Sequence record: NZ_CP010801.1
Length of the DNA stretch: 64,000 bases
Direction: 5' to 3' (one strand)
Origin: a plasmid
Shown in pieces: positions 1 to 64,000 of this stretch. The position numbers and the translations under genes were made by a program. How positions within the stretch are numbered: the stretch's first letter is position 1; every line of letters begins with the position of its first letter. Under the pieces are notes generated by a model. The model was given only the letters and a program-made list of their open reading frames with translations, was not told the origin of the DNA and made no database searches.

Positions 1-4
1 TGGC

Positions 5-319
<315 letters not shown>

Positions 320-323
320 TCCC

Positions 324-361
324 GGGGTCGCCTCAGAAAACGGAAAATAAAGCACGCTAAG
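324..361. repeat. terminal inverted repeat (tnpA end) of the mer transposon
   Basis: GGGGTCGCCTCAGAAAACGGAAAATAAAGCACGCTAAG. The tnpA stop codon lies inside the IR, as in Tn21/Tn501. Confidence 0.85.
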
Positions 362-2848
362 CCGGTTGCAGCGGTCGTAGCGGCCTGAACTTGCCCGCGC
401 CGATCTTGGCGCTGCTGCGCCAGAGGTAATCGCCGGTGAGGTTGATGTGCTCCCAACCGAGCGGCGACAGGTACTGCAACAGCGCGTCATCAACGGCATG
501 GCCGTTGCCACGCAGCGCGTGCGCAGCCCGTTCCAGATAGACCGTGTTCCACAACACGACGGCAGCCGTTACCAGATTGAGGCCGCTAGCCCGGTAGCGC
601 TGCTGCTCGAAACTGCGGTCGCGGATTTCACCCAGGCGGTTGAAAAACACTGCCCTGGCCAGCGCATTGCGCGCCTCGCCCTTGTTCAGGCCGGCATGCA
701 CGCGGCGGCGCAGTTCCACGCTTTGCAGCCAGTCCAGGATGAACAGCGTGCGCTCGATGCGGCCCAGCTCGCGGAGCGCCACGGCCAGGCCGTTCTGGCG
801 TGGGTAGCTGCCGAGCTTTCGGAGCATCAGGGAGGCCGTCACCGTGCCCTGCTTGATCGAGGTGGCCAGCCGCAGGATTTCGTCCCAATGGGCGCGGACG
901 TGCTTGATGTTGAGCGTGCCGCCGATCATGGGTTTCAGCGCGTCATAGGCGGCGTCGCCCTTCGGGATGTAGAGCTTGGTGTCGCCCAGGTCGCGGATGC
1001 GCGGCGCGAAGCGGAAGCCCAGGAGGTGCATCAGGGCGAAGACGTGATCGGTGAAGCCCGCCGTGTCGGTGTAATGCTCCTCGATCCGCAAGTCGGACTC
1101 GTGGTACAGCAGGCCGTCGAGCACGTAGGTCGAATCGCGCACGCCGACGTTCACGACCTTGGTGTGAAATGGCGCGTACTGGTCAGAAATGTGGGTGTAG
1201 AACGTCCGCCCTGGGCTGCTCCCGTATTTCGGGTTGATGTGGCCGGTGCTCTCGGCCTTGCTGCCGGTGCGGAAGTTCTGGCCGTCCGACGATGAGGTGG
1301 TGCCGTCGCCCCAGTGCTCGGCGAAGGGATGGCGGAACTGTGCGTTGACCAGATCGGCCAGCGCCGCCCCGTAGGTTTCGTCGCGGATGTGCCAGGCTTG
1401 CAGCCAAGCCAGCTTGGCGTAGGTCGTGCCGGGGCAAGACTCCGCCATCTTGGTCAGGCCCAGGTTGATCGCGTCGGCGAGGATCGTGGTCAGCAACAGG
1501 TTCTTGTCTTTGGCCGGGTCGCCCGATTTCAGATGCGCGAAATGCCGAGTGAAGCCCGTCCATTCGTCCACCTCCAGCAGCAGTTCGGTGATCTTGACGT
1601 GCGGCAGGATCATTGCCGTCTGGTCGATCAGCGCTTGGGCGGTGTCGGGTACCGCCGCGTCGAGCGGCGTGATCTTCAAGCCTGACTCGGTGATGATGGC
1701 GTCCGGCAGCTCGTTGGCCGTCGCCATACGGTTGACGGTGGCAAGCTGTGTTTCCAGCAGCGTCAGCCGGTCGTTCAGGTACCGGTTGCAGTCGGTGGCC
1801 ACGGCCAGCGGCAATTCGCTGGCCTGCTTGAGGCTGGCGAATTTCGCGGGCGGCACCAGGTAGTCCTCGAAGTCCTTGAACTGGCGCGACCCCTGCACCC
1901 AGATGTCGCCGGAACGCAACGCGTTCTTCATCTCCGACAGCGCGCACAGTTCGTAGTAGCGCCGGTCGATGCCGGTGTCGGTCATGACCAGCTTCTGCCA
2001 GCGCGGCTTGATGAACTCGGTCGGCGCGTCGGCGGGCACCTTGCGGGCGTTGTCGCTGTTCATGCCGCGCAGCACCTCGATGGCGTCGAGCACGTCCTTC
2101 GCGGCGGGAGCGGCCCGCAGCTTGAGCACGGCAAGGAATTCCGGCGCGTAGCGGCGCAGCGTGGCGTAGCTTTCGCCGATGCGGTGCAGGAAATCGAAGT
2201 CCTCGGGCTGCGCAAGCTTCTGCGCTTCGGTGACGCTCTCGGCGAAGGCATCCCAGGACATGACGGCCTCGATGGCGGCGAACGGATCGCGGCCCGCCTG
2301 CTTGGCCTCGATCAGCGCCTGGCCGATGCGGCCGAACAGCCGCACCTTGGCGTTGATCGCCTTGCCGGACGCCTGGAATTGCTGCTGATGCTTGTTCTTG
2401 GCGGCGTTGAACAGCTTGCCCAGGATGCGGTCGTGCAGGTCGATGATTTCGTCGGTGACGGTGGCCATGCCCTCGATGGCAAGCGCCACCAGGGTGGCAT
2501 AGCGTCGCTGCGCCTCGAACTTGGCCAGGTCGGCGGGCGTCATCTGGCCACCCTCACGGGCGATCTTGAGCAGGCGGTTCTGGTGCACCGACCGCTCGAT
2601 GCCAGAAGGCAGGTCGAGCGCCTGCCACGCTTTGAGGCGTTCGATGTGTTCCAGCATGTGCCGCGAATTCGGTTTGACGGGCGATTGGCGCAGCCAGGCC
2701 AGCCAGGTCGTTTTGCCGTTGTCCCGACGCTTGAGCAGATCGTCGAGGCGGCGGCGATGCGCGTCCGACAGCGGTTCGGCCAAGGCATCGTAGATGCGCC
2801 GGTTGGCGCGGGTGATTGCTTCGGCGCTCGCCCGCTCGACGGCGTTGA
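357..2848 (-). pseudogene. tnpA: Tn21/Tn501-family transposase TnpA, C-terminal part (about 828 codons) separated from its N-terminus by IS1071
   Basis: An 808-aa ORF plus in-frame upstream codons read ...[57 protein letters not shown]..., collinear with Tn21-family TnpA. The reading frame is broken at 2848/2849 by the IS1071 IR. Confidence 0.85.
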
Positions 2849-2958
2849 GGGGTCTCCTCGTTTTCAGTGCAATAAGTGACGGTACGAAAAGCTAGCACTG
2901 GCGCGGAGGTGGTGTTGGTAGATCGTTGATTTCATTGACTTTCCTGTTCACTTTCAAA
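2849..2958. repeat. IS1071 terminal inverted repeat (left copy, about 110 bp)
   Basis: Reverse-complement match to 5943..6052 with a few mismatches. Confidence 0.7.
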
Positions 2959-2991
2959 TCTGCGATTCGTGGCGTCAAACCGTGGTCGGTT

Positions 2992-5907
2992 TCATCCATT
3001 GGTGCCAGTTATCGATGCATTTGGCCGCGAAGGCAGGATTTGGTCAGCATAGCGGTCAACCGGGAAGCGAAACACACCCCGCAAGTTGATGCTCTCCAGC
3101 CTGGTGGGCGCAATCTTCCCGATCAGTTCCGGTGGAATGACCTGGCGGCGGTTCGACCAGCGATCCAGGACCGCCTGCATCTGTGAGGTATTCCACGCCA
3201 TCACGATGTTGGCCATCAGGCTCAACGCATCGGCCACAGCCTGCATTTCATCGACACGTTTGGCCTGCGCCGGGCTGATCCGGCCGGTATAAATGGCGCG
3301 CTTGAGGGCGTTAACAGCCTCGCCCCGATTGAGCACCCGGCGCAACTCGTTCCTGAAAGCGTCCTTGACAAAGTAGTCAGCCAAAAACGCCGTACGCAGC
3401 AACCGCCCCAATTGCACGCCAGCCTCATAGATTGGATCGCCCTGGGCGGCAGAACCGAACCGCGCAAGAGCTGCCACCGCACTGGCATGTCCGCTCATGA
3501 CCGAGGCTGCCAGGTGCACCAGACTATCCCAATGCTTTTCGATCAAAGCGACGTCGACATTGGCTTCGCACACCGCAGCGATTTCTGCGGGCACTTTGGT
3601 GCCGCGTGGCACAAAGAGGTGGCGCTGTTTGAGTTCCTTCAACCGCGGGCAAAGATCAAAACCAAGCAAACGGGCATGTGACATGGCAAAGTCGGTGTAG
3701 CCATGGGTATCCACAGCAAGCTGGCTGGTCTCCAGCTTTTCTTGGCGGATGACACCTTCAATGGCCACGCCCGCCTGGCGCTCATTGAGCACAAAGGGCT
3801 GCGCATGGAAGATGCCCCACCGGTCTTTTACATGGGAGTAGATTCCAATGGAAGGTGTGTTGCGCCGAGGATCAAGCCGGGCTTGCCACACCCGTTTGGT
3901 GGTCTCCATGGTCATCATGTCAGAAGATGCCAAATCGGACCGCCCCCAGGTGGCGGCAATCGGGTGTCGCTGCATGAATTCCAGCACAGCCTGGCAGGCC
4001 TGGCTCAGACGCCGTTCGTCCCGCGCCCAGCGCATGGCCTGGCGAATGCTGGTGGCAGACAATTGCGGAATCATGCGCGCGCATTCGACCGCAGTCAGAC
4101 TGGTGCCGTGGGCCATGATGCCGGCATAGACCATCAGCAGCTCGTCGGTAGAGCGCGGCTCACGTCCGAGCATGATCCAGCTAAAGCGCACCTGGGCGTC
4201 AACGGCCAGAATCACTTCCGGCAATTGAACCTCACCGATGCGGTGATCCAAAGCCGCGCGCAGCTTGGTCACTTCTGGGTCTTCGTCCTCTGCGGGCAAT
4301 GGCGACAAATGGAGTTCATCATCCACGCGCAGTACGCCACTGCGGGCTGCAGCGGCCACCGCATCGACACCGGCAGTTACTCTGGCCAGCAAAGGCTTCA
4401 AGAAAGTGGCAGCCTTGCTGGGTAACGATAGACGGGCATAGTGTTTCTTGGACTCTGCCTGCCAACGCTCGTCCGTGAAGAACAAGCGCGCACGACCCCG
4501 AAAGCTCAGGCTGTGCTCAATCCAGACCGAGCCATTGCGCACCGCGCGGCGCAGGGCAAACAGGGTGGCCACCTCCAACGCCTGAAACGCCCGTTCCCGG
4601 TCTGGGCTGGAGATCGAAACCTGCCAGATCATTCCCAGACTTGGTGCCACCACTTCAACTGGCAGCTTTCTGGATCCTTTGAGATATAAAGCTTGCAGCT
4701 TGGCAAGGTACTCGATGGCAGGATGCTCGCCGGTGGCCTGCCAGGGCAGCTTTGCAATGGCGACGAGCAACGACCGCACGGGGCGAATTCCATCAATCAA
4801 TCCCTCGCGGACCAGGGAGGCCCTGCTCGGTGGTTTGCGTTTCTGGGTTTCGGTGATCAAGGCTTCAAGACGGGCACGCAACTCAGCATCTGGCACCGCA
4901 CCTTGCGCGCTCAAGGCAACAAGTTCGCCGAGCAGCGTTTTGTACATTGCGGCCCAATTGACGGTAGCGGGGACATCGGCGGCAGCCTGACGCCACAGAT
5001 CGGCGATCCGGCGCTGCACCATAAGGATCAACTGGTCTGTGGTGGTGAACAGGCAATACCGAAGAAAGCATGCGACCTCCACGGTGCGCGCTGGCTCTTT
5101 GATCTTGGCTCCGGCTGAGGGCGGCCTGGAGACAAGTCGGCGCGCGTAGCGGCGCAAGATGAGATCGGGGATGTCTGCCAGGTGCTTATGAACGTCCAGC
5201 GTGTAAAGCAGGTCGATGCGCTCCAGTACCTCGCTGATTTGGCGGGTTGAGTGTTTCGCCGGTGCAGCCCATAGCCAACTCTGCTGGGTTTGTCCATCTG
5301 GGCGCGGCTCTGAAACTGAGGCTCGCCAGCGATCAAGTGTTGCTGGATCAACGCTGGCGGCGATGGCGGTGCCTGTTTCAACTTCAAGCTGGGCAAGTGC
5401 CGCCGCAATCAGTGTCCGAATTGCCCGCTCGTGCACGATCACCAGCTTGTTCTTGTACAGCCATTGACGCGCCCGCACGAGTAGCTGATCGCGGTCGGCG
5501 CAGCGCGCCACTTCGTCGCGCAGTTCACGTACCAGTGAGCGGCGCTGGTGCTCGCTCATCCACTGGAATCCAAGGACCGTGCAGGCTACTTGTTGGTGAT
5601 CGAATAGCGTGCGCCCGCGTTCATACATGGCTCTCAGCGAGGCGACTTCTGGTGCTGCAATGCCAAGCTCGTTGCCAAGGTGGCGCCACAAGGCTACTGG
5701 AATTACCCGAAAGGCACCGAGCAAACGCCCACTCATGCGCAGGAAACCAATATGGAGCGCCAGACCAAGCTTGTGGGAATCACCTCGGCGTGCATTGATT
5801 GCGTCGCGCTCGGCACCATCGAAGGTGAAAAATGCCTTCATCTCGAAGTCGCTGATATCGCGGGGGAGCCCACGCATCCCCAAAAACGTTGTGTGCCAAC
5901 CCTGCAT
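2992..5907 (-). CDS. tnpA: IS1071 transposase (Tn3 family, DDE)
   Basis: Starting at the ATG (MQGWHTTFLGMRGLP...), the product is 970 aa, the length reported for IS1071 TnpA. It has Tn3-family conservation throughout. Confidence 0.9.
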   Translation of the reverse strand: MQGWHTTFLGMRGLPRDISDFEMKAFFTFDGAERDAINARRGDSHKLGLALHIGFLRMSGRLLGAFRVIPVALWRHLGNELGIAAPEVASLRAMYERGRTLFDHQQVACTVLGFQWMSEHQRRSLVRELRDEVARCADRDQLLVRARQWLYKNKLVIVHERAIRTLIAAALAQLEVETGTAIAASVDPATLDRWRASVSEPRPDGQTQQSWLWAAPAKHSTRQISEVLERIDLLYTLDVHKHLADIPDLILRRYARRLVSRPPSAGAKIKEPARTVEVACFLRYCLFTTTDQLILMVQRRIADLWRQAAADVPATVNWAAMYKTLLGELVALSAQGAVPDAELRARLEALITETQKRKPPSRASLVREGLIDGIRPVRSLLVAIAKLPWQATGEHPAIEYLAKLQALYLKGSRKLPVEVVAPSLGMIWQVSISSPDRERAFQALEVATLFALRRAVRNGSVWIEHSLSFRGRARLFFTDERWQAESKKHYARLSLPSKAATFLKPLLARVTAGVDAVAAAARSGVLRVDDELHLSPLPAEDEDPEVTKLRAALDHRIGEVQLPEVILAVDAQVRFSWIMLGREPRSTDELLMVYAGIMAHGTSLTAVECARMIPQLSATSIRQAMRWARDERRLSQACQAVLEFMQRHPIAATWGRSDLASSDMMTMETTKRVWQARLDPRRNTPSIGIYSHVKDRWGIFHAQPFVLNERQAGVAIEGVIRQEKLETSQLAVDTHGYTDFAMSHARLLGFDLCPRLKELKQRHLFVPRGTKVPAEIAAVCEANVDVALIEKHWDSLVHLAASVMSGHASAVAALARFGSAAQGDPIYEAGVQLGRLLRTAFLADYFVKDAFRNELRRVLNRGEAVNALKRAIYTGRISPAQAKRVDEMQAVADALSLMANIVMAWNTSQMQAVLDRWSNRRQVIPPELIGKIAPTRLESINLRGVFRFPVDRYADQILPSRPNASITGTNG

Positions 5908-5942
5908 CGTGAACCTCAAAAGTGGGAGGCCACCATACCCGT

Positions 5943-6052
5943 TTACAAAGCGAACAGGAAAGTCAATGAAATCAACGGTCTACCCAGACCACCCCCGCGC
6001 CAGTGCTAGCTTTGCGTACCGTCACTTATTGCACTGAAAACGAGGAGACCCC
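5943..6052. repeat. IS1071 terminal inverted repeat (right copy)
   Basis: Reverse complement of 2849..2958. Confidence 0.7.
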
Positions 6053-6532
6053 GTTGAGGGCAGGCAGAATGACCGACTGCTGCCGCAGGTGCTCGATCAA
6101 GGTGCTGGCCAGCACGATGCCCTTGTCGGTCTGCAAGGCCATCTCGGTCAGCAACTGGACGGCCTGCCGGTAGTGGCCCATGGTAAAGGGCTGGAAGCCG
6201 AACACCGTTTGCAGTTCGACCAGGTGCTCGCGCCGGGTCTGCTCCCGCTGCCCGTATTCGTCCCAGCTTTCGACGCTGACCTTGAGCTGGTCGGCGACCA
6301 GTTTCAACAAGGGCGGAAACGGCGGCTCATCGACGCCCAGGATGACACCAGGAAAGCGCAGGTAACAGAGCTGCACGGCGAAGCCCAGCCGGTTGGCCGG
6401 GCCGCGCCGCTGCCGGATGATGGAGAGGTCGGTTTCGCTGAACGTGTAGTGACGGATCAACTCATCCTTGGTGTCCGGCAACGCCAGCAGGCTTTCGCGC
6501 TCGGCGGCGGACAGGATTGAACGACGTGGCAT
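6053..6532 (-). pseudogene. tnpA: Tn21/Tn501-family TnpA N-terminal fragment (first about 160 codons), truncated by IS1071
   Basis: MPRRSILSAAERESLLALPDTKDELIRHYTFSETDLSIIRQRRGPANRLGF... is the canonical Tn21 TnpA N-terminus. The frame runs into the IS1071 IR after ...ILPALN. Confidence 0.85.
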
Positions 6533-6534
6533 AT

Positions 6535-7095
6535 TTACTGATCCGTTCTCAAGTATTGATACAGGGTTTCGCGACTGATTCCGAATTCACGAGCCAGCTT
6601 GGTCTTTTGCTCGCCAGCCTCGACACGTTGGCGCAGTTCGGCAATACGCTCAGACGACAGGGATTTCTTCCTGCCACGGTAGGCCCCGCGCTGCTTGGCG
6701 AGCGCGATGCCCTCGCGCTGCCGCTCGCGGATCAAGGCGCGTTCGAACTCGGCGAACGCGCCCATTACCGACAGCATCAGGTTCGCCATCGGCGAGTCCT
6801 CGCCGGTGAAGGTCAAATGCTCCTTAAGGAACTCGATGCGTACGCCGCGCTGGGTGAGGCCCTGCACCAGGCGGCGCAGGTCGTCGAGGTTGCGCGCCAG
6901 ACGATCCATGCTGTGCACCACGACCGTGTCGCCTTCGCGCACGAAGGCGAGCAGCCGTTCCAGTTCGGGCCGCCGTGTGTCCTTGCCCGACGCCTTGTCG
7001 GTGAACACTTTATCCACCTGGATCTGTTCGAGCTGCCGTTCTGGGTTCTGGTCGAAGCTGCTGACGCGGACGTAACCGATGCGCTGACCGTGCAA
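6535..7095 (-). CDS. tnpR: serine resolvase TnpR (Tn21/Tn501 type)
   Basis: 186 aa, MHGQRIGYVRVSSFDQNPERQ... with the catalytic Ser motif and a C-terminal HTH. Confidence 0.9.
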   Translation of the reverse strand: MHGQRIGYVRVSSFDQNPERQLEQIQVDKVFTDKASGKDTRRPELERLLAFVREGDTVVVHSMDRLARNLDDLRRLVQGLTQRGVRIEFLKEHLTFTGEDSPMANLMLSVMGAFAEFERALIRERQREGIALAKQRGAYRGRKKSLSSERIAELRQRVEAGEQKTKLAREFGISRETLYQYLRTDQ

Positions 7096-7225
7096 GGTAT
7101 CCTCCTGAGGGAAATGTGTCAGGAAGAAATCTATGACCCTTGACGGCGTATGTCAATCAATTCGGAAGGCAACTCTATTCTGACGATTTAGCGCCGGATG
7201 GTCTGACGCCAAGTTAGGGTATGCC
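7096..7225. promoter_or_regulatory. putative res (resolution) site and tnpR promoter region
   Basis: Non-coding interval between tnpR and urf2, where res lies in Tn501/Tn21. Resolvase half-sites were not mapped individually. Confidence 0.5.
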
Positions 7226-8215
7226 TCAATCTGACGGTAGCGAGTCGCAGGCGTTCGGATCGGCATCGGTTTCGTTCCCTGTCTTGGCACGCGCTTCGAA
7301 GCGTTGATAACACTCCAACCCGCAGAAGTGCTCGACGTATTCCGCGCCTTCCGGGGTGAAGGCGGCATCGAGCGGGATTTCCTTGCAGCACACGCAGCAA
7401 CTGGTGGTGGTCGAGTCACTTGCATTCATGGTGGCACCCCTCCATTGACTGACGAAGACGGCGAATGCCGCCGCCGGCATTGGCTTCGCGAACAGGAAGC
7501 CTTGTCCTGTGTCGCAGTCCGCTTGTCGCAATAGATCAAGACTCGCCGATGTTTCCACGCCTTCAGCCACCACATCCATGCCCAGCCCGTGCGCAAGCTG
7601 AATCACGGTGTGCACGATGGTTTGGTCGCGGCGGTCGTTGGCGAGCCCGGCGACAAACGATTGGTCGATCTTGAGCGTGCTGATTGGGCAGCACTTCAGA
7701 TGTTGCAGACAGGAATACCCCGTCCCGAAGTCATCGGCGGCGAAGCGCACACCGATCTGCCGCGAGGCGTCCAGGGCGGGGAAGATCGCCGGATCACCAA
7801 ACGCGACCGATTCGGTCAGCTCGATTTCGAGATACTCGGCGGGCAACTCGGCATCAGCCAGCACGCCCTTTACCCACCCGTCGAAGTCCGGTCCCACTTG
7901 GCTCGCCGAAACATTGACGGCCAGCCGGAACGGTCGCCATGCCAGCATTCGCCAGTCACGCATCTGGCGGCAGGCTTCGCCCAGCACCCAAGCGCCGATT
8001 TCAGGCATCAGGCCGGACGATTCGACCACGGGCAGGAACTGGCCCGGTGGCAATAGTCCAAGCGTCGGATGACGCCAGCGCAACAGGGCTTCCGCGCCGA
8101 CAATCCCACCACTGCGCAGATCGACGACGGGCTGGTAGTGCAGTTCAAGCTGCCCGCGCTCGACCGCTTGGGCCAGTTCCGGCGTCGTCCATCCATCCGG
8201 CCGGAAAGCGCTCAT
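7226..8215 (-). CDS. urf2: EAL-domain protein Urf2 of Tn501-type mer transposons
   Basis: Starts at the internal ATG ([47 protein letters not shown]...) and is 329 aa, as in Tn501 urf2. An EAL domain is present. The start overlaps the merE stop (ATGA). Confidence 0.8.
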
Positions 8216-8448
8216 TCTCTTTCCCTGAATGCCCGCAACGCCCGCGACAGGGACAGAAGGAACAGGCCGGTCAAACCGAGCGCCGCGATGACCCAATGCT
8301 CGCCGAGGAAAGCACCGGCGGTTGTGCCGGCCAGCACGACAGCGAGGATGGGCAGGTGGCAGGGGCAAGTCAGCACAGCCAGTCCGCCCCACAGGTAGCC
8401 GGTGATCGGTTTGTGCGTCTCGGACGGCAAGCGCTCGGGGTTGTTCAT
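8212..8448 (-). CDS. merE: mercury transport protein MerE
   Basis: 78 aa, [41 protein letters not shown]... Confidence 0.85.
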
Positions 8449-8810
8449 GGCAGACTCTCCGCGTGCTGTGCCGGCTCGGTCGGCAGGGTGGCCAACTGCA
8501 CTTCCAGATCGGCCAACGCTTCGCGCCGACGCTCGACGAACTGACGCAGCAGGGCAAGCTGCGCGGCCGCTTCGTCGCCGTCCGCCGCATCCAGCGCCCG
8601 GCACAGCCGCGCCAGCGCGTCGAGGCCGATGCCCGCCTCGAAGGCCGCCCGCACGAAGCACAGCCGTTGCAAGGCGGCGTCATCGAACAAGCCGTAGCCG
8701 CCTGGTGTGCACGCCACCGGGCGCAGCAATCCGCGCAGCAGGTAGTCGCGCACGATATGCACGCTCACCCCGGCATCAAGAGCCAGCCGGGACACCGTGT
8801 AGGCGTTCAT
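8445..8810 (-). CDS. merD: mer operon co-regulator MerD
   Basis: 121 aa, [32 protein letters not shown]..., with a MerR-like HTH. Confidence 0.85.
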
Positions 8811-8827
8811 TGAACACCTCCTTTTTC

Positions 8828-10525
<1,698 letters not shown>

Positions 10526-10584
10526 TTATCGTTTGTGGCGCCAGACAATGACGTCCGTTGTGCTGCGGTGCCGTTTTCAGTGAC

Positions 10585-10860
10585 TCACTGCTTGACGCTG
10601 GACGGATAGCCCGCGTCTGCGGTTGCCTTGGTCAGCTTCTGCACGCTGGTCTTGGCATCGTCGAAGGTGACGACCGCTTGGCGTGTCTCGAAAGTCACGT
10701 CAACTTTGCTGACGCCTTCGACCTTGGAAATCGCCTTCTTGACAGTGATCGGGCAGGCGGAGCAGGTCATGCCCGGTACGGACAGCGTGACGGTCTGGGT
10801 GGCGGCCCAGACGGGGGCAACAACGGCGGCGAGGGCGAGGGAGGCAAACAGTTTCTTCAT
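10585..10860 (-). CDS. merP: periplasmic mercury-binding protein MerP
   Basis: 91 aa with a signal peptide plus the GMTCSAC metal-binding motif. Confidence 0.9.
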   Translation of the reverse strand: MKKLFASLALAAVVAPVWAATQTVTLSVPGMTCSACPITVKKAISKVEGVSKVDVTFETRQAVVTFDDAKTSVQKLTKATADAGYPSSVKQ

Positions 10861-10872
10861 GGTGAACTCCGA

Positions 10873-11223
10873 TCAGTAGAAAAATGGCATGACGTAGGGA
10901 AATCCGAGCGCGACCAGAACCAGCGCGGCCACGATCCAGAAAATGAGCTTGTAAGTAGCTCGCACTTGGGGAATCGCGCAGACCTCACCCGGTTTGCAGG
11001 CCGCTGCCTGCCGGTAGATGCGCCGCCAGGCGAAGAACAACGCCACCAGCGCCACGCCGATAAAGATGGGGCGATAGGGTTCCAACACCGCCAAGTTGCC
11101 GATCCAAGCGCCGCTGAACCCCAAGGCGATCAGAACCAACGGCCCGAGGCAGCAAGCCGAGGCGAGGATGGCGGCAAGCCCTCCAGTGAAGAGCGCGCCG
11201 CGCCCGGTTTTTGGTTCAGACAT
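10873..11223 (-). CDS. merT: mercuric ion transport protein MerT
   Basis: 116 aa from the internal ATG ([31 protein letters not shown]...). Confidence 0.9.
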
Positions 11224-11294
11224 GCGCTTGTCCTTTCGAATTGAAATTGGATAGCGTAACCTTACTTCCGTACTCATGTACGGAGTCAAGCGAT
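11224..11294. promoter_or_regulatory. divergent merR/merT operator-promoter (merOP) with MerR dyad TCCGTAC-N4-GTACGGA (11267..11284)
   Basis: On the merT strand the region reads TTGACT (complement of 11284..11289), a 19-bp spacer containing the dyad, then TAAGGT (complement of 11259..11264). This is the classical over-long-spacer PmerT. Confidence 0.85.
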
Positions 11295-11729
11295 ATGGAA
11301 AACAATTTGGAGAACCTGACCATTGGCGTTTTCGCCAAGGCGGCCGGGGTCAATGTGGAGACCATCCGTTTCTATCAGCGCAAGGGCTTGTTGCTGGAGC
11401 CTGACAAGCCCTATGGCAGCATCCGCCGCTATGGCGAGGCGGATGTAACGCGGGTGCGCTTCGTGAAATCAGCCCAGCGGCTGGGCTTCAGCCTGGATGA
11501 GATCGCCGAGCTGCTGCGGCTGGAGGATGGCACCCATTGCGAGGAAGCCAGCAGTCTGGCCGAGCACAAGCTCAAGGACGTGCGCGAGAAAATGGCTGAC
11601 CTGGCGCGCATGGAGGCCGTGCTGTCTGAGTTGGTGTGCGCCTGCCATGCGCGAAGGGGGAACGTTTCCTGCCCGCTGATCGCGTCACTACAGGGTGGAG
11701 CAAGCTTGGCAGGTTCGGCTATGCCTTAG
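11295..11729 (+). CDS. merR: Hg(II)-responsive transcriptional regulator MerR
   Basis: 144 aa, [33 protein letters not shown]... with Hg-binding Cys residues near the C-terminus. Confidence 0.9.
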
Positions 11730-11762
11730 CGTGCTTTATTTTCCGTTTTCTGAGACGACCCC
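11725..11762. repeat. terminal inverted repeat (mer end) of the mer transposon
   Basis: The reverse complement is GGGGTCGTCTCAGAAAACGGAAAATAAAGCACGCTAAG. It overlaps the merR stop codon. Confidence 0.85.
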
Positions 11763-11921
11763 TTTAAGGTTGAGGCAGCCGGAGTGGCCAAGATCGGCGA
11801 AGGTTGGGTGGGGCCGAATGCGCACAGCTTGGCGATCGATCCCGCCACGCATGAGATTTATCTTCCCCTGCCGGACATCGACCATCATCCGGTGATGCGT
11901 GTCTTGAAGCCCGACACCTGA
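11763..11921 (+). pseudogene. 3' fragment of a gene truncated by the transposon end (no start codon)
   Basis: The open frame directly abuts the IR and reads FKVEAAGVAKIGEGWVGPNAHSLAIDPATHEIYLPLPDIDHHPVMRVLKPDT*. It looks protein-like, but its identity is not established. Confidence 0.3.
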
Positions 11922-11975
11922 CGCACGCCGAACGCGCGACAATAGTCGAGCCCGCGCTCAACCACGATTGTCGAC

Positions 11976-13034
11976 ATGTCCCTCCGCTCCGCAACCCCAG
12001 CCCTGGCAGCCGCACTGCTGTTCGGCGCAAGCACGCCCTTGGCTAAGACCCTGACTGGCGCGGTTTCACCGATCCTGCTGGCGGGACTGCTCTATCTGGG
12101 AAGTGGCCTTGGCTTGGCGGGTGTTCTGCTATTCAGGCGGCTGACCAGGACAGCCAGCGAGGCGGCACAGCCTGGGCCTGCCATTCCTCGGGGTGAGATT
12201 CCCTGGCTGCTGGGCGCGATTGTCGCCGGCGGCGTGGCGGGGCCAGCACTCCTGATGACGGGGTTGACTCACACGGGCGCCGCGCCCGCGTCGCTATTGC
12301 TGAACGTCGAAGGGGTTTTCACCGCGCTGGTGGCGTGGATCATATTCAAGGAAAACGCCGACCGGCAAATCGTTCTCGGGATGGTCGCCATCGTCGCGGG
12401 CGGCGTGCTGCTGTCGTGGCAACCCGATGCGGCGAGCCTGTCACCGGGCGCCTTGTTGATCGTTGCCGCCTGTGCCTGCTGGGCGATCGACAACAATCTG
12501 ACGCGTAACGTCTCGTCCAACGATGCGGTGTTGATCGCCTGCCTGAAAGGCTTGGTGGCCGGCACCTGCAATACTGGCTTCGCACTGGTGGCCGGCAATG
12601 CGCTGCCGGCTGCGTTGCCTCTTGTCGCGGCCATGGTGGTCGGCTTTGCTGGCTATGGGATTAGCCTGGCGCTATTCGTGGTCGCGCTGCGACATCTGGG
12701 CACCGCGCGCACCGGAGCGTACTTCTCGGTCGCGCCGCTGTTCGGCGTCGTGATTTCATTCCTCATCTGGCCTGAGGTTCCCGGCATTCTGTTCTGGATC
12801 GCTGCGGCGCTGATGGCGCTAGGGGTCTGGCTGCATCTGCGCGAGCGGCACGAGCATGAGCACGTGCACGAGCCCATGGAGCACATGCATGCGCATCGAC
12901 ACGACGAGCACCACCAGCATGAGCACGATTTCCCGTGGGATGGCAAGGAGCCACACGTGCATGCGCACAAGCATGAGGTGCTGGTCCACAAACACCCGCA
13001 TTATCCGGACATCCACCATCGTCATACGCACTAG
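11976..13034 (+). CDS. EamA/DMT-family transporter with a histidine-rich C-terminal tail
   Basis: 352 aa with about 10 predicted TM helices in two EamA-like halves. The C-terminus HEHEHVHEPMEHMHAHRHDEHHQHEHD...HVHAHKHEVLVHKHPHYPDIHHRHTH suggests metal binding. Confidence 0.75.
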   Translation: MSLRSATPALAAALLFGASTPLAKTLTGAVSPILLAGLLYLGSGLGLAGVLLFRRLTRTASEAAQPGPAIPRGEIPWLLGAIVAGGVAGPALLMTGLTHTGAAPASLLLNVEGVFTALVAWIIFKENADRQIVLGMVAIVAGGVLLSWQPDAASLSPGALLIVAACACWAIDNNLTRNVSSNDAVLIACLKGLVAGTCNTGFALVAGNALPAALPLVAAMVVGFAGYGISLALFVVALRHLGTARTGAYFSVAPLFGVVISFLIWPEVPGILFWIAAALMALGVWLHLRERHEHEHVHEPMEHMHAHRHDEHHQHEHDFPWDGKEPHVHAHKHEVLVHKHPHYPDIHHRHTH

Positions 13035-13040
13035 GGCGCG

Positions 13041-14339
13041 ATGCCGGATATTGACCGCTATCTCGAAGCCGCGACCCGCGATAACACGCGGCGCAGCTAC
13101 CAATCGGCCATTCGGCATTTCGAGGTCGAGTGGGGAGGCTTCCTGCCGGCGAGCGCCGACAGCATTGCGCGCTACCTGGCCGACCACGCGCAGACGCTTG
13201 CCATCAACACGCTGCGTCAGCGCCTTGCTGCGATCGGGCAGTGGCACGTTTCACAGGGTTTCCCCGACCCGACCCGGGCGCCACACGTGCGGAAGGTGCT
13301 CAAGGGCATCCAGGCACTGCACCCTGCCCAGGAGCGGCGCGCCAAACCGCTGCAACTCATGCAACTGGAGCGATTGGTCGCGTGGCTCGATGCCCAGATC
13401 GCCACAGCTACGGTGGCAAATGCGGGCCGTCAACTCCAGGTCCACACCCGTAACAAGGCGCTGGTGCTGATCGGCTTCTGGCGGGGTTTCCGATCGGACG
13501 AACTGAGCCGGCTGCAGATCGAGCACATCACCGTCGAACCTGGGCGCGGCATGACCATCTTCCTGCCGCGCACCAAGACAGACCACGTTGGTACGACGCA
13601 CCGGGCACCGGCCTTGTCGCGTCTGTGCCCGGTGGCGGCCTACGAGGCATGGCTGGCCGCATCCGGCTTGACGCGGGGTCCGGTTTTTCGGCGCATCGAT
13701 CGCTGGGGGAAGATCGCCGACGCCGGGCTGCAGGCCGCCAGCGTCGTGCCCTTGTTGCGAACGTTGTTCCAGGAAGCCGGCCTGCCCGAGGCGGCTCGCT
13801 ATAGCAGTCACTCGCTGCGGCGCGGCTTTGCCTCCTGGGCCAACGCGAACCAGTGGGATCTCAAGATGCTGATGGAGTACGTCGGCTGGAAGGATGTCCG
13901 CTCCGCCATGCGCTACATTGACGCGGCAGACCCATTCGCACAACACCGTATCGAATCGGCGCTGGCGCCGCCTGCAGCACCTATGCCACCGCGGGCCATC
14001 CCACCCGCATCGACGGAGCAGCGCCCCATGGCTGTGCCCAAGCCCGTGGCTCAGACGCGCTTGATCGTGCGCCTCTATATCGAGCGCAACAGCAAGTTCG
14101 TGCGCGGCAAGTCCAAGGCGCGTCGCTGGATTGAGCAGTGCTGCTTGGCCCAGTACCAAATGCGGCCGCTGGAGGGCCCCCGCACCGAATACGAGATCGT
14201 GATGCCGTTTGCCGCTGGCCCCGAACTGGAACAGGCCATCGCGGAACTGATTGCGGAGATGCACGACCAGGCGGACCTGTGCAACTGCTTTGTCGAGGTG
14301 ACGCTGCACGATCCGGTGACCGATACCCACTGGAGCTAA
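13041..14339 (+). CDS. tyrosine site-specific recombinase (phage-integrase family) with a roughly 110-aa C-terminal extension
   Basis: 432 aa. An N-terminal core-binding-like region leads into a catalytic domain (…HSLRRGFASWA…VGWKDVRSAMRY…) carrying the R..H..R..Y signature. It is convergent with and adjacent to a Tn3-family tnpA. Confidence 0.8.
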   Translation: MPDIDRYLEAATRDNTRRSYQSAIRHFEVEWGGFLPASADSIARYLADHAQTLAINTLRQRLAAIGQWHVSQGFPDPTRAPHVRKVLKGIQALHPAQERRAKPLQLMQLERLVAWLDAQIATATVANAGRQLQVHTRNKALVLIGFWRGFRSDELSRLQIEHITVEPGRGMTIFLPRTKTDHVGTTHRAPALSRLCPVAAYEAWLAASGLTRGPVFRRIDRWGKIADAGLQAASVVPLLRTLFQEAGLPEAARYSSHSLRRGFASWANANQWDLKMLMEYVGWKDVRSAMRYIDAADPFAQHRIESALAPPAAPMPPRAIPPASTEQRPMAVPKPVAQTRLIVRLYIERNSKFVRGKSKARRWIEQCCLAQYQMRPLEGPRTEYEIVMPFAAGPELEQAIAELIAEMHDQADLCNCFVEVTLHDPVTDTHWS

Positions 14340-14364
14340 TCAGCCTGGGACTTGCGAATTGCCA

Positions 14365-17340
14365 TTATCCCGCACGCCGGCGAGGCGCTGCCTCCAGCAG
14401 GGTGTCCTGGTACTGGTGGATCGGGAAACTCAGGATGCCCCGGAAATTCACATGCGCGAAGTGGGCCGGGCCCATGCGGCGCAGCCAGTCGTCTTCGACG
14501 CGCAGCCCCTTGCGGCGCCACGCATCGACCGTGGCCTGCATACGCTGCGTGTTCCAGGCAATCACCAGGTTCGTCAGTAGGGTCAGCGATCCGGAAATCG
14601 CGATCATTTCGTCCTGACGGCGCCCGCGGTCATGTGCCACCTTGCTGGAATAGATGGCCCGCTGAAGCTGGTGGACCGACTCACCCCGATTGAGCAGGGT
14701 GCGCAACTCGCGGCGAAACTCCGCATTGCTGAAGAAGTCGCACAGGAACAGCGTGCGCAGCAGTTTGCCCAGGTGATCCGCAGCTTTGTGGATGGGGTCG
14801 CCTTGGGCGGCGCTGCCGAAGCGCTGCAGCGCGACAATCGCACTCACGCGTCCCGAATAGATTGACGCCACCAAGCGCAGCAACCCATCCCAGCCCTCAC
14901 GAATAGTCTTGAGCGAGATCTCGTGAGACGCTGCGGCCGACAAGCCGTCGCTCACTAGCAGCCCACGCGGCACGTACAGCTTGCGCTCGGACAGGTTGCG
15001 AAGCCATGGGCACAGGTCAAAGCCGAGCAATTTGGCCACCGCCATCCCCACGTTCGTATAGCCGTGCGTATCGACCGCGAGCCGGAGGAGCCCGCCGCCG
15101 GTACGGGTCTCGTTGTGGCGCAGCACGCCTTCGATCGCTACGCCGGTCTGCCGCTCGTTGAGCACCATGGGCTGGTTGTACGCGATACCGTGCTGGTCCA
15201 GCACGTGGGTGTAGATGCCAACCGCATGGGTGCGCCGGCGCGGATCGGCGCGTGCGTAAAACAAGTGGGGTGAGGTATCCAGGCTCATCGAGTCGCTCGA
15301 CGCCTGCTGACCGGTTCCCCACAGCTCGGTGATCGCGTGCGTGCGTTGGAACTCCACCACGCGCTCATTCGCGCGGCGCAGCCGCCCCGGCATCTCCAAC
15401 GCGCGCATCGCAGTAGAGACGTGCGCCGTGTCCAATTGCGGGATCATGGCCGCCACACCCTTGGCATCCAGTTCGGTACCGTGGGCGATCAATGCAGCGT
15501 AGAGCGAGATCAACTCGTGCGCATCGCGCGCCTTGCGTGCGAGCAGCACCTCGCTGAAATTCGTACGGGCATCCATCTCCAGGATCATGTCGGCAAACTG
15601 CGCGCTGCCAATGTCCTTGAAGAGCAGATCACGTGTACGCGTGGGTACACCGTCGGTTGGGGCCGCGTCCAGCGGCGACAGATGCAACACACCGTTCGCA
15701 TCCATCGTGAAGTGACCCGCCTCGCGGGCCTCGTCCAGCGCCGCAAGACCTGCCTTCAGATGATCCGTGAGGCGGTTGAGGTAGGTGTCAGCCTGGTTCG
15801 GCAAACCGATCGAGGACAGATACCGGTCCCGCTCCGATTCCCACTGTGTCGGCGGGATCAGCAACTGATCGCGCTCCCGGAACGACAGGCTGTGGCTGAT
15901 CCAGACCGTGCCGCGGCGCAGAGCTTTGCGCAAGCCCGTGATCGCGCAGGCTTCCATCGCGCGCAGCGCGCGCTTACGATCTTCGCCATCGACCAAATCA
16001 CGCCAGCTTGCGCTCACCGGCACATTGCAATCGGGCGGCAGTTCCGTCGCACCATGTTCGTACAGCTTGCCGATGACCTCAAGCTGCCGCATGACCGGCT
16101 CGTTGCCGTTTCCGGCCAGCTCCAATTCCCGCAGGGGCGCCAGCAGGTTGCGGATGCGGTGGTGATCTTCTGTGAGTGTTTCGCGCACGCTCGCGGCATG
16201 GCTTGCGGTGGGCTTGGCAGACAGGCCTTCGAGCAGCTGGCCGATGTCTGCCAGGCGCGCTTCGGCCGAGCGACTGTCGTCGTCAACCAGCCCCTTGATC
16301 TCGACCAGTTGCTGCCGGTATTGGAGCGCCGAGCGCGCTTGCTTCGTAGTGGTCTTGTTGTAGGCCTGCCTGATGAGATCGGAGACGCGGCGTCCGGCCT
16401 GGTAGGCCATCGCGTCCGTCAACTCCAGCAGGGTCACACGCAGGAAGAACAACAGTTCGATGGTGCGCGTGGACGTTTTCAGTTCGCGGATCTTGGCAGG
16501 ACGGCGGGCCTGGACGCGCTGGCCATAGGCGCGTTGTTTCTCGATCGGGATGCCATCCAACGCCCAGGTATGCGCGCCCAGTCCTTTGAGAAAGCGGATT
16601 TTGTCCAGCGTCTCGCTCATGGTGGACGGGCTGTGGCGTGCGGGCGGCGTCTTGAGCCATTCCAGCACGGTCGAACTGGAGGCCGCATGCTGGGCAAATA
16701 CAGCGGCCTCAGCCCGCGCAACCTGCTCCATGGGCACGACCGCTTCAATCGTGGCCAGCAGGTCACGCTCGATGCTCGCCCAAATGGAACGCGCCAAGTC
16801 CTGCAACGCGCGCGTGGAAGGGATCAGAATCCGCCGTTCGTACAGCCAGTAGTTGGCGTGCTGGACCAGCTCGTCCAGCGACAGCGATTCGGTGGCGTCC
16901 TGCCGCATCCAGGCTTCGAGGCCCGTCCACTGGTCTTCATCCAGCCGCCTCAGGCCGAGGTAATCGCAAGCCCAGACCTGATGCTCGTAAAGCGTCTTGT
17001 AGCGTTGGTAGATTGTGCGTAGTGACGCAATGGTCGGGGTTGGCAAGCCGAGCTTGTCGCCGACGTAGCGCAGCAACTGCCGGGGTAGGGTATTGAGCTG
17101 GTCGAGGGTGCGGCCGCTAGCACGCAGGAAAACCAGCTGAATGGCGGCGCCGGCTCGCCCGTCCCGTCGGAACTTGTTGTTAATCGCGGCGATATCGCTG
17201 CCGGTCAAGGCAAAGTAATGATCGATATCGAACTCGGATAAGCGGGCCGGTAAGCAGTCCTTTCCCACATAGCGAAATTGCAAGTCCGACATCTTCCGCC
17301 CCCGTTCAGGTGACGCGATCCGAAATCGCGGGGCGGACAT
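14365..17340 (-). CDS. tnpA: Tn3-family transposase TnpA (distinct from both the mer-transposon and IS1071 copies)
   Basis: 991 aa (an alternative start at 17292 gives MSDLQFRYVGKD...). Tn3-family conservation spans the whole length, e.g. ...AVDTHGYTNVGMAVAKLLGFDLCPWL... It is only distantly similar to the other two TnpA copies in the window. Confidence 0.9.
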   Translation of the reverse strand: MSAPRFRIASPERGRKMSDLQFRYVGKDCLPARLSEFDIDHYFALTGSDIAAINNKFRRDGRAGAAIQLVFLRASGRTLDQLNTLPRQLLRYVGDKLGLPTPTIASLRTIYQRYKTLYEHQVWACDYLGLRRLDEDQWTGLEAWMRQDATESLSLDELVQHANYWLYERRILIPSTRALQDLARSIWASIERDLLATIEAVVPMEQVARAEAAVFAQHAASSSTVLEWLKTPPARHSPSTMSETLDKIRFLKGLGAHTWALDGIPIEKQRAYGQRVQARRPAKIRELKTSTRTIELLFFLRVTLLELTDAMAYQAGRRVSDLIRQAYNKTTTKQARSALQYRQQLVEIKGLVDDDSRSAEARLADIGQLLEGLSAKPTASHAASVRETLTEDHHRIRNLLAPLRELELAGNGNEPVMRQLEVIGKLYEHGATELPPDCNVPVSASWRDLVDGEDRKRALRAMEACAITGLRKALRRGTVWISHSLSFRERDQLLIPPTQWESERDRYLSSIGLPNQADTYLNRLTDHLKAGLAALDEAREAGHFTMDANGVLHLSPLDAAPTDGVPTRTRDLLFKDIGSAQFADMILEMDARTNFSEVLLARKARDAHELISLYAALIAHGTELDAKGVAAMIPQLDTAHVSTAMRALEMPGRLRRANERVVEFQRTHAITELWGTGQQASSDSMSLDTSPHLFYARADPRRRTHAVGIYTHVLDQHGIAYNQPMVLNERQTGVAIEGVLRHNETRTGGGLLRLAVDTHGYTNVGMAVAKLLGFDLCPWLRNLSERKLYVPRGLLVSDGLSAAASHEISLKTIREGWDGLLRLVASIYSGRVSAIVALQRFGSAAQGDPIHKAADHLGKLLRTLFLCDFFSNAEFRRELRTLLNRGESVHQLQRAIYSSKVAHDRGRRQDEMIAISGSLTLLTNLVIAWNTQRMQATVDAWRRKGLRVEDDWLRRMGPAHFAHVNFRGILSFPIHQYQDTLLEAAPRRRAG

Positions 17341-17419
17341 CGTACTCCCGAAGACGCCGGAAGGCAGCAGACAATAGTCGGAATCACCTGGAAAGCCTTA
17401 TGAAAAAAGGCTTTGCCGG

Positions 17420-17457
17420 GAAACCGCCAGATTTTGCACGAGAAGTACGATTACCCC
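17420..17457. repeat. candidate terminal IR of the second Tn3-family element (outer end ...GATTACCCC)
   Basis: A GGGG-terminated sequence sits about 100 bp outside the tnpA 5' end, as in Tn4651/Tn5041-like elements. No partner IR was found in the window. Confidence 0.25.
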
Positions 17458-17506
17458 TACGAGCGATACCGAACTGGCATACGGTGACGAAGCAGACCTC
17501 GCAACA

Positions 17507-17731
17507 ATGCGCGCAGAGCATGAAGCGAGATTCACTGCTCAGGCCGCGCTGACCAAGCGGCTTGGCCAGGTCGAATCAGCACTGGTCCGCTTGCGCCGCG
17601 GGGAATATGGGATCTGTGAACTCACAGGGGAAGAGATCCCCATCGAACGCCTGCGTGCAAATCCGCTGGCGACGCGCACGATCGAGGCACAAGAGCGCGC
17701 CGAGCGCCGCAGCCGACTGTTCGCAGTCTGA
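17507..17731 (+). CDS. TraR/DksA-family protein with a degenerate C4 zinc finger
   Basis: 74 aa, ...RLRRGEYGICELTGEEIPIERLRANPLATRTIEAQERAE... It aligns to the TraR/DksA zinc-finger region, but only one of the four Cys residues is retained. Confidence 0.5.
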   Translation: MRAEHEARFTAQAALTKRLGQVESALVRLRRGEYGICELTGEEIPIERLRANPLATRTIEAQERAERRSRLFAV

Positions 17732-17739
17732 GAACGATC

Positions 17740-18156
17740 ATGAGCAAAAGCCCGACCACAGGCCGCCAGTACAACGCTCAGGCAACTTCAGACGCATCTA
17801 CGCCCTATCGGGGGTGTTTCGTGTCCGGCGATTGGCTCGAGGGATGCCCTCGAATCCTTGCGTACGCGAAGGGGCTCAATTGGGCCGAGCCGCTATTTCC
17901 GAAGGATTCCGTGGTGGAGATTGTGCGCCTGATGCGGGGCAAAGTGATCTTCGACGAGGCCGCGTACGCCGTGAGTGTGTTCGAGGACTCTGGCGCGGCA
18001 ACGACTATAGGCGTACAGCAGATCACCATCGAGGGCAAACGTGTCGAGGTGTACCAAGTTGGCGCTGGATGGAACTGGGTCGATGCGGACCTACCTGCGC
18101 TTCAGGCCCGACGGAGCGAATGGCGTGTGAGACAGGTGAAGCCGACGGGACGCTGA
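17740..18156 (+). CDS. hypothetical protein; N-terminal domain paralogous to 51446..52111
   Basis: Shares the pattern C.V(S/T)GDWL(E/D)G(C/S)P.I.A ... G.V.FD ... Q.I...G.R.EV(Y/F).VG.GW.W with the other copy. Confidence 0.5.
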   Translation: MSKSPTTGRQYNAQATSDASTPYRGCFVSGDWLEGCPRILAYAKGLNWAEPLFPKDSVVEIVRLMRGKVIFDEAAYAVSVFEDSGAATTIGVQQITIEGKRVEVYQVGAGWNWVDADLPALQARRSEWRVRQVKPTGR

Positions 18157-18223
18157 GTCGCCCGCAGAAACAGGTACGCAACGCGTGATTGGATAAGCAA
18201 TTACTAGATAACTATGTTGCTAC

Positions 18224-19045
18224 ATGACCAATGCGTGCAACTTAACCAAAATTCGTCCTACAATGGGCGCCAAGATCAACCAACTTCTTCCTGAGACAAC
18301 CATGCGCAGCTTTACCGATCTCTGCACGATGGCCTTCGAGCGTTTGCGTTCCCCAGTCGATGGGGCGTTGAACGTCTCCTTCTACGCAATGGATCGTGCG
18401 ACCCCGTCACTGCATGTTGTCGAGTGCCGCCCGGAAGTCGCCTCCTTTTACGCCGAGGGACAAATCCCCGGTCATGAGGAGGTTGGCGCCATCACATGTG
18501 GAATGACGCCAGGCGAGGTCCGCGTTGGGTTGATCATGCCGCCGTCGGCAGTGTTCGGCGACGCTCAGTCGCTCAAGATGGAGATCAGTCACGCCTACGA
18601 CGGTTTGCCGGCCGACATCATTCGCACGCTGCCAGGCCGGCGCACGTTGTTCGATCGTGTCTTCAACGAAGCCCCGTTCGACGCGCACTGGATGCGACAG
18701 GCTCTGGAGGATGACGCGGCAGCGCAAATGCTGGTCGAGCGCCTGAGCTACATTGTCAGCACCATTTGGCGCACCGGCATGCAGGTGCTTGCTGACGCCG
18801 GCATGATGGAGTTGAGCGACACGGTACTTGTCTGGAGCGCAGTGCAACTGCAGCCCCACGACATCTGCAAGAAATTCCACGTCGTAATCGTCGACAGCGC
18901 TCGTCAGGAAGATGGGCGCTGGGTAACAGTGCTGCGTTCAAACCTGCCGGCCAATTTCCTCGAGAAGGCGATGAATTCGGAGGGCTACGAAGTCACGGTC
19001 AGTTCAGTGGAGGATGTCCAGGAGATGCCAGAACTGGCAGCTTGA
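18224..19045 (+). CDS. hypothetical protein
   Basis: 273-aa ORF with protein-like composition. Its start overlaps a GTTGCTACA motif. Confidence 0.45.
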   Translation: MTNACNLTKIRPTMGAKINQLLPETTMRSFTDLCTMAFERLRSPVDGALNVSFYAMDRATPSLHVVECRPEVASFYAEGQIPGHEEVGAITCGMTPGEVRVGLIMPPSAVFGDAQSLKMEISHAYDGLPADIIRTLPGRRTLFDRVFNEAPFDAHWMRQALEDDAAAQMLVERLSYIVSTIWRTGMQVLADAGMMELSDTVLVWSAVQLQPHDICKKFHVVIVDSARQEDGRWVTVLRSNLPANFLEKAMNSEGYEVTVSSVEDVQEMPELAA

Positions 19046-19100
19046 CGAGCACCTGGCAGTCGAACCCAAAGCCGCGCGGCCTGAAAACCGCGCGGCTTTT

Positions 19101-19367
19101 TCATATGTCCTCGCTATAGCTCGTTCGCTTGCGATCGAGCTCCATGAGCACCTTAGCGCGCGGCTGCAGATTGCGCAGAACCGTCGCGTGCGCCTCCCAC
19201 AGCAAGTGCAGAAGGCTCTTGACGTGCCCCCAAAGGGCCGAGTGCGGCGACAACTCCTTGAACATCCACACGAGGATGGCCCGCAGCGGAGGCAGTACCA
19301 GGAACGCCAGCAGGACGAAAAATCCGTAGAAAAGCAGGGACGCGACGTTGATTGAAGAGCCGTGCAT
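19101..19367 (-). CDS. small membrane protein, hypothetical
   Basis: 88 aa with a hydrophobic N-terminal half (LLFYGFFVLLAFLVLPPL). It is divergent from the trb operon. Confidence 0.4.
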   Translation of the reverse strand: MHGSSINVASLLFYGFFVLLAFLVLPPLRAILVWMFKELSPHSALWGHVKSLLHLLWEAHATVLRNLQPRAKVLMELDRKRTSYSEDI

Positions 19368-19517
19368 AACTGGTATTCCGAAGAAATGTGATTAGACATT
19401 ATATGGCTTCGTTGCGTTACTTAGCATTGCCGTGCTAGCATAATTCTAGTTATGCCGCCTCTCGAAAAGAGACAACCACACGTCTGACAGCAGGACACGC
19501 CTGTTTGTCCCGAGTAC

Positions 19518-19835
19518 ATGCAACTCAATCCCTCCAAACCGGTTCTGGGCATCGTCTCCACGCTTGCCTTCCTGTACTTGATTTACCTCTTCCTGACCGG
19601 TGATCCGCTGGAGAGGATCAACAGGACGTGCGCGCCATTGTTCCAGTGGCCAGCGAAGGTCGTTATTGGCGGAGTGCGAATCTTTTCCCCCGGCTCCGCA
19701 CAGGCAGTGGAATCCAAGTTCGATACCGGCTTCCAAACATGCCGGCAGTGGGTCTGGAATTCGTTCTATGCCGCCGACTACGCGCGTCTGCGGACTCGCA
19801 CTGCCGAGGACAATCGAGGCGGGGCCAACCAATGA
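19518..19835 (+). CDS. small membrane protein, hypothetical, translationally coupled to trbB
   Basis: 105 aa with one TM segment (VLGIVSTLAFLYLIYLFL). Its stop overlaps the trbB start (ATGA). Confidence 0.45.
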   Translation: MQLNPSKPVLGIVSTLAFLYLIYLFLTGDPLERINRTCAPLFQWPAKVVIGGVRIFSPGSAQAVESKFDTGFQTCRQWVWNSFYAADYARLRTRTAEDNRGGANQ

Positions 19836-20896
19836 AGCGCCCATGGGCAAGCCAGGTTGAAGAGGCGCAGCGGCTATTGTGGGATCGGCTGTCTGCGCTG
19901 CGCGAATATCTCGATGACTCGACTGTCACCGAAATCATGCTCAACCCGACGGCAGACGGCGAGATCCGCGTCTTCATCGAACGGGCTGGTCGCATGGCGA
20001 TGGTGGACGCACGCGTCGATCAGATGGCGGTGGATGCCTCTATCCGCGCAATCATGATGCTCAACGACAAGGACGTCGGTTCGCTGATGGATGCTCGCCT
20101 GGCCGGCGTACGGGTCGCGGCGGCACTCCCACCAGTGTCGATTCACGGCCCGATGCTCGTCATCCGAAAGCACGCATCCAGGCGCTTTCGCCTGGATGAA
20201 TATGTGCAGAGCGGTGCGTTTCTACCGGGCGGCGGGGCGGCTGGCCAGCAAACCGAGCACGGTATGACCGCGCAGCAAGATTTCGAGCATCAGGCTTCCC
20301 AGGGTGGGCGGGGGCTGCTGGAATTTATACGGTGGGCGGTGCAGGCCCAGCGCAACATCATTGTTTGCGGCGGCACCGGGTCGGGTAAGACCACGCTGCT
20401 GTCGTCGTGCATGCTTGAGGTCTCCCCCGACGATCGCGTGATCACTTGCGAGGACACCAACGAGATCGTGCTGGACCAGCCGAACGTCGTTCAGCTGGAA
20501 GCAAACGCCGCGCATGGCATCGGGATCCGCGACTTGATCCGCACCTGCCTGCGTTCGCGCCCCGATCGGATCATCGTTGGCGAAATTCGCGGCCCGGAGG
20601 CCTACGACTTCCTGGACGCAATGAACACTGGCCACGGCGGCTCGCTATGCACGCTGCATGCCGACTCCGCCTCCCTGGCACTTCAGCGTCTTGAATCTCT
20701 CATGCGTATGTCCCCGAACGCGGCCAACTTGCCGCTGCGCGACATGCGCGCCCAGATCGCGTCAGCAATCCACTACGTCGTCTTCCAGGCGCGGGTGGAT
20801 GGCGTGCGTGGCCCCCGCGAGGTCATCGGCCTCGACGGGATCGACGAGCGCGGTGAGTACCGCATCCGCCGCGTTTACGCGGCATCTTCCACCTGA
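19832..20896 (+). CDS. trbB: type IV secretion ATPase TrbB/VirB11
   Basis: Walker A IIVCGGTGSGKTTLL, Asp/His boxes, and the VirB11/CpaF-family core ...GEIRGPEAYDFLDAMNTGHGGSLCTLHA... Confidence 0.85.
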   Translation: MKRPWASQVEEAQRLLWDRLSALREYLDDSTVTEIMLNPTADGEIRVFIERAGRMAMVDARVDQMAVDASIRAIMMLNDKDVGSLMDARLAGVRVAAALPPVSIHGPMLVIRKHASRRFRLDEYVQSGAFLPGGGAAGQQTEHGMTAQQDFEHQASQGGRGLLEFIRWAVQAQRNIIVCGGTGSGKTTLLSSCMLEVSPDDRVITCEDTNEIVLDQPNVVQLEANAAHGIGIRDLIRTCLRSRPDRIIVGEIRGPEAYDFLDAMNTGHGGSLCTLHADSASLALQRLESLMRMSPNAANLPLRDMRAQIASAIHYVVFQARVDGVRGPREVIGLDGIDERGEYRIRRVYAASST

Positions 20897-20905
20897 GGTC
20901 TTTCC

Positions 20906-21235
20906 ATGAAAAAGCGCGTTCTCTTTCCGGCCCTGTTGCTCGCCACCCTGCCTGGCGCCTCGTGGGCGCAATTCAACGGCAATGGTTCCAGCGGCGTGGC
21001 CAGCGGCATCGTCGCCGGCATCTGCGGCTTCATCAAGCCGTTCGTCGGCTCGAACTCGCAGGTGCTGTCGGTGGTCTTCCTGCTCACACTGGGCGTGATG
21101 GTGCTGCTGTGGATGCTCAATGAAAACAAGGAAGGCGTGATGGTCTGGCTGCTGCGCACCGGCGTTGCGCTGGCTCTGCTGATCAACATCTTCACGCTGC
21201 CGCAGCTGATCGGCCTGCCGGCCGTCGCCTGCTGA
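20906..21235 (+). CDS. trbC: T4SS pilin TrbC/VirB2
   Basis: 109 aa with a signal peptide (ends ASWA-QF) followed by two hydrophobic segments, typical of VirB2 pilins. Confidence 0.75.
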   Translation: MKKRVLFPALLLATLPGASWAQFNGNGSSGVASGIVAGICGFIKPFVGSNSQVLSVVFLLTLGVMVLLWMLNENKEGVMVWLLRTGVALALLINIFTLPQLIGLPAVAC

Positions 21236-21241
21236 TCAGGC

Positions 21242-21550
21242 ATGCGCCAATCCTACGACTGCGAGGGCGTCAACACGCCCAAGACGATTGCTGGCGTCGA
21301 ATGGAAGATCGTCGTCGGTGTCGGCCTGTTCTTCGGCTTCGGCGCGCTGATGTACCGCGTGCCGCAAGTCCTGATCCTGCCGGCACTGGTCATCATGTTC
21401 CTGCGCGGTCCAGGCCTGCGCGATCCGTTCTTCCTGCGCGTCTATCTGCGCCACCGGGCGCACCGCGACCGGTACTCGCCGGCGTACTGCGCGCTTCCCA
21501 ACCTGCGTTTCCCACGCCCGCCCGGCTTCGGGCGGCGCAACTGGTTCTGA
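21242..21550 (+). CDS. trbD: T4SS protein TrbD/VirB3
   Basis: 102-aa small membrane protein lying between the pilin gene and the VirB4 ATPase gene. Confidence 0.7.
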   Translation: MRQSYDCEGVNTPKTIAGVEWKIVVGVGLFFGFGALMYRVPQVLILPALVIMFLRGPGLRDPFFLRVYLRHRAHRDRYSPAYCALPNLRFPRPPGFGRRNWF

Positions 21551-21553
21551 GCG

Positions 21554-24040
21554 ATGCCCCAAAACACGACATCTGAACTGCTGCCGTGGCTGTTCCTCGC
21601 CGATAACGCCGCGCGCGTTGTCACGTGCAAGGATTCCTCCCTGCTGTCCGCGTGGGACATGACCGGCATTGACATCGAGTCCAACGAGGTCGATGCGCTG
21701 GAGAACGCCGGCCTGCAGCTGGACGGCGCGCTGCGCCGCGTGGCCGAGGACGGCGCTACGGTCTGGGCGATCGTTGAGCGCGAGCAGGCCACAACGTACC
21801 CATCGGCGAGCTTTGATGTTGACGTGGCGGCGTACATCGACCAGCGCTGGCAGGAGCACCTGACCTCGACAAACCTGTACATCAACCGCCATACCCTGGC
21901 TGTCTCGATGCCTACCCGTGGCAATGCGGTGACACTGGGAGAGGCCGCTCGAGCATCCCTCGATGCCGGCCGAAGCTTGCCGCTGGCGCTCATCGATGCG
22001 CTCAAGACCAAATTCAAGCGCGGGCAGGAACTAGGTTTCTCGAACCGCGCCGACCTGGAACTCGCCCTGCGCCGTTTCGAGTCGACCATCGTGCCGGCCA
22101 TCGACCATGCGCTGCCCGATCTTGGCATGCGCCGCTTGGCAGGCGCGGATCTGCTGGGCTTCCTCAAGGCGTCGTTGTCGGTCAATCCGCGCGCTCCGGT
22201 GGCAGCCCATCCCGACGAATACCTGGACTCCCAGCTGTCGGATTCCTTCATCGACAACCGGTTTGCCGACTATCTGGTGATGGACGGCGTCAAGCGCCAG
22301 TACGTCGGTGTGTTCACACTGAAGACCGTGCCGCCAGCGAATTCGATGCAGGTACTCAACCCGCTTCTGGCGCTGCCCATGCGGCTGCGCATTGCCGCGG
22401 CGTGGCGATCCTATTCCGTCGCCGAAGCAGTGTCGTTCCTCGATTCGGCACGCACCTTCGACGAGATGCGTGCAATGGAGCTACGCAAGCTCGTCCGCAT
22501 GGCAGCAGCCCCGCAGGATGCGATCGACGGCGACGATACGCCCAAGACTAGCATCGGCGCCCAAGCCAAGGCGCTCAAGGACGATGCCAAGCGGCGTGTC
22601 GGGCGGTTCGGGGCGCTGGCAGCGTCCATCGCGGTCTACGCGGACACGCCCGACGAGTTGGAGCTCCGCATGGATATTGTCTCGCGTACGCTCGAGGCGT
22701 CGGGCATCGTCTTCATCCGCGAGAGGGAAGGCGCGCTTGCGGGCCTTTGCGTGGGCGTGCCGGGCAACGTACGCGATCCGGTGCGTTGGCACTTCGGCGA
22801 GGCTTCGAACATGACCGACGTGTCGCCCATCATTTCCCTTTTTTCCGGCAGCCAACATCACCCATCGATCGACGAGGACGGACAGCCAACACCGCCTAAC
22901 GCTACGCTGCGCTCGCGCTACGCGACGGTGCAATACTTCAACTACCACGTGGGGCAACTTGGCCACACGCTGCTTGTCGGCCCGTCTCGCAATGGCAAGA
23001 CGATGTTCCAGATGTTCCTGGAGGCGCAGTTCCTCAAGTACCGCAACAGCCGGATCTTCAACATCGACAAGGATCTGTCTTGCAAGCCGCAGACCCTGCT
23101 GCTCGACGGTGTGCACATCGATCTGGACCCGGCGCGCGGCAACGGCTTGCGCATGAACCCCGTGAGCATGGCCACGACCGAACACGGCCGTTCATGGCTC
23201 GTTGGCTGGCTGGACCGACTGCTCGGCCTGCGTGGCGACCAGTTGAGCACCCAGGATGTCAATGACCTGCACTCCGCCCTGGAGCGTGTCGGTGGCGTGA
23301 GTGGCGCGCGGCTCTCGACACTCATGTCGCAGCTGCCCTCACACCTACGCGCGCGGCTGCACCCGTGGGTGGAAGGCGGCGCCTACGGCCAGTATTTCGA
23401 CCATGCTGAGGATGAGTTCTCGATCTCGCGCATTACCACTACCGAGGTCGGATCGCTCCTGGCAGCCGGTTTGAACGATGTGGTCTCGGCGTACTCGGAA
23501 TACGCCTTCTACAGGATCGAGCGCTTCCTGATGGACCGTGAGGAAGACGAGCTCGGCCCGACGATGATCTATTTCGAAGAGGCTGGCTTCCTCCTGGACG
23601 ATCCTCGTTTTGCGGCCAAGGCGCGCGACTACCTGATGACGTTGGCCAAGAAGCGCGCATTTCTTGTCATGACGGCCCAGTCGCCCGAAACCTTCCTGCA
23701 TCAGCCTCAGCTGGCTGCCTCGATCCGCGACAACGTCGCCACGATTATCTTCCTGCCGAACCGCCTGGCCATCCGCCCGGAGCTCAGCAGCAAGTACCGG
23801 GAGGCATTCGGTCTGAACAACACCCAGATCGAACTCATCGCCGGCGCCGCGCCGCGCCGCGAATACTGCGTCTTCCAGCCGCAGACCGGTTTCTTCCGAG
23901 TGATGCAGGCACAGTTTCCACCCGAAATCGTCAACTGCCTGCGCAGTGACGTGCAGTCGCAATCGGTGCTTGAACGCACTTATGACCCCGCTGACCCCGC
24001 CTGGAAAGAGCGCTATCTCTCGGCGCTGGCAAACACCTGA
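21554..24040 (+). CDS. trbE: T4SS ATPase TrbE/VirB4
   Basis: 828 aa with Walker A GPSRNGKT and CagE/TrbE/VirB4 family conservation. Confidence 0.9.
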   Translation: MPQNTTSELLPWLFLADNAARVVTCKDSSLLSAWDMTGIDIESNEVDALENAGLQLDGALRRVAEDGATVWAIVEREQATTYPSASFDVDVAAYIDQRWQEHLTSTNLYINRHTLAVSMPTRGNAVTLGEAARASLDAGRSLPLALIDALKTKFKRGQELGFSNRADLELALRRFESTIVPAIDHALPDLGMRRLAGADLLGFLKASLSVNPRAPVAAHPDEYLDSQLSDSFIDNRFADYLVMDGVKRQYVGVFTLKTVPPANSMQVLNPLLALPMRLRIAAAWRSYSVAEAVSFLDSARTFDEMRAMELRKLVRMAAAPQDAIDGDDTPKTSIGAQAKALKDDAKRRVGRFGALAASIAVYADTPDELELRMDIVSRTLEASGIVFIREREGALAGLCVGVPGNVRDPVRWHFGEASNMTDVSPIISLFSGSQHHPSIDEDGQPTPPNATLRSRYATVQYFNYHVGQLGHTLLVGPSRNGKTMFQMFLEAQFLKYRNSRIFNIDKDLSCKPQTLLLDGVHIDLDPARGNGLRMNPVSMATTEHGRSWLVGWLDRLLGLRGDQLSTQDVNDLHSALERVGGVSGARLSTLMSQLPSHLRARLHPWVEGGAYGQYFDHAEDEFSISRITTTEVGSLLAAGLNDVVSAYSEYAFYRIERFLMDREEDELGPTMIYFEEAGFLLDDPRFAAKARDYLMTLAKKRAFLVMTAQSPETFLHQPQLAASIRDNVATIIFLPNRLAIRPELSSKYREAFGLNNTQIELIAGAAPRREYCVFQPQTGFFRVMQAQFPPEIVNCLRSDVQSQSVLERTYDPADPAWKERYLSALANT

Positions 24041-24050
24041 GGAGTACATC

Positions 24051-24851
24051 ATGCGCATGCGTAAAGCCGCTATCGCCCTTATCTCGCTGTTCGCCGCGGT
24101 CTCGCTAAACGCGCGCGCAGGTAGTGTCGCCGGCACCGGCGGCTCTACAGAAATCACGCAGTTGCTGAACCATGTTGAGCTCATAACGCAGTCATCCAAC
24201 ACGCTCAACACGGTGCGCAATACGCTGCAGTCGGCGATGTCTCTGCAGCAAAGCCTCCAGCAGTTGGACCCGTCGACCCTGGCGAACCTCTCTGGGCTGC
24301 CGATGGATCAGCTGAACCAGATGATGGGGCTGTACAGCCAGGTCAACAATACCTTGCAGGCCTACCAGTATCTGCAGTCGCAGATGCAGAGCTTTAAAGA
24401 CGGTGTGCAATACACCGGCATGAGCCCGATGCAGTACCTGAAGACGCAGGCCTACGCTGCCCAGCGCTTGGGCGGGGCGTACCAGACCATTTACCAGGGC
24501 GAAATGAGCGCGTTGCAGAACGCAAACCAGCAGCAAACGGCGCTCCAGCAGTCGGTTGCCGCAATACCTGGCGTAACCGGTCAGGTCCAAGGACTGCAGC
24601 AGGTGCTCTCTCTTGGCGCGCAGCAACAAGCAACGAATCTGCAAGTCCTGCGTGAGATGCAGCTGGCCAACACCATGGCCTCGATGAAAGCCCAGAACGA
24701 CGCCAACGACATGCAGGCGAGGGCTACCGCCGCACAGACCAAATACCAAAACTTCGTTCAATCGCGACAAGCCGCAGCACAGCAATCTGCGCAGGATCTG
24801 CAATTGCCCGATCCGACCCAGATCAACCTCACCGGGGCAAACAAGCTGTGA
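24051..24851 (+). CDS. trbJ: TrbJ/VirB5-like secreted coiled-coil protein
   Basis: 266 aa from the internal ATG (MRMRKAAIALISLFAAVSLNARA...). It has a signal peptide and a Q/L-rich coiled coil, and sits where trbJ is expected. Confidence 0.65.
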   Translation: MRMRKAAIALISLFAAVSLNARAGSVAGTGGSTEITQLLNHVELITQSSNTLNTVRNTLQSAMSLQQSLQQLDPSTLANLSGLPMDQLNQMMGLYSQVNNTLQAYQYLQSQMQSFKDGVQYTGMSPMQYLKTQAYAAQRLGGAYQTIYQGEMSALQNANQQQTALQQSVAAIPGVTGQVQGLQQVLSLGAQQQATNLQVLREMQLANTMASMKAQNDANDMQARATAAQTKYQNFVQSRQAAAQQSAQDLQLPDPTQINLTGANKL

Positions 24852-25147
24852 GAGGACCGGAAAAGGTCGCGGTCGGCTGGCTATGCCGTACGACGCATGA
24901 GGCAAAAGTGGTCCTGCGGGCGGCCCGCCAAGCCGCCATACAGATCGAGGCAGGCGGCAGCGAGGACCGCACGATCCGCTTCTATGAGAAGCGCGGAAAG
25001 CGGCGCAAGGAGTCATTGCGCCTCGCGCTCGCCTATTTGGCACTGCGCGAGCTTTACCTTCGACCGGCTTTTTGGCTGGTTGTGATTTTGGGAGCGATCA
25101 CGCTGTACGGCGTCGCGATCGCTTTCGGTCTGCGTCACCTGTTTTGA
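24848..25147 (+). CDS. small protein at the trbK position (possible entry-exclusion-like), hypothetical
   Basis: 99 aa with a GTG start overlapping the trbJ stop and a C-terminal TM helix. It has no lipobox. Confidence 0.35.
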   Translation: MRGPEKVAVGWLCRTTHEAKVVLRAARQAAIQIEAGGSEDRTIRFYEKRGKRRKESLRLALAYLALRELYLRPAFWLVVILGAITLYGVAIAFGLRHLF

Positions 25148-25156
25148 GGGATTCGA

Positions 25157-26770
25157 ATGTCTGCGATTGCAAACTGGAGTAGTTTGGCGACGCTACTGTC
25201 CGGAGTGTTCGATCAGGCCAGCAGCATGTCAACGACGCTCGTTGGCCTGGGCAAAACCATGCTGGCGATCGCCTTCCTGCTGCCGCTGCTATCGGCGCTT
25301 CTGGCCTTCTGGGTCAAAGGTGGCGCGCAAGACTTTCTGGCATCCACGATTCGCCTCCTGCTGGTTGCGTCGATTCCCCTGGCGGCATTGGCTAGTTGGC
25401 AATCTACAGCCTCGACCCTATCGAATTTCTTCCAGCAGGAAATCCCGAGTGCGCTCGGCTACGGCGGTGGAACCGACGTCGTGAAAACGGCGGTCGCGAG
25501 CTTGTTAAATGCCGCGAACAGCGTCGGATCGTCTACCGACAGCGGAACAGGCACGTCCGACGCGACCACTGCGACTACAAACGCCGATCCGATCTTCGCC
25601 GGCGACCCGCTGATTACGTTGCCCGCCAACGATGGCAACGCCCAAACGCCGCCTAAGACGGCGCCGAGCGCGGCGTCATCCATCTTTGACCTGGGCGGGT
25701 TGTTGACCAACCTGTTCTTGCGAGCGCTGAGCATCTTCCTGATTGACTTGCCGGCTCTCATCCTGTCACTGGCCGCCATGCTCACGATCTATGGGACGCT
25801 GCTGATGATGTCCATTGGCATCATCTTCGGGCCGATTCTGATTGCCTGGCTGCCGTGGGAGCCACTGTCCTCACTGGCAACCAACTGGCTCAAATACATG
25901 CTCTCCGCCGGGATGGGCTTCGCCGTGGCGATTGTGTTCCTGAAGCTGAGCAACAACATGATTGCTGGACTCGCCAGCAACATGCAGAGCCTGCACAGCA
26001 TGCAGGGCGCCACGTTGGCAGGCGCCATCCAGCAGATGTTTGTCACCGGCCTCGGCCTTCTCTTCCTCGCTTTCATGGTGTTCAAGGCTGAACATCTCGG
26101 CGCGGCGCTGATTGGCGGGCCGCATATCGGTGGTGGCGGCTTCCTCGCCGGCGCGGCAATGGGCGGAGCCCTGCGTGCAATGCGCGGCGGTGGAAAGAAA
26201 AACAATGGTGACAAGGAAGGCGGAAGCAATCAGTCCGCAGGTGGAGCTCCCGGTGGCGGCAGCGGTGGATCTGGCGGCGGGGGAGCGGCCGGCGCAGGTG
26301 GCGCAGCCTCGAGCAGTTCGGCGAACCTGTCGAATCAGGCAGGCGCGGTCTCGGCCACGAATGTTTCAGGAGCCGCCGGCGCAGCCGTCGCAGCTGGCGG
26401 GGCAATGGCTGGCAACACTGCCGCAGGCGCAGCGGGGGCTGGCAGTTTTGGTAGCACGGCAAAGGCTGTCGGGGGGGCGGCCGCCAAGGATGGCAGCAAG
26501 GCACTCGGCAAAGCGGCCGTTAAAACCGCACTCGCCGCGGCAGCCATCGCTGGCGGGCCGGCAACCGCCGCCGCAGTCGTTGGTGGCGCGGTTTCAATGA
26601 AGGCCGGGCGAAAGTACCTGAAGAACGTGCATACGCGCCTACAGCAGGGAGGGGCAGCACCGTCAGCCACTCAGTCCGGTTCGGCCGCTGCGCCTGTCAG
26701 CCTCCCCAAGACCGGCCAGGGTGCAAAGGTCAACCAACCGGCTGCGAACGACGGCGAGGCCAATTCGTGA
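25157..26770 (+). CDS. trbL: T4SS protein TrbL/VirB6 with a Gly/Ala-rich C-terminal tail
   Basis: 537 aa with multiple TM helices and a long GGxGGAAGAGGA low-complexity C-terminus, as in TrbL of Tn4371-type elements. Confidence 0.8.
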   Translation: MSAIANWSSLATLLSGVFDQASSMSTTLVGLGKTMLAIAFLLPLLSALLAFWVKGGAQDFLASTIRLLLVASIPLAALASWQSTASTLSNFFQQEIPSALGYGGGTDVVKTAVASLLNAANSVGSSTDSGTGTSDATTATTNADPIFAGDPLITLPANDGNAQTPPKTAPSAASSIFDLGGLLTNLFLRALSIFLIDLPALILSLAAMLTIYGTLLMMSIGIIFGPILIAWLPWEPLSSLATNWLKYMLSAGMGFAVAIVFLKLSNNMIAGLASNMQSLHSMQGATLAGAIQQMFVTGLGLLFLAFMVFKAEHLGAALIGGPHIGGGGFLAGAAMGGALRAMRGGGKKNNGDKEGGSNQSAGGAPGGGSGGSGGGGAAGAGGAASSSSANLSNQAGAVSATNVSGAAGAAVAAGGAMAGNTAAGAAGAGSFGSTAKAVGGAAAKDGSKALGKAAVKTALAAAAIAGGPATAAAVVGGAVSMKAGRKYLKNVHTRLQQGGAAPSATQSGSAAAPVSLPKTGQGAKVNQPAANDGEANS

Positions 26771-26802
26771 TGGCGCGCGCGCAGGGCGTCGCTGTCAAGC
26801 GA

Positions 26803-27294
26803 TTAAGTGCGGCGGTCGGCCATCAGGTGCGCGCCAGCGCTCGACACTTTCTCGGCGGCACGCAGGATGTAGTAGCTGACAACGGCAAGCAGGAACATGC
26901 CGAACACGCCCATGACAAAAATCGACTGGACCATCTCGCTCAGTGTGTTCGGCTTGGGTGCATGGCGCGCAAGGCCGATGTAGCCGCACACGATGGCCAA
27001 CCCCGCAAGCATGATGAGGCGTCGCACCAGACTGCCCGCGCGCGTCTGCATAGGGGTCGCGAAAGACGCCATGACCAGGAACATGGTCGCACCCGTGAAA
27101 AGGGCGCCCACGACCAACCACGGCGAGTGCTTTTCATTGGCCAGAAAGAGGTCGGCGAGCGGGCCGACGGTCAGGGCCAGCGGCAAGGCGCACGCAAGTG
27201 CAAAGCCGCCCGCATCGGAGAGCGCGGTGCCGATGGTTTCCAGAAATTCCCGGTGCAACAAGGCTCGCATGCGATGTTGGCTCGGATGGTTCAT
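26803..27294 (-). CDS. membrane protein (4 TM), hypothetical, opposite strand inside the trb operon
   Basis: 163 aa with clean hydrophobic helices. The overlapping plus-strand ORF is Arg-rich and looks like an antisense artifact. Confidence 0.5.
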   Translation of the reverse strand: MNHPSQHRMRALLHREFLETIGTALSDAGGFALACALPLALTVGPLADLFLANEKHSPWLVVGALFTGATMFLVMASFATPMQTRAGSLVRRLIMLAGLAIVCGYIGLARHAPKPNTLSEMVQSIFVMGVFGMFLLAVVSYYILRAAEKVSSAGAHLMADRRT

Positions 27295-27455
27295 GGCTCA
27301 GTTTCCTTTCGTTATGTAGCAACCATGTTGATCTACGATGTGTTGCGCGAGTTAATACTAGCACACCGTCCTAAGATGGTTGTCATCGCTCGGCGAGCGA
27401 CCCGACGCCGTTGCGAGCGCGCCGCACCGATTCTTTGAGACTTGAGGAGTTATCT

Positions 27456-28250
27456 ATGCGTGTTTTTTTTGGCAACAAGAAGACGAAGGCGTCGCCTGGC
27501 AACAATGCCGGCCGTAATGCAGGCAACGTCGTCGACATTGAGCCCGTATTGTCGCGGAAAGAAGCCGAAGCGAAGCCCGCTCTCGGCGATCTCTCGCCGA
27601 TGTCCTCTGTGGCAAGAGCAGAGTTCGACATGAGGGAAACGCTCCTGGGCGTTAATCGCCGACTGCAGCGCGCAGTCATCCTGTCCTGCGGCGCTGCGCT
27701 TACCGCGTCTGCCGCACTCATGTTGGCCATGCCTCTGAAGAAGGTGGTTCCATACGTCGTCAACGTAAACACTACGACGGGCGAGGTAACGGCACCGCGG
27801 CAGCAGATGTCGGAGCATTTCGAGCCCGCCTGGGCCAATGAGTCGTTCTTCGTGCGGCGCTGGATCGAAGACATGCTGACCATCAACCAGCACACGACGG
27901 TCAACATCAATGCACCGCGCGCTCAGGAATTCCTACGCGGATCTACTGCAATTGCCGAGTACCAAAACTTCCGCGCCAGCGACCACACGTTCGAGCGGAT
28001 GGCTGCGGACACCAATATGGTGCGTACCATCAAGATCGAAAACTTTACGCCCATTGCCGGTACGAAGAATGGCGCGGTAGCCAATGTGACGCTGACGACG
28101 ATCGCTGGCGGCATGACTAAATCCAGCAACATCCTCTTGACCGTCTACTGGGTCATCCTTCCGCCGCAAGGGCCGGAGGACATCGATCGCAATCCGATCG
28201 GCTTGTACATCACGGATTTCAAGGTTTCCGGTAATACCAGTGGCGGTTGA
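27456..28250 (+). CDS. trbF: T4SS protein TrbF/VirB8
   Basis: Starts at the ATG preceded by GAGGAGT. It has an N-terminal TM segment and a VirB8-like periplasmic NTF2-fold region. Confidence 0.8.
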   Translation: MRVFFGNKKTKASPGNNAGRNAGNVVDIEPVLSRKEAEAKPALGDLSPMSSVARAEFDMRETLLGVNRRLQRAVILSCGAALTASAALMLAMPLKKVVPYVVNVNTTTGEVTAPRQQMSEHFEPAWANESFFVRRWIEDMLTINQHTTVNINAPRAQEFLRGSTAIAEYQNFRASDHTFERMAADTNMVRTIKIENFTPIAGTKNGAVANVTLTTIAGGMTKSSNILLTVYWVILPPQGPEDIDRNPIGLYITDFKVSGNTSGG

Positions 28251-28273
28251 TTTTTTCTACGAGAAATCATAGG

Positions 28274-29227
28274 ATGCGCAACACAACAGAAAACACCCAA
28301 AGCGAGCCGCTCGCCATGGCATCAGATTCCCTTCTTCGATTTGCCCGCTGTGCGGTAGGTACGCTGATGATCTCGGCATGCCTGCCCGCTATGGCCGTGC
28401 CGCCAGAGCACTTGTTTGGCTCACCGGACGTCAATACGGTCACTGTGCCGACTGATGGCTCGATAGCCACCGTGAATCAAGTGCCCGAAGCTGTACGCAA
28501 GGCCCAACAGATGGTTGCCAGCGTTACGGCGCAACAGGCCGGCGGCGCGAAGGTGGTCACATTGCCGTTCCACGCTCAGGAGACGTTCGCGATCCCGATC
28601 CGCCCTGGGATGTTCACGACGATCTCTTTCCCGAAGGACGAGCCGGTCCAGCAGATTGCCGTCAGCACTCCTGCAGCCGTACAGCTGCAAGTGAACGCCA
28701 CCGCAAACATCGCGATGCTGAAGTTGGTGCAACCGATGGTCGTGACCGCAACAGCAGTGACCAGCAAGCACATCTACTACCTGCGCATCGAGCCAGCACA
28801 AGGCGAGTGGTATCAGGGCGTCAGCTGGGCGTTCGACAACGAGCAGTTCGGTGCGAGCTCTATGGGCGGGGGGTTGTATGTAGCGCCGTCGGCGGCGGCC
28901 AACACCCCAGCAGCGAGCACCGACACCGGCGCATCAGATTTGGGTGGCCTCTACAACGGCGCTCCCAATTTCAACTACCGCATCGCTGGCGACGCGGCAT
29001 TCAAGCCCACAGCAGTATGGGACAACGGCCGCTTTACCTGGGTGCAGTTCGCCAACAACATTCAAGAGTTGCCGGCTCTGTTTGCGGATGGCCCCAACGG
29101 GCTTGAAATCGTGAACTACACCGTGCACAACCATGGCTCGCAAATCCTGGTCAACCGACTGATGGACAAGTTCGTCCTCAAGCTTGGCAAGGTCGAGACT
29201 ACGGTAACGGCCCAGGGAGCGCGCTGA
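28274..29227 (+). CDS. trbG: T4SS protein TrbG/VirB9
   Basis: Has a signal peptide and VirB9/CagX family conservation. An alternative TTG start at 28247 overlaps the trbF stop. Confidence 0.85.
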   Translation: MRNTTENTQSEPLAMASDSLLRFARCAVGTLMISACLPAMAVPPEHLFGSPDVNTVTVPTDGSIATVNQVPEAVRKAQQMVASVTAQQAGGAKVVTLPFHAQETFAIPIRPGMFTTISFPKDEPVQQIAVSTPAAVQLQVNATANIAMLKLVQPMVVTATAVTSKHIYYLRIEPAQGEWYQGVSWAFDNEQFGASSMGGGLYVAPSAAANTPAASTDTGASDLGGLYNGAPNFNYRIAGDAAFKPTAVWDNGRFTWVQFANNIQELPALFADGPNGLEIVNYTVHNHGSQILVNRLMDKFVLKLGKVETTVTAQGAR

Positions 29228-30579
29228 TGGCCGAATTGGCGCGTCCGAAGCTGTCACGCAATCTGGCCATGATTGTCGGGCTGTCCATGATCGCTCTCTT
29301 CGCGGTCATCCTCCTAGTGGCCAAGGGATCCGATTTTGGCCAGAGTGCCGTCGATGCGAAGCGGGCCGCCCAGCAGCAACAGGACGAGGCGAAAAAGCTC
29401 CAGACGAAGATCGAGAATCCGAACGAAGCAACGCTGGCGGAATACACGCGCGCAAAAGCTGCCATCGCGAACGCAGCCTCAACGCCCGCAGCTGTCGACC
29501 CTGGCAATGCAGCATCGTCTCCCAACGTTCCGGCTGGCATGCCGAGCGTACCGCCTGTGTCGCAATACGATTTGGAGCGCCTCGAGCGTGCGCAGAAGGC
29601 CATTGAAGCAGGCCGCAACAAACACGACTCCGACGGCGGGGTCGATACAGGCAGCAACGCCGCCGGCGATCATCAATCCGCCAAGCCGAGTTTCGTTATG
29701 TACCAGGCCGGGTCGGGCAAGGAACAGCAGGTGCAAAGCGGCGCGAACCCGCTCAACGCAGGAGACTCGGGCAACAAGGGGGAGCGTTTCAACCAAGCAT
29801 TCGCACAACAGGACCCCAACTACGATCCACGACTGATCGCTGAAAAGCAGCGGCTTGCGCAATACGCGCAGGCGCAAGGCTCCGGTGACGCAAGCAAGTC
29901 TGCGGCTGCGGGCCTCGATGCGAACAGCAAGTGGTTGTTCGCAACGCAAAGCGCCGAGGTCAAGCCAGCTGCCGCCATCATCGCTCAGCAGGCCAAGGGG
30001 CTTTACTGGCTGGCGCCGGGCACGGCAATCAGCGCGGTGCTGCTCAATGCGGTCGACACGAAGCTGCCAGGTCAACTCGTGGCGCGCGTTACGCAAAACA
30101 TATACGACTCGCGCTACGGCCGGTATCTGGTGATTCCCGCTGGGTCGACGCTGCAGGGCAAGTACAACTCCTCAGTCCAAGAGGGGCAGGACCGGGTACT
30201 CATGGTGTTCGACACGCTCGTTACGCCCGCCGGTGGAATGGTGCCGCTGGGAAATATGAGTGCCGCGGATGCCCTTGGGCGTGCCGGCCTCGAAGGCGAC
30301 CTGCACACGCACTTTTTTGAGCGTATGGGCATCGCGACGCTACTCGCACTCGAAGCCGTGGGCATGGACAAGATCTCGCCAAATCAGAGCTCGACGAGCT
30401 TCGGCGGCACCACCACTTCGCCCGCAGTGAATGGCGCGCAGATCATCACGAACACTGCCAATCAGGAATTGCAGCATCGCTATAACGTCGCCCCCAACAT
30501 CACGATGCCCGAGGGCGCCAAGATGACCATCATCACGACGGGTGCCATTGAGGTTCCCCCTATCGCCAATACAAGGTAA
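29227..30579 (+). CDS. trbI: T4SS protein TrbI/VirB10
   Basis: 450 aa with an N-terminal TM segment, a Pro/Ala-rich linker and a VirB10 C-terminal domain. Its start overlaps the trbG stop (ATGA). Confidence 0.85.
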   Translation: MAELARPKLSRNLAMIVGLSMIALFAVILLVAKGSDFGQSAVDAKRAAQQQQDEAKKLQTKIENPNEATLAEYTRAKAAIANAASTPAAVDPGNAASSPNVPAGMPSVPPVSQYDLERLERAQKAIEAGRNKHDSDGGVDTGSNAAGDHQSAKPSFVMYQAGSGKEQQVQSGANPLNAGDSGNKGERFNQAFAQQDPNYDPRLIAEKQRLAQYAQAQGSGDASKSAAAGLDANSKWLFATQSAEVKPAAAIIAQQAKGLYWLAPGTAISAVLLNAVDTKLPGQLVARVTQNIYDSRYGRYLVIPAGSTLQGKYNSSVQEGQDRVLMVFDTLVTPAGGMVPLGNMSAADALGRAGLEGDLHTHFFERMGIATLLALEAVGMDKISPNQSSTSFGGTTTSPAVNGAQIITNTANQELQHRYNVAPNITMPEGAKMTIITTGAIEVPPIANTR

Positions 30580-30582
30580 GCC

Positions 30583-31395
30583 ATGCAACGTTTTTCGCGT
30601 CTTGCCATTGCCGCCACCTGCACGCTGCTCACGCTCGCGGGATGTGCGACCAATCCTGCGTCTGGCAATCCTGAAGTTCAGGATCGCCCGGCGGCAACCT
30701 CCGTCGATGTGGGGGTGGACTGGGCATGGAGCATCGCTGGCGATGCCGCCGTGCGCCCGCTGCAAGTCTTCAGTCTGCAGGGAAAGACCTATTTGCAGAT
30801 GCGCCCGGGGCAGATGCTGCCGGCGATCTTAGCTGAAGGCCAACCGCTGCCATTCACCATCAACGCGCCTTATATCGTGGTGCAGCAGACTCCCGAACAC
30901 ATGGACATCGTAGCCAACGGCTATCGCGCCGTTGTCGTCCACGCAAAGCAGCGCCAGACCATCCGGCAGGGCCCGGTCATGCCCGATCCGAAGGCGTCGC
31001 GTGTGCAGCGCGTGAGTGTTGAGGATGCAGGGAAAGACGAGACGCCGATAGCACACTCCGTCACGCCTTTGTTCGAAGCGCCTGCGCAGAGCACCGCCGA
31101 CAGCGATCTCGCGCCAATGGAACGAGACAAGAGTTGGCCGGTCGAGGCATCCAAAGCAAAGCTGTCTCGTGTCATCGCTGCGTGGGGCAAGCGTTCCCAC
31201 GTGGCCGTGCGCTGGAACTCGCGTGCGGACGTGCCGGTTCGGGCATCGGGCGAATTCAGGGCAAGCAATGTGTATGTAGCGGTCGCCAAGGCGCTCCGGG
31301 CCGCAAGCGCCAAGGGATGGACCTTCGCAATGAGCGTCGAATCGGACGGCTCGATTGTGGTCAATGGATACCAACAGGGGAGTGATGCGGCATGA
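30583..31395 (+). CDS. pilus-biogenesis lipoprotein (PilL/TcpQ-like domain)
   Basis: 270 aa with lipobox LTLAGC. Its C-terminal domain resembles the TcpQ/PilL family of type IVb pilus clusters. Confidence 0.55.
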   Translation: MQRFSRLAIAATCTLLTLAGCATNPASGNPEVQDRPAATSVDVGVDWAWSIAGDAAVRPLQVFSLQGKTYLQMRPGQMLPAILAEGQPLPFTINAPYIVVQQTPEHMDIVANGYRAVVVHAKQRQTIRQGPVMPDPKASRVQRVSVEDAGKDETPIAHSVTPLFEAPAQSTADSDLAPMERDKSWPVEASKAKLSRVIAAWGKRSHVAVRWNSRADVPVRASGEFRASNVYVAVAKALRAASAKGWTFAMSVESDGSIVVNGYQQGSDAA

Positions 31396-32465
31396 AGAAG
31401 CCGATGCAAATTCTTTCCGTTGTGGCGCTGGTCGCCACGACTGCTGAGGCGTGGGGCATGAGCGCTGCGAACCCACAAGCCTGGGCCAACCCGGAGGGGA
31501 CAACCTCAGCGGCGGCCCCCAGCGTTCTCGGCGGTTCCGCGCCGATCGACCAAGCTCTCTCGATCATCATTCCAGAGCCTTGGAAAATCACTCTGGCGGC
31601 CAACGTTCCCGGCTCTTTGATGATGACCTGGCCGTCCTCGAGCGACTGGCGTGCAGCACTGCGCTCGGCCTGCGATGACATGGGCCTGCGCGCATCGATC
31701 GACCCCGTGCGCCAGACCGTGATGGTTGCGCCAGTACGCGTCACCAACCCCGCGCCGGCGAAGCCCCTTGCGGAGGACGCTATCACCGCCGCCTTGCCAC
31801 CCGAGAACGCCCCCGCGGCAGCGGCCAGCGATTCGACCCAGAAGCCGGATGCCTTGGTGCAGGTGGGGCGCACGGGAGCCGAACTGAATGGCACATGGCG
31901 CGAGTCTGTCCCTGCCGGTGAGCGTGTCATGCTGGTTGAGGCGATTCCCCGCTTGCTCCCTGCTTCGGAAAGCAAGGATGAAGTGCAAATCATCGGTCTG
32001 GACGCCAAGACGCCCGTGACCTGGAAGGCAGGGCCGCGTCTGCAAGCACTGACCAGTGTTGCATCGCAAGTCGGCGCACGTATCTCCGTCACGCCAGGCA
32101 GCGAAGTCGTGGCGACGCGCGCCATGCCTCCTGGGCGGGAAGCGCCTGCAACGTCCGTGCCGGTTGCGCAGGCAGCCGTCGCCCCTGAAAAGACTGCTGC
32201 CATAGCATCGCCGGGCATCACCCTCAGCGCGGGCCAACCCCTAGGCCAGCAACTCATGTCCATCGGCAGAGCACACGGTTGGACGGTGGTTTGGAACGCC
32301 GACCAAGACTGGATGGTGCCAGCCCCAGCCGCTTTCGAAGGTAGCTTCGACTCGGCCGCGCGTCAGATCATCAGCAACCTCGCAGCCAACGGCGCGGACG
32401 TGCGCGCCGATGTGTATATCGGGAATCAGACCATTGTTGTCCACGCCGCAGGAGAGTCGCATTGA
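31392..32465 (+). CDS. secreted pilus-biogenesis protein with two TcpQ/PilL-like repeats, hypothetical
   Basis: 357 aa with a signal peptide. Two segments of the form ...IIPEPWKITLAAN...W.AAL.SACDDMGL... and ...HGWTVVWNADQDWMVP...ARQIISNLAANGADV... resemble the TcpQ/PilL family. Confidence 0.45.
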   Translation: MKKPMQILSVVALVATTAEAWGMSAANPQAWANPEGTTSAAAPSVLGGSAPIDQALSIIIPEPWKITLAANVPGSLMMTWPSSSDWRAALRSACDDMGLRASIDPVRQTVMVAPVRVTNPAPAKPLAEDAITAALPPENAPAAAASDSTQKPDALVQVGRTGAELNGTWRESVPAGERVMLVEAIPRLLPASESKDEVQIIGLDAKTPVTWKAGPRLQALTSVASQVGARISVTPGSEVVATRAMPPGREAPATSVPVAQAAVAPEKTAAIASPGITLSAGQPLGQQLMSIGRAHGWTVVWNADQDWMVPAPAAFEGSFDSAARQIISNLAANGADVRADVYIGNQTIVVHAAGESH

Positions 32466-34177
32466 ATCGCAAACCGTTGTTCCATCGTGCCATCGCGCTG
32501 GCCGCATGCGCCTCCATGGTGGGCTGCGGCTCGATTGAGCAGACCCGCACACAAGCAAGGGATGTAGCCGACCAAGCTTCGCAAGCCGCCGCCAATGCCG
32601 CTCCGCAGTCCCGGCCAGTGGTGGTCGAACATCAGGCAGCCTGGCTTGCCGGTGATGCGATCGCCGTGAGCCGGCCCCAGCCGGCCATCCTCGACAAGCA
32701 GGTAGTTTTCAACGTCGCAAGCTCCGGCTCTTGGTCGTTGCGCGACTACTCGGACTGGATCTCGCAAAATGTCGGTGCCGTCACGCATCTGAGTGATTCG
32801 GCTCTATCCAGCACGCCGATCAGGGAAGGGGCCGCCACGGGCGGCTATGCGGCACCCACCAACGCCGGCGCCGGCTCGACCGCGATTCCTCCATTCCCTG
32901 GGATGCAGATGCCGGCGGCGTCGCCTGCTGCTGCTTCCACAATGGCGATGCCTGCGCTGCCGTCGGCTGTCGCCAGCATGGCCACGGATTCGCGCCCATT
33001 GCGCTTTACGGGCGACCTGAAGGGCTTTCTGGACCTGATCACTGGGCGCTTTGGCGTGTACTGGGCGTATCGCAATGGCCAGATCGAGATCTTCAAGACA
33101 ACCACGCATACGTGGAGCATTCCCACCCTGCCGGTGCAGGCCAAAAGCTCGGGCTCGATCTCTACCAGCGGTTCTCTGTCGGGCAACAACGGTAACACCG
33201 GAACGGCGGGCGGGACCACGTCCTCTGGAACGAGTGGCGCTGGCGGCGGCGGAAGCACAAATGCCGACATTGCTCTGAGCGTCAACTACTGGGCGGACCT
33301 GCAAACCACCGCAAAGGCGATTGCGGGCCCCGGCGCTGAGTCGATCGTCGACAAATCGTTCGGTACGCTCACCGTCACAGGCCAGCCGCCCCAAATTGAG
33401 CGCGTCAACGAGTGGGTCAAGACCCTGACGTCCCACTTGCAAAAGCAAGTAGCCATCGACGTGCGCGTGTTCAAGGTGCACGTCAACCGCGAGGACAACT
33501 ACGGGTTGAACCTCTCGCTGGCCGTCAACACCCTCTATCAGGGCAACCAAAACGGCGCCAAGTTCACCGTGACGTCCGCCGCGGCCCCGTCTGTGACTTC
33601 CGGCGTGACCCCGGTGCAGTTCGGCGCATCAATCTTGAGCGGCACGCTCAGCGGCACAAACGCCGCAGTCCAAGCGCTTTCGACCATGGGTAACGTGTCG
33701 CAGGTGTTCAGTCGTTCTGGCGTAACGATGAACGGCCAAATGCTCAACCTGCAGGCCGCGCAAACACAGAGCTACCTGGCCTCAAGCCAGACAACGCTCA
33801 CGTCGACCTCTGGCTCGAGCACTGCGCTGCAGCCGGGTTCGGTCACGTATGGCTTCACCGGCGTCTTTCTCCCCAAGTACGTGAACGACCGGATCATGCT
33901 GGAACTCAACATGACCCTGTCGAACCTGCTTGGTATCTCAACCTTCACCAGCAATGGCAGTTCGATTCAGTTGCCGTCGCTCTCGTCGGCAACGCTGCAA
34001 CAATCTGTGGCACTCAAGCCTGGTCAGACCCTCGTGCTCACTGGCTACGAGCAACAGACCGCCTCCAATACGAACAACGGCGTAGGGTCTCCCAACTTTG
34101 CCCTGTTCGGCGGCGGGGTCGAAGCTCAGCGCGCGCGTGACGTTCTGGCCATCGTTGTTACGGCGAGGTTGCTGTGA
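32462..34177 (+). CDS. pilN: type IVb pilus secretin lipoprotein (PilN/BfpB/TcpC-like)
   Basis: 571 aa with lipobox MVGCGS and a Gly/Ser/Thr-rich linker. The C-terminal secretin domain reads ...VALKPGQTLVLTGYEQQ...NFALFGGG...RDVLAIVVTARLL. Confidence 0.8.
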   Translation: MNRKPLFHRAIALAACASMVGCGSIEQTRTQARDVADQASQAAANAAPQSRPVVVEHQAAWLAGDAIAVSRPQPAILDKQVVFNVASSGSWSLRDYSDWISQNVGAVTHLSDSALSSTPIREGAATGGYAAPTNAGAGSTAIPPFPGMQMPAASPAAASTMAMPALPSAVASMATDSRPLRFTGDLKGFLDLITGRFGVYWAYRNGQIEIFKTTTHTWSIPTLPVQAKSSGSISTSGSLSGNNGNTGTAGGTTSSGTSGAGGGGSTNADIALSVNYWADLQTTAKAIAGPGAESIVDKSFGTLTVTGQPPQIERVNEWVKTLTSHLQKQVAIDVRVFKVHVNREDNYGLNLSLAVNTLYQGNQNGAKFTVTSAAAPSVTSGVTPVQFGASILSGTLSGTNAAVQALSTMGNVSQVFSRSGVTMNGQMLNLQAAQTQSYLASSQTTLTSTSGSSTALQPGSVTYGFTGVFLPKYVNDRIMLELNMTLSNLLGISTFTSNGSSIQLPSLSSATLQQSVALKPGQTLVLTGYEQQTASNTNNGVGSPNFALFGGGVEAQRARDVLAIVVTARLL

Positions 34178-35421
34178 CGATCATCCAACTCCCTGGTTTC
34201 GATCGGGACAGTTTCTTACTGGGGCTGTCCTGGCGACATCTGGACAGCCAGCCCAAACCGGCTCTCCTGCGCTCGATGGCGGAAGAGCGCGGCGAGATCT
34301 ACGCGGTCTATCACACGATCGATGCGGCTTGGCAAGCTGGCTTTTCCCAGCCGCCAAGCGATATGCCGAGCGACACGAAGATGGCGCGGATGTACGCGCT
34401 TGCGCCGCTTATCGCTGCCTTACGTCCGGCGCCATGGCGCGCCGTCTTCGACATCGGCAATGGTCTGTACTGGTATCTGGCTGTTCGAGATCAGCAGGAG
34501 ATCATCCCGGAGGGCGATTTCGTCGGGTCCATAGACGCAGTGTCGCAGCTGCGTTCTCAGCACGATGCCTACGGTGTTTGGAATGACTACGACGAAGACG
34601 CCTCGCTGCAGGGGCTCGCCGACGCCGTTCGCAATCTGGCTATCAAGCGCAAGCCGGTGCGGCGTCTGACCGCTGGAGGGACAAGCAAGAGGATCATCCT
34701 CGCTTCCTGCTCTTCGGTCATATTGCTGGCCGTGCTTGCCGGGGGTTGGTGGGCGTACCACAACCAGCAAGTTGCAAAGCAACGCGCGCTCGAACTGGCC
34801 CGGTTGCGTGCCGCGGCGGAGCAAAACAAGCCCAAGCCGGTCATCCCCCCGTGGTTCCGTGTGCCGCAGCCGGATTACGTGTTGGACAGCTGTGCAGAAC
34901 TGTGGCGCCAGCAGTCGTTGAGTACCGATGGCTGGGACCTGTCGTCATGGAAATGCAGCCTCGCTGGCGCACAGGTTTCCGCCGAGGCGAATTATTCACG
35001 CAACGGCGGCTTAGCCGAAAACGCACCCGGCGCTCTCGACCCGAGCGGGAATAAATCTGTGGCGTATTCATCCGCGGCGCTCGGTGTCTTGGCAGAAGAT
35101 CACTCGGTGATGGTCCAGGAAGGCGCGCAGCGCCGCATCTGGTCGTTTGCGCAGCAATATGACCTCGCGCTGAACTTGGGCATTGTTCCACGGCCGCAAG
35201 TGCTCCCAGGCAAAGAACCCCCGCCGCTTGATCCCTGGGTGGCACAAAGCGTGGGCTTAACCCTGTCCTCGTCGCCATGGGATTTAGGCCTGCAGTTTGA
35301 CGCTGTGCCGGGACTTCGCGTATCCAGCGTGACGTTCGATGGCGCGGTCTGGAGCGTTCAGGCACAACTGTATTCGGCCCGCCAAAACGGTGCCATTCCA
35401 CTTCCGACTGGAGCTACTTGA
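34174..35421 (+). CDS. type IVb pilus biogenesis protein (PilO-like)
   Basis: 415 aa with a single TM helix (IILASCSSVILLAVLAGGWWAY). The call rests on its position and architecture matching PilO/BfpC-like assembly proteins. Confidence 0.5.
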   Translation: MTIIQLPGFDRDSFLLGLSWRHLDSQPKPALLRSMAEERGEIYAVYHTIDAAWQAGFSQPPSDMPSDTKMARMYALAPLIAALRPAPWRAVFDIGNGLYWYLAVRDQQEIIPEGDFVGSIDAVSQLRSQHDAYGVWNDYDEDASLQGLADAVRNLAIKRKPVRRLTAGGTSKRIILASCSSVILLAVLAGGWWAYHNQQVAKQRALELARLRAAAEQNKPKPVIPPWFRVPQPDYVLDSCAELWRQQSLSTDGWDLSSWKCSLAGAQVSAEANYSRNGGLAENAPGALDPSGNKSVAYSSAALGVLAEDHSVMVQEGAQRRIWSFAQQYDLALNLGIVPRPQVLPGKEPPPLDPWVAQSVGLTLSSSPWDLGLQFDAVPGLRVSSVTFDGAVWSVQAQLYSARQNGAIPLPTGAT

Positions 35422-36029
35422 TGCTCAAATCCCGTACTCTTCTCGCCACGGCATCGCTTTGCCTGACCTGCGGCGCAACGCAAGCCCAGCAACCGGTGGC
35501 ATTGGGCGCTAGTGCCCCCATGGCAGTACCGGCGTCCGCAACATCGGCAGCGCCGCCGGCCATGCAGGTGGTCAACAAAGTCAACACGCCGATGTCGCAG
35601 CCGGGTTCGCGTGCCGATCAGCTGTCGCAGCTGAATGCGGAAATCCCACTGCTTGAGGCACAGGCAAAGATCGCGAAGCTGAAGGAGCAAATCGCGCACC
35701 CTTCCGGCGGCTCCCAGGGCCCCCAATCGGCTGCACCTGGCTTTGGCATTGGCAGTGCTCCATCTCCCCTTGGCGTGGCTGCGCAAGGTATCGGTGTCCC
35801 TGCTCAGTCTATCCAAGCCAGCGCAGGCAAGGCGGGCGCACGCACGTCCCAGCCGCAGGTGCTGGCGATCACGGGCTACAACGGCAAGCTCCAGGCAATC
35901 GTCCGTATGGGCGCCGAGCAACACATCGTTAACCGCGGCGCTACCGTGGACGGCTGGCTCGTCGCTGATGTGATGCCATCGGCAGTTGTGTTTTCGCGGT
36001 CCGGAAAATCGGTAACGATCCGCCCGTGA
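35421..36029 (+). CDS. type IVb pilus biogenesis protein (PilP-like)
   Basis: 202 aa with a signal peptide. The C-terminal ...IVNRGATVDGWLVADVMPSAVVFSRSGKSVTI is PilP-like. Confidence 0.5.
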   Translation: MLKSRTLLATASLCLTCGATQAQQPVALGASAPMAVPASATSAAPPAMQVVNKVNTPMSQPGSRADQLSQLNAEIPLLEAQAKIAKLKEQIAHPSGGSQGPQSAAPGFGIGSAPSPLGVAAQGIGVPAQSIQASAGKAGARTSQPQVLAITGYNGKLQAIVRMGAEQHIVNRGATVDGWLVADVMPSAVVFSRSGKSVTIRP

Positions 36030-36037
36030 GGGGAAGC

Positions 36038-37852
36038 ATGATGCGTCTGCTGACGGCGAAAGCCGGCTTTCAGCCCGAAGACCCCACGAACGGCGCCCGT
36101 GCGTCCGTTGCTGGGGTAATCGAGCCTCCAATGCGCGCTGAATTGCCTGCTTTGCCAGAGGTGCTTCGCGATGTAGTCGTAATCGATCCATCGCCGCAGG
36201 AAGATACGCGGGCGGGCTTGGAAGCGATCGCTCTGGCCATGCGGTGGATCGACCAGCGAGACGTTCAAAGTGCGCCACCACACAACGCCGACACGGAAGA
36301 CTTCGAGCGCCTGACGTTCATTTCCAAGTTGCTCGATGCCGATCAGATCCGCATCGCCAAGACGTTGCGTCATGTCGTCCTCTACGTGGACGAGCGGTAC
36401 ACCGCGCACCCAGCGCTCCTCATGTGGCGCAAAGACGCCTCAGACCTTGGTTTCTTCTGCATCACCCAACCCAGGGAGTTGAAGGAACTGAGAGAGGACA
36501 AGGTTCGCCTGAGCGCCGCAAGTAACGTACAGCGCGACTCGGCAAACCTTTCGACGCTAAATGCTGCGCGCGACCTCATCTTGCACGGCGCTGCCCTCGG
36601 GGCGAGCGATCTGCATATCCTGCTGCGCGAGGACATCGCCGAGGTGCAATACCGAGTCAAAGGCGCGCTTCGCTCGGCGCTGCAAATGAGCCGCGACGAG
36701 GGCGAGGCCTACATCCGTTCGATGTACACGGGACTTTCCTCGGTCAAGGAAGCGATCTACAACCCGTTTGAATTTCAAGACGCCCAGATCAACGGTTCGG
36801 ACCTGCCCGGAAGCGGCTTGGCGTCAGTGCGGATCATCCGGGGACCAGCCTACCCTGTGGAGACGGGCGGCGGCTTCCTCGTCGCACGCTTGCAACCACT
36901 GAAGAAGAGCACAGGTCAAGCGGACGTGACACGGATTCCGTTCACGCTCAGGACACCGCGCTCTCCGCTCGGCTCCCTGCCGCTCAAGCAGATGGGGTAC
37001 TCCGATTTGCAGGTCCGACTCCTGGAGCGTATGACGCGTATGCCATCGGGCGTCATCGTCGTTACGGGGCCGACGGGTAGCGGAAAGACGACAACCCTGT
37101 ACGAGCTCCTCAAGCATCAAGCCAGGCAGTTCCCTGACAGCCGCCAGATCACCATCGAGAACCCTGTCGAGTACCCGATGGATTGGTCGGTGCAGCTGCC
37201 CGTAACAAAGTCCTCGAACCTGTCTTTCGGCGATATGGTGCGTATGACGCTGCGGATGGACCCGGACGTCGTGCTCGTAGGCGAACTGCGCAGCGCTGAT
37301 GAAGCCGTGGCCGCCCTGCAAGAGGCAATGACCGGCCACCTTGTCTGGACGACGCTTCACGTGAACGACCCATTCATGACAATCGACCGCATGGAAATGC
37401 TCGATCGCGGGCAGTTGTCGCGCGAGATCATCTGCGATCACAAACTGCTGCGCGGATTCGTGGCGCAGCGCCTGGTGCCGGTGCTGTGCGATCACTGCAA
37501 GCGTCCCTTGACCGAGATCGCTGAGGATCTTCCCGCGGATATGCTCGACGCGCTGGAGACCTGGGGGCCGATCGATTCCATGCGGGTGCGCGGCGCAGGT
37601 TGCGACCATTGCCATGACGAGAAGATCCAGGGCGTAACCGCTGTGGCCGAGGTAGTGGAAACCAGCGCAGCACTGATGCGCGACTTCATCAAGCTTGGCA
37701 CCGACGAAGCCCGTCGGCAACAACGCCAGCGAGAAGGGGCCGACCTGTCCATGCTCAGTAACGCAATGGTCGGGGTTCTCAGCGGCCGATTCGATCCGCG
37801 CGACGTCGAGCGCGCCGTAGACATCATCACCACGAAAGGAGCACAAGATTGA
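36038..37852 (+). CDS. pilQ: type IV pilus assembly ATPase (GspE/PilB family; PilQ of R64/PAPI-1-type clusters)
   Basis: Walker A VVTGPTGSGKTTTLYELL, the GspE signature and a C-terminal Cys cluster (CDHCKRP...CDHCHDE). Confidence 0.85.
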   Translation: MMRLLTAKAGFQPEDPTNGARASVAGVIEPPMRAELPALPEVLRDVVVIDPSPQEDTRAGLEAIALAMRWIDQRDVQSAPPHNADTEDFERLTFISKLLDADQIRIAKTLRHVVLYVDERYTAHPALLMWRKDASDLGFFCITQPRELKELREDKVRLSAASNVQRDSANLSTLNAARDLILHGAALGASDLHILLREDIAEVQYRVKGALRSALQMSRDEGEAYIRSMYTGLSSVKEAIYNPFEFQDAQINGSDLPGSGLASVRIIRGPAYPVETGGGFLVARLQPLKKSTGQADVTRIPFTLRTPRSPLGSLPLKQMGYSDLQVRLLERMTRMPSGVIVVTGPTGSGKTTTLYELLKHQARQFPDSRQITIENPVEYPMDWSVQLPVTKSSNLSFGDMVRMTLRMDPDVVLVGELRSADEAVAALQEAMTGHLVWTTLHVNDPFMTIDRMEMLDRGQLSREIICDHKLLRGFVAQRLVPVLCDHCKRPLTEIAEDLPADMLDALETWGPIDSMRVRGAGCDHCHDEKIQGVTAVAEVVETSAALMRDFIKLGTDEARRQQRQREGADLSMLSNAMVGVLSGRFDPRDVERAVDIITTKGAQD

Positions 37853-38898
37853 AATTCTTTAAGCCCGGGCTGTCTTGGTCGACGCGCAAGATGCTATATC
37901 AGCAGTTGGCGTCGCAGCTCGACAACGGCCGTCCGCTCGTCGAGGCAATGGAGGACTTCCGCGATCGATTGGCGAGACGCGGGCGTAAAGGGCTGGCACA
38001 GGCGATGCGTGAAGCCACCAGTTGCCTGAAAGACGGAAAGACCTTTGTGCAGTCGATGGGGCCAACGCTCTCGCCAATGGAGCGCAGTGTGCTGGCATCT
38101 GGCGAGAAGGCAGGCCAGTTGACCAATTCGATGCGCCTGGTGCTCGACGTTCGCGATCGTGTAACGCGCATACAGCGCAAGGTGATGAGCTACTTCACCG
38201 CACCGATTGTGTACCTGATCACTCTGCTGGCCTCGTTGTACGTCATCGGCTCAAGCGTTGTACCGCCACTGGCGCAGGTAGTGCCTGTAAGCAAGTGGAC
38301 GGGATGGGCCTATGGGATGTATCTGATGGGAGCCGTCGCAACGGGATGGGGGATGGTAATTACGGTTTCCCTCCTGGTCGTGCTAGGCGCCACGGTCATC
38401 TGGTCACTTCCACGCTGGACGGGCAGGGGACGAGCCTTTTGCGACCAATATGTCTTTCCCTACAACGTCTATCGCGAAGTGCAGGGCTTTGCATGGCTGC
38501 TGTCGTTCACCGCGCTTTTGCGCGCGGGCGTGCCAGACACCACCGCACTGCAAGATCAGCTGACATCAGCCTCACCGTGGCTCGCGTCGCGCTTGCGACC
38601 TGTGATGATCGGTTTGCGCGACGGCCTTAACTTGTCGGCCGCACTGCGCCGAACCGGGCTGGGCTTCCCCTCGATCGACCTGATCGATGAAGTTGCCGCC
38701 TACATGAACTTCCCGGATTTTCCGGAAAAGATTGACAACGTTGCGCGGGACTACTCCGAATTCCTGGAACGCAAGATGATGATCATCGGCGGAGCAATCG
38801 GCGGCGTGTTCTCGATGGCCATGTTTATGGCCTTTGGTGTCATCACCATCGGTGCCAATACGATTTCGGATCTCATCACAAAAAGCGTTGGAGCGTAG
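37849..38898 (+). CDS. pilR: type IV pilus inner-membrane platform protein (GspF/PilC family; PilR)
   Basis: 349 aa with a TTG start after AAAGGA. It has a GspF-like cytoplasmic domain plus three TM helices. Confidence 0.75.
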   Translation: MKFFKPGLSWSTRKMLYQQLASQLDNGRPLVEAMEDFRDRLARRGRKGLAQAMREATSCLKDGKTFVQSMGPTLSPMERSVLASGEKAGQLTNSMRLVLDVRDRVTRIQRKVMSYFTAPIVYLITLLASLYVIGSSVVPPLAQVVPVSKWTGWAYGMYLMGAVATGWGMVITVSLLVVLGATVIWSLPRWTGRGRAFCDQYVFPYNVYREVQGFAWLLSFTALLRAGVPDTTALQDQLTSASPWLASRLRPVMIGLRDGLNLSAALRRTGLGFPSIDLIDEVAAYMNFPDFPEKIDNVARDYSEFLERKMMIIGGAIGGVFSMAMFMAFGVITIGANTISDLITKSVGA

Positions 38899-39090
38899 TG
38901 CCGGGGCGTTCGTAACAATTGAGTGTTGACATGGTGTCCTATTGGGCTTTTTTTTGCTTTACAATCTTCTAAGGATGCGCAACAGCCCAACTTACAATCT
39001 GTCGTTTGATTGTCAGCGTTATCGCGTCGTACGGCTACTGTGCTTGGTAGTTCCTGTCCCCCAATATTCTTTCTTCTGTGAGGTCATTCG

Positions 39091-39615
39091 ATGGATTCAA
39101 TTCTTGGTCGTATCGCTGCGACCGTTCTCGGCCTGTTGGTTCTTGCCGCAGTTGGTCTGGGCATCTACAAGGCGTTCTCAGGCAACAAGGTCGGTCAGAC
39201 CACCACTGATCTGAGCTTGCTGCAAACCAACGCGCGCGCGCAGTACAGCCAGGGTGCTAACGGCTACGCGAACTTCAACGTCGCAGCTGGCACGCCGACC
39301 GCTGGCATTGTGGATTCGACCGGTAATTCGGCGGTCATTCCGACCGACATGCTGCGTGCAGGCCGGGTCGTGGACGCATGGGGTAATGACGTGACGATCG
39401 CTCCTACGTCGAACAACCAGCAATTCGCTGTGACGGTTGGCGGCACGGGTCTGACCGCAAGCCAGTGCTCGCAGATCCTCACCAGCCTGACGGGCTGGAC
39501 CCGGGTTGCCACAAGCACCGGTCAGAGTTTCACGACCGGGAATCCCCCCGATGCCACAACCGCCGGCGCTGCGTGCATGAACGACGGCGAAACCATTACG
39601 GTCACTATGCAATAA
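39091..39615 (+). CDS. putative major pilin (PilS-like)
   Basis: 174 aa with an N-terminal hydrophobic helix (RIAATVLGLLVLAAVGLGIY), Gly/Thr-rich composition and two C-terminal Cys residues. It follows a 190-bp intergenic region. It has no canonical GFxxxE prepilin motif. Confidence 0.45.
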   Translation: MDSILGRIAATVLGLLVLAAVGLGIYKAFSGNKVGQTTTDLSLLQTNARAQYSQGANGYANFNVAAGTPTAGIVDSTGNSAVIPTDMLRAGRVVDAWGNDVTIAPTSNNQQFAVTVGGTGLTASQCSQILTSLTGWTRVATSTGQSFTTGNPPDATTAGAACMNDGETITVTMQ

Positions 39616-39718
39616 ACCGTTTCGCTATCGTCAATACGGCCGGCGCAGCCGGCCGTTGCCTTTCTACCGTATTCCCGCTTTACCCCGACAACCACAGCGC
39701 GCAGAAGACCGTCGTGAC

Positions 39719-40753
39719 ATGCATCTGACCCCGCCTACGCCGACCGACGACGCGGTCATCAGTGCCATCGATCCTGCCGAGGCGGATGGGGCGGCGTCGC
39801 GCCTCGCGTTCCTTGAATTCTCCGACCTGTACCTGGAGCCTAACGGTGCCGCTTGGTACAAGACCGCACCGGACGACAACGTTCGCAACACCCTGGAAGG
39901 CCCATATCTTGAGGATGTGCAGTATCTGCGCGAGCAGTTGCTCAAGCACGTCGGAAGCGTGGATTTTCTGATGGACATCCAGGGGGTACGACTGCGCGTG
40001 CAGTGCATCTCCACAGTCGACGGCGACGTGTATGTGTGCCGCCGAGCCGCGAAGACACCGATGCCGGTAGAACGGCTGGGCTACCCGGCAGAATTGATCA
40101 AGTCGCTCCTGTCTGACGCATTCACTGGCGGTGGCCTCATTCTGTTCACAGGTGCCACCGGCAGCGGAAAAAGCACATCGCTCGCCTCCATATTGGCCGC
40201 GCGCCTGAAGTTGTTTGGCGGGGTGGCGTGGACTGCTGAAAATCCGGTCGAGACGCTGCTCCATGGCACGCATGGTTCTGGCGTCTGCTACCAAACTGAA
40301 GTACCTCGCGATGAGGATTTTGGGATGGCCATCCAGCGCATGTTGAGGGGCGCGCCGAACATCATCGTCATTGGCGAGATCCGCAGCGCTAAAGCTGCGG
40401 CTCAGGCCGTACTGGCGGGCACGAGCGGACATCTCGTGTTGTCCACGCTGCACGCCAACGACATCCAGTCTGCGCTGCATCGTCTCAAAAGCATGCTCGT
40501 CCACGAAGGACTGGATGGTGCGTTTCTTGGCGACGCTATGGGGGCAGTGCTGCATCAATCGATGTCTTATGCGCGCGCACCAGATCGCAACCGTCGCGTC
40601 GTGACCGTGTCTCCTCTCATCGTAGCCGGCAGCCGTAACGCTACGGCCATCCGCGCGCATATGCGCGGCGGCGAATTTCATCAGCTGTCCTCGGAAATCG
40701 AACGCCAGAAACGGGTGCTACTGATTCCCGGGCAAGCAGGAGGAATGCTATGA
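39719..40753 (+). CDS. PilT-like type IV pilus ATPase (second GspE-family ATPase of the cluster)
   Basis: Walker A ILFTGATGSGKSTSLASIL and the Walker B / His box ...IIVIGEIRSAKAAAQAVLAGTSGHLVLSTLHAND... Confidence 0.8.
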   Translation: MHLTPPTPTDDAVISAIDPAEADGAASRLAFLEFSDLYLEPNGAAWYKTAPDDNVRNTLEGPYLEDVQYLREQLLKHVGSVDFLMDIQGVRLRVQCISTVDGDVYVCRRAAKTPMPVERLGYPAELIKSLLSDAFTGGGLILFTGATGSGKSTSLASILAARLKLFGGVAWTAENPVETLLHGTHGSGVCYQTEVPRDEDFGMAIQRMLRGAPNIIVIGEIRSAKAAAQAVLAGTSGHLVLSTLHANDIQSALHRLKSMLVHEGLDGAFLGDAMGAVLHQSMSYARAPDRNRRVVTVSPLIVAGSRNATAIRAHMRGGEFHQLSSEIERQKRVLLIPGQAGGML

Positions 40754-41229
40754 GCTTCGCGTGGGTGCCGATGGCCCTCATGATCTTCTTCGCCGGCCTG
40801 ATTGCACAAGCATTCGACACCGCCCAGGCGGTGCCCGGGGCGGGCGCCGCCGGCCAAATGCAGGCTGTCGCTCGCGTGCGCGCGCAGCAAATCGCCGTAT
40901 TCAGCTCTGCCTGCTCGCAAGCCGCAACGGCGAGTCCAGGTCTGGTATCTCCCAATATCGCAGTCGCACTGCCCAACGGGGTTGCCATTGCGCCAGGCGC
41001 TACATGCATGACCACGTCTGCGCCCGGCGGAGGGCGCTACGTCTATGCATGGATGCCGGCCAATGGAGGCACTTCCGCACAGGTCTATGCCATCACCCAA
41101 AGCGACCGGGCTTGGTGGCGCGTAACTGCCACGGGCATCGGCACAAATATGACGGATGCACAGACGCTGGCCTTCCCGGCGAGTATCACGGCGCCTGCCA
41201 TCGTGCGCTTTACCCAAGTCAACCCGTAA
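40750..41229 (+). CDS. pilin-like small protein, hypothetical
   Basis: 159 aa with an N-terminal hydrophobic helix (VPMALMIFFAGLIAQAF). It is coupled to the pilT-like gene. Confidence 0.4.
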   Translation: MSFAWVPMALMIFFAGLIAQAFDTAQAVPGAGAAGQMQAVARVRAQQIAVFSSACSQAATASPGLVSPNIAVALPNGVAIAPGATCMTTSAPGGGRYVYAWMPANGGTSAQVYAITQSDRAWWRVTATGIGTNMTDAQTLAFPASITAPAIVRFTQVNP

Positions 41230-41239
41230 GGAATTCATT

Positions 41240-42778
41240 GTGGACGCAATCATAGGATTCATCGCCGCACTCACGCTCTCTTTGCTGAGCATGGCGGGGT
41301 TCGCAAAGTACGCCGACATGGGTGTGCGCAACATTCAGACTTCAGCGATCGCCAGCCAGGGCCGCGTCATTGACCAGGCTGCTGCGCAATATGTGCAGGA
41401 CAACGCAGCTGCTCTGGCCGCGAGCGTGCCCGTAGGTGGCGCAGCCACAACGATCTCCGTGAACACACTCCAGACTGCGGGTTACTTGCCGGGCGGATTT
41501 TCGGCAAACACTGCGTTTGGCCAGACGTGGCAGGTGCAAGTCTCGCAGCCCACTGCTGGGAGGTTGCAAACCATCGTCATGACGACAGGCGGCAATCCGA
41601 TCACCAACACCGCACAGCTTGCAGGCATTGCTGCGCAGATTGGGGCAGAGGGTGGTTTCGTGCCATACGCCAATCAAGGTGGTAACTCAGCAATGAGCCC
41701 ATCCAACGCCAACGGCGCGTTTGGCGCGTGGCAGGTGAACCTGGGTGCGTCCGGTTTCACCAACGCCGGCTCTGGCCACGTCGCCAACCTGCTGGCCTTC
41801 ACCAGTCAGCAGTCCAACGCCAACTACCTGTATCGCGTCTCGGTGCCAGGCCATCCTGAGTTGAACGCAATGCAGACCGACCTCTCGATGCAGGACGTCG
41901 GCGGAACAGCACACAACATCGCCGGCGCAAACAACGTCACGGCCGGCGGCACGGTGACCGGTGGCAAGCTTGTTTCAAACGGTGACGTGAACGCAGCTGG
42001 CAATGCCACGATCAATGGCACCCTCAGCGCTGCGGCCGGCCGCGTTACCGCCTGGAATAATGCGGCAGAGGGTGGGGTCATCACGATGCAAGGCGCCAAT
42101 GGCGTCAACATGTACGTCGAGAACCTCAACGGGACTTTGCGCCTGGTCAACAGTCCCTGGAACGCGCAGCTGCTGACTGTTGACCAGTCGGGCAACACCG
42201 TGGCCAACGGCGGAGTTTCGTCGACAAACGCGCCGGGCTACGGGCAGACCACCTTGAATCAGTGGGGCCTTGCAAGCACGGGTGACATCTATGTCGAACC
42301 CGCCAACGGCCACAACCTGAATTTGAGCACTACGGCGTGGAATGGAACCGGGCAGCTGAACAGCCAATTCGCTCAAAACTGGTTTCAGCATCGCGTCGTC
42401 GCGAATGAATATCTTCAGGTCAATGGGGGAGCCAGTCCGAACACGTCGTGTTCTCCGAATGGTATTGCCGCGGTGAATGCTGACGGATCCGGCCAATGGC
42501 TGAATTGCGTCTTTGGCACGTGGAAGCCGATTGGCGGCAATCTGCTGCGCTATGGCAAATACACAGCGACCCACGGGACGTACATTCCAGCGCCCTCGTG
42601 TCCTGCAGGCGGTACGGCCATGATTGTGGTCACGCCGGCCAATTTCTCAGTCGATACAACCACGACTGTCAATTATGGCGCTTGGGGATCCGGACCTTGG
42701 ACGGTGTACATCGTCGATGGCGCGTCGTCTCCACTTTGGGGTGCAACGGCCGCAGTCGGAACGTATTGCGGTTATTAA
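41240..42778 (+). CDS. PilV-like pilus tip adhesin / minor pilin, large Gly/Asn/Thr-rich protein
   Basis: GTG start 8 nt after AAGGA. It has an N-terminal hydrophobic helix (AIIGFIAALTLSLLSMAGF). About 510 aa are beta-rich and low-complexity, as in thin-pilus adhesins. Confidence 0.5.
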   Translation: MDAIIGFIAALTLSLLSMAGFAKYADMGVRNIQTSAIASQGRVIDQAAAQYVQDNAAALAASVPVGGAATTISVNTLQTAGYLPGGFSANTAFGQTWQVQVSQPTAGRLQTIVMTTGGNPITNTAQLAGIAAQIGAEGGFVPYANQGGNSAMSPSNANGAFGAWQVNLGASGFTNAGSGHVANLLAFTSQQSNANYLYRVSVPGHPELNAMQTDLSMQDVGGTAHNIAGANNVTAGGTVTGGKLVSNGDVNAAGNATINGTLSAAAGRVTAWNNAAEGGVITMQGANGVNMYVENLNGTLRLVNSPWNAQLLTVDQSGNTVANGGVSSTNAPGYGQTTLNQWGLASTGDIYVEPANGHNLNLSTTAWNGTGQLNSQFAQNWFQHRVVANEYLQVNGGASPNTSCSPNGIAAVNADGSGQWLNCVFGTWKPIGGNLLRYGKYTATHGTYIPAPSCPAGGTAMIVVTPANFSVDTTTTVNYGAWGSGPWTVYIVDGASSPLWGATAAVGTYCGY

Positions 42779-42790
42779 CGGGAGGGAAAA

Positions 42791-43414
42791 ATGAAGCGGA
42801 TTTTGCGGATTCTTCTGTTGGGTCTGTTGTTGTTCGGTGCGCGCGCCGCGCTGGCCAACCCCACGCTCTGTTCGCCTGGCTATCAGGACTCGACGTGCGT
42901 CACGCCGATCAGTCACGGGGCGATTCCAGCCCCCCAGTGCTCGACCGATGCAGGATGGACTACGATTTCCAACGCAGTCTGGTTGGGGGCGCAATGGAGC
43001 CAGCCGCAGTGCAATTATCAGGCTCCGCCTGCTTGCCCGGCCGGTTACACCCAAACGAGCCCACCTTCGTGGAACGGATCGAGTTGGAGTGCGCCAGGAT
43101 GTTCACCGCCGGTCGCCGCCAACCCTCAGCCGACGCTGACCTGTCTCTACGACTATAACCACAATGTTCGGTTAGCACCATATGGGAATTGCACAGCTGA
43201 TGGGGGCTGTGACGGTATGGCATTGCAGGTCATGTGGGGTGGGAACGGCTTTCAGACCGTCGTATTTCAATTTTGGCCGAACGACTACACTGTGACTGAC
43301 ACAGACATCAACCAAGCGCTTGCCGGAACCGGTTACAGCCGCGGAGCTTTTATGGCGGGCGGCGGCGGCAACGGGAACGCGTCAGCATCCGAGTCGTGGC
43401 AGGTTTGCCACTAG
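42791..43414 (+). CDS. secreted Cys-rich protein, hypothetical
   Basis: 207 aa with a signal peptide, 14 Cys residues and repeated CSP/CP motifs. Confidence 0.45.
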   Translation: MKRILRILLLGLLLFGARAALANPTLCSPGYQDSTCVTPISHGAIPAPQCSTDAGWTTISNAVWLGAQWSQPQCNYQAPPACPAGYTQTSPPSWNGSSWSAPGCSPPVAANPQPTLTCLYDYNHNVRLAPYGNCTADGGCDGMALQVMWGGNGFQTVVFQFWPNDYTVTDTDINQALAGTGYSRGAFMAGGGGNGNASASESWQVCH

Positions 43415-43432
43415 CGAGTGCCAGCAAGACGC

Positions 43433-43463
43433 AAAAAAGGCCCCAATCTTGGGGCCTTTTTCC
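43433..43463. terminator. bidirectional rho-independent terminator
   Basis: AAAAAAGGCCCCA-ATCT-TGGGGCCTTTTTCC: a GC-rich 9-bp stem flanked by an A-run and a T-run, between convergent genes. Confidence 0.8.
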
Positions 43464-43478
43464 TTGGATGGCAGCGTG

Positions 43479-44534
43479 TCAGCCGACGATGTTACCCGTT
43501 GTGAACGTGAAGCTGCGAGTGAAAGGCGTGCCGTTGATCGTGCCGCTCAGATTCACTGAATACTGCGTATTCGGCTGCAGCGGCGACGCAGGGTATGCGA
43601 CGGCCTGTTCCGGTTGAACGAGCTTGTTCGGATCGTTCGTCGAATTCAGGATCTGCAAGCTGATGACCGTTCCGGTGGTGTCGGCCATCGTCGCCGACGT
43701 CAGCAATACCTTATCGGCACCCGGATTCCCCATGACAACCACCGGCGTACCCCAACCCGAAGCCGAGACGTTCGGTGGCGTCGGGATTTCGCCCGAAATC
43801 GACTTGTACGCTACGCCGGTCACGCCCTGGCACGGGAAGGTCAACGGGCCGTTGCTAATCGCTTGGGCCTGCGTGTTGAACAGGCTCATGCTGTCCCAGG
43901 ATTGCGTGTAGGTGTAGCTGCCAGACGTCGTTTGCGTCTCGTATTCGCCGATGCCGACAGTGTTGACCGGATATGCCGCAACAACCGAGTGGTAGACGCC
44001 CGCGAGCAGCGAATACACGAAATTCTGGCCAGCTACCTGGGCCGTGAACGAAGCGCTCGTTGTCGCATAGCCACCGCTCACGCCCACACCCAGGACGTTA
44101 CTCGGGAATCCAGCCGCAACGGCGCGATCGACATACGTTGCCCCCGTATAACCCTGGTTGCTCGACACTTCGCTATCCGAGACAGCGTTGTTGAGGCCCA
44201 TGTACTTGGCGTGCGCCTGCGCCGCCTGATCCAGTACCGTGTTCTCCTGCAAGGCAGGAAAACCACATTGCGTGCGGTACTGGTTCAGCTGGGTCAGTGC
44301 CGCCAGCTGCGCGCTGGAGGCCGTGTATTGGGGCGTCGTCAGCGTGCCCGTTACGGTCGTGGATGTGCCGCCGGTGCTGCCGCCCGTGCCGCCCGTGGTG
44401 GTGCCACCGGTCGTGCCGCCGGTGGAAGTGCTGCCGCTCGTGGTGCCGCCATCGCCGCCGCCACAGGCTGCCAGCGCGGTGCACAGCAGGAGTGCGCACG
44501 CGAGAGATGTGCGCTTAAAGGTAATCGTGCTCAT
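43479..44534 (-). CDS. CAP-domain (SCP/PR1-like) lipoprotein
   Basis: 351 aa with lipobox LAACGGG, a Gly/Thr-rich linker, then a CAP-like region (...LAALTQLNQYRTQCGFPALQENTVLDQAAQAHAKYM...). A strong RBS (AAGGAG) precedes it. Confidence 0.6.
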   Translation of the reverse strand: MSTITFKRTSLACALLLCTALAACGGGDGGTTSGSTSTGGTTGGTTTGGTGGSTGGTSTTVTGTLTTPQYTASSAQLAALTQLNQYRTQCGFPALQENTVLDQAAQAHAKYMGLNNAVSDSEVSSNQGYTGATYVDRAVAAGFPSNVLGVGVSGGYATTSASFTAQVAGQNFVYSLLAGVYHSVVAAYPVNTVGIGEYETQTTSGSYTYTQSWDSMSLFNTQAQAISNGPLTFPCQGVTGVAYKSISGEIPTPPNVSASGWGTPVVVMGNPGADKVLLTSATMADTTGTVISLQILNSTNDPNKLVQPEQAVAYPASPLQPNTQYSVNLSGTINGTPFTRSFTFTTGNIVG

Positions 44535-44578
44535 GATGCTCCTTTCTTCTTGGTGGATTGCCAGTCATGCCAGCGGCA

Positions 44579-44845
44579 TTATGCCGAAGGCTCTTGTACT
44601 TTCTTTGCGGCCTGCGCCGCCATCCCAGCCACAACTTGGGCCAGTCCCCTCTCCATCGCGTCAATGCGCTCCTCGACCGCGCTCAGCCGCTTGTCGTGCG
44701 CGGCCGGCGTATCGATCTGCTCATCCATGACTTTGCGACGCAGATATTCAGCGAGTGAAAGCCGTGCGGCTTTCGCTTGTTCGACAACCCGTTCGCGCTG
44801 CGAAGGCGTCAACAACAACAGGATTCTTTCTGTATATCGTTCCAT
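44579..44845 (-). CDS. ribbon-helix-helix protein (MobC/CopG-like)
   Basis: 88 aa from the internal ATG. MERYTERILLLLTPSQRERVVEQAKAARLSLAEYLRRKV fits the RHH beta-strand plus two-helix pattern. Confidence 0.6.
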   Translation of the reverse strand: MERYTERILLLLTPSQRERVVEQAKAARLSLAEYLRRKVMDEQIDTPAAHDKRLSAVEERIDAMERGLAQVVAGMAAQAAKKVQEPSA

Positions 44846-44857
44846 GTCTGAATAATA

Positions 44858-44930
44858 CCAACTCGCGCAACACAACGCAACATGCGTTGCTACAACACCA
44901 CTGTACTACAGCATTTGTTGCGCGTGTTGG
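44858..44930. promoter_or_regulatory. inverted-repeat operator candidate (CCAACTCGCGCAACA ... TGTTGCGCGTGTTGG) with embedded GTTGCTACA motif
   Basis: 15-bp arms (1 mismatch) 43 bp apart, between the divergent RHH gene and the 44952 operon. An inner palindrome GCAACATGCGTTGC is also present. Confidence 0.4.
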
Positions 44931-44951
44931 TCTTTTTGCTACAATCGAACA

Positions 44952-45875
44952 ATGCAAATCCACCCCCTTACCCTCTCCGCGAACAAGTTACATATGCCGC
45001 CCCGCATGGCGGTGTCCGCGCCTCCGCCGCCACTCTCTCTCGACGACATCGAGCGCGACGCTATGCTGCTTGAAAAGCACGAGCGAATCCGTCGCTGGCA
45101 GTGTGGAGCAGGGGGTCTTGTCGTGGGTCTTATGTTGGGAGCCGGCGGAGCAACACTCGCTTGGTGGTATTCCGCAAAGTTGACCGCCCCCACGATCAAT
45201 AGCTCGTCGGCCAAGCAATCGTCGATCAAGCAGATGGCGATTCCAGCAAGCGCGGTCAGTGCGATTGCTCCGGTAGCCAGCGCAGTCATTGCTGCAACGT
45301 CTGATGCCAGCGCACCGCAAGTCGTGGCGCCAGTGTTCGCATCGGCGGTTGTCGCCTCCGCGCAAGCTCAGCAGGGCTCAATCCAAAAAGCCTCACCTAC
45401 CACGCGGCCTGCGGCTTCCGCGCCCCTCGCAGCCGCCCCCGGCGCACAACAGATGCAGGAGCTTCGTCGCATCATGCCGTTGCCTCCGTTGCCTGCTGCG
45501 GCGACCGCACCGGCGCTTCCCCTGCAGGAAAAGGCCAAGCCGGAAAGGGTGGCGGGCAGCCCCGCACACGCCGATGCTTCAAACGTCGTGCTCTACGTCG
45601 CAAAGCCCGCGGGGGAAATCACACCGGCAGCGCCCGCGCCCTCCGCTCCTGTACCACCAGCAACTTCGCAACCGGTCGGGCATGCGCCCGCCACACCAGG
45701 TTTTCGCATCGTCTCCATCCCGATGCCTGGGCTCGCGATGGTCGCGCAGGGAGAGAACGTCACGCCGGTACATGCCGGCGGCAAGCTCCCTGATGGCTCC
45801 GTCCTTGAATCCGCCGATCCGACGTCGGGTGTGGCGCGCACCAACCGCACGACCTTTACTCTCAAAGGAAAATAA
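44952..45875 (+). CDS. membrane-anchored Ala/Pro-rich protein, hypothetical
   Basis: 307 aa with one TM helix (GLVVGLMLGAGGATLAWWY), a long low-complexity A/P region and a C-terminal globular segment. Confidence 0.4.
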   Translation: MQIHPLTLSANKLHMPPRMAVSAPPPPLSLDDIERDAMLLEKHERIRRWQCGAGGLVVGLMLGAGGATLAWWYSAKLTAPTINSSSAKQSSIKQMAIPASAVSAIAPVASAVIAATSDASAPQVVAPVFASAVVASAQAQQGSIQKASPTTRPAASAPLAAAPGAQQMQELRRIMPLPPLPAAATAPALPLQEKAKPERVAGSPAHADASNVVLYVAKPAGEITPAAPAPSAPVPPATSQPVGHAPATPGFRIVSIPMPGLAMVAQGENVTPVHAGGKLPDGSVLESADPTSGVARTNRTTFTLKGK

Positions 45876-46474
45876 TGGGCAACCTGCTCCGACATTCGTA
45901 CAGCGACAATAGCCAGATCAACCCGCAATCCCACTTGCAAGATGAGCAAGACGACGCAAACACAGATCCGCGCGCCCAGTTGATCACCGATCAGAACATC
46001 GAACGCTACCGGCAGGACGCAAGCCAATTCGCCCCTACGCAACCACCCAAACCGATCAAGCAGGCCAAGCCGATGGCGATCGGCGTGGTCGAAGTCAATG
46101 ACGCAGCTGAAGGCATCCGCACGTATATCGCCGAAGGCGACGTCATTGAGGGTGATCTTCGTCTGAAGACCTCAGGGCTTCGCTTGGCTGGACACGTCAA
46201 GGGCCGTATCTACTGCGAGAAGGGCTCAGTCATCGTTGAATCTACCGGCGTCGTTGACGGCGGCATCGAGGCCGAAGGCCGCGTTATCGTTGACGGACAG
46301 GTGGGGCACCAAAACAACATTGAAAACACCGGCGCCACGCGCCTGATCATCCGCACGCCGGGCCTACTGGCGGTGTTGGGTAACGGCAAGGTTTACGGCA
46401 ATTACCACTACGGGCGTATCGCCTGCTACGACGACGCGACCATCGAGGGGATGGGGCGCAAGGTAAGGGGCTAG
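45875..46474 (+). CDS. bactofilin-like (polymer-forming cytoskeletal) protein
   Basis: 199 aa. The C-terminal half has repetitive G/V/I beta-helix-like spacing (...GRIYCEKGSVIVESTGVVDGGIEAEGRVIVDGQVG...) as in the bactofilin/DUF583 family. Its start overlaps the upstream stop (TAATG). Confidence 0.55.
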   Translation: MGNLLRHSYSDNSQINPQSHLQDEQDDANTDPRAQLITDQNIERYRQDASQFAPTQPPKPIKQAKPMAIGVVEVNDAAEGIRTYIAEGDVIEGDLRLKTSGLRLAGHVKGRIYCEKGSVIVESTGVVDGGIEAEGRVIVDGQVGHQNNIENTGATRLIIRTPGLLAVLGNGKVYGNYHYGRIACYDDATIEGMGRKVRG

Positions 46475-46477
46475 GAG

Positions 46478-47119
46478 ATGCAGCGCTGCTCGGTGCATTT
46501 CGCGGGCCGGCTGATCGATCTGGACGATCCGGGCGCGCTGGATGTTGGCGCCATCGCTGCAACGCTCTCTCGCATCTGCCGTTTTGCCGGCAATCTGCGT
46601 GACGATCACCAGATCTCGTGGCACAGCGTCGCTGACCATTGCGTACTCACGGCGGAACTGTTGCGCCGTCGTGGGATGCCGGCCCAGACATGCTTGGCCG
46701 GCCTTTTGCACGACGCACATGAGGCACTGATCGGCGATGTCATCACCCCCACGAAAACATGGCTTACCGGAGGCGGCTACGGCACGACCCATGCAAAGCG
46801 CAAGGAACATGATCTGGAACGCAAGGTTCTGCGCTCTCTCGGCTGCGAACCGGGCACGCAAGCAGGGGTTTTCGTCAAGCAGGCGGACGTAGAGGCGCTT
46901 CACATCGAAGTCTGCGCGCTTGGCCTGCCGCATACGTCGTTCGGGCTGCGCAGCGTGGTCCCGTTCGATCAAGCGATGCTCCGCGAGCTTGGCGTCTTGC
47001 AGCCGACCGCGCATCTGCCCATGGCCGCCGTATTCCTGGCCAGCCAACAGCGGTTTCTGAAGACCTATGCAGCCTTGCGCATGACGGGCGAGTGCGTGCC
47101 AGAGGCTGCCCATGCCTGA
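46478..47119 (+). CDS. HD-domain phosphohydrolase, YfbR-like 5'-deoxynucleotidase family
   Basis: Motifs WHSVADH and LLHDAHEALIGDVITPTK match the YfbR/HD-3 dNMP nucleotidase signature. An AGGAG RBS precedes it. Confidence 0.6.
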   Translation: MQRCSVHFAGRLIDLDDPGALDVGAIAATLSRICRFAGNLRDDHQISWHSVADHCVLTAELLRRRGMPAQTCLAGLLHDAHEALIGDVITPTKTWLTGGGYGTTHAKRKEHDLERKVLRSLGCEPGTQAGVFVKQADVEALHIEVCALGLPHTSFGLRSVVPFDQAMLRELGVLQPTAHLPMAAVFLASQQRFLKTYAALRMTGECVPEAAHA

Positions 47120-48014
47120 CGCAAATCCTCGCGTGCTGGTCGTCGGTGCAGGACCGGCTGGGCTGACTTGCGCAAGCCATCTTGCCAAGATGGACGTGGC
47201 GGTTGACCTGGCCGAGCAAGGCCAGGCCGTCGGTGGCGCGGTTCGCCAATATGAGCACGCCGAAATCTGGGTGCCGATTCCTGGCCTGACCGCTAATTCG
47301 CTCGTTGCCGGCTTCCGCCAGGAGGCCCGCCAAGCCCGCCTGACGCTTCTGCTGGGCCGACGCGTGACATCAATCCAGGTGCGCGAGGATTGCATCCTTG
47401 CCGATGATCAGCCGTATGCTGCCGTCGTGCTCGCCACGGGCGCTCCACCGCGCGGTTTGGAGCACGCCGGCGAGGGAGTGATCGTCGCGCCGGGCAGGGC
47501 GTTGGAATCGGTCGATGTCCGTGGTCTGCGTGTGGCGGTGTGCGGCGGCGGTGACAACGCGTTCGAAAACGCCGCCCGCATGCGGCGCGAGGGCGCAGCC
47601 TGTGTAGATGTGTTCTCTCGTGGGGATCTCCGCGCAAGACCGCAACTCATCCGTGAGGCGCTTGATCTTGGCGCACGGATTGCGGTGGGCCCGTATCGCA
47701 TCGAGGGGCGACGAATCGTGCGCGCGCAGGATCCACGGAACGACGACCAATTTGACATCGTGGCAGTGCTCTGGGGATTCGCACCGCGCCTCCCGAAGAT
47801 CGAGGCGCCAGGCCTGACTGCAGGAGCCCCCCTCAAGGGCCGCCACCCACTGCCGCGCCTGTGGGTAATCGGTGACGCCCTTCCTGACGAGGAGCGATCG
47901 ATCCTCGCTGCAATGGGTGATGGATCACGTGTGGCGAAGGCTGTAGAAGCCTTCCTGCACAGCGATCAATGCTGGACCGAAAAGGCATTGTCACTGGGTG
48001 CCGTCGATGCTTGA
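47112..48014 (+). CDS. FAD/NAD(P)-binding oxidoreductase (thioredoxin-reductase-like fold)
   Basis: An N-terminal VLVVGAGPAGLTCA dinucleotide-binding motif, a second VAVCGGGDNAFENA GG motif and a C-terminal WVIGDA. Confidence 0.65.
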   Translation: MPDANPRVLVVGAGPAGLTCASHLAKMDVAVDLAEQGQAVGGAVRQYEHAEIWVPIPGLTANSLVAGFRQEARQARLTLLLGRRVTSIQVREDCILADDQPYAAVVLATGAPPRGLEHAGEGVIVAPGRALESVDVRGLRVAVCGGGDNAFENAARMRREGAACVDVFSRGDLRARPQLIREALDLGARIAVGPYRIEGRRIVRAQDPRNDDQFDIVAVLWGFAPRLPKIEAPGLTAGAPLKGRHPLPRLWVIGDALPDEERSILAAMGDGSRVAKAVEAFLHSDQCWTEKALSLGAVDA

Positions 48015-48741
48015 GTTTATGATGCAGCGCGATGATGGCGTGTGCAAAGTGGAGCGCGCTGCCGTACGCCAAGCGCACTGGATGTGCGACGACATTGTGG
48101 CCGAGGCCGGAGCAGCCATAGCGGTTTTGCGCGGCGAGCCAGATGGCTACAGGCGCGATGAGCGGCACCTTTGTCCCGTCGGGACCGTCGAGTTCTGCCG
48201 CGAGTGGATGCGCTTGACTGGCGTGGCCGAGCCGGTGCCGATCGATTATCCCGCGTCGTTACGCGATGTGCTGGGCCGCGTCGTACAGTGCGTGCCATTT
48301 GCCGACGCGACGATCGGGGCGTGGATCAAGCCAGCGCGTACGAAGGCCTGGCTCCCGCAAGTCAAGCAATCGGATCGTGACCACCATCCTGACGAGCTTG
48401 TTTGGGAATCAGCCGTCATCCCGGAATCTGACTGGCTAGCTGAGTGGCGCGTCTACGTGCGCGATGGAGCGATCATTGGCTGCGGCAGGTACGACGATCG
48501 ACCGGTGGAGAACATCGAGCTCGACGCCAAGCTCGTGGAGTCGTGGATCCAGCGCTGGGAGGCCACCGGCCGGGCACCACGCGGCTACGCACTCGATGTG
48601 GCGCGTTGGCCAAGGCAAACGGTGCTTGTAGAAGCGACCGACGCCTGGGCAATCGGCCTGTACAAGGGAACCTGCCGGGCGGAGGGCTACACCAGGATGC
48701 TGGCCGCACGCTGGGGAGAAATAGCCAAGCAAGTCCTCTGA
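48007..48741 (+). CDS. ATP-grasp-like protein, hypothetical
   Basis: About 245 aa. ...PESDWLAEWRVYVRDGAIIGCGRYDD... is compatible with an ATP-grasp C-terminal subdomain. Family assignment is tentative. Confidence 0.45.
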   Translation: MLEFMMQRDDGVCKVERAAVRQAHWMCDDIVAEAGAAIAVLRGEPDGYRRDERHLCPVGTVEFCREWMRLTGVAEPVPIDYPASLRDVLGRVVQCVPFADATIGAWIKPARTKAWLPQVKQSDRDHHPDELVWESAVIPESDWLAEWRVYVRDGAIIGCGRYDDRPVENIELDAKLVESWIQRWEATGRAPRGYALDVARWPRQTVLVEATDAWAIGLYKGTCRAEGYTRMLAARWGEIAKQVL

Positions 48742-48808
48742 ATGTTGCATTGTGTTGCGTCTATTGGTAATTGTGGTAAAATGCCACCAACCATAGGGGA
48801 GCACAATC

Positions 48809-49672
48809 TTGAATTTCAACAACATCCGCCGTTCTCTTCGCTTCGCTCTCGCCCTGCTGGCGGCCGTTGCGCTCGGTGGCACGCTTACGCCAGGGCTGGC
48901 GCGCCAACACCATCACCAACTCTCGCTGACAGACATCTTTGGCGCACCGGCACTGTCACAAGACTGCGAGAGTAACTTCTTGCAAGGCCAGGCCCCACAG
49001 GTCACGAATCCAAAGCTGGCCGCCCAAACGCGCGAGCTTTGCAACCCCGGGTATGCCGTGCTTCATTCAGGCATCACCCGCACGCCGCTTTGGAGCGCCG
49101 AACACCTGACGCAGCCTCGTATCCGCGCTTCGATCAATCTGAGCCGCGAAGACAGCTTCCGCTCCGATGATCGTCTGCCGATGGCTGAGCGTGCCGAGCT
49201 TGACGATTACGCACGATCTGGATGGGATCGTGGGCACATGAGTCCCAACAAGGACGCACCGGACAGAACCAGCCAGTCCGCGACGTTCCTGCTGTCGAAC
49301 ATGATCCCGCAGGCACCCAAACACAACCAGCACCTGTGGGAATCCATTGAACGAGCAACGCGCCAGCTGGCGCTCAATGGACATGACGTCTACGTGGTGA
49401 CCGGCCCGGCATTCCTCGGGAGCCAGTTGCGTCGCACCGGACACGTGGCCATTCCCTCGCACGTCTGGAAGGCTGTCTACGTGGCCGACACGGGTGAAGC
49501 TGCGGTGTGGTGGACGGAGAATACCAACGAGTCCGGGTATGATTTGATTTCGCTCGATGAGCTTGCCCGGCGCACCAGTATCGCCCCCTTTCCGGCCGCT
49601 TCTGCTGCATCTCGTGTGATGGTGGCGCGCCTGCCGAAGCCGCGGCAGCGCCATTCCAGCAACAACTTCTGA
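48809..49672 (+). CDS. secreted DNA/RNA non-specific endonuclease (Serratia-nuclease / EndoG family)
   Basis: Signal peptide (LRFALALLAAVALGG), the catalytic DRGHM motif and the NMIPQ...N metal-binding region. TTG start after AGGGGA. Confidence 0.8.
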   Translation: MNFNNIRRSLRFALALLAAVALGGTLTPGLARQHHHQLSLTDIFGAPALSQDCESNFLQGQAPQVTNPKLAAQTRELCNPGYAVLHSGITRTPLWSAEHLTQPRIRASINLSREDSFRSDDRLPMAERAELDDYARSGWDRGHMSPNKDAPDRTSQSATFLLSNMIPQAPKHNQHLWESIERATRQLALNGHDVYVVTGPAFLGSQLRRTGHVAIPSHVWKAVYVADTGEAAVWWTENTNESGYDLISLDELARRTSIAPFPAASAASRVMVARLPKPRQRHSSNNF

Positions 49673-49682
49673 GGGGATCCAG

Positions 49683-49931
49683 ATGGACTACTTTGCCAAC
49701 GAAAGCCAAGTGCTGCGGGTGGGTGACTTTGAATTTGCCAACCGCACTGATCGCATTACGATCGGCGGGGGGGACATCACGCGCGACGAAGACGGCCTGA
49801 AAACGCTGCGCGCTCTGGCTGAGCAGCTGCGCCAGATCGAAGCGGCGCTGACCGTCGATCGCGACAAAGGCCAACTGCCCAAGAAGATCGCGATCAAGGC
49901 TGATACGAGCGAGGCCAATCCCTTCAACTGA
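49683..49931 (+). CDS. small protein downstream of the nuclease (possible nuclease inhibitor/immunity), hypothetical
   Basis: 82-aa acidic cytoplasmic protein with a GAGGGGA RBS. Confidence 0.35.
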   Translation: MDYFANESQVLRVGDFEFANRTDRITIGGGDITRDEDGLKTLRALAEQLRQIEAALTVDRDKGQLPKKIAIKADTSEANPFN

Positions 49932-49935
49932 AATA

Positions 49936-50703
49936 GTGGCAGCCAAGCCTAACCCGACCCCACCTGGAGCGGCACCCGGTACGCGCTATGGCCGCTATAC
50001 CGTGCTTGCCGTGTCGTCCATTGGGCGAAAGGCGAGGGTTCTGTGCCGCTGCGACTGCGGTACGGAAAAGGACGTACGCCTGGATGGCCTGAAGGCGGGA
50101 ACTGTCATGTCGTGCGGCTGTTTGAATGCGGAGCGTCGCAAGGACGAAAAGCCCTCTCGCCAAAGCGTGTTCGCAGATGTGATGCACAAGCGGTTTGGAC
50201 GGTTGGTGGCCACCGACATTCAGAGGGGCTCCGCCAAGAACACGCAGATCGTCTGCCGCTGCGACTGTGGCGGGCAAATTGTGACGACGCCATCCCGCCT
50301 GCGTCATGGCGACACGACCAGCTGTGGCTGTTATCACGAAGAGCGCCTTGTTCAGCAGGGTGCGCAAACGCGGGACCACGGCCATGCTGTTGATGGCGAA
50401 CTGGCATCGGGGCACACCTCGATCTATCGCGCCTGGCTCAAGGTCCGCGCCTTGTGCCGGGATGTTCAGCGGCGCGGCGCGGGCAAGGTCAATGGCGAAT
50501 ACGATCCGCGATGGGATGCGTTTGACGAGTTTCTGGCGGACTTCGGCGAGATCGGTTTCAGCGAAACGGTCTGCCGCAAGGATCAAAGCCTGCCGTGGTC
50601 GAGGTCGAATTGCTATATCGCGCTGGGGCCGGCTGATCGCCGCCGAAAGACCCGCGAGGAAAACGCACAGGCCGCGCAGAACAAGCTGGGGCATCAATCA
50701 TGA
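49936..50703 (+). CDS. double zinc-ribbon protein, hypothetical
   Basis: The motif C.CDCG...(V/I)....L..G...SCGC occurs twice (residues about 37-63 and 97-122). GTG start. Confidence 0.45.
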   Translation: MAAKPNPTPPGAAPGTRYGRYTVLAVSSIGRKARVLCRCDCGTEKDVRLDGLKAGTVMSCGCLNAERRKDEKPSRQSVFADVMHKRFGRLVATDIQRGSAKNTQIVCRCDCGGQIVTTPSRLRHGDTTSCGCYHEERLVQQGAQTRDHGHAVDGELASGHTSIYRAWLKVRALCRDVQRRGAGKVNGEYDPRWDAFDEFLADFGEIGFSETVCRKDQSLPWSRSNCYIALGPADRRRKTREENAQAAQNKLGHQS

Positions 50704-51278
50704 GCGCAGAACTGTTGGCCGTTGTCGAAGTCGATAAAGACGATCGAGTGGTGTGCCAAGCGCCAGGCTGCGGCCGGGGTGTCTACAAGCGGATCCACGT
50801 TGTGCGCCACAACGGCACGCTTGGCGTCTACGGCGAGGATTGTTTCGATCGTCTCTTCGTCGGCCTTTCTCGTGAGGCCGAGCCGCGCTATGGGGGTGGA
50901 CCCGGGCGCTTGCTGAGCGCAGAAGAGCGCCAGCTGCTGATCGAAAACACCGAGCGTCTGATCACCCAGTTCGAGCTTGAGCGTCAGCAGGCGATTGAGC
51001 GAGCGCGCCAGCAAGAGCAAGAACAAGAGCGCCTGCGGGAGCAGGAGCGCTTGCGAAGAGAGCAGGCCGAGAGAGAGCGGCTTGCTCGGTCCAGGGCAGC
51101 CTTCCAACATCGATCAGCACCTGCCAGAGTCGCAGCACCGGGGCCAACTCCAGAAGAGCTCAAATCCGTCGAGGCCGAGGCCAAGCGCCTGGTGCGTGAG
51201 CGTTACGGTGTGGACCCAGACCAGGCCGGCTGGAGAGGTCTTGTGATGGCGGCCCAGCGTGAACTGCTTGGGCGTTGA
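50700..51278 (+). CDS. hypothetical protein with Cys cluster and an E/R/Q-rich coiled coil
   Basis: 192 aa. Contains CQAPGCGRG...EDCFDRL, then a charged coiled coil. Its start overlaps the upstream stop (ATGA). Confidence 0.5.
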   Translation: MSAELLAVVEVDKDDRVVCQAPGCGRGVYKRIHVVRHNGTLGVYGEDCFDRLFVGLSREAEPRYGGGPGRLLSAEERQLLIENTERLITQFELERQQAIERARQQEQEQERLREQERLRREQAERERLARSRAAFQHRSAPARVAAPGPTPEELKSVEAEAKRLVRERYGVDPDQAGWRGLVMAAQRELLGR

Positions 51279-51329
51279 AGCGCTTGCCGTTGCTGGCACC
51301 AGCCGATTTCCGCGACCTTGCCGGCCCTT

Positions 51330-51395
51330 GACCTATCTGGAATGCGCGGGCGGTTGCCGCGGCTGCAAGGGCGGGCATTTTATTCGTCCGCGCTG
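51330..51395. terminator. candidate compound hairpin / terminator
   Basis: Outer stem GCCCTTG...CAAGGGC encloses an inner GC-rich palindrome (CCGCGG) and is followed by TTTTATT. Confidence 0.3.
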
Positions 51396-51445
51396 AACAA
51401 CTACTCCTGAACCCCGGCGCTGTGCCGGATCTTCAGGAGTTGAGC

Positions 51446-52111
51446 ATGGCAAGCGTTCCATTGCCCCCCTATCGGGCATGCCGGGTTACAGGCGATTGGT
51501 TGGACGGCAGCCCCAGCATTCCGGCATTCACAAATGGCCGGCTCTGGAATGGATTTCAGCAGCCGCTGTTTTCCAGGCCATCTGTCTTGCAGCTGGCCCT
51601 GCTGATGCCAGGCCAGGTGGAATTCGACGCGTCGGGCACGGCCGTCATCGTCATCGCCGACGATGGCGAGCCATTCCTCGTCAATGGCCAGCAAATCGAA
51701 GTCAATGGCAGGCGCATCGAAGTGTTTGCCGTTGGCTCTGGATGGTGGTGCTGGGAAGAAGCAGACACCGGAATCGGTCCGGCCACCGATGCCCCGCTGG
51801 ACAAGCGCTTCGATGACGTGCTTTTCGGCACAACACAGGAAGAGTTCGACGCGCTGGAAGTGCATGGCGTGCGTAACGTACGCACCCCAGCCGGCGAGAA
51901 CGTGGGGATCCGCGAAGTCGACGATGTGAATCCCGAACTTTTCTCGGTCTACGTGCACTTCCGCGCGGGCGGGGTTGAATGTGTAGGTGATCACGGCACA
52001 CTACATCTGGCACTGAAGTACGCCCGAGAGCTCGCCAATCGATTCGGATGCCCAATCCACAACTTCGCGCCGATGCCCGTACCACCACGCGCACCGAGTA
52101 CAGCTGTCTGA
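51446..52111 (+). CDS. hypothetical protein, paralogous (N-terminal domain) to 17740..18156
   Basis: AGGAG RBS. See the shared-motif finding below. Confidence 0.5.
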   Translation: MASVPLPPYRACRVTGDWLDGSPSIPAFTNGRLWNGFQQPLFSRPSVLQLALLMPGQVEFDASGTAVIVIADDGEPFLVNGQQIEVNGRRIEVFAVGSGWWCWEEADTGIGPATDAPLDKRFDDVLFGTTQEEFDALEVHGVRNVRTPAGENVGIREVDDVNPELFSVYVHFRAGGVECVGDHGTLHLALKYARELANRFGCPIHNFAPMPVPPRAPSTAV

Positions 52112-52114
52112 GTC

Positions 52115-52152
52115 AAAGCCCGCCTGTCCAATGGACCAGGCGGGCTTTTTTT
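52115..52152. terminator. rho-independent terminator
   Basis: AAAGCCCGCCTG-loop-CAGGCGGGCTTTTTTT. Confidence 0.8.
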
Positions 52153-52231
52153 CACACTTAGAGGCTGAAGAAACAGAGTGTGGTACAACAAACACCAAAG
52201 CAACTCAGGGGGGTGAAATGAAGAAAAATGG

Positions 52232-52621
52232 GTGGCTGCACTCGCTACGGCGTCACTTCTGATCCCTGGTATATCGTCAGCGAGTGATTGGTATGCTTAT
52301 TCGAGTGACAGTGATGCAAGGCACTTGATCGACATTTCCAGTCTTGTCGTTAAGCCCGACGGCACTCGCTTGGCGTGGGTGGCGCATATCTTCAATAAGC
52401 CTCAAGAAGCACCTAATCACAAGCGCTACGCCAAGCTTTCCACGAGAGTGCTCGTCGATTGCGGACAAAGGAAATTGGCTTTGCTTTCTACCTATTTCTA
52501 CGACGGCAAAGGTACTCTTGTTCAAGGCACATCATTCGATTTCATAAAACTGGTAGACGTACCTCCCGACTCAAATGGAGAAACATTAATGCGCGCAGTC
52601 TGCGCGGCGTCTCCACGGTAA
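52232..52621 (+). CDS. small secreted protein, hypothetical (possible homopolymer frameshift at start)
   Basis: GTG-initiated ORF whose N-terminus AALATASLLIPGISSA-SDW reads as a signal peptide. An out-of-frame ATG AAG AAA lies 14 nt upstream. Confidence 0.45.
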   Translation: MAALATASLLIPGISSASDWYAYSSDSDARHLIDISSLVVKPDGTRLAWVAHIFNKPQEAPNHKRYAKLSTRVLVDCGQRKLALLSTYFYDGKGTLVQGTSFDFIKLVDVPPDSNGETLMRAVCAASPR

Positions 52622-52642
52622 GCGCGTAGCCTTAGCCTGAGT

Positions 52643-52678
52643 AAAACCCGCCTGTCGTAGGACACGGCGGGTTTTTTT
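52643..52678. terminator. rho-independent terminator
   Basis: AAAACCCGCC-loop-GGCGGGTTTTTTT. Confidence 0.8.
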
Positions 52679-52836
52679 GCCTCTGACGTGATTAAGAGCG
52701 AGCCGTTTTGATCTGCGGACGTTGCGAGAATATTTTAATGCATGTATTGTCATGTCACGCAACATGCTGATTTATTGGGATCGGTTTCGCCTGACCCCAA
52801 ACTACTTACAGATCCACTCACGCTTTAAGGCAACCC

Positions 52837-53133
52837 ATGTCCACGTACGCAGAGTTAATGCAGCAGATCAACGATCTCAAGGTGCAAGCCGAGCAACTTC
52901 GAATTCGCGAGCGCGACCAGTTCATTGCTGAAGTGCGCGAGAGAATCCACGCGTACGAGATCACCCCCGCAGACTTGTTCGGAAAACCCAAGGGCGTCAA
53001 GGTAGTCGGGACGGTCGCGGTCAAATACCGGGACACCAACGGGAACGTCTGGTCCGGCCGCGGAAGGCAACCGTTCTGGCTGGTCAAGGCGCTGGCGGGG
53101 GGGAAGAAGCGCGAGGACTTTCTAGTTTCCTGA
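52837..53133 (+). CDS. H-NS-like nucleoid-associated protein (xenogeneic silencer family)
   Basis: 98 aa. An N-terminal coiled-coil dimerisation region leads into a C-terminal ...YRDTNGNVWSGRGRQPFWLVKAL... H-NS-type DNA-binding motif. The upstream region is AT-rich. Confidence 0.75.
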   Translation: MSTYAELMQQINDLKVQAEQLRIRERDQFIAEVRERIHAYEITPADLFGKPKGVKVVGTVAVKYRDTNGNVWSGRGRQPFWLVKALAGGKKREDFLVS

Positions 53134-54178
53134 GCCCTTACATCTTCACGCTATCCAATGGCATCGCGTAAAAACGCTACGCCATACTTTACAAAGTCAC
53201 GCAACGCTCTATAATAAGCCACATCGAGTTTGACTGGGCCGAGCGCGTGAGCGTCGAGGAAATGGCCCAAAGCTGATGCGGGTAAACGTCGCGCAAGACC
53301 GCATCTAACCCCCGGACATGGACGCCTGGCGGGACAGCGAAACAGTCCAGGTCGGGTCTCGGATCCGACGCTGCCGAGCCTGGGGAAAGGCCCTCCGCGG
53401 ACGCGGATCAAGGGCGGCACAACCAGGTGCACATCTGGCGCCGGAGCGAGTAACCGGCCATCCCTTACGCGAGGAGTCGATCCGCCGGGCCTGTCGGACA
53501 GCCTGGCGGGGATCCCAGGGACCGACTTAACCGGGGCGCTTCGCTGGGCTGAAGAACCGGGGATTGGGCATAGCAAAACCCAGCATCCTCATGCATGGCG
53601 ATTGCCGACTTGGGCTTGATGCCGTAGGGACTGGCCTGCAGAGCGGGAAAACAGTCGCCAGCCGTGAGGGAACGCGCGGGCTGACGCGCAAGGGTCGGGC
53701 GGCACGAAACCTTTCCGCGCGAGAGCCGCGACTAGCGGAAGCCAGACAGAGCTCAGCACTGGCCCCTCAACCTTCACGCATGGCGATTCGCTGAAAGTCG
53801 GCTACCCCAGTCCCGCCGACTACATGCCGGCCCGCGCAAGCCGGATGAGCTTGGGATCGAGTCGCCAGCCGTGAGGGAACGCGCAGTGGTGATGCGCTGT
53901 ACCGGTAGACGGGCGACGCGCGTCTGAAAGCCGCAAGCGGGCCTCGCGTGAGCCGCGCAAGCCGGGATACACACCTCCGGCCCCTCACCCCAAACCGGCC
54001 GCACGATAGGGCGGACGCTGGAACCCGTCACCAGCGCAGCAAGACGGCAGTGAAAGCCTGCGCCGGAGACGTAACCGGCACCAATACCGATGGTGGCGCT
54101 CAGCATGTATAGACGCGCCATTTTTTTGGCCCCAAACAGCATTAATACACGCATCCGGCACTTTTTATTGTTTCGACG
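53134..54178. other. about 1 kb non-coding region with internal structured direct repeats (candidate structured RNA / regulatory leader)
   Basis: No credible ORF: all six-frame ORFs here are Arg/Pro/Gly-rich. One repeat pair is 53586..53675 and 53768..53885, both ending GTCGCCAGCCGTGAGGGAACGCGC. A second pair is 53429..53458 and 54057..54084 (...GCGCCGGAG.GTAACCGGC...). Confidence 0.3.
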
Positions 54179-54883
54179 ATGACCACCACCCCCAAATCCC
54201 TGCGCGCCCGTGTCGAAGAGGTCGTGCGCGAAGCTGGCGGACAGTATTCGCCGGGCCTGCGCGTGGCGCTGCCTGCAAGCCAGGTGCTTGAAATCGCTGG
54301 AGCGCTCGAGCGCGGCGTGCCGTCGCCCGAGGACGCGGCGCGCACAAAAGCGGCGCGCAGGGAAATCAAGAGCGAGTTGCATTCCGAGTTGGCCGCGGGC
54401 CTGAATCTGATGCGGGCGGCGATCGCCAAGCGCATTGGCGAGGCTGACGGCGACATGCGCGCGGCCATCCTGGCTAACGCGATGCTCGACGCGACGGAAT
54501 CCGCCGTGGAAGAAGCAGGGTACTTCGCGACCAACACGACGCTGCAGCGCGCCGCCGTGGACCGGTACATCGAGCGTGTCGCGATCGCGTTCGGAGCGCT
54601 GGAGCGGCTGCATGCCTTCGCCAAGGCCCAGCTGCCGGAACCCATCGATCCGGCCATCGCTCCCGCAGCCATGGCCGTGAAAGACCTGGATCTGTCCACA
54701 CGCACGCATAACTGCTTGCGGCTGGAAGGCATCAAGACGCTGGCTGACCTGATGGGCTGCCGCGCCGATGAATTGCTGCGCATTCCGAACCTCGGGCGTA
54801 AGGGGCTGGCGGAAATCGAGCACGAACTGGCGGCACGCGGCTTCCAGCTGGCCACGAGCCGCAATCAAGCCGGAGCTCGTTGA
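54179..54883 (+). CDS. protein with C-terminal RNA polymerase alpha-subunit CTD-like domain
   Basis: 234 aa. The C-terminal ...VKDLDLSTRTHNCLRLEGIKTLADLMGCRADELLRIPNLGRKGLAEIEHELAARGFQL matches the alpha-CTD helix-hairpin-helix signature. The N-terminal 160 aa are uncharacterised. Confidence 0.6.
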   Translation: MTTTPKSLRARVEEVVREAGGQYSPGLRVALPASQVLEIAGALERGVPSPEDAARTKAARREIKSELHSELAAGLNLMRAAIAKRIGEADGDMRAAILANAMLDATESAVEEAGYFATNTTLQRAAVDRYIERVAIAFGALERLHAFAKAQLPEPIDPAIAPAAMAVKDLDLSTRTHNCLRLEGIKTLADLMGCRADELLRIPNLGRKGLAEIEHELAARGFQLATSRNQAGAR

Positions 54884-55797
54884 TGATCGCAATCGACCTG
54901 TTCGCCGGCGCTGGCGGATTCTCGGAGGGGGCCAAGCTGGCCGGGGTGCACGTCGCTTGGGCAGCCAACCATTGGCCACTCGCCGTGCAATTTCACGCAG
55001 CCAACCATCCCGGCACGTCGCACAAATGCCAGGACCTGCAGCAGGCCGACTGGCGGGATGTTCCGCGCCACGACATACAGCTGGCGTCTCCGGCGTGCCA
55101 AGGTCACAGTCCGGCACGCGGCAAGGAACGGCCGCACCACGATGCGCTACGCAGCACGGCATGGGCCGTGGTCAGCTGCGCTGAATACCATCGCAGCCCG
55201 ATCGTCCTGGTAGAGAACGTCCCGGGCTTCAGGGACTGGACTCTATACCCGGCTTGGGAACACGCGATGCGCAGTCTGGGCTACAGCGTGTCCCCGCATC
55301 TGGTGGATGCCGCCGATCATGGCGTGCCGCAGCACCGCGAGCGGCTGTTCCTGGTCTGCACCCAGAGCAAGGCTCCGCTGCAGCTGCGCCTGCCGCGCCG
55401 CGAGCACGTCTCCATTGGCAGCGTGATCGATTGGGACGCTCACACATGGACGCCCATCGACAAGCCCGGCCGCAGTCCGAAAACCTTGCAGCGCACCGAG
55501 GCCGGCCGCGCTGAATTCGGCTCGCGCTTCGTCGCACCCTACTACAGCAGCGGCAGTGGTTTGAAAGGCCGCAGCATCCACCGACCCATCGGGACCATCA
55601 CCACACGCGACCGCTGGGCGGTGATCGACGGTGATCGCATGCGGATGTTGCAGGTCCCCGAGATCAAGGCGGCAATGGGCTTTTCGCCCGACTACACGCT
55701 GCCGGCAACCAAGAAGGAAGCCATGCACATGCTGGGCAATGCCGTGTGCCCGCAAGTTGCCGCCGATCTGCTGAACGCGCTGCGCAACGCCGCGTAG
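54883..55797 (+). CDS. DNA (cytosine-5)-methyltransferase
   Basis: Motif I IDLFAGAGGFS, motif IV PCQ, ENV, and QHRERLF. Its start overlaps the upstream stop. Confidence 0.9.
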   Translation: MIAIDLFAGAGGFSEGAKLAGVHVAWAANHWPLAVQFHAANHPGTSHKCQDLQQADWRDVPRHDIQLASPACQGHSPARGKERPHHDALRSTAWAVVSCAEYHRSPIVLVENVPGFRDWTLYPAWEHAMRSLGYSVSPHLVDAADHGVPQHRERLFLVCTQSKAPLQLRLPRREHVSIGSVIDWDAHTWTPIDKPGRSPKTLQRTEAGRAEFGSRFVAPYYSSGSGLKGRSIHRPIGTITTRDRWAVIDGDRMRMLQVPEIKAAMGFSPDYTLPATKKEAMHMLGNAVCPQVAADLLNALRNAA

Positions 55798-55810
55798 ACA
55801 AGGGCGTCCC

Positions 55811-56359
55811 ATGACGAACACTACCGAGAGCACACACACCATGCCGCGCATCTACCTCGCTGGTCCTGATCTGTTCTTCCCGGATGCCGAAGCGCGCTAC
55901 GACGCGCTGAAGGATCTGTGCGCACGCTATGGACTCGAAGGCGTCGCGCCGACGGATGGCCAGACCTTCCCCATCGAGCCAACTGCGGCCTGTGCGCGCC
56001 GCATTCGCGAGCACGACCTTTCGCAGCTGCGCAGCGCGGACGCCGTGCTCGCCAACATTACGCCGTTTAACGGTCTGGAGCCGGACTCGGGCACGGCCTA
56101 CGAAATTGGCTTTGCTGCCGCGCTCGGGATGCCTGTCGTCGCGTACTGCCTCGATGGCCTGGACACTCGAACCCGAACGCTGCGCGCGGGGCGGCTGCTC
56201 AATGTGCATGGTCGTGATGATGAGGGCCTGCTCGTCGAGAACTTCGGGCTACACGCCAATCTGATGCTGTGCGCAGAACATCCAACGTTTTCTTCGGCGG
56301 ATGAGGCAGTTCGCGCTCTCGCCGAGATCCTATTTGGCGCTGCGCAAGCCGCTGCCTGA
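55811..56359 (+). CDS. nucleoside 2-deoxyribosyltransferase-like protein (Ndt/Rcl family)
   Basis: ...RIYLAGPDLFFPDAE... and ...DSGTAYEIGFAAALGMPVVAY... match the family signature. An alternative start at 55841 (MPRIYLAGP) is likely. Confidence 0.75.
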   Translation: MTNTTESTHTMPRIYLAGPDLFFPDAEARYDALKDLCARYGLEGVAPTDGQTFPIEPTAACARRIREHDLSQLRSADAVLANITPFNGLEPDSGTAYEIGFAAALGMPVVAYCLDGLDTRTRTLRAGRLLNVHGRDDEGLLVENFGLHANLMLCAEHPTFSSADEAVRALAEILFGAAQAAA

Positions 56360-56465
56360 AGCCATTACCGCTCAATGGGCGCCTGGCGCAGCAGCCGTTT
56401 TGCAGGCGGCAAGCTGTGAAGCAGGGGGAGCCAGGCGCCCACCCTTCAATGCTCGTAGATAGCCG

Positions 56466-56648
56466 ATGGATACAACTCTCGAAGAAGCACAAGCCGCTGC
56501 CGCCAGATTTGCGGACGAAAGCTGCTTACCCCAAACCGTCTACCTCTTGAAGGACTCCGGCGGCTGGTGGCACACCAATCCGCTGGCCAGCTTGCTGGTG
56601 TCGGCCGAAGTCTTCGTGACCGTGCTGCCACTGCGCTACTTCGCGTGA
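56466..56648 (+). CDS. small hypothetical protein
   Basis: 60-aa ORF between operon genes. Weak support. Confidence 0.25.
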   Translation: MDTTLEEAQAAAARFADESCLPQTVYLLKDSGGWWHTNPLASLLVSAEVFVTVLPLRYFA

Positions 56649-56696
56649 GATCTGAAATGGGAGTCCAACTTCGCTTGAGATGACAGGGGACGCTTC

Positions 56697-57743
56697 ATGG
56701 CGGAAAACACAAACATTGCATGGTGCGATCACACCTTCAATCCGTGGGAAGGTTGTCAGAAGGTTGGCCCCGGCTGCGACCACTGCTACGCGGAGACGCG
56801 AAATGCTCGATTCAGTGGCGGTACGTCCGTCAATTGGGGGCCTGGCGCGCCGCGTCGGCGCACTTCGGCTGCCAACTGGAGAAAGCCGATAGCCTGGAAC
56901 AGGAATGCTGGCGAGTTTTACGCCCAACACGGGCGAAGGCAGCGCGTCTTCTGCGCGAGCCTCGCCGACGTGTTCGACAACGCAGTCGATCCGACGTGGC
57001 GCGAGGATCTATTCGCTCTGATCCGCGCAACCCCAAATCTTGACTGGCTGCTGCTCACAAAACGCATCGGCAATGTACCCAGCATGGTTTCGCTTATTCC
57101 GGGCTGGCTGCCAGAAAACGTCTGGCTCGGCGCCACGATCGTCAACCAGGCCGAGGCCGATCGCGACATCCAGAAGTTACTCGAGACGCCCGCGCGCGTG
57201 CACTTCCTGTCGATCGAGCCGATGCTTGGGCCGATCAACCTGGAGAGCGTGGCGTGGCCGTCGATAGCCGAGCATCGCGTCGATGCGCTACGAGGAGGCT
57301 ACTGGAACAAGGCGGGCGTGCTGGCCTGTGGGCCGGCCGCGGGTCTTGGCGAACCTCGCGGCGGATTCACGAACCACAGCGATATGCCGGGGCGCATCGA
57401 CTGGGTGATCGTCGGCGGAGAGAGCGGTCCTGGCGCGCGGCCAATGCACCCGGACTGGGCTCGAGATCTGCGTGACCAGTGCGTGTCGGCCGGCGTGCCC
57501 TTTCTCTTCAAGCAATGGGGGGAGTTTGTGCCGGGCTCTGGCGACTTCGGTGCTGGGCAATACGTCACAGCGGCTGTTGCACGCGACGGTCGCATTGTCC
57601 CAGGTGGATTTGACGCGGCCGCCTATCCGCGCGGCGCAACTTCCGCAGACGGCTGGGCAATGGTCCATCGGGTTGGGAAGAAGGCGGCCGACCGCCTGCT
57701 CGACGGCGCCCAGCACGACCAATTTCCGCATGTGCGCTCGTGA
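56697..57743 (+). CDS. phage Gp37/Gp68-family protein (DUF5131; three-Cys-motif TcmP-like)
   Basis: N-terminal IAWCDHTFNPWEGCQKVGPGCDHCYAE signature. GACAGGGGA RBS. Confidence 0.75.
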   Translation: MAENTNIAWCDHTFNPWEGCQKVGPGCDHCYAETRNARFSGGTSVNWGPGAPRRRTSAANWRKPIAWNRNAGEFYAQHGRRQRVFCASLADVFDNAVDPTWREDLFALIRATPNLDWLLLTKRIGNVPSMVSLIPGWLPENVWLGATIVNQAEADRDIQKLLETPARVHFLSIEPMLGPINLESVAWPSIAEHRVDALRGGYWNKAGVLACGPAAGLGEPRGGFTNHSDMPGRIDWVIVGGESGPGARPMHPDWARDLRDQCVSAGVPFLFKQWGEFVPGSGDFGAGQYVTAAVARDGRIVPGGFDAAAYPRGATSADGWAMVHRVGKKAADRLLDGAQHDQFPHVRS

Positions 57744-57752
57744 GGAATAGCC

Positions 57753-58052
57753 ATGCCTTGCTACATCGAACGAACGAAGGACGGCGGCGTGATGTTCCTG
57801 TGCGGCGACCTTGGGCCGCATTGCGCAGCCGATAAATGCTGCGCGCTGGGCGTCAATTTGTGCGATTTCCCCGTAGGCGAGGGCAAGACCTGCGACTTGC
57901 CACTGTGCAACAGCCACGGCTACGAGGTTGCGCCGAACGTGCACTACTGCCCCGGCCATCTCATTCTGTGGAACGCATACCGAGAATCTGGCGCGGTTGA
58001 GCGCGAGCTTTCCAACGTGGTTCCGCTTGGGCGGACGCCGAAGCCGGAATGA
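57753..58052 (+). CDS. small Cys-rich protein, hypothetical
   Basis: 99 aa with 11 Cys residues (CGDLGPHCAADKCCALGVNLCDFP...CDLPLCNSHGY...YCPGH). Confidence 0.4.
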   Translation: MPCYIERTKDGGVMFLCGDLGPHCAADKCCALGVNLCDFPVGEGKTCDLPLCNSHGYEVAPNVHYCPGHLILWNAYRESGAVERELSNVVPLGRTPKPE

Positions 58053-58092
58053 GCAAGTAATCCGTCTGCCAACACCATCATCCAACGCACGC

Positions 58093-59268
58093 ATGCAAAC
58101 GCTCTTACCGCTCAACTTCGTTCCGCGCACGCCACCCGCTTCTTTCTGGCAGCCGGTCAGCGCAAAGACGGACTTGCCGCCCGTGACCACCACGCCGGAG
58201 GTTGCCGCCGCGCTCTCTCGCGACTGCGTGGTCGCCGTGGGCGTGAGCGGCGGCAAGGATTCAGTCGCGTGCGCGCTCGCCACCGCGCGCTATTTGGATG
58301 AGATCGGGCACACTGGTCCGCGCGTGCTGATCCACTCGGATCTGGGGCGCGTCGAGTGGCGCGACAGCCTGCCATCATGCGAGCGCCTGGCGCACGCGCT
58401 GGGCTGGGAACTGCTGGTCGTCACGCGCCAAGCCGGCGACATGCTGGCGCGATGGGAGGGCCGATGGCAAAACAACGTCAAGCGCTATGCTGACCTGGCT
58501 TGCGTCAAGCTGATACTGCCGTGGAGCACGCCGTCTATGCGCTTCTGTACGAGCGAGCTCAAGGTCGCCATCATCTCGTCGGCGCTGCGCAAGCGATGGC
58601 CGACGCAGGAGATCGTCAACGTGTCGGGCATCCGCCGCCAGGAAAGCGCCGCACGAAGCAAGATGCCTGTGTCAGTGCGCATGCCAAAGCTTTGCCGGAA
58701 AGGAGCCGAAGGGCTTTCATGGCACCCGATCATCGAGTGGAAGGTGCAGGAGGTGTTCGGAGCCATCGCGGACGCGGGCCTGCAGCTGCACGAGGCCTAT
58801 ACGCGCTATGGCATGAGCCGCGTCAGCTGCGCGTTCTGCATCATGTCGTCGGCTGCCGACCTGGAGGCCTCTGTGTCGTGTATCGACAACCAGCCGGTCT
58901 ACCTGCAGATGGTCGAGCTCGAGGCTGCCAGCACGTTCGGATTCCAGTCTGGGCGTTGGCTGGCCGATGTCGCACCCCATCTGCTATCCACGGACCTGCA
59001 AGCCAAGGTGGAGCGTGCCAAGCTGGCCGCTGCCGAGCGTGAAGCCTTGGAGGCCAGGCTGCCGGCACACCTGCTGTACACCGGCGGCCTGCCAACGGCT
59101 GTGCCGACGTTCGATGAGGCTACCTTGGTCGGGCAGATCCGCCGGCGGGTTGCCGAGCTTGTCGGCATCGAGGTCAGGTATCTCCATGCCGCCGAAATCC
59201 GCGACCGATACGCGGAGCTTCTTGATCGGCGCGAGGAGCATGCGCCGAACTCTCTCGTCATCGTTTGA
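58093..59268 (+). CDS. PAPS-reductase-like PP-loop ATP pyrophosphatase family protein
   Basis: 391 aa from the internal ATG. PP-loop VVAVGVSGGKDSVACALA. PAPS reductase / DndC-like fold family. Confidence 0.7.
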   Translation: MQTLLPLNFVPRTPPASFWQPVSAKTDLPPVTTTPEVAAALSRDCVVAVGVSGGKDSVACALATARYLDEIGHTGPRVLIHSDLGRVEWRDSLPSCERLAHALGWELLVVTRQAGDMLARWEGRWQNNVKRYADLACVKLILPWSTPSMRFCTSELKVAIISSALRKRWPTQEIVNVSGIRRQESAARSKMPVSVRMPKLCRKGAEGLSWHPIIEWKVQEVFGAIADAGLQLHEAYTRYGMSRVSCAFCIMSSAADLEASVSCIDNQPVYLQMVELEAASTFGFQSGRWLADVAPHLLSTDLQAKVERAKLAAAEREALEARLPAHLLYTGGLPTAVPTFDEATLVGQIRRRVAELVGIEVRYLHAAEIRDRYAELLDRREEHAPNSLVIV

Positions 59269-59552
59269 TCCTGAACATCGCTATGAGTCCATCTAATCTC
59301 GATGCCCCTGGGTACGGCAATGCCCTGGACGTCCTGCGTCGCATCGTGGAGGAAGCTGACCGTGATCCATTCATACCGGTCGGCCACGTCATTGAGCACG
59401 TCGTGCCGCAGGCGCGCGCCGCTCTCGCGGCAGCGCTTGCCGACGAGGTGTGCCAGTTCTGCGGCGTGCGGACCTTTTCGCCGTGCGATGCCCCGCCTGC
59501 TGATGTGTGCGAGCAGGCTTTGATGCGTAATATGACGATGGCCGAGCGCTAA
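59265..59552 (+). CDS. small hypothetical protein
   Basis: 95 aa. Its start overlaps the upstream stop. Contains a CQFCG...C motif. Confidence 0.35.
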   Translation: MILNIAMSPSNLDAPGYGNALDVLRRIVEEADRDPFIPVGHVIEHVVPQARAALAAALADEVCQFCGVRTFSPCDAPPADVCEQALMRNMTMAER

Positions 59553-59628
59553 TTAAGGGCGAGGAGTAGAACGTTAGGCGCTTTGGATCGGCCTGCGCAC
59601 CTGTCTTGCCTGAATGAAGCCGAGATAT

Positions 59629-60744
59629 ACTGTACATATATGTGGGGTATCCACTTAGCTCCACCAGCACAGGATAACTGGATGGATATACAGTATTCGT
59701 ATGCTACACCGTCTCGACCCGGTTCACTACATCCGCATACGTCACAGGGCCGGTAACGACCGCTTGCTGAAGCAGCCGATAGAACAAGAGACCGCGCGAG
59801 CCCGAGGTGCGGCGATTGAAGCGGAACACGAACTCATCCAGGTAGGCGTCCAGATGTTCGGGCTGAACCGAGCCGTGATGCGTGCCGAGAATCCAGCGTT
59901 TGACCAGTGAAGCAACCCGATGAACGCCAGCCATCGAAACGTGAGCTGGCACCTCGGCACCCAGCATCACATTGCGCTGGTGTTCGTAACCCAGCTTGCT
60001 CAATGTCCGGTAGGCTGCTGACCCGTCAGTTCTGACTTGGGCGCCAGGCTCAATCGACGCCTGTATGAACGGGATGACGCATTCGGCGCCATCGTTCTGG
60101 ATGCGCTGCAAGCGTATCCGGCCGAAGCCCTTGGGCTGAAGCATTTCGACCGCAAGGATGACCAGCACTTTGCTCGTGCGGTTCTTGCGGTTGATGGCCG
60201 AGATAGGGGCCTCTCGGTCCGTGATGGCCAGGTAGGTCTCGTCAACCTCTACACACCCCTTCAGGCGTTCGCGGTCCGGTCGCACCATAGCGCGGCGAAA
60301 CCGGTGCAGCATCGTCCAAGCGGTCTGGTAGCTTCCCAGGCCTAGCACCCGTTGCAAACCAAGGGCGCTGACGCCTTGCTTTTGATTGGTCAGATACCAC
60401 GCACCAGCCAGCCACACACGTAGCGGGGTACGGGTCTTGTCGAATATCGTGCCAGCGGTCACCGTCGTTTGGTGAGCGCAACTGCGACACATCAGGCGCG
60501 TGCGGCTCGACCGATAAGGCTCGGCCGCTACGCCGCAATCAGGGCAAACGAACCCCTGCGGCCACCGCAATCCCTCCAGGTAGGACAGGCAAGCCTCTTC
60601 CGTCCCGAACCGGTCCAGAAACTCGTTCCAGTTACGGGGGTAGTCCTTCCCCGGTTCTGGGGGTAATATCTGCTTTACCTGTATATCCATCCAGTGATTC
60701 TGGCATGGCTGGAGCTAAGTGGATAGCCCTTACATATATACAGT
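59629..60744. mobile_element. IS1595-family insertion sequence (approximate ends)
   Basis: A single 328-aa transposase gene is flanked by imperfect inverted repeats of about 65 bp (ACTGTACATATATGTGGGGTATCCACTTAGCTCC... on the left, its reverse complement on the right). Total length is about 1.1 kb. Confidence 0.65.
59704..60690 (-). CDS. IS1595-family transposase (ISXO2-like, zinc-ribbon N-terminus + DDE domain)
   Basis: N-terminal zinc ribbon CPDCG...CRSC, then a DDE transposase domain (ISXO2-like). The start codon lies inside the IR. Confidence 0.85.
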   Translation of the reverse strand: MDIQVKQILPPEPGKDYPRNWNEFLDRFGTEEACLSYLEGLRWPQGFVCPDCGVAAEPYRSSRTRLMCRSCAHQTTVTAGTIFDKTRTPLRVWLAGAWYLTNQKQGVSALGLQRVLGLGSYQTAWTMLHRFRRAMVRPDRERLKGCVEVDETYLAITDREAPISAINRKNRTSKVLVILAVEMLQPKGFGRIRLQRIQNDGAECVIPFIQASIEPGAQVRTDGSAAYRTLSKLGYEHQRNVMLGAEVPAHVSMAGVHRVASLVKRWILGTHHGSVQPEHLDAYLDEFVFRFNRRTSGSRGLLFYRLLQQAVVTGPVTYADVVNRVETV

Positions 60745-60759
60745 TGTTTCGAGGGTGTC

Positions 60760-61163
60760 ATGGAAGTGCATGTAACGCCACTTAAAAGCAAGGGACAGAC
60801 CAAACAAAAGTGGTTACGGGCAATGGGCAACGCAGTTGGAACGCTGAGAATCCGAGACAAGCGCGATACCGTTAATCTTCGCAGCACGCGCGTTGCAGAG
60901 CTCTTCAACCACCGCCCCGTCCGCGCCGAGGGCGAGAAGTGGATCCTGTTCGATGTCCAACTTGTCTGGGCCAAGGGGGGCAGTTCCTGCTGTCCGGCTA
61001 CGAGCGCCACGTCCAGTGGAACGGCGACACTACGGATTACGCCCAGAGTTGGCTCGTCAGCGTGCCGGCGCCGGGAACGTCGGTCGCGATCGTCCCAGAC
61101 ACCGTCGAGGCACCAAAACAGACGCCGATCGAAGACCCGGCTGCCGGCAGCCTACGCATTTGA
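60760..61163 (+). pseudogene. hypothetical gene interrupted by a frameshift in a G6 homopolymer (60975..60980)
   Basis: Frame A (MEVHVTPLKSKGQ...VWAKGG) and a +1 frame (QFLLSGYERHVQWNGDTTDYAQSWLVSVPAPG...SLRI*) join into one 134-aa protein if the G-run were 7 nt. GAGGG RBS. Confidence 0.45.
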
Positions 61164-61169
61164 CCAACA

Positions 61170-61814
61170 ATGAATACATCTGATAGCGGGTTCGTAGAAG
61201 TCAAAAGCAAAGTAGCAAAGCCCGAATTGCAGGCATTCATGGAACACCTGAGCGCCTTCCATGAGGGCGACACGGATGCCCAGCGGGCGGCAGAGATCCG
61301 CGCTCAGGACGAGAACGACGGCCTGGATTCACTGAAGCGCCTATTCGATCTGGCGAACGGGAGCAGTGGACAGTGCCGTCACGTCGCGCGCTTCCTGCTT
61401 GGTCTGTACAACGGCACTCGATTCCCGTTCGATCTGACTGACTTCCGATGCGTTGATGCCTCGATCTTTGAGGACATGATGCGAGTGCTGCGGATGGACA
61501 GCCGGCCACGGGCAGAAGTCCACACGTATTTCCCGCGCGGCGGCGAGCGTTTCGAGCAACTGGCGCAGGACTGGAATCTGTACAAGACCGAGTGGGAGCC
61601 GGCGGGCAGCGGGTTCACGCGCAGACGCAGCGCGTACCGCCTCGACATCGAGGCAGGCGTGCGCGGCGAGACGCTGGTGTGGAAGTGGTCTGTATCGCGG
61701 TGGGGCGGCGACAGTAAAAAGGTTGCCAGCGGCGCGGCATGGTCGGCCGAGAGTGCGAAGTACGAGATTGATGCCTGGTTCGAGCGCGGCGGCGAGACGC
61801 CTTACGAAGACTGA
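61170..61814 (+). CDS. hypothetical protein
   Basis: 214-aa ORF with protein-like composition and a conserved-looking segment CRHVARFLLGLYNGTRFPFDLTDFRCVD. Confidence 0.5.
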   Translation: MNTSDSGFVEVKSKVAKPELQAFMEHLSAFHEGDTDAQRAAEIRAQDENDGLDSLKRLFDLANGSSGQCRHVARFLLGLYNGTRFPFDLTDFRCVDASIFEDMMRVLRMDSRPRAEVHTYFPRGGERFEQLAQDWNLYKTEWEPAGSGFTRRRSAYRLDIEAGVRGETLVWKWSVSRWGGDSKKVASGAAWSAESAKYEIDAWFERGGETPYED

Positions 61815-61816
61815 CA

Positions 61817-62578
61817 ATGAAAACGGATCTGATCGAAAAGTACGCACCGGTGCTCTGTGCGTCGACACCTCCAGTGGTGCGTGACCCACGCCTATTGATG
61901 GATGCAAGCGGCGACGTGAAGATCTACTATGCGCCCTTCGAATACATCAACCCGAGTGCACGGCTCGTGCTGGTCGGGATCACACCGGGCCCCACCCAGA
62001 TGGTCAATGCCAACAACGAGGCGCGGCGCGCTCTTCAGGCGGGCAAGTCCAGCATCGAGGCGATGCAGGCCGGAAAGAGCGTCGGCGCTTTCAGTGGCGA
62101 GCCGCTGCGGAGTAACCTGATCAATCAACTCAACCATTGGGGCTTCCAAAAGTGGCTCGGCCTGAGCGATTCGGCCGACCTATTCTCCAGGTCACAGCAC
62201 TTGGTGCAGACTACCTCTCTCCTACGCTATCCGGTGTTCGTCAAGGACGGTGATTACCGTGGCACTCCAGATATGACCAAGCATCCGCTGCTGCGGAAAT
62301 ACCTGCTCGAATACTTTGCGGCGGAGGTCGAGGAGCTCAAGGAAGCCGTATTTGTCGGTCTCGGGCCACAGGTCCAGAAGGTGCTCGATCGCCTGATCCA
62401 CGAGCGCGTCCTGAGTCCAGAACGGGTCATCGGCGGGATGCTGCACCCGTCCGGTAACTGCACATACCGAATCAACTATCTTATCGGTGACAGAAACGCG
62501 CCAGTCCCGCACGCCACCAACCCCGTGCCTTACGACCAGGGCCGACGAGCGTTTCGGGAGCGCTTCATTGGCGCGTGA
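61817..62578 (+). CDS. uracil-DNA glycosylase-superfamily protein (divergent motifs)
   Basis: A UDG-fold pattern reads ...ARLVLVGITPGPTQ... (family-4-like motif A position) and ...GGMLHPSGNC... (HPS motif B). The motifs deviate from the canonical GEGPG/HPSPLN. Confidence 0.45.
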   Translation: MKTDLIEKYAPVLCASTPPVVRDPRLLMDASGDVKIYYAPFEYINPSARLVLVGITPGPTQMVNANNEARRALQAGKSSIEAMQAGKSVGAFSGEPLRSNLINQLNHWGFQKWLGLSDSADLFSRSQHLVQTTSLLRYPVFVKDGDYRGTPDMTKHPLLRKYLLEYFAAEVEELKEAVFVGLGPQVQKVLDRLIHERVLSPERVIGGMLHPSGNCTYRINYLIGDRNAPVPHATNPVPYDQGRRAFRERFIGA

Positions 62579-62695
62579 TCGGGAGTCATATGAGCCGATG
62601 CGAACTGGCCGCCGTCTTGTTGCTGCTCGCTCATCGCACCGCGCTGTGCTGGCCATCAATGGCCGGTGAAAACCAGCTACCAGACAGAGACCGCA

Positions 62696-63022
62696 ATGAA
62701 ACGAACAATAGCTTTTGCCTTGCTCATCGCAGCGATACCGCTGTCATCGCACGCGTCTTGCACTGATTGGGGATTGTATGCAGTGCAGGTAGCCCAAATG
62801 CGAAACGGCGGGCTAGCCAAAGAGGCTGCAGAGGGGATGATGTGGCAACACTCTCTCAGCGGAGCGCTTGACGGAGAGAAGAACGAGACCAGCTTCAACG
62901 GGTTCGACCCCGTCCGGGCGAAGGAAGTCATCAAGTCTGTGTACGAATCGCACCACGCTCCCTCGTACTATGGGGTTGTTACGACGGATCTCTGTCACAC
63001 CCAGGCGTGGATTAAGCAGTAG
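62696..63022 (+). CDS. small secreted protein, hypothetical
   Basis: MKRTIAFALLIAAIPLSSHA-SCTDW signal peptide. About 108 aa. Confidence 0.45.
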   Translation: MKRTIAFALLIAAIPLSSHASCTDWGLYAVQVAQMRNGGLAKEAAEGMMWQHSLSGALDGEKNETSFNGFDPVRAKEVIKSVYESHHAPSYYGVVTTDLCHTQAWIKQ

Positions 63023-63134
63023 AAGACAATGCACTGAGGAAATACGCGGGCGGTGCCGGCAGAAGATGAGCCGCTTACCGGCCGGCGTGCCGGTCGTAAA
63101 GACAAAAATGCCTCACCAATCGAAAGGGGGAGAG

Positions 63135-63413
63135 ATGAAATATCTGCTGATCATTTCCGCGTCCATGGTTGCTCTCGCTGGTTGTGCGGCCCAGCGGGCA
63201 GCTAGTGACTGCGAAGCAATGGGGTACACCCGTGGCACACCAGAGTTTTCTCAATGCGCGGAGCGGCAGGTCGCTGCACGCAGAGAGCGGTTGATGGAAA
63301 TGCGTGGGCAGGATGCGGCGATCTCGATCCAGTGCGAAAAATCATCGCAAGGTATCTTTGGGCGCAACACCGGCCGCACCGATTGCCCGCACCCAGCCGG
63401 GATGGTGAAGTGA
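63135..63413 (+). CDS. small lipoprotein, hypothetical
   Basis: MKYLLIISASMVALAGC lipobox. AAGGGGGAGAG RBS. 92 aa. Confidence 0.55.
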   Translation: MKYLLIISASMVALAGCAAQRAASDCEAMGYTRGTPEFSQCAERQVAARRERLMEMRGQDAAISIQCEKSSQGIFGRNTGRTDCPHPAGMVK

Positions 63414-63424
63414 CCACGCGCAAT

Positions 63425-63643
63425 TCAGACAAACAGGCGTAACTGGCCGCGCTGCTCCAGGTGTTCTCGCACAGCCTGATCGGTGCCTGGCTTCGTGAGC
63501 GGATGGACAGCACGACAGGTGGAGCAGATCCAGTTCTCGGTCGGTTGGTCGGCGCCAAACGGCGTCATCGCCGGGGCGTCCGGCGTGTGATGGCGCAGCA
63601 CCCCGCAGGTGTCGCAAGCAAGCCATTTGGTAAGTGGTTTCAT
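63425..63643 (-). CDS. small zinc-ribbon protein, hypothetical
   Basis: CDTCG...CSTC pair of CxxC motifs. 72 aa. Confidence 0.4.
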   Translation of the reverse strand: MKPLTKWLACDTCGVLRHHTPDAPAMTPFGADQPTENWICSTCRAVHPLTKPGTDQAVREHLEQRGQLRLFV

Positions 63644-63662
63644 GCGCGATCCCATCACCTTG

Positions 63663-64000
63663 TCAAACCTTGCGGATCGAGCCGCTGTACTGCGCTACGA
63701 TCGGGTCGGCCGTAACTAGAAGGATGCCTTCCACCAGCGACTGCGCCACCAGGATGCGGTCGAATGGATCCTTGTGCAAAGGCGGCAGGCTATCGACCAT
63801 GACCGTGTGCTCACTGGTGATGGGTAATTCCAGATAGCCATTGTCTAAGAGCCCTCGGCGTAGCAGCCTGGGATCAACGCGAAAGTCCTGCCGGCCCAGT
63901 CCTCGCTTGATAGCCACCTCCCACAGGCTGGCAGCGCTGAACACCAGCTCGTGCGTCGGGTCCTGGATGAGAGCGAGCGTGTCGCGCGACAGCTTGTCAG
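63663..64000 (-). CDS. VapC-family PIN-domain toxin, partial (N-terminus beyond window end)
   Basis: The frame reads ...DKLSRDTLALIQDPTHELVFSAASLWEVAIKRGLGRQDF...LPPLHKDPFDRILVAQSLVEGILLVTAD..., a typical VapC PIN C-terminal region. Confidence 0.75.
   Translation of the reverse strand, partial: DKLSRDTLALIQDPTHELVFSAASLWEVAIKRGLGRQDFRVDPRLLRRGLLDNGYLELPITSEHTVMVDSLPPLHKDPFDRILVAQSLVEGILLVTADPIVAQYSGSIRKV

Follow-up and report, generated by a model that had tools for sequence, protein, structure and literature searches.

A VirB/Trb-like type IV secretion block leads directly into a type IVb pilus gene cluster on a plasmid

Results

The window, a 64,000-nucleotide stretch of plasmid DNA (NZ_CP010801.1), holds a type IV secretion system (T4SS) block in the VirB/Trb-like order VirB11, B2, B3, B4, B5, B6, B8, B9 and B10, with an R64-like type IVb pilus (pil) cluster immediately behind it, as the first-pass annotation had proposed (Table 1). 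The pil block opens with a lipoprotein (the junction lipoprotein), a TcpQ-domain protein, the PilN secretin, PilO, PilP, an assembly ATPase and a platform protein, and continues with a pilin, a PilT-sized ATPase, a 159-aa protein, PilV and a Cys-rich protein. The right edge placed earlier at 43414 stands, with a strong intrinsic terminator closing the cluster there; because an A-run and a T-run flank it, this terminator may work bidirectionally. The left edge had been set at 19832, but a conserved gene for a 105-aa membrane protein comes first. This gene shows coding-type GC3 (0.72) and is annotated in 96%-identical relatives (L016–L018); its product had no Pfam match.

Table 1. Features of the T4SS–pil cluster and its right boundary (positions in the window)
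Position	Strand	Feature	Evidence
19518–19835	+	105-aa membrane protein	First gene of co-directional run; overlaps VirB11-like start by 4 bp
19832–20896	+	VirB11/TrbB-like ATPase	Pfam T2SSE 1e-39
20906–21235	+	VirB2/TrbC-position protein, 109 aa	Signal peptide, two hydrophobic segments; position, size
21242–21550	+	VirB3/TrbD-position protein, 102 aa	Position and size
21554–24040	+	VirB4/TrbE ATPase	TIGR00929 VirB4_CagE 8e-89, 299 bits (cut-off 643)
24051–24851	+	VirB5/TrbJ-position secreted protein, 266 aa	Signal peptide, position
24848–25147	+	99-aa protein, TrbK position	C-terminal transmembrane segment; 4-bp overlap with preceding gene
25157–26770	+	VirB6/TrbL	Pfam TrbL 33.3 bits (cut-off 25.9)
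26803–27294	-	Multi-pass membrane protein, 163 aa	Between VirB6 and VirB8
27456–28250	+	VirB8/TrbF	Pfam VirB8 4.6e-22; GAGGAG ahead of ATG
28274–29227	+	VirB9/TrbG (CagX family)	Pfam CagX 5.6e-34
29227–30579	+	VirB10/TrbI	Pfam TrbI 3.4e-42; NF038091 VirB10 121 bits (cut-off 220)
30583–31395	+	Junction lipoprotein, 270 aa	Lipobox LAGC; weak Pfam CagX and TcpQ matches
31392–32465	+	Secreted protein with C-terminal TcpQ domain, 357 aa	Pfam TcpQ 2e-20
32462–34177	+	PilN-family lipoprotein secretin	Pfam Secretin, Secretin_N_2 over cut-off; lipobox MVGC
34174–35421	+	PilO, type IVb accessory protein	Pfam PAP_PilO 2.6e-35
35421–36029	+	PilP	TIGR03021 pilP_fam 45.8 bits (cut-off 34.65)
36038–37852	+	PilQ-type assembly ATPase (GspE/PilB class), 604 aa	Pfam T2SSE 3.3e-57
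37849–38898	+	PilR-type platform protein (GspF family)	Pfam T2SSF, two stretches, 1.2e-22
39091–39615	+	Major pilin, PilS-type	6-residue leader MDSILG; C-terminal Cys pair
39636–39656	+	GC-rich hairpin	20 nt past pilin stop codon; -18.3 kcal/mol, z only -1.6
39719–40753	+	Second ATPase, PilT-sized, 344 aa	T2SSE; best model TIGR01420 pilT_fam 121 bits (cut-off 319)
40750–41229	+	Conserved 159-aa protein	N-terminal hydrophobic helix
41240–42778	+	PilV-type minor pilin/adhesin	Pfam Shufflon_N 5.5e-20; leader (M)DAIIG
42791–43414	+	Secreted Cys-rich protein	10 Cys (sequence)
43434–43461		Intrinsic terminator	Flanking A-run and T-run; fold -20.6 kcal/mol, z -3.55
43479–44534	-	Convergent CAP-domain lipoprotein	Pfam CAP 9.5e-7

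All T4SS proteins fell well short of the equivalog cut-offs for TrbB/E/F/G/I and VirB, and the block is therefore a divergent MPF_T system instead of the Tn4371/IncP-type Trb system first assigned. The VirB11-like ATPase reached 214 bits with TIGR02788 VirB11 (cut-off 250) and 206 bits with TIGR02782 TrbB_P (cut-off 305), VirB4 reached 254 bits with PRK13873 TrbE (cut-off 1020) and VirB9 reached 72 bits with TIGR02781 VirB9 (cut-off 218). The VirB9 N-terminus has a possible lipobox (ISAC), with alternative starts at 28274 or 28316. The proteins at the VirB2, VirB3 and VirB5 positions had no HMM match in Pfam or NCBIfam. The 109-aa protein is for that reason assigned to VirB2/TrbC provisionally, as a candidate T4SS pilin; counterparts of the 102-aa protein in L019 and L041 match PF05101 VirB3 weakly. 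The TrbK-position gene is also annotated, at the same 99-aa size, in L016/L017.

On the pil side, HMM searches upheld the assignments of the secretin, PilO, PilP, the ATPase, the platform protein and PilV, and revealed two TcpQ-domain proteins in the cluster. The larger of these shows local likeness, in its TcpQ domain, to the 411-aa TcpQ-family protein at the PilL position of R721 (IncI2). PilN scored 271 bits with TIGR02520 (cut-off 287.65), and the assembly ATPase scored 162–182 bits with the GspE, TfpB and PilB models. The PilS-type pilin had no Pfam or NCBIfam match; its leader is paralleled by that of PilV. The hairpin beyond the pilin gene could possibly, on weak folding evidence, be an attenuator. 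For the second ATPase, the nearest solved chains are PilU and PilT, and genes 39–45% identical occupy the equivalent position in Burkholderia plasmids, making it a candidate retraction ATPase. A search for a pilV shufflon found no sfx-like inverted repeats and no Rci homologue.

Judged by sequence, pHG1 carries an orthologous pil block: PilN (41%; 41–42% with pHG1 and Ralstonia PilN together), the PilS-type pilin (41% with the annotated pHG1 prepilin), the 159-aa protein (39% over its full length with a 159-aa gene just before pilV), the tail protein (the C-terminal half of the Cys-rich protein is homologous to a 162-aa gene following pilV) and the convergent CAP-domain gene all have counterparts there. 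A CAP-domain gene, which serves as a synteny marker for this family of pil clusters, lies just past the pil block in pHG1, Ralstonia solanacearum MolK2 pm01, pTY921B and pSBC1_4 (convergent), in an R. insidiosa plasmid (same strand) and in several metagenome loci.

Gene spacing is tight over much of the cluster. The VirB9 and VirB10 genes overlap by 1 bp, and the 3-bp gap reported between VirB10 (trbI) and the lipoprotein gene was found as described, at 30579/30583. The serial 4-bp overlaps described from the lipoprotein gene through the platform gene were found, with a 1-bp overlap or an 8-bp gap where the nearby ATG is taken in place of a TTG/GTG start. The all-plus-strand order given earlier likewise holds for the real genes on that list but fails for ORF 26767–27438. 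This ORF, previously named trbF, was rejected as the antisense shadow of a minus-strand gene: it has antisense-type codon composition (GC3 0.61), versus normal composition in the minus ORF (GC3 0.79), which is the one annotated in 96%-identical relatives (L016). The true VirB8/TrbF and VirB9/TrbG genes follow it. A minus-strand gene of 74–163 aa occupies the equivalent spot in every relative examined (including L003, L004, L006, L019 and L040); its sequence is not conserved among these loci. We guess at an exclusion or immunity role. Since this opposite-strand gene splits the T4SS block in the window and in every relative examined, the cluster is not the single translationally coupled 23.6-kb super-operon once proposed; a 192-bp gap also precedes the pilin gene.

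The fused layout, which the first-pass annotation did not recognize, is not new, and the cluster in the window is a rare and remote representative of an established type. It was found in pHG1, MolK2 pm01, pTK9001 and an Azonexus plasmid, as well as in 7 of 14 assessable metagenome loci, and R721, of the experimentally studied IncI2 family, joins an MPF_T T4SS to pilN–pilV with the two gene sets interleaved. The pMOL28/pHG1/pRALTA backbone with pil plus trb/tra genes is mentioned in the literature (PMC2864759). In pHG1 and pm01, VirB8-9-10 leads into the pil genes as in the window, and TraI lies beside the divergent half, where TraD is also shown for pHG1. In pTK9001 and the Azonexus plasmid, which by VirB4 are the nearest complete plasmids with annotation, all genes of the cluster run in one direction, and directly upstream of the T4SS–pil run stand genes for a MobH relaxase, a TraD coupling protein and DUF4400, all of which the window lacks. 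Even the top VirB4 hits in a set of 72,556 plasmids reached only 29–32% identity; they lie on pTK9001/pHG1-type plasmids (MOBH/MPF_T).

In the 64-kb window, Pfam and tblastn searches found no relaxase, coupling protein, DUF4400, prepilin peptidase or lytic transglycosylase. Fetched DNA of about ten related loci (up to 10 kb per side) gave the same result for relaxase and coupling protein, with none in eight loci by tblastn and none in the annotation of two others. A Tn3/mer mosaic has taken the place of the window's left flank, and the element may therefore be damaged.

The junction lipoprotein was modeled with AlphaFold2 (pLDDT about 90 in both domains). Residues ~41–127 form a beta sandwich like the VirB9 C-terminal domain (CTD) and residues ~179–267 a TcpQ/BfpG/N0-like domain, separated by a disordered linker of ~50 residues. 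Foldseek matched the model to the TrwF/VirB9 CTD (7o3j_B, 1.5e-5), the X. citri VirB9 CTD and CagX, and also to BfpG (9u5s_R), presumably via the TcpQ/BfpG-like domain, and to the N0 domain of X. citri VirB7. The N-domain also resembles, as a paralogue, the VirB9 CTD of its own cluster. Homologues formed only 16 clusters among 5.8 billion proteins, marking a rare lineage; both domains are present in 16 of 16 family members, with 43 invariant columns. An N-domain-bearing protein follows VirB10 in pHG1, pm01 and the Azonexus plasmid, with weaker likeness in pTK9001, and stands first in the pil block of pTY921B.

Discussion

The region probably serves a plasmid-like mobile element as its mating apparatus and belongs to a broad, mostly uncharacterized MPF_T family in which the outer-membrane part of the T4SS (VirB8-9-10) leads straight into an R64-like pil cluster. 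As the window contains neither relaxase nor coupling protein, we infer its conjugative role, most likely mating-pair stabilization. The T4SS would serve as the DNA-transfer channel, while the type IVb pilus would capture recipients and hold mating pairs together in liquid or under shear. In IncI2 plasmids, transfer under unstable conditions, in liquid and in the gut, was shown to require the type IV pilus (PMC7508951; PMC9045228). PilS would form the fibre and PilV the tip adhesin, with the PilN secretin, its TcpQ-domain partners and the PilO/P/Q/R machinery completing the pilus, which the extra PilT-sized ATPase may retract. The close spacing from VirB8 through the platform gene would favor co-transcription and co-expression of the two envelope machines, and the pilin block would have its own 192-bp leader region.

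Adding to this conjugative reading without replacing it, the junction lipoprotein might physically couple both machines as one side-by-side envelope assembly, which we consider unlikely. Its VirB9-like domain would attach to the outer-membrane core complex of the T4SS, and the PilN secretin would be the partner of its TcpQ/BfpG-like domain. Two confidently folded, flexibly linked domains behind a lipobox would suit such a role, as would the paralogy to the same-cluster VirB9, the position of N-domain proteins in related plasmids and the retention of both domains across the family; the matched VirB9 CTD chains come from solved core complexes and BfpG from the BfpB–BfpG secretin complex. However, N0/TcpQ-like domains occur in true T4SS lipoproteins too, and given the X. 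citri VirB7 match and the PGAP naming of the Azonexus counterpart as DotD/TraH family, the protein could be wholly T4SS (a VirB7/TrbH substitute). It could equally be wholly pilus: a homologue heads the pil cluster in metagenome loci L024–L026, where the fetched DNA upstream had no VirB8-10 matches. In L021, moreover, TcpQ and PilN come after VirB10, and no junction-type protein is present.

Somewhat less probable still is that the module is non-conjugative in this lineage, an adhesion, effector-delivery or DNA-release apparatus whose relaxase and coupling protein were lost or never present. Their absence from the window and the fetched DNA fits this, as do the secreted CAP-domain and Cys-rich proteins conserved at the cluster end, and a toxin-domain (Ntox17) gene and AAA ATPase genes within the T4SS block of L020 and L041, the Ntox17 gene leaving room for such use in part of the family. 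Yet the relatives were viewed over only 10 kb per side and the left flank of the window is a transposon insertion. Elsewhere, the PilV (Shufflon_N) family and the PilN/O/P set occur on conjugative elements, MobH and TraD are contiguous with the equivalent cluster in pTK9001 and the Azonexus plasmid, and the relatives' neighbours are plasmid-like (primase, toxin–antitoxin genes, TraR-like zinc finger and HU). A recent, functionally meaningless accident, for example through the neighbouring Tn3-family elements, is refuted to near certainty: the transposon mosaic stops at about 17455, 2 kb short of the cluster, and the gene order and tight VirB10–lipoprotein–TcpQ–PilN junction persist in relatives with a junction protein just 33–48% identical (L003, L004/5, L006/7, L008, L016, L019, L036 and L037), which argues against chance juxtaposition, and also in Betaproteobacteria and Gammaproteobacteria plasmids with VirB4 only about 30% identical.

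Of all these results, the pairing of a VirB9-CTD-like and a TcpQ/BfpG-like domain in the junction lipoprotein is the one lead that merits pursuit.

Organization of the T4SS–pilus cluster

Between 19.5 and 43.5 kb, the plus strand of the window carries densely packed genes, as seen in the ORF list. HMM searches identified six T4SS homologues (see table), while the genes at the VirB2, VirB3 and VirB5 positions and a 99-aa gene at the TrbK position had no HMM match and were placed by position, size and hydrophobic pattern only; a weak VirB3 match was obtained in relatives. Three base pairs separate the VirB10 gene from that of a 270-aa lipoprotein (the junction lipoprotein), which is followed by genes for a TcpQ-domain protein of 357 aa, a lipoprotein secretin of the PilN family, PilO, PilP, a GspE/PilB-class ATPase of 604 aa and a platform protein of the GspF class. 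From the lipoprotein to the platform protein, all junctions are 4-bp overlaps with TTG or GTG starts; alternative ATG starts for PilP and PilQ would turn the junction into a 1-bp overlap or a gap of 8 bp. A gap of 192 bp then separates the platform gene from a further series, which encodes a pilin, a PilT-sized ATPase of 344 aa, a 159-aa protein, a PilV homologue (Shufflon_N) and a secreted 10-cysteine protein. The gene list and end coordinate (43414) of the first-pass annotation were essentially right, as judged by the HMM calls and by the terminator and convergent CAP-domain gene that close the cluster. Its left edge of 19832 is too far to the right: a conserved 105-aa gene overlaps the start of the VirB11-like gene, and the co-directional run therefore begins earlier.

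The genes and gene order described in that annotation are real, apart from one mis-called gene. The plus-strand ORF at 26767–27438, evidently counted there as a trb gene, is not a gene; its codon-position GC (0.75/0.48/0.61) has the antisense pattern. The minus-strand ORF in the same place encodes a multi-pass membrane protein and shows 0.62/0.46/0.79, the pattern of every real gene here; its counterpart was predicted by gene callers in the 96%-identical relatives, which include Logan SRR32392774 and SRR13325294. Every more distant relative examined also has a minus-strand gene, of 74–163 aa, in the VirB6–VirB8 interval, and the small proteins of different relatives have no detectable mutual sequence similarity. 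Genes of T4SS clusters that are fixed in position and variable in sequence often encode exclusion or immunity factors.

Because this opposite-strand gene splits the T4SS block, at least two units are present, VirB11–VirB6 and VirB8 onwards, and the earlier description of a single operon was overstated. The 192-bp gap before the pilin gene is likely a third transcription start. This spacer (38899–39090) is AT-richer and contains a perfect TTGACA and a T-run; no properly spaced consensus promoter was found in it, and it likely serves as a separate promoter or leader of the pilin block. Consensus promoter and terminator scans performed no better than on shuffled controls; they overlooked the real terminator, probably through pairing between its A-run and T-run. 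A hairpin downstream of the pilin gene was not statistically distinctive (z −1.6), and an Rfam scan of the whole window gave no matches.

Features of the cluster, its flanks and related loci (L-numbered loci are relatives from retrieved contigs and metagenomes, in their own coordinates)
Feature	Source	Coordinates	Strand	Basis or remark
tnpA genes or fragments	window	357–2783, 2992–5919, 6026–6532, 14365–17340		
EAL+DUF3330 gene	window	7226–8683		
merA	window	8828–10513		
Conserved 105-aa gene	window	19518–19835	+	4-bp overlap with VirB11-like start
VirB11/TrbB-like ATPase	window	19832–20896	+	HMM searches
VirB4/TrbE	window	21554–24040	+	HMM searches
TrbL/VirB6	window	25157–26770	+	HMM searches
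Opposite-strand multi-pass membrane protein, 163 aa	window	26803–27294	−	codon-position GC and gene calls in relatives
VirB8/TrbF	window	27456–28250	+	HMM searches
CagX/VirB9	window	28274–29227	+	HMM searches
TrbI/VirB10	window	29227–30579	+	HMM searches
Junction lipoprotein, 270 aa	window	30583–31395	+	
PilS (pilin)	window	39091–39615		
Second, PilT-sized ATPase, 344 aa	window	39719–40753	+	
PilV	window	41240–42778		
Cys-rich secreted protein after pilV	window	42791–43414	+	homologue after pilV in pHG1
Intrinsic terminator, strong	window	43434–43461		closes cluster; −20.6 kcal/mol, z −3.55
CAP-domain lipoprotein gene, convergent	window	43479–44534	−	borders cluster end
Opposite-strand membrane gene	L003	6553–6795		
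Opposite-strand membrane gene	L004	3490–3714		
Opposite-strand membrane gene	L006	6530–6775		
Opposite-strand membrane gene	L016	14744–15235		
Opposite-strand membrane gene	L019	13085–13369		
Opposite-strand membrane gene	L040	18908–19357		
AAA ATPase and small Ntox17 toxin-domain gene	L020	17145–19732		between VirB6 and remaining T4SS genes
AAA ATPase and small Ntox17 toxin-domain gene	L041	17811–20410		between VirB6 and remaining T4SS genes

A divergent MPF_T system with Trb-like gene order

None of the T4SS proteins of the window reached the NCBIfam Trb/VirB equivalog cut-offs (score/cut-off: TrbB_P, 206/305; TrbE PRK13873, 254/1020; TrbF, 32/152; TrbG_Ti, 53/181; TrbI PRK13831, 110/386; VirB9 model, 72/218), and the VirB11 and VirB9 models slightly outscored the corresponding Trb models. 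These sub-cut-off scores rule out the Tn4371/IncP-type Trb label originally given to the block. The order of homologues is nonetheless Trb-like (B11, B2, B3, B4, B5, a small gene, B6, B8, B9, B10), with no trbH between G and I and with the minus-strand gene between L and F. Pfam TrbL, VirB8, CagX, TrbI and T2SSE all exceeded their gathering scores, and VirB4 was identified by TIGR00929 (8e-89), so that clustered homologues of VirB4, VirB6, VirB8, VirB9, VirB10 and VirB11, the set that defines MPF_T, are present. Among 72,556 plasmids in PLSDB, the best VirB4 matches, 29–32% identical, came from MOBH/MPF_T plasmids such as pTK9001, an Azonexus plasmid and the pHG1 group; the closest plasmids are typed MPF_T by PLSDB. 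As judged from sequence, the window T4SS is a divergent MPF_T system.

An R64-type type IVb pilus with a second ATPase

The family calls made for the pilus genes in the first-pass annotation were borne out by HMM searches, and the genes are of the R64-type type IVb class. The PilN-family secretin scored 271.1 bits over its full length against TIGR02520 (cut-off 287.65), exceeded the cut-offs of Pfam Secretin and Secretin_N_2, and has a lipobox. PilO (PAP_PilO, 122.5 bits; cut-off 26.7), PilP (pilP_fam, 45.8; cut-off 34.65), the assembly ATPase (T2SSE, 194), the platform protein (T2SSF, 80.7) and PilV (Shufflon_N, 72.5; cut-off 27.5) were identified; the pilin had no HMM match and is 41% identical to the annotated pHG1 prepilin. 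Compared with the PilI–PilV set of IncI1 R64, PilN, PilO, PilP, PilQ, PilR, PilS and the N-terminal constant region of PilV all have counterparts in the window, whereas PilM, the PilT transglycosylase, the PilU peptidase, Rci and a shufflon were not detected. The T4SS of R64 itself is MPF_I (Dot/Icm-like).

No gene of the cluster matched A24 peptidase, SLT or PilM in Pfam, and tblastn of the window with the R721 peptidase and the two pHG1 transglycosylases as queries was negative; neither the cluster nor the rest of the window contains a prepilin peptidase gene. A shufflon-bearing PilV was ruled out, as no repeated inverted 19-bp sites (sfx) surround pilV and tblastn found no Rci homologue in the window. 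In a further difference from R64, the leader that PilS and PilV have in common is only six residues long, MD(S/A)I(L/I)G; (R/F)IAA comes next, and Glu+5 is absent. The pHG1 pilin has the same N-terminus (MDGILGRI) as that of the window.

Also extra relative to R64 is the second, PilT-sized ATPase. It scored 121 bits against TIGR01420, below the cut-off of 319, and PilT/PilU provided both its best HMM and its nearest solved structures, which its 344-aa size fits. Counterparts that are 39–45% identical occupy the same position in several Burkholderia plasmids (for example, pTY921B), whereas pHG1 and the examined pil cluster of R721 have no such protein. The second ATPase may be a retraction motor.

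The fused arrangement in sequenced plasmids

The first-pass annotation had put the head-to-tail arrangement forward as an unrecognized one, to be given up if the same layout proved to be widespread already. By that test the novelty claim fails, because the fused T4SS–pil arrangement is widespread and present in sequenced plasmids, some of them studied. The nearest plasmid PilN matches lie in Ralstonia, Cupriavidus and Burkholderia plasmids (37–46% identity). In pHG1 of C. necator H16, the VirB8–VirB9–VirB10 genes overlap into a run encoding two transglycosylases, with a VirB9-like protein between them, and then a TcpQ protein. Downstream are genes for PilN, PilP, PilO, the ATPase, the platform protein, pilins, a protein of 159 aa, PilV and a small secreted protein; pm01 of R. 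solanacearum MolK2 has the same layout. Both plasmids, like the window, run on one strand from VirB8-9-10 through VirB9-like and TcpQ sequences to the PilN set, and a convergent CAP-domain gene ends the block. Orthologous proteins are 39–44% identical; the pilin (41%), the 159-aa protein (39%), the tail protein and the CAP gene of the window all have orthologues in pHG1. The two differ in that the VirB11-to-VirB6 half, together with TraI and TraD, is divergent in pHG1, whereas in the window the halves stand in tandem with the small opposite-strand gene between them. The pHG1 junction includes two genes for lytic transglycosylases and encodes the VirB9-like and TcpQ proteins separately, whereas the window has no transglycosylase and combines the two domains in one lipoprotein. 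The PilO/PilP order is reversed, and the window, unlike pHG1, has no relaxase or coupling protein near the cluster. A pil locus beside trb/tra genes has been noted in the pMOL28/pHG1/pRALTA backbone, with its function doubted (PMC2864759).

Two further MOBH/MPF_T plasmids, pTK9001 (Thioalkalivibrio sp. K90mix) and the Azonexus hydrophilus plasmid NZ_CP151407, have a wholly co-directional run, as in the window. Their order is MobH, TraD, DUF4400, VirB11-B2-B3-B4-B5-B6-B8-B9-B10, a lipoprotein or TcpQ protein, PilN-PilO-PilP, ATPase and platform protein, with a pilin-like T2SS gene after the platform gene in pTK9001. In the Azonexus plasmid, the VirB10, lipoprotein, TcpQ and PilN genes overlap as in the window, and the lipoprotein has an N-terminal domain resembling the VirB9 C-terminal domain (CTD). 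VirB4 of the window is 30–32% identical to those of the two plasmids, and its PilN is 30% identical to that of the Azonexus plasmid. In both plasmids MobH, TraD and DUF4400 adjoin the T4SS upstream, where they are absent in the window, and their annotation shows no opposite-strand gene in the VirB6–VirB8 interval. Further differences of the Azonexus plasmid from the window are an AAA ATPase within the T4SS block and, at the end, a PilM gene.

IncI2 R721 likewise combines an MPF_T T4SS and pilL/M/N/O/P/Q/R/S/V-type genes in one contiguous, single-strand block, but there the genes are interleaved (pilL-pilM, virB1-B11, virD4, pilN-pilV) rather than head to tail. Other components of IncI2 plasmids that were not found in the window are a lytic transglycosylase (PilT), a prepilin peptidase (PilU), a MOBP relaxase and a shufflon near which an Rci-type integrase gene lies. 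The literature on TP114 and on Ralstonia T4SSs yielded nothing useful on how the genes are organized.

The window thus shares with the pHG1/pTK9001-type module the same-strand series of VirB8-9-10, a VirB9-CTD-like/TcpQ protein and PilN, as well as the 159-aa gene 5′ of pilV, the small secreted protein 3′ of it and the CAP-domain gene beyond; neither the window nor the flanks of close relatives contain the MobH, TraD and DUF4400 genes that adjoin the T4SS in the module. A gene for a CAP-domain protein, of the cysteine-rich secretory protein family, just past the pil block is also found in pHG1, pm01, pTY921B, pSBC1_4 and a R. insidiosa plasmid, convergent in all except the last. A metagenome scan was performed with a narrower PilN alignment, as the version including the most distant members was too divergent, and returned 19 loci. 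VirB8-9-10 genes lie immediately upstream on the same strand in 7 of the 14 loci with enough upstream DNA (5 of 8 once near-duplicates are removed). Unfused blocks are found in the R. insidiosa plasmid, where the pil block is upstream of the T4SS with other genes between, and in Caballeronia pSBC1_4, where it adjoins replication genes. Accidental juxtaposition of T4SS and pil genes is ruled out by the conserved order.

A rare, deep-branching lineage and its flanking DNA

Megablast of the whole region against 72,556 plasmids gave no match, and protein-level searches were therefore needed. For the VirB11-like protein, more than 130 clusters match with E-values no worse than 1e-60, and identity exceeds 50% in about 90 of these. 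Among 5.8 billion proteins, just 16 clusters are homologous to the junction lipoprotein, and the same gene order was found in all contexts retrieved for homologues of this lipoprotein; the window-type layout is also seen in the metagenome loci L036 and L037. The window cluster is a deep-branching, rare branch of the known fused family, with a VirB4 at most 32% identical to that of any PLSDB plasmid and a junction protein whose alignment matched a single locus, in a Lysobacter metagenome-assembled genome, among 185,579 species genomes.

Contigs L016–L018 are collinear with the window backbone from 17455 onward (90–92% nucleotide identity). Window positions 1–17454 are a mosaic of Tn3-family transposon and mercury-resistance genes, with those for a tyrosine recombinase and an EamA transporter as well. 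At its right end the mosaic interrupts a backbone TraR-like zinc-finger gene, and it has replaced the upstream backbone, where relatives have several small genes, among them those for a transglycosylase and HU. Downstream of the cluster, a cargo-like run (45875–49672) encodes a bactofilin-domain protein, a 213-aa protein without a Pfam match, a flavoprotein oxidoreductase, an R2K-clade ATP-grasp protein and a secreted non-specific DNA/RNA endonuclease. Farther on are a C5 cytosine DNA methylase, a DUF5131 (phage Gp37/Gp68-like) protein, a PAPS-reductase-domain protein and an IS1595-family transposase (54880–60690), and a DUF7673 protein (61170–61814).

The junction lipoprotein pairs T4SS-type and secretin-partner-type domains

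The AlphaFold2 model of the junction lipoprotein, built from a 16-sequence alignment, has two confident domains (pLDDT about 90) with a disordered linker between them. The best Foldseek matches were VirB9 C-terminal domains of solved core complexes, with R388 TrwF at the top (1.5e-5), followed by X. citri VirB9, CagX and pKM101 TraO; further matches were to the X. citri VirB7 N0 domain and to BfpG from its secretin complex with BfpB. Because Pfam places CagX at residues 44–110 and TcpQ at residues 184–248, the first domain was taken to account for the VirB9 matches and the second for those to BfpG and N0. The first domain resembles the VirB9 C-terminal domain of the same cluster and recurs in the protein after VirB10 in pHG1, pm01 and the Azonexus plasmid, in the protein heading the pTY921B pil block and, more weakly, in pTK9001.

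This pairing of modeled domains suggests that the two outer-membrane assemblies may be linked. It is just as likely that the protein is simply the product of the first pilus gene, and in L024–L026 a homologue stands first in a pil cluster whose fetched upstream DNA has no VirB8-10 matches. Equally, it could be a VirB7/TrbH-like T4SS lipoprotein. A more specific form of the link, which we regard as improbable, is that the lipoprotein is a dedicated adaptor joining the T4SS outer-membrane core complex and the PilN secretin into one envelope machine. The VirB9-C-terminal-like domain would insert into or dock on the core complex, the TcpQ/BfpG-like domain would bind the secretin, and the DNA channel would be assembled jointly with a recipient-catching, possibly retractile, type IVb pilus. 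If so, VirB8-10/pil co-ordering across the plasmid superfamily would mirror physical coupling.

Function and significance

The cluster most likely encodes a conjugative mating apparatus, with the type IVb pilus serving mating-pair stabilization as in IncI plasmids. This assignment is supported by MobH and TraD, which are contiguous with the cluster in the closest annotated complete plasmids, and by plasmid-like neighbors in relatives. The pilus of IncI2 TP114 stabilizes mating pairs and is required for transfer in unstable conditions (PMC7508951). Searches of the 64-kb window, a part of the replicon, with Pfam and with tblastn (MobH, TraI, TraD and VirD4 queries) found no relaxase or coupling protein, and DUF4400 and transglycosylase genes were also absent from it. 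Likewise, no relaxase or coupling protein was found by tblastn in eight related loci or in the flanking DNA, up to 10 kb, that was retrieved for about ten relatives, including upstream of VirB11; a transglycosylase homologue is present in two relatives. Part of the family may have a non-conjugative use: L020 and L041, whose VirB11-like protein is 59% identical, encode an AAA ATPase and a small protein with an Ntox17 toxin domain within the T4SS block, and the AAA ATPase of the Azonexus plasmid is at the same position. For the window cluster, a mating apparatus remains the most likely assignment.

The arrangement itself matters little, as T4SS genes leading into type IVb pilus genes were already seen in pHG1-family megaplasmids, pTK9001 and IncI2. 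Literature searches found no functional study of the VirB8-9-10/pil linkage. The cluster offers testable parts in its two-domain lipoprotein, a PilT-sized ATPase amid conjugative pilus genes, pilins that have 6-residue leaders and no dedicated peptidase, and a position-conserved opposite-strand membrane gene in the T4SS block; of these, the hybrid junction lipoprotein and the extra ATPase are the main points of value. Taken with its relatives, the cluster shows VirB8-9-10/pil linkage to be old and conserved among environmental plasmids of Betaproteobacteria and Gammaproteobacteria.

Follow-up and report, generated by a model that had tools for sequence, protein, structure and literature searches.

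A predicted 0.9-kb modular structured RNA on a mobile element, with relatives in Burkholderiales phages

Introduction

Beyond rRNA, RNase P, the group I and group II introns, OLE, GOLLD, ROOL and raiA, we know of very few bacterial or phage RNAs that are both large and intricately folded. Every one of them has led to new biology, an example being the RNA-only cages of ROOL and GOLLD. Smaller structured RNAs are also relevant to what follows: HK022 put RNA and EAR are cis-acting RNAs that bring about processive antitermination, while type III antitoxin RNAs (ToxI-like) consist of near-identical tandem repeats of ~36 nt, accompanied by a terminator and an endoribonuclease toxin gene. ROOL and GOLLD are RNAs of phages and prophages, about 0.6–0.8 kb long, GC- and GNRA-rich and complex in fold; they often lie near tRNA genes, with which they are probably co-transcribed, and have no constant protein partner. 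One GOLLD RNA follows tRNA-Met, and in some cases tRNAs are embedded in GOLLD itself (PMC5737381, PMC12286853). RNase P recognises substrates by the geometry of an acceptor/T-arm followed by RCCA (PMC11143913).

The window, a 64-kb stretch of DNA, carries T4SS genes and is part of a conjugative plasmid or ICE, not of a phage or prophage. For the region 53134–54178 the original prediction, made from the letters of the window, offered three explanations: a large structured RNA, a tandem riboswitch-like leader, or a recombination or packaging site. The structured RNA is well supported by the analysis; the other two are not. Like ROOL and GOLLD, the predicted RNA described here is large, GC- and GNRA-rich and of a phage-borne kind, with tRNA genes on the same strand (nine loci) and no constant partner protein; like GOLLD, it is partly conserved and partly variable. 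It differs from both in having no sequence or structure homology to them (no Rfam match even at E <= 10), in consisting of one to three repeated scaffolds, each with an invariant base and a hypervariable interior, where ROOL and GOLLD have a single fixed multi-junction fold, and in its hosts, which are Betaproteobacteria. The window copy differs further in lying on a conjugative plasmid with no tRNA nearby.

Results

A repeat-bearing non-coding region

The region had been described as a non-coding island of about 1 kb, and the data agree. GC periodicity by codon position is missing over 53280–54090, where the spread (maximum minus minimum) is at most 0.17, compared to 0.3–0.4 in the flanking genes; neither a Pfam search with six internal ORFs nor a tblastn search with the longest of them returned a match. 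At 65–70%, the GC content of the RNA region exceeds that of its neighbors. The figure of 65% originally given for the sequence as a whole could not be reproduced: across the 64-kb window we measured 61.7%. The predicted RNA contains 52 GNRA motifs, compared to 35 +/- 5 expected, and 191 A against 122 U; such GNRA content and excess of A over U are typical of large folded RNAs. The minimum free energy of the whole region does not depart significantly from that of shuffled sequences on either strand (z = -0.76), which means that the RNA is invisible to single-sequence thermodynamics alone.

All repeats that the original prediction described are present, including both copies of its module. The exact 25-mer AGTCGCCAGCCGTGAGGGAACGCGC occurs at 53653–53677 and 53860–53884, and TCA(T/C)GCATGGCGATT at 53589–53603 and 53774–53788; the base that varies is the third of CA(T/C)GCATGG, its position having been misplaced originally. 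A second pair of repeats, GCGCCGGAG(CGA/AC)GTAACCGGC, brackets the region as claimed and forms a GCGCCGGAG..GUAACCGGC hairpin at both sites. Given the specificity of a covariance model within the 64 kb and dozens of independent homologues elsewhere (both below), the module repeats are not a product of chance.

Predicted promoter and terminator, and downstream genes

On sequence grounds, 53188–54127 would form a transcription unit of its own on the + strand (Table 1). The promoter and the terminator were located by sequence scans, on the strand that carries the modules. The terminator-like hairpin folds at -12.2 kcal/mol, which resembles shuffled sequences (z -0.32), and was missed by a strict terminator scan because its loop is 15 nt long. 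Upstream of the promoter, 53134–53168 resembles 53762–53790 (repeat family D4).

The RNA adjoins a downstream operon encoding an alpha-CTD protein, a C5 methylase, a deoxyribosyltransferase, a DUF5131 protein and a PAPS-reductase-like protein. The ATG of the alpha-CTD gene lies 51 nt past the terminator, and a scan for promoters ahead of this gene found none beyond that at 53188–53215. With no other promoter detected, terminator read-through probably also transcribes the alpha-CTD/methylase operon in the window plasmid. The alpha-CTD protein comprises the C-terminal domain of RpoA only and has no PADLOC match. PADLOC found no known defence system around the RNA; its only matches were methylase, DndC/BrxP-like and candidate ones.

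Predicted architecture of the RNA

Each module is closed by CCUUCACG-CA-UGGCGAUUG ... CAGUCGCCA-GC-CGUGAGGG, and two copies lie within 53134–54178. Together with a diverged module ('unit 0'), whose closing helix pairs CCUC(C)GCG (53392–53399) with CGCGAGG (53468–53474), they make up the modules of the window RNA. The outer helix P1, CCUUCACG/CGUGAGGG, is present in both canonical modules, unit 1 having UCCUCAUG, which pairs via a wobble. The P2 helices of the two, UGGCGAUUG/CAGUCGCCA and UGGCGAUUCG/CGAGUCGCCA, differ by a swap from G-C to C-G. A P3 hairpin follows each module, and then a hairpin with CCCUCA(R)CC. The units are ~200 nt long and have diverged from each other. As we would draw it, a complete module is a long hairpin (P1, CA/G(C/U) loop, P2 and variable interior), followed by P3, a variable stretch, and a hairpin with CCCUCA.

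The invariant 8-mer CGUGAGGG has a second conserved partner, the downstream CCCUCA-RCC, and this pairing and P1 are mutually exclusive. For this reason more than one fold is possible at the base of the module. The alternative pairing could give a tRNA-like domain. We also noted an 8-nt kissing match, GGGACUGG/CCAGUCCC, between the two window modules (chance p ~0.05), but rejected kissing between modules, as six other two-module loci have no such match.

Table 1. Predicted features in and around the RNA of the window. P1 and P2, outer and inner helices of a module; P3, the hairpin that follows it; L022, a diverged plasmid relative; R2, covariance model of the module.
Feature	Coordinates	Strand	Basis
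Possible relic of the junction of another module (GCCCUUACAUCUUCACGC..AUGGCAUCG)	53134..53168	+	weak inference from reading the sequence
Sigma-70-type promoter, TTTACA-16 nt-TATAAT	53188..53215	+	consensus match, 11/12 positions
Predicted non-coding RNA, ~905 nt	53222..54127	+	limits from promoter/terminator; no coding signal; composition
5' domain, including diverged module 'unit 0'	53222..53581	+	RNAalifold, window vs L022
Hairpin GCGCCGGAGCGAGUAACCGGC, bracketing repeat copy 1	53438..53458	+	repeat pair
Module 1 hairpin with variable interior (P1 53586-53593/53663-53670; internal loop CA/GC; P2 53596-53604/53652-53660)	53582..53670	+	R2, 62.9 bits (training-set copy); fold; pair counts
P3 hairpin GCGCG-GGCUGA-CGCGC after module 1	53674..53689	+	covarying family-wide hairpin
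Segment c1: hairpin GCCAG..CUGGC, CCCUCA (53764-53769), ACC	53741..53772	+	repeat family D3
Module 2 hairpin with variable interior (P1 53771-53778/53870-53877; internal loop CA/GC; P2 53781-53790/53858-53867)	53767..53877	+	R2, 68.4 bits (training-set copy); fold; L022
P3 hairpin GCGCA-GUGGUGA-UGCGC after module 2	53881..53897	+	covarying family-wide hairpin
Segment c2: hairpin GCCGGG..UCCGGC, CCCUCA (53982-53987), CCC	53961..53990	+	module accessory pattern
3' domain, within the 94-nt stretch identical in L022	53988..54059	+	L022 comparison
Hairpin GCGCCGGAGACGUAACCGGC, bracketing repeat copy 2	54060..54079	+	repeat pair
Terminator-like hairpin GGUGGCGC..GCGCCA, then U7	54092..54127	+	fold; conservation in L022

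A diverged relative of the plasmid

One contig, L022, is related to the same plasmid but has diverged from it; it keeps the promoter, the RNA and the terminator. The promoter is identical at the homologous place. Homology reaches no further than ~25 nt beyond its -35 box on the upstream side; the sequence beyond is unrelated, and the upstream neighbor is a SRAP gene in L022 compared to H-NS in the window. The stretch 53134–53168 is not conserved. At the other end the terminator stem and T-run are kept, with changes confined to the loop. RNAalifold applied to the two sequences predicted 113 pairs, of which none is broken, with three compensatory and three wobble-compatible changes; the method is biased toward unbroken pairs, and the structural evidence for the 5' and 3' domains comes from two sequences. 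One of the compensatory pairs (G-C to A-U) sits in the closing helix of 'unit 0', and a hairpin that is GUCGG/CCGAC in the window turns into GGCGG/CCGCC with a new loop.

Module 2 is 97% conserved in L022 and 94 nt (53992–54085) are identical. L022 differs by a block of ~200 nt and by a 1-nt indel, with no conservation of reading frame. It carries hairpin 2 together with tail 1, meaning that modules have been shuffled between plasmid lineages, which we attribute to homologous recombination between conserved segments. In contigs that encode the exact H-NS protein the RNA is 100% identical (the sole difference in L018 is a run of N in the assembly); plasmid copies other than L022, being 100% identical, are of no use for covariation. 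Ralstonia assemblies with this plasmid block include GCA_014142205.1 and GCA_000483225.1. Related plasmids with DUF5131/methylase genes (L001 and L019–L021) have large unannotated gaps, in which neither sequence similarity nor a match to our models was found.

Relatives in phages and covariation

Pattern scans recovered the module from about 18 true metagenome loci and from 31 viral contigs of IMG/VR, and BLAST found part of it in phages of Ralstonia, Limnohabitans and Acidovorax. Loci carry one to three modules, whose interiors are hypervariable. P1 is invariant in sequence, although the patterns used to retrieve the set fixed P1 and parts of P2, and the apparent invariance is inflated as a consequence. 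A 2x2 internal loop, CA/G(C/U), comes next, and then P2 (about 9 bp), in which pairing is kept while sequence varies, enclosing a variable interior of 45–100 nt. Among 46 distinct modules, each P2 column shows 10–18 double changes, and 88.7% of P2 cells are paired, compared to 31–45% in slid controls. When the pairing filter was removed, 184 of the 196 unconstrained P2 cells (94%) were paired, and the 28 viral matches between them contained 25 different helices. The original prediction had called the GGCGA...TCGCC stem covariation-like and had proposed comparing homologous loci; the remark was correct and extends across the family. P3 likewise covaries family-wide (GCGCA/UGCGC, GCCCA/UGGGC, GCGUG/CACGC) and has the leader AA(U/C)GC.

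P1 itself shows alternation of C and U opposite G, with U.G at one pair in 37 of the 46 modules; no double compensatory changes were found in it, its 3' strand being invariant. G.U pairs are standard only on the folded + strand, and the wobble pairs thus fix the strand. G.T pairs are tolerated in single-stranded DNA too, so that the same pairs do not settle whether the folded molecule is RNA or DNA. Resemblance extends beyond the module: a hairpin of the same type as GCGCCGGAGCGAGUAACCGGC directly precedes modules in viral loci L055 and L063, and at L040 a hairpin analogous to the bracketing repeat lies just before the terminator.

To score the window we used a covariance model (R2) built from full module sequences, with both window copies in its training set. 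On the + strand the window modules scored 68.4 and 62.9 bits, on the reverse strand only 15 and 7, and nothing else on either strand of the 64 kb scored above 16 bits. An alternative model (R1), in which the interiors were swapped for a GAAA linker, missed real modules; R2 was used instead.

Wider searches returned little. The whole 1045 nt had no match among PLSDB plasmids and GenBank phages, and from PLSDB the element is missing apart from one short, doubtful match. Nine matches, all attributable to chance, came from a 19-mer scan of 185,579 GTDB species genomes; the 19-mer is too strict, given that 3 of the 25 positions of the 25-mer are changed in L022. A search by way of the neighboring alpha-CTD protein gave no homologues outside its own cluster.

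Genomic context

A same-strand terminator lies within 500 nt downstream of the element in 18 of 33 loci, compared to 0.09 expected. Modules often come with a predicted promoter and terminator of their own; at locus L036 the order is promoter, element, terminator, terminase. Nearby tRNA genes were found in nine loci, always on the same strand, and five of these are tRNA-Met. The protein-coding neighbors vary (TerL, HNH, exonuclease, methylases, endolysin, integrase): no family accounts for more than five of 150 neighboring proteins, and no constant partner was found among them. At about one third of loci the gene that comes first downstream is convergent, and real endolysin and exonuclease genes are among these. 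Members in phages and prophages often sit at the border between replication genes and packaging or lysis genes. The homologues in cultured phages are intergenic and unannotated.

Comparison with known RNA and DNA elements

The original prediction had pointed to Rfam, including its GOLLD, ROOL, OLE and HEARO models. No relevant family emerged, raiA included: Rfam 15 at gathering threshold gave no match in the whole window, a search of 52700–54600 at E <= 10 gave no relevant match (weak P17 and Atu_C7 matches lie inside the downstream gene), and 21 related loci, searched at gathering and permissive thresholds, gave nothing relevant. The original statement that the region is not a tRNA, tmRNA or CRISPR array is correct; Rfam gave no tRNA or tmRNA match, and ARAGORN found no gene of either kind in the window.

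Several specific candidates were rejected. A riboswitch or tandem riboswitch has against it the lack of an Rfam aptamer match, and downstream genes that are unrelated or convergent across loci. Antisense immunity RNAs (C4 of phages P1 and P7, CI of P4) resemble the element in combining a conserved scaffold with variable loops; however, the longest same-strand perfect complementary matches of the interiors within +/-3 kb were no better than those of shuffled sequences (1 of 42 at p <= 0.05). For a Csr/Rsm sponge GGA is not enriched (25 compared to 21.7 +/- 3.9 expected). Against a ToxI-like antitoxin RNA stand the length of the units (~200 nt) and their divergence, together with a downstream protein that is the RpoA C-terminal domain only. 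Like the modules, integron attC sites and other folded-DNA recombination sites are tandem imperfect hairpins of 80–140 nt with conserved base sequences and variable centers, and the shuffling of modules between lineages is a further likeness; unlike attC, the cores are CCUUCACG and CGUGAGGG, not RYYYAAC/GTTRRRY, there are no cassette ORFs between copies, no IntI-type integrase is adjacent, and the element shows promoter, terminator and tRNA co-orientation.

Discussion

We think it fairly probable that 53188–54127 is the gene for a modular structured RNA of ~0.9 kb, a plasmid-borne and enlarged member of an uncatalogued family of Burkholderiales phages, and that it would act in trans. The evidence for a large structured RNA is the promoter and terminator, the compensatory changes in L022 and the massive covariation in the phage homologues. 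On our reading the modular RNAs constitute a new family, analogous to ROOL and GOLLD and probably trans-acting. The family is absent from Rfam 15; it may fall among the more than 10,000 unnamed candidate phage RNAs (PMC10690425), and no description of it was found in the literature consulted. That neighbors differ, and that downstream genes may be convergent, points to action in trans rather than on a specific gene. The RNA would be made abundantly and be stable; a conserved host factor would bind or process the platform that P1 and the internal loop form, along with the single-stranded motifs that are conserved, and the variable interiors would be cargo.

The most substantial alternative, which we nonetheless judge unlikely, is that the RNA is a cis-acting 5' leader of the alpha-CTD/methylase operon that controls or overrides its own terminator, either by processive antitermination in the manner of HK022 put/EAR or by a switch (a:b versus b:c) of the invariant 8-mer; phage copies would act as leaders of late operons. 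In both plasmid lineages the alpha-CTD gene is the immediate downstream neighbor of the RNA, regardless of what precedes the RNA itself, and the short distance from terminator to ATG, with no intervening promoter detected, fits such a role, as do the two mutually exclusive pairings of CGUGAGGG. Many phage loci have the element just upstream of co-oriented terS, terL or portal genes, as in the order seen at L036, and here, as in the window, the arrangement resembles that of put/EAR: a promoter-proximal structured RNA, an intrinsic terminator and a long operon. However, downstream genes are unrelated between loci, and where they are convergent there is no operon to regulate. One to three modules with hypervariable interiors would be unexpected in a polymerase-modifying element; the RNA is much larger than put/EAR, is modular, often lacks a co-oriented operon, and matches no riboswitch or leader family in Rfam; and the b:c pairing does not overlap the terminator hairpin of the window. 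As a general reading the riboswitch-like leader of the original prediction is not supported, given its unrelated or convergent neighbors and the lack of an Rfam riboswitch, although a leader effect on the downstream operon of the window plasmid may still exist.

The remaining alternatives concern DNA or protein. Folded single-stranded DNA, serving as a single-strand initiation or primosome-assembly site or as a single-strand promoter upon entry into a recipient, would account for strand-specific hairpins and would suit a locus ~8 kb from a NikA-like gene, amid co-oriented genes whose functions are of the anti-restriction type, a block that may be a leading region; plasmid-associated structured motifs may indeed act as ssDNA (PMC5737381). 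We regard it as very improbable: most members belong to tailed dsDNA phages, which have no conjugative transfer, PLSDB plasmids lack the element save for the one doubtful match, and the locus has a duplex-type promoter upstream, a U-run terminator downstream and, elsewhere, co-oriented tRNAs. Nor did reading the conserved stems reveal -35/-10-like hexamers, the sole + strand promoter match being the upstream duplex one. Still less credible is an array of protein-binding sites in duplex DNA (cos/pac, partition, origin iterons or recombinase sites), suggested by the recurrence of one heptamer in direct and inverted form (CCTTCAC, CCCTCAC and inverted GTGAGGG), by the closeness of phage elements to terS/terL and HNH genes, where cos/pac sites occur, and by the shuffling of modules in L022. 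It accounts neither for 94% pairing in a P2 helix whose sequence changes freely, nor for compensatory changes in other hairpins, nor for the asymmetry between strands of C/U opposite G. That asymmetry, the dedicated promoter and terminator, and the co-orientation of tRNAs point to a transcript, and for these reasons the recombination or packaging site originally proposed is not supported. The remains of a degraded protein-coding gene have next to no chance of being the explanation: mechanical ORFs of 43–141 aa exist inside the region, but they lack codon periodicity and protein matches, the block and indel of L022 respect no frame, and the phage homologues are intergenic.

Returning to the trans-acting RNA, one more specific version can be put forward, which we consider speculative and rather improbable: the RNA would be a polycistronic precursor in which CGUGAGGG switches partner, and which is cut into tRNA-like decoys for host tRNA-directed factors. 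CGUGAGGG would pair at first with CCUUCACG, forming the scaffold hairpin, and later with CCCUCA, forming an acceptor-like stem; the array, along with phage tRNAs next to it, would then serve as a substrate for cleavage by RNase P and tRNA 3'-end enzymes. The products would be small tRNA-like RNAs with an acceptor/T-arm minihelix, a purine plus CC(A), and hypervariable bodies, and their targets might include anticodon-nuclease defence systems, tRNA-modifying enzymes or the translation apparatus. Folded in isolation, the segment from CGUGAGGG to CCCUCA is, like RNase P substrates (PMC11143913), a closed multi-branch domain, with a tRNA-like geometry in which the closing helix stacks on a hairpin of 5–6 bp, followed by a purine and CC(A); at locus L077, ARAGORN calls this segment a poor tRNA. 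The resemblance is one of loose geometry, as tRNA, tmRNA and C4 models give no match. Formation of the acceptor-like helix is in competition with P1, and it is P1 that MFE folds of the full-length RNA favor; CCA is found in only 6 of 27 units.

The finding adds a widespread RNA family in Burkholderiales phages, including cultured and tractable phages of Ralstonia such as Gervaise and Heva, and the copy on the window plasmid is the largest version seen. Its design is unusual: a hairpin base of invariant sequence carries freely varying interiors, is repeated one to three times and is linked to tRNA genes. Because the plasmid RNA heads a block of orphan-methylase and DNA-modification genes, it may be relevant to the way in which mobile elements gain a foothold in a new host. 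If the partner-switch reading is true, the RNA would be a new kind of RNA-based device for counter-defence or host takeover.

The element is non-coding and repetitive

Codon-position GC periodicity, strong in both flanking genes, is absent from 53134-54178 (+ strand; G+C 65-70%, above the surroundings); none of its six internal ORFs has a Pfam match, and a tblastn search with the longest found no match among plasmids. On the basis of these data we conclude that the region is non-coding, as originally predicted, and reject the possibility of a degraded gene. Every repeat in that prediction was also found, and further repeat pairs (families D3, D5 and D8) indicate a duplicated unit of about 200 nt. 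The repeats include two copies of a module, a long hairpin made of a closing helix (P1), a 2x2 internal loop, a second helix (P2) and a variable interior.

Coordinates of the element, its signals and its neighbours
Feature	Position	Strand	Remark
Tn3-family transposase fragments, resolvase, MerA-type mercuric reductase, EamA transporter, tyrosine recombinase	357-17340
Bactofilin, flavin oxidoreductase, R2K-clade ATP-grasp protein, Endonuclease_NS gene	45875-49900	+
H-NS-type gene	52837-53133		5' neighbour of the element
Promoter TTTACA-16-TATAAT	53188-53215	+	11 of 12 consensus positions
Bracketing pair GCGCCGGAG..GTAACCGGC	53438 and 54060
15-mer repeat	53589 and 53774
Exact 25-mer repeat	53653 and 53860
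Terminator-like hairpin, then seven T	54092-54127	+
234-aa protein gene	54179-54883	+	3' neighbour of the element
Orphan C5 cytosine methylase, nucleoside 2-deoxyribosyltransferase, DUF5131 (phage Gp37/Gp68), PAPS-reductase/DndC-like	54880-59268	+	Downstream of the alpha-CTD gene
IS1595-family element	59628-60745		99.5% identity to a copy in Ralstonia sp. RRA.1 plasmids, annotated there as ISRama1 family

The promoter and the terminator-like hairpin enclose about 905 nt, and these signals suggest that the element has a promoter and a terminator of its own and is transcribed from the one to the other. Within this stretch A outnumbers U (191 vs 122) and GNRA tetraloop sequences occur 52 times against 35 +/- 5 expected, an excess also seen in other large folded RNAs. 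The single-sequence folding energy of the whole region is no better than that of shuffles; the two module hairpins, taken alone, fold better than shuffles (z -2.0 and -2.7).

A family of covarying modules

Scanning JGI metagenomes with a two-anchor pattern returned 23 loci, of which about 18 are true homologues that also carry a 5' flank, CC(U)UCACGC, not requested by the pattern. A second pattern, in which P2 was left free, identified 31 IMG/VR viral contigs. With BLAST, the conserved 3' portion of the module was located in the Ralstonia phages Gervaise, Heva, Alix, Claudette, Darius, Gamede, Gerry, UAM5 and p2110; in Limnohabitans phage DC31 and Acidovorax phage AP1 the matches are short and cover the small hairpin 3' of the module. 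Almost all phage matches lie in unannotated gaps. The module consensus is 5'-(C)CUUCACG-CA-U-[P2]...45-100 nt variable interior...[P2']-A-G(C/U)-CGUGAGGG-3'.

Among 46 distinct modules, each of the seven variable P2 pairs is changed on both sides in 10-18 sequences, with 4-6 pair types. P2 cells are paired in 88.7% of cases, compared to 31-45% with a slid partner, and none of 500 shuffles reached the observed covariation score, in a set pre-filtered for at least six of eight P2 pairs. An unfiltered recount of 28 distinct viral hits gave 184 paired cells among 196 unconstrained P2 cells, and 25 different helix sequences. In P1, much of which was fixed by the patterns that retrieved the homologues, the 3' strand is invariant and the 5' strand alternates between C and U opposite G (U.G in 37/46 at one position). 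This alternation, and covariance-model scores for the window modules of 68 and 63 bits on the + strand vs 15 and 7 bits on the - strand, identify + as the folded strand. The small hairpin after the module covaries as well (GCGCA/UGCGC, GCCCA/UGGGC, GCGCG/CGCGC, GCGUG/CACGC), and the bracketing hairpin pointed out in the original prediction proved to be a feature of the family, with versions directly 5' of modules in viral loci and one before the terminator of the module-bearing locus L040. Together these computations show that the element contains a strand-specific set of evolutionarily conserved helices. The Rfam search proposed at the outset yielded no match, none of the Rfam 15 models detecting the family; the family may still be among the unnamed candidates of PMC10690425.

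Genomic context of the family

PHROG and Pfam annotation assigns the element to genomes of tailed phages, where it typically follows genes for replication (DnaB, primosomal proteins, Holliday-junction resolvase) and precedes or lies close to terS/terL/portal, HNH endonuclease, metallophosphatase 'exonuclease', endolysin, DNA methylases or integrase. No protein family occurs in more than five of 150 neighbouring proteins, and at about a third of the loci the first real genes downstream run towards the element. Nine loci have tRNA genes close by, in every case on the element's strand; five are tRNA-Met. An intrinsic terminator follows on the same strand within 500 nt in 18 of 33 evaluable loci (about 0.09 expected), and in one module-bearing locus (L036) promoter and terminator bracket the element.

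No version larger than the window copy was seen: it has two canonical modules plus a diverged one within about 0.9 kb, and it is unusual in being plasmid-borne. At BLAST sensitivity the element is absent from PLSDB plasmids, save one short doubtful match, and the covariance model found no module in four related plasmid loci.

Two phage loci carry further features. In L027 a Proteo-phage-1 RNA (RF03044, 62 bits; 1412-1494) lies about 320 nt upstream of a module on the same strand, placing two different structured RNAs in one phage gap. In Ralstonia phage Heva (L081) an annotated IS200/IS605-family transposase (ISPa83; 3643-4713) directly follows the RNA element, before terS, and its 3' end gives a weak HgcC-like Rfam match (25 bits; threshold 50).

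The plasmid locus and its diverged relative

The RNA region is identical in all contigs that encode the identical H-NS protein. A related plasmid backbone (L022), reached through an H-NS homologue at 87% identity, has an 835-nt non-coding homologue, again directly 5' of the alpha-CTD gene. Three extra genes (10535-12162; 113 aa, 97 aa and a 310-aa SRAP/SOS-response-associated peptidase) separate H-NS from the RNA gene there, so the RNA travels with the downstream block and not with H-NS. Homology begins about 25 nt 5' of the -35 box and takes in an identical promoter; the terminator keeps its stem and T-run and differs only in the loop. The single module of this relative is a chimera of the window module 2 hairpin and the module 1 tail, which indicates that modules are exchangeable through recombination at their conserved ends.

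The RNAalifold prediction for the 5' domain from both sequences has 113 pairs, all of them intact despite roughly 23 differences; three are changed on both sides and three carry single wobble-compatible changes. Among the helices with changed pairs is CCUC(C)GCG/CGCGAGG (53392-53399/53468-53474), whose resemblance to the module closing helix suggests a third, diverged module. For the plasmid RNA, support for both the 5' and the 3' domain comes from two sequences, and for the former this pairing is supportive rather than conclusive. Directly 3' of the H-NS stop codon, 53134-53168 (+) contains GCCCTTACATCTTCACGC..ATGGCATCG, similar to the inter-module junction at 53762-53790 and not kept in the diverged relative; it may be the relic of a further module, left by a rearrangement that joined the RNA to H-NS.

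The only recognisable part of the 234-aa protein is an RNA polymerase alpha C-terminal domain (residues ~164-218), and a database of 5.8 billion proteins holds no homologue outside its own 90% cluster. Such a free-standing, plasmid-encoded alpha-CTD could be a decoy for UP-element or activator contacts. The co-oriented genes that follow may form a DNA-modification or anti-restriction set: the DUF5131 protein corresponds to the PADLOC candidates PDC-M41B/M30B and the PAPS-reductase-type protein is also DndC/BrxP-like. PADLOC recognised no complete known defence system in the block. The window, with its T4SS, type IV pilus genes, NikA-like gene, Tn3-family/mer region and IS1595, is a conjugative plasmid or ICE of a Ralstonia/Cupriavidus-type host, the IS1595 match supporting a Ralstonia-type host. 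The Tn3-family region is a composite transposon unrelated to the RNA element. The bactofilin-to-Endonuclease_NS genes belong to the same co-oriented block, downstream of the NikA-like gene (~44.6 kb, - strand), and may be the plasmid leading region.

A second partner for the invariant strand

CCCUCA is a second conserved partner of the invariant CGUGAGGG; 27 of 42 modules have it 30-260 nt downstream, compared to 7 of 42 when a control window upstream is searched instead. It usually lies directly 3' of a 5-6 bp hairpin, most often GCCGG-N8-11-CCGGC, and is followed by a purine and CC in 13/27 (RCCA in 6/27). Folded alone, all 18 segments tested, each running from CGUGAGGG to CCCUCA, are predicted to form a closed multi-branch domain whose closing helix stacks on the last hairpin, a geometry resembling the tRNA acceptor/T-arm with discriminator and CCA, which are recognition determinants of RNase P (PMC11143913). 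Between subfamilies this closing helix is extended in a correlated manner (GAGGG-UG with CA/CG-CCCUC; GAGGG-AA with GC-CCCUC; permutation P about 0.01, by a statistic that ignores relatedness). GGUUCGAnUCC arms occur within some hairpin interiors. The P1 and CCCUCA pairings of CGUGAGGG are mutually exclusive, and full-length MFE folds favor the hairpin; that CGUGAGGG switches partners, perhaps in connection with RNase P processing, strikes us as improbable.

ARAGORN calls the CGUGAGGG-to-CCCUCA segment a poor tRNA in the module-bearing locus L077 (3150-3456, - strand). Two modules flank this 80-nt call, a tRNA-Phe(AAA) whose acceptor stem is poor; it shares the GGG of the CGUGAGGG in the first module at its 5' end, and at its 3' end CUCUCAACC replaces the usual CCCUCAACC.

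Discussion

Variable neighbours, frequently convergent downstream genes, presumed co-transcription with tRNAs and the element's own signals point to an autonomous element, and from this context we favor a stable RNA that acts in trans. At the plasmid locus, appreciable weight must also be given to a leader or antitermination element for the alpha-CTD/methylase operon: the only promoter detected ahead of that operon is the RNA's own, so read-through of the terminator may feed the operon too. The main points that make function as single-stranded DNA unlikely are the distribution in phages, the signals for promoter and terminator, and the co-orientation with tRNAs. Arrays of duplex-DNA sites, a Csr/Rsm sponge, a cis-antisense immunity RNA, inter-module kissing, type III antitoxin repeats and attC-like sites were considered and rejected.

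A trans-acting RNA would be comparable in kind to ROOL and GOLLD, large phage RNAs of unknown function often found near tRNA islands (PMC5737381, PMC12286853), although the element shares no homology with them and their architecture is different and non-modular. The invariant P1, the internal loop and the conserved single-stranded motifs would then offer a conserved host factor its platform, with the variable module interiors as cargo.

Follow-up and report, generated by a model that had tools for sequence, protein, structure and literature searches.

Results

Layout and setting of the array

The window, a 64,000-nucleotide stretch of plasmid record NZ_CP010801.1, carries eight plus-strand ORFs at 54179–59552, preceded by a structured leader and followed by an insertion element (Table 1). 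An ORF check placed all eight at the coordinates given by an earlier sequence-only reading, whose description of tightly packed, co-directional genes holds: successive intergenic gaps are −1, 13, 106, 48, 9, 40, and −4 nt, so that the "several" stop/start overlaps it reported come to two. The GC3 of the array genes is 0.70–0.80, which matches expectation for this 62% GC replicon, and the ORFs therefore look like real genes. GC3, orientation, and spacing are uniform across the array.

Table 1. Features of the array, its leader, and the adjoining insertion (positions in the window)
Feature	Position	Strand	Evidence or remark
H-NS-family gene, 98 aa	52837–53133	+	Pfam Histone_HNS E 9e-15; directly 5′ of leader; inside the 6170-bp block at 100% identity with L002–L005
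Sigma-70 promoter-like site TTTACA-16-TATAAT	53188–53215	+	Near-consensus, 11/12 positions
Structured RNA motif, copy A	53587–53772	+	Covariance model 89.6 bits
Structured RNA motif, copy B, abutting copy A	53772–53990	+	Covariance model 75.3 bits; alignments A8, A9
Terminator-like hairpin, then U7	54093–54127	+	In MFE and centroid folds of 53986–54140; ~50 nt 5′ of first gene
Alpha-CTD-domain protein, 234 aa	54179–54883	+	Pfam RNA_pol_A_CTD, residues 164–218, E 4e-16
Orphan C5 DNA cytosine methyltransferase, 304 aa	54883–55797	+	Pfam DNA_methylase E 2e-38
Nucleoside 2-deoxyribosyltransferase-family protein (NDT), 182 aa	55811–56359	+	Pfam Nuc_deoxyrib_tr E 4e-33
60-aa ORF	56466–56648	+	Annotated gene in public assemblies; no homologues
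DUF5131 (Gp37/Gp68) protein, 348 aa, predicted radical-SAM	56697–57743	+	Pfam DUF5131 E 2e-89
Cys/His-rich protein, 99 aa	57753–58052	+	Weak PHROG 13747 match only
PAPS-reductase-like PP-loop protein, 391 aa, Fe-S-type cysteines	58093–59268	+	Pfam PAPS_reduct E 9e-9
95-aa ORF, start overlaps PAPS-like stop codon	59265–59552	+	ORF call; no homologues
IS1595-family insertion, interrupts array	59642–60730		Transposase 59704–60690, − strand; absent from L006

The sequence-only reading had placed the array in a mobile island. The mobile-element setting stands, but the "island" is a Ralstonia conjugative plasmid of about 175–190 kb. Upstream lies an I-type transfer system with a thin pilus (TrbL, TrbI, the PilN secretin, PilQ, and the shufflon PilV), and downstream lie a toxin-antitoxin pair, an integrase, ParA, ParB, and RepA. 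A scan of the array and flanking proteins revealed no member of the classic anti-restriction families ArdA, KlcA, PsiB, or SSB. The IS1595-family element is 99.5–99.6% identical to Ralstonia plasmid copies, one of them annotated as ISRama1-family; locus L006 is identical to the array locus except for this insertion. Together with protein names in public records, these IS copies indicate Ralstonia. A block at 52128–58297 (6170 bp) recurs at 100% identity in L002–L005, where the PAPS-like gene is cut at codon 68. Among the 23 contigs read with an identical DUF5131 gene, 15 have the same cut, and the PAPS-like gene thus appears dispensable. Signs of an insertion or recombination hotspot comprise the IS1595 element, Tn3/Tn5053-mer transposon junctions, and the common breakpoint within the PAPS-like gene.

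Leader region

The H-NS-like gene named in the sequence-only reading was recovered by Pfam. Behind it lies the sole strong plus-strand promoter-like site in 52000–61200, an interval in which the total of such sites is not above that of shuffles; we infer that this site functions as a promoter. The claim of a long structured noncoding region stands for part of the spacer only. Taken whole, the ~1-kb spacer gives no better fold than its shuffles (z −1.6 and +0.7). Within it, however, a conserved structured RNA motif occurs twice; the helices of this motif are backed by pair counts, and it has no Rfam match. The conserved blocks of copy A are, in order, CYTCAYGCATGGCG ... GCCAGCCGTGAGGGAAYGC ... 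CCGGCCCCTCAA, and all three are common to at least nine viral contigs and one metagenome contig. Direct reading of the sequence at L165, L281, L286, and L291 shows a hairpin and a T-run after the motif there as well.

The encoded proteins

Pfam matches bear out the family assignments of the five larger proteins. The alpha-CTD protein joins an orphan N-terminal domain (residues 1 to ~160) to an RNA polymerase alpha-CTD-like domain. It has no full-length homologue in PLSDB, and a query among 5.8 billion proteins returned only itself; one remote homologue shares its architecture. By these searches, the protein appears essentially unique to this element. The start of the methyltransferase gene overlaps its stop codon. 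The methyltransferase scores 109 bits against NCBIfam dcm (cutoff 100.65) and belongs with PHROG 116. Its gene is 84% identical in DNA to a copy on a Xanthomonas conjugative plasmid (L154), where annotation of the ±7 kb examined lists no other cluster gene. It is an orphan of the type carried by conjugative plasmids, and such methyltransferases are characteristic of anti-defense islands on plasmids (PMC11541004). Judged by homology, it is the sole part of the array with a well-grounded role.

The NDT protein has the Trypanosoma and Leishmania deoxyribosyltransferases as its nearest solved structures (E 1e-20), and its Glu-containing motif aligns with theirs. The 60-, 99-, and 95-aa proteins have no Pfam match, and the first has none in NCBIfam, PHROG, or PADLOC either. 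Of 80 DUF5131-anchored loci, four have a homologue of the 99-aa protein no more than 10 kb from DUF5131, its position differing among them, and the 95-aa ORF was not found beside PAPS-like genes elsewhere. All three small proteins appear essentially confined to this element.

DUF5131 is probably a radical-SAM enzyme; its modeled barrel is closest to spore photoproduct lyase, although model confidence is low at the cluster-binding loop. The two share an N-terminal-proximal cysteine triad and a GGE-type motif, and RadicalSAM.org puts them in the same megacluster (Megacluster-5). However, sequence identity is just 8%, and the cysteine spacing is C-x6-C-x2-C in DUF5131 versus C-x3-C-x2-C in the lyase. 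There is no PDB match at the sequence level, and the sole NCBIfam match, to "radical SAM mobile pair protein A," is weak and far under the cutoff. The proposed TcmP likeness was rejected, since no TcmP match was found. Neighbors of DUF5131 genes include Lar, SSB, RecT, ParB, and integrases (nearest flanking ORFs, Pfam), and in Burkholderia glumae the gene lies within an F-type tra operon.

The start of the PAPS-like gene is placed at 58093, replacing a TTG at 57928. The protein's predicted fold is nearest the Fe-S sulfurtransferase TtuA, and PADLOC gives partial matches to BrxP (E 3e-11), DndC (E 2.5e-6), and SspD.

Co-occurrence of the families

Neighboring families were sought by tblastn at E 1e-3, a threshold that very divergent members, especially methyltransferases, may escape. 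Across 80 genome loci anchored on DUF5131, this gave no PAPS-like gene, no alpha-CTD protein, one NDT, seven C5 methyltransferases, and four Cys-rich proteins. Across 59 viral loci anchored on PAPS-like genes, DUF5131 lay within 10 kb in 8 (14%) and a C5 methyltransferase was present in 13; NDT, the alpha-CTD protein, and the small proteins were absent from all 59. The sequence-only reading had itself named a lack of conserved co-occurrence of its six core families as refuting a single system, and had proposed following the trio of DUF5131, PAPS-like, and NDT across genomes; the trio is complete in none of the 80 and none of the 59 loci. On plasmids, the closest homologues of the PAPS-like gene (L009–L011), DUF5131 (L012 and L013), and NDT (L014) have no other cluster family within ±7–9 kb, and on four plasmids with both PAPS-like and NDT genes, the two lie 70–90 kb apart.

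The PAPS-like gene has no constant neighbor. In a Pfam count limited to the closest large ORF to either side, 20 of the 108 ORFs flanking PAPS-like genes in phages were DNA methyltransferases, versus 8 of 147 for DUF5131 (Fisher p 0.002). At L106, DUF5131 lies directly beside a PAPS-like gene. Given their proximity in 14% of the viral loci, these two families may have a loose functional link.

Discussion

Was the array built as one system? The sequence-only reading took six of its families for a novel one. As a single DNA hypermodification or self-marking pathway, the methyltransferase, DUF5131, the PP-loop enzyme, and NDT would act sequentially on DNA or precursors. The tight packing and overlapping codons fit such a pathway, as do the predicted nucleic-acid- or nucleotide-relevant chemistry of all four enzymes, the enrichment of PAPS-like genes beside methyltransferases, and their occasional adjacency to DUF5131. 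However, the nearest homologues of each gene lie among unrelated neighbors, and Pfam finds no TGT/DpdA-like enzyme, dNMP kinase, or hydroxymethylase among the array proteins. The reading fails because the families are not co-conserved outside near-identical copies of the plasmid block, PAPS-like and NDT genes lie >70 kb apart, the alpha-CTD protein, like the three small ones, is essentially element-only, and truncated PAPS-like variants outnumber intact ones among sampled copies. We regard a common pathway as distinctly unlikely. What survives is the broader theme of modification or anti-restriction, made plausible by the orphan methyltransferase, by PAPS-like genes beside methyltransferases, and by the proximity of DUF5131 to a DNA-repair fold.

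A defense system of the host or element, such as phosphorothioation related to Dnd, Ssp, or BREX type 4 or a PADLOC candidate system with DUF5131, is very improbable. It would account for the partial BrxP, DndC, and SspD matches, for the matches of DUF5131 to PDC-M41B and PDC-M30B ("B" components of candidate systems), and for DrmMII as the best PADLOC model of the methyltransferase. The PAPS-like protein does share with DndC, SspD, and BrxP the PAPS-reductase/PP-loop fold, the SGGKDS motif, and three conserved cysteines in an arrangement that would suit an Fe-S cluster. Yet it has a distinct helical C-terminal domain and reaches only 16.8 bits against the DndC equivalog model (cutoff 290), and its family is a single gene with ever-changing neighbors on plasmids and prophages. 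No phosphorothioate system is known to work without a P-loop NTPase partner, be it DndD, SspC, or BrxC (PMC12914056), and Pfam finds no such domain in any cluster protein; DndE and SspB are also absent, and no cysteine desulfurase lies nearby. DISARM core genes are absent, the other seven cluster proteins have no PADLOC PDC match, and Pfam and PADLOC reveal no nuclease, effector, or other defense component, in agreement with the reported lack of a restriction endonuclease.

Could the genes instead be unrelated cargo, accreted beside an insertion hotspot, with NDT serving nucleoside salvage and the others miscellaneous or without plasmid function? The transposon junctions and shared breakpoint described above would fit, and NDT homologues are frequent on large replicons of Rhizobium and Burkholderia that show no clear sign of being conjugative. 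Against this stand the uniform spacing, orientation, and GC3, and the single strong promoter-like site with its elaborate leader. Moreover, PAPS-like and DUF5131 genes turn up repeatedly in the methyltransferase and early-gene regions of plasmids and phages, a pattern that points to selection on a common theme. We consider chance accretion unlikely.

On balance, the array is probably a mosaic operon that serves establishment or anti-restriction in a conjugative plasmid and is drawn from independently circulating single-gene modules. These modules would travel separately among plasmids, prophages, and integrative elements and have been assembled here between transfer/pilus and partition/replication genes. 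The methyltransferase would premethylate plasmid DNA so that restriction enzymes of new hosts do not cut it. The PAPS-like protein, a TtuA/DndC-like PP-loop enzyme, may adenylate a nucleic-acid target with ATP for subsequent substitution, probably with sulfur, and NDT may act on deoxynucleosides or deoxynucleotides. The alpha-CTD protein could be a lineage-specific factor that contacts DNA or RNA polymerase and is translationally coupled to the methyltransferase. Rather than forming steps of one pathway, the enzymes would act separately on DNA or nucleotides and so aid establishment. As a counterpoint to the mosaic reading, tight spacing and two stop/start overlaps are equally expected of a co-functional operon.

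The leading-region anti-defense islands of Samuel et al. 2024 (PMC11541004) resemble the array: both are co-directional arrays of small genes on conjugative plasmids, with orphan methyltransferases that lack a restriction partner, many uncharacterized families shuffled between elements, and an unusual upstream regulatory region. In contrast to them, the array yielded no ArdA, KlcA, PsiB, SSB, or Frpo homologue, and the plasmid's relaxase and oriT were not located. The element upstream of the array, an RNA-type motif that follows an ordinary double-stranded promoter, is not a recognized single-strand promoter. Temperate-phage methyltransferase islands offer a second comparison. Their "PAPS reductase" genes (PHROG 424/2302) belong to the same family at 45–60% identity and are often flanked by MT-A70, C5, or N6/N4 methyltransferases, whereas the plasmid gene has four other genes between it and its methyltransferase, and many of its copies are truncated. 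Phage PAPS reductases have been proposed as anti-defense genes in Aca-regulated anti-defense operons, their role in anti-defense or DNA modification being unproven (PMC13551039).

Transcription of the array would probably start from the site at 53188–53215 and run through a ~960-nt leader. Since this leader carries two RNA motif copies and a terminator-like hairpin, expression of the array is probably gated.

The gene array and its plasmid setting

The compact array of eight genes described in a sequence-only reading of this DNA is present, with the families assigned to it. All eight ORFs share one orientation, with a third-position GC of 0.70–0.80 and intergenic gaps of, in order, −1, 13, 106, 48, 9, 40 and −4 nt. 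The 60-, 99- and 95-aa proteins had no family match in Pfam or in further profile sets. Public gene calls agree with the array, including the starts of the methyltransferase and PAPS-like genes, and an H-NS-family gene ends upstream of it. Thus, ORFs, Pfam families, matching gene calls and the H-NS gene together confirm the observation. PLSDB and INPHARED do not contain the cluster, and nucleotide searches against plasmids and phages matched the methyltransferase gene and short fragments only.

Coordinates and assignments of features in the window and at related loci
Feature	Coordinates	Strand	Assignment or content
Transposon-rich start of window	357–17340		Three Tn3-family transposase genes, mercuric reductase, EAL/DUF3330 protein, integrase
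Nuclease gene	48809–49672		Endonuclease_NS (non-specific)
Recurring block	52128–58297		6170 bp
H-NS-family gene	end 53133		
Promoter	53188–53215	+	Near-consensus sigma-70
RNA unit, copy A	53587–53772	+	8-nt stretches in variable part, 53604–53634
RNA unit, copy B	53772–53990	+	8-nt stretches in variable part, 53794–53814
Hairpin and U7	54093–54127	+	Terminator-like
Eight-gene array	54179–59552	+	
Protein 1 (alpha-CTD protein)	54179–54883	+	Pfam RNA_pol_A_CTD, C-terminal 55 residues
Protein 2 (C5 methyltransferase)	start 54883	+	Pfam DNA_methylase
Protein 3 (NDT family)		+	Pfam Nuc_deoxyrib_tr
Protein 5 (DUF5131)		+	Pfam DUF5131
Protein 7 (PAPS-like)	start 58093	+	Pfam PAPS_reduct, 391 aa
IS1595 copy	59642–60730		
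DUF7673 protein gene	61170–61814		
DUF5131 gene, B. glumae plasmid bglu_4p	L013:8001–9056		In F-type conjugative transfer operon
PAPS-like gene region, prophage-like contig	L125:4072–8266		
Remote alpha-CTD-protein homologue	L292:3010–3669		Metagenomic contig
tRNA-like insert	L290:1875–1983	−	
tRNA-like insert	L285:5948–6092	+	

The window belongs to a conjugative plasmid. Upstream of the array are genes for TrbL, TrbI, a PilN-type secretin, a PilQ-type ATPase and a shufflon PilV, and beyond these transfer and pilus genes come Tn3-family transposons with mer genes; the first 17 kb of the window is a transposon pile-up adjoining the transfer genes. Downstream, as traced through identical DNA in public assemblies (contigs of 175–187 kb), lie a PIN/Phd toxin–antitoxin pair, an integrase, ParA, ParB, RepA and a RecD2-like helicase. 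The genes of a leading-region anti-defense island would be among the first to enter a recipient after oriT and would lie on a strand permitting early transcription; neither a relaxase nor an oriT turned up across the window and the adjoining 10 kb.

The genes of the array region are real, and the region is of a kind typical for plasmid accessory DNA that has recently been reshuffled. The IS1595 copy just past the array, which points to Ralstonia as host, is missing from an otherwise identical locus (L006). The recurring block, which holds an adhesin-E-like gene, the H-NS gene, the leader, the first six genes and 68 codons of the PAPS-like gene, is found with 100% identity in several surroundings (L002–L005), some of them holding KfrA and cnr/chr metal-resistance genes. 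Its right-hand breakpoint is constant, 205 nt into the PAPS-like gene, and among the 23 contigs read in which the DUF5131 gene is identical, 15 show this truncation. In other relatives of the plasmid, transposons replace the cluster beside the downstream genes.

Two smaller features of the surroundings have counterparts elsewhere. The Endonuclease_NS gene lies ∼5–7 kb upstream of the cluster and its DUF5131 gene, and such a gene also lies a few kilobases from DUF5131 on one plasmid and in 4 of the 80 loci from diverse genomes (L012, L022, L037, L043 and L044). The DUF7673 gene sits just past the IS insertion; a homologue (57% identity) in Paucimonas lemoignei (L040) has DUF5131 and a C5 methyltransferase ∼6 kb away.

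Separate recurrence of the cluster families

Co-occurrence of the families was examined in four ways: across annotated plasmids, diverse genomes and viral contigs, and within the element family. PLSDB holds 299 records with PAPS-like genes, 392 with DUF5131 and 116 with NDT; it holds none with the alpha-CTD protein, for which all matches were rpoA genes. PAPS-like and NDT genes lie 70–90 kb apart on four plasmids that carry both. The closest plasmid homologues of the PAPS-like gene are on Burkholderia vietnamiensis, Stutzerimonas and pQBR103 plasmids, those of DUF5131 on Cupriavidus taiwanensis and Burkholderia glumae plasmids, that of NDT on a Paraburkholderia plasmid, where it adjoins an H-NS gene, and that of the methyltransferase on a Xanthomonas oryzae plasmid (84% DNA identity). 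Apart from this H-NS gene, tblastn hits to other cluster families were absent within ±8–9 kb of the six PAPS-like, DUF5131 and NDT loci, and the annotation within ±7 kb of the Xanthomonas methyltransferase names none.

Similar results came from diverse genomes and viral contigs. Within 10 kb of DUF5131 at 80 loci (37–63% identity, many phyla), we found a C5 methyltransferase seven times, the Cys-rich protein four times, NDT once, and the PAPS-like and alpha-CTD families never. Around the PAPS-like genes of 59 viral loci, DUF5131 occurred 8 times, a C5 methyltransferase 13 times, and the remaining families not at all. Clustering of immediate neighbors gave no constant partner for PAPS-like genes, the largest group being MT-A70 methyltransferases at 9 of 55 loci. 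Thus, the four surveys, covering plasmids, the 80 genome loci, the 59 viral loci and relatives of the element, show that the six-family module is not conserved, and they count against the earlier proposal of a single system. The trio of DUF5131, PAPS-like and NDT genes never recurs in the loci examined. We also rejected a conserved small partner for the PAPS-like gene, since no equivalents of the 99- and 95-aa proteins lie beside PAPS-like genes elsewhere.

A looser theme is nevertheless real. When Pfam was run on the nearest flanking ORF (≥150 aa) to either side of an anchor gene, DNA methyltransferases made up 20 of 108 neighbors of PAPS-like genes versus 8 of 147 for DUF5131 (Fisher p = 0.002). 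The 20 comprised 10 MT-A70, 7 C5, 2 DUF4942 and 1 N6/N4 protein, DUF4942 being a family that we take to be methyltransferase associated. Further neighbors of DUF5131 were Lar, SSB, RecT, RdgC, ParB and integrases. From these neighbor families, the PAPS-like and DUF5131 genes therefore reside in those parts of mobile elements that hold early, recombination and methyltransferase genes. Such neighborhoods fit published views of anti-defense islands, in which orphan methyltransferases mark these islands on plasmids (PMC11541004) and phage PAPS reductases may be anti-defense or DNA-modification genes (PMC13551039). The general theme of DNA modification or anti-restriction put forward earlier is thus plausible, whereas a discrete new system is unsupported. 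In prophage-like contigs (L095–L149), translational coupling of PAPS-like genes to DNA methyltransferases is frequent, MT-A70 lying upstream and C5 downstream.

The encoded proteins

The methyltransferase scores above the NCBIfam dcm threshold, and its best PADLOC model is DrmMII. No restriction enzyme model matched the cluster or the scanned flanking proteins, as had been claimed from the sequence, and Endonuclease_NS is the only nuclease nearby. A Type II restriction-modification system pairs a methyltransferase with a cognate restriction endonuclease; here the methyltransferase is alone, and so it is an orphan. Homology supports its description as an orphan C5 methyltransferase on a conjugative plasmid. 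The ArdA, KlcA, PsiB and SSB families had no member among the ∼28 proteins scanned around it (39–63 kb).

The NDT protein is a member of the nucleoside 2-deoxyribosyltransferase/Rcl family (Pfam 114.5 bits, cutoff 28.8). It aligns with the T. brucei and Leishmania enzymes (E = 1e-20), its GTAYEIG segment corresponding to their GTAFEVG; we take this Glu-containing segment to be the active site, with the catalytic residue presumed accordingly. The alpha-CTD protein has almost no relatives: among 5.8 billion proteins searched, it matched itself alone, and a full HMMER scan with its N-terminal 164 residues found one remote homologue (34% identity) of equal two-domain layout, in a different array of small genes. 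This sole homologue has no methyltransferase alongside, and a conserved alpha-CTD–methyltransferase pairing was rejected on that ground.

DUF5131 has the hallmarks of the radical-SAM superfamily, namely a three-cysteine cluster motif, a GGE-type SAM-binding motif and a partial TIM-barrel fold, and it is listed among the radical-SAM subgroups. The cysteines (C20-x6-C27-x2-C30) and the GGES motif are invariant in 37 homologues; the AlphaFold model (pLDDT 78.5) is weak at the cysteine loop and bears a likeness to spore photoproduct lyase. It is reasonable to suppose that DUF5131 may perform a DNA-directed radical reaction. On the Burkholderia glumae plasmid, DUF5131 lies between the gene downstream of a TrbI/VirB10-like gene and DsbC/TraV, a placement that hints at a role linked to transfer. 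In the PAPS-like protein, SGGKDS and cysteines C152, C246 and C249 are invariant among homologues. Its model (pLDDT 85.8) matches TtuA, the PAPS domain of FAD synthase, TilS, APS reductase and NcsA; the predicted fold is that of ATP-dependent enzymes that adenylate and then substitute their substrate, including Fe-S-dependent sulfurtransferases. We found >8000 relatives of DUF5131 and >2400 of the PAPS-like protein.

What the array may be

We lean toward a mosaic operon for establishment or anti-restriction in which each member acts on its own. In such an operon, the orphan C5 methyltransferase would protect plasmid DNA, the NDT enzyme would alter deoxynucleoside or deoxynucleotide pools, and the radical-SAM and PP-loop enzymes would modify or repair DNA, or possibly RNA. 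That the genes are simply unrelated cargo is unlikely. It is very doubtful that all genes serve one pathway. The close spacing of the genes is matched by no recurrence of the combination, and the cluster is a warning that tight gene packing is not proof of a pathway. It also shows how plasmid accessory regions are built by the shuffling of single-gene modules.

A defense system is most improbable. PADLOC matches of the PAPS-like protein to BrxP (BREX type 4), DndC (Dnd) and SspD (Ssp) span only ∼80–200 residues, and its score against the DndC model TIGR03183 is 16.8 bits, far below the curated cutoff of 290.4; an identity with DndC was rejected for this reason. In every characterized system, phosphorothioate synthesis requires a P-loop NTPase partner (DndD, SspC or BrxC; PMC12914056), whereas Pfam, NCBIfam and PADLOC found no P-loop or ABC/SMC-type domain in the eight cluster proteins. 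Unlike DISARM, the cluster has no protein matching the core drmA, drmB and drmC (helicase, DUF1998 and PLD nuclease; PADLOC). DUF5131 does match PDC-M41B and PDC-M30B (E about 1e-49, PADLOC), and the other seven proteins match no PDC model that could supply the "A" partner. A further reading, which we consider decidedly unlikely, is that the PAPS-like protein, and possibly also DUF5131, is a stand-alone DNA modifier of mobile elements that acts without an NTPase partner, places a non-methyl mark such as a thio-modification, and serves as a single-gene anti-restriction or anti-Dnd/Ssp device. If so, the recurrent placement of PAPS-like genes by orphan methyltransferases would reflect that shared role.

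With the proposed novel system not supported, the residual interest lies in two large uncharacterized enzyme families and an RNA motif. A biochemical role for DUF5131 or the PAPS-like protein would put a function to thousands of genes on mobile elements, and could expose new DNA chemistry or anti-restriction tactics.

The leader RNA

The promoter lies ∼960 nt upstream of the first gene, and the terminator-like hairpin with U7 ∼50 nt before it. This arrangement suggests attenuation or regulated read-through into the operon: as read from the sequence, transcription would start at the promoter, traverse the ∼960-nt leader and pass the hairpin in a regulated manner. Between them, the spacer contains two abutting RNA units of a motif of ∼170–220 nt, copies A and B, which share three invariant blocks, CYTCAYGCATGGCG, GCCAGCCGTGAGGGAAYGC and CCGGCCCCTCAA. 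With a 16-mer of the central block as query, 13 viral contigs were retrieved, and all three blocks are present in at least nine of them and in one metagenome contig. The motif is shared with prophage-like contigs, and its copies outside the window are on L279, L281–L286, L288, L290, L291 and L165. The alignment is a small sample whose seed was the conserved core; it supports an interrupted stem of 15 bp around variable hairpins, with a second hairpin after it. In these helices, sliding the partners lowers the paired fraction from 96.8% of cells to 35–51%; compensatory changes occur at four pairs, and the covariation score exceeds all 500 shuffles. Rfam 15 gave no match to the motif even at E = 10.

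The long structured noncoding region proposed earlier contains two structured motif copies, and the spacer as a whole folds no better than shuffles. The latter result and the missing Rfam match led us to reject one large structured RNA of 1 kb. The spacer has no plasmid homologue by blastn and no tRNA or tmRNA by ARAGORN. We also rejected the motif as a companion of PAPS-like or DUF5131 genes elsewhere, since a regular-expression scan, and a covariance-model scan of 95 sources (1.9 Mb), found only the two window copies. As for an antisense target, complementary matches of the motif to the following 500 nt reach only 7–10 nt, much as in upstream controls. The variable parts of A and B contain complementary 8-nt pairs in the same order, GCCGACTT/AAGTCGGC and GGGACTGG/CCAGTCCC, and a repeat finder also reports these stretches as a 22-nt inverted repeat (73% complementary). 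This complementarity could be chance, the expected number of 8-mer matches of this sort being ∼0.6.

As read from the sequence, an intrinsic terminator usually comes after the motif in phage contigs, with several such cases; the motif lies just before terminase and portal genes in one contig and upstream of an antirepressor gene in another. To us, its position recalls the phage P1 c4 RNA and the phage P4 CI RNA. The motif may be a leader-embedded regulatory RNA, and, as a more remote possibility, the tandem leader could belong to a novel type of regulatory RNA in phages and plasmids through which genes such as that for the PAPS-like protein are gated in early expression. As a motif without an Rfam entry, it may inform the timing of phage and plasmid gene expression. 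In two of the motif-bearing contigs (L290 and L285), at sites where ARAGORN calls no tRNA, the long stem encloses an insert with sequences like the D-arm and T-arm of a tRNA, GTAGCTCAGTCGGTAGAGC and GGTTCAAATCC or GGTTCGAATCC.
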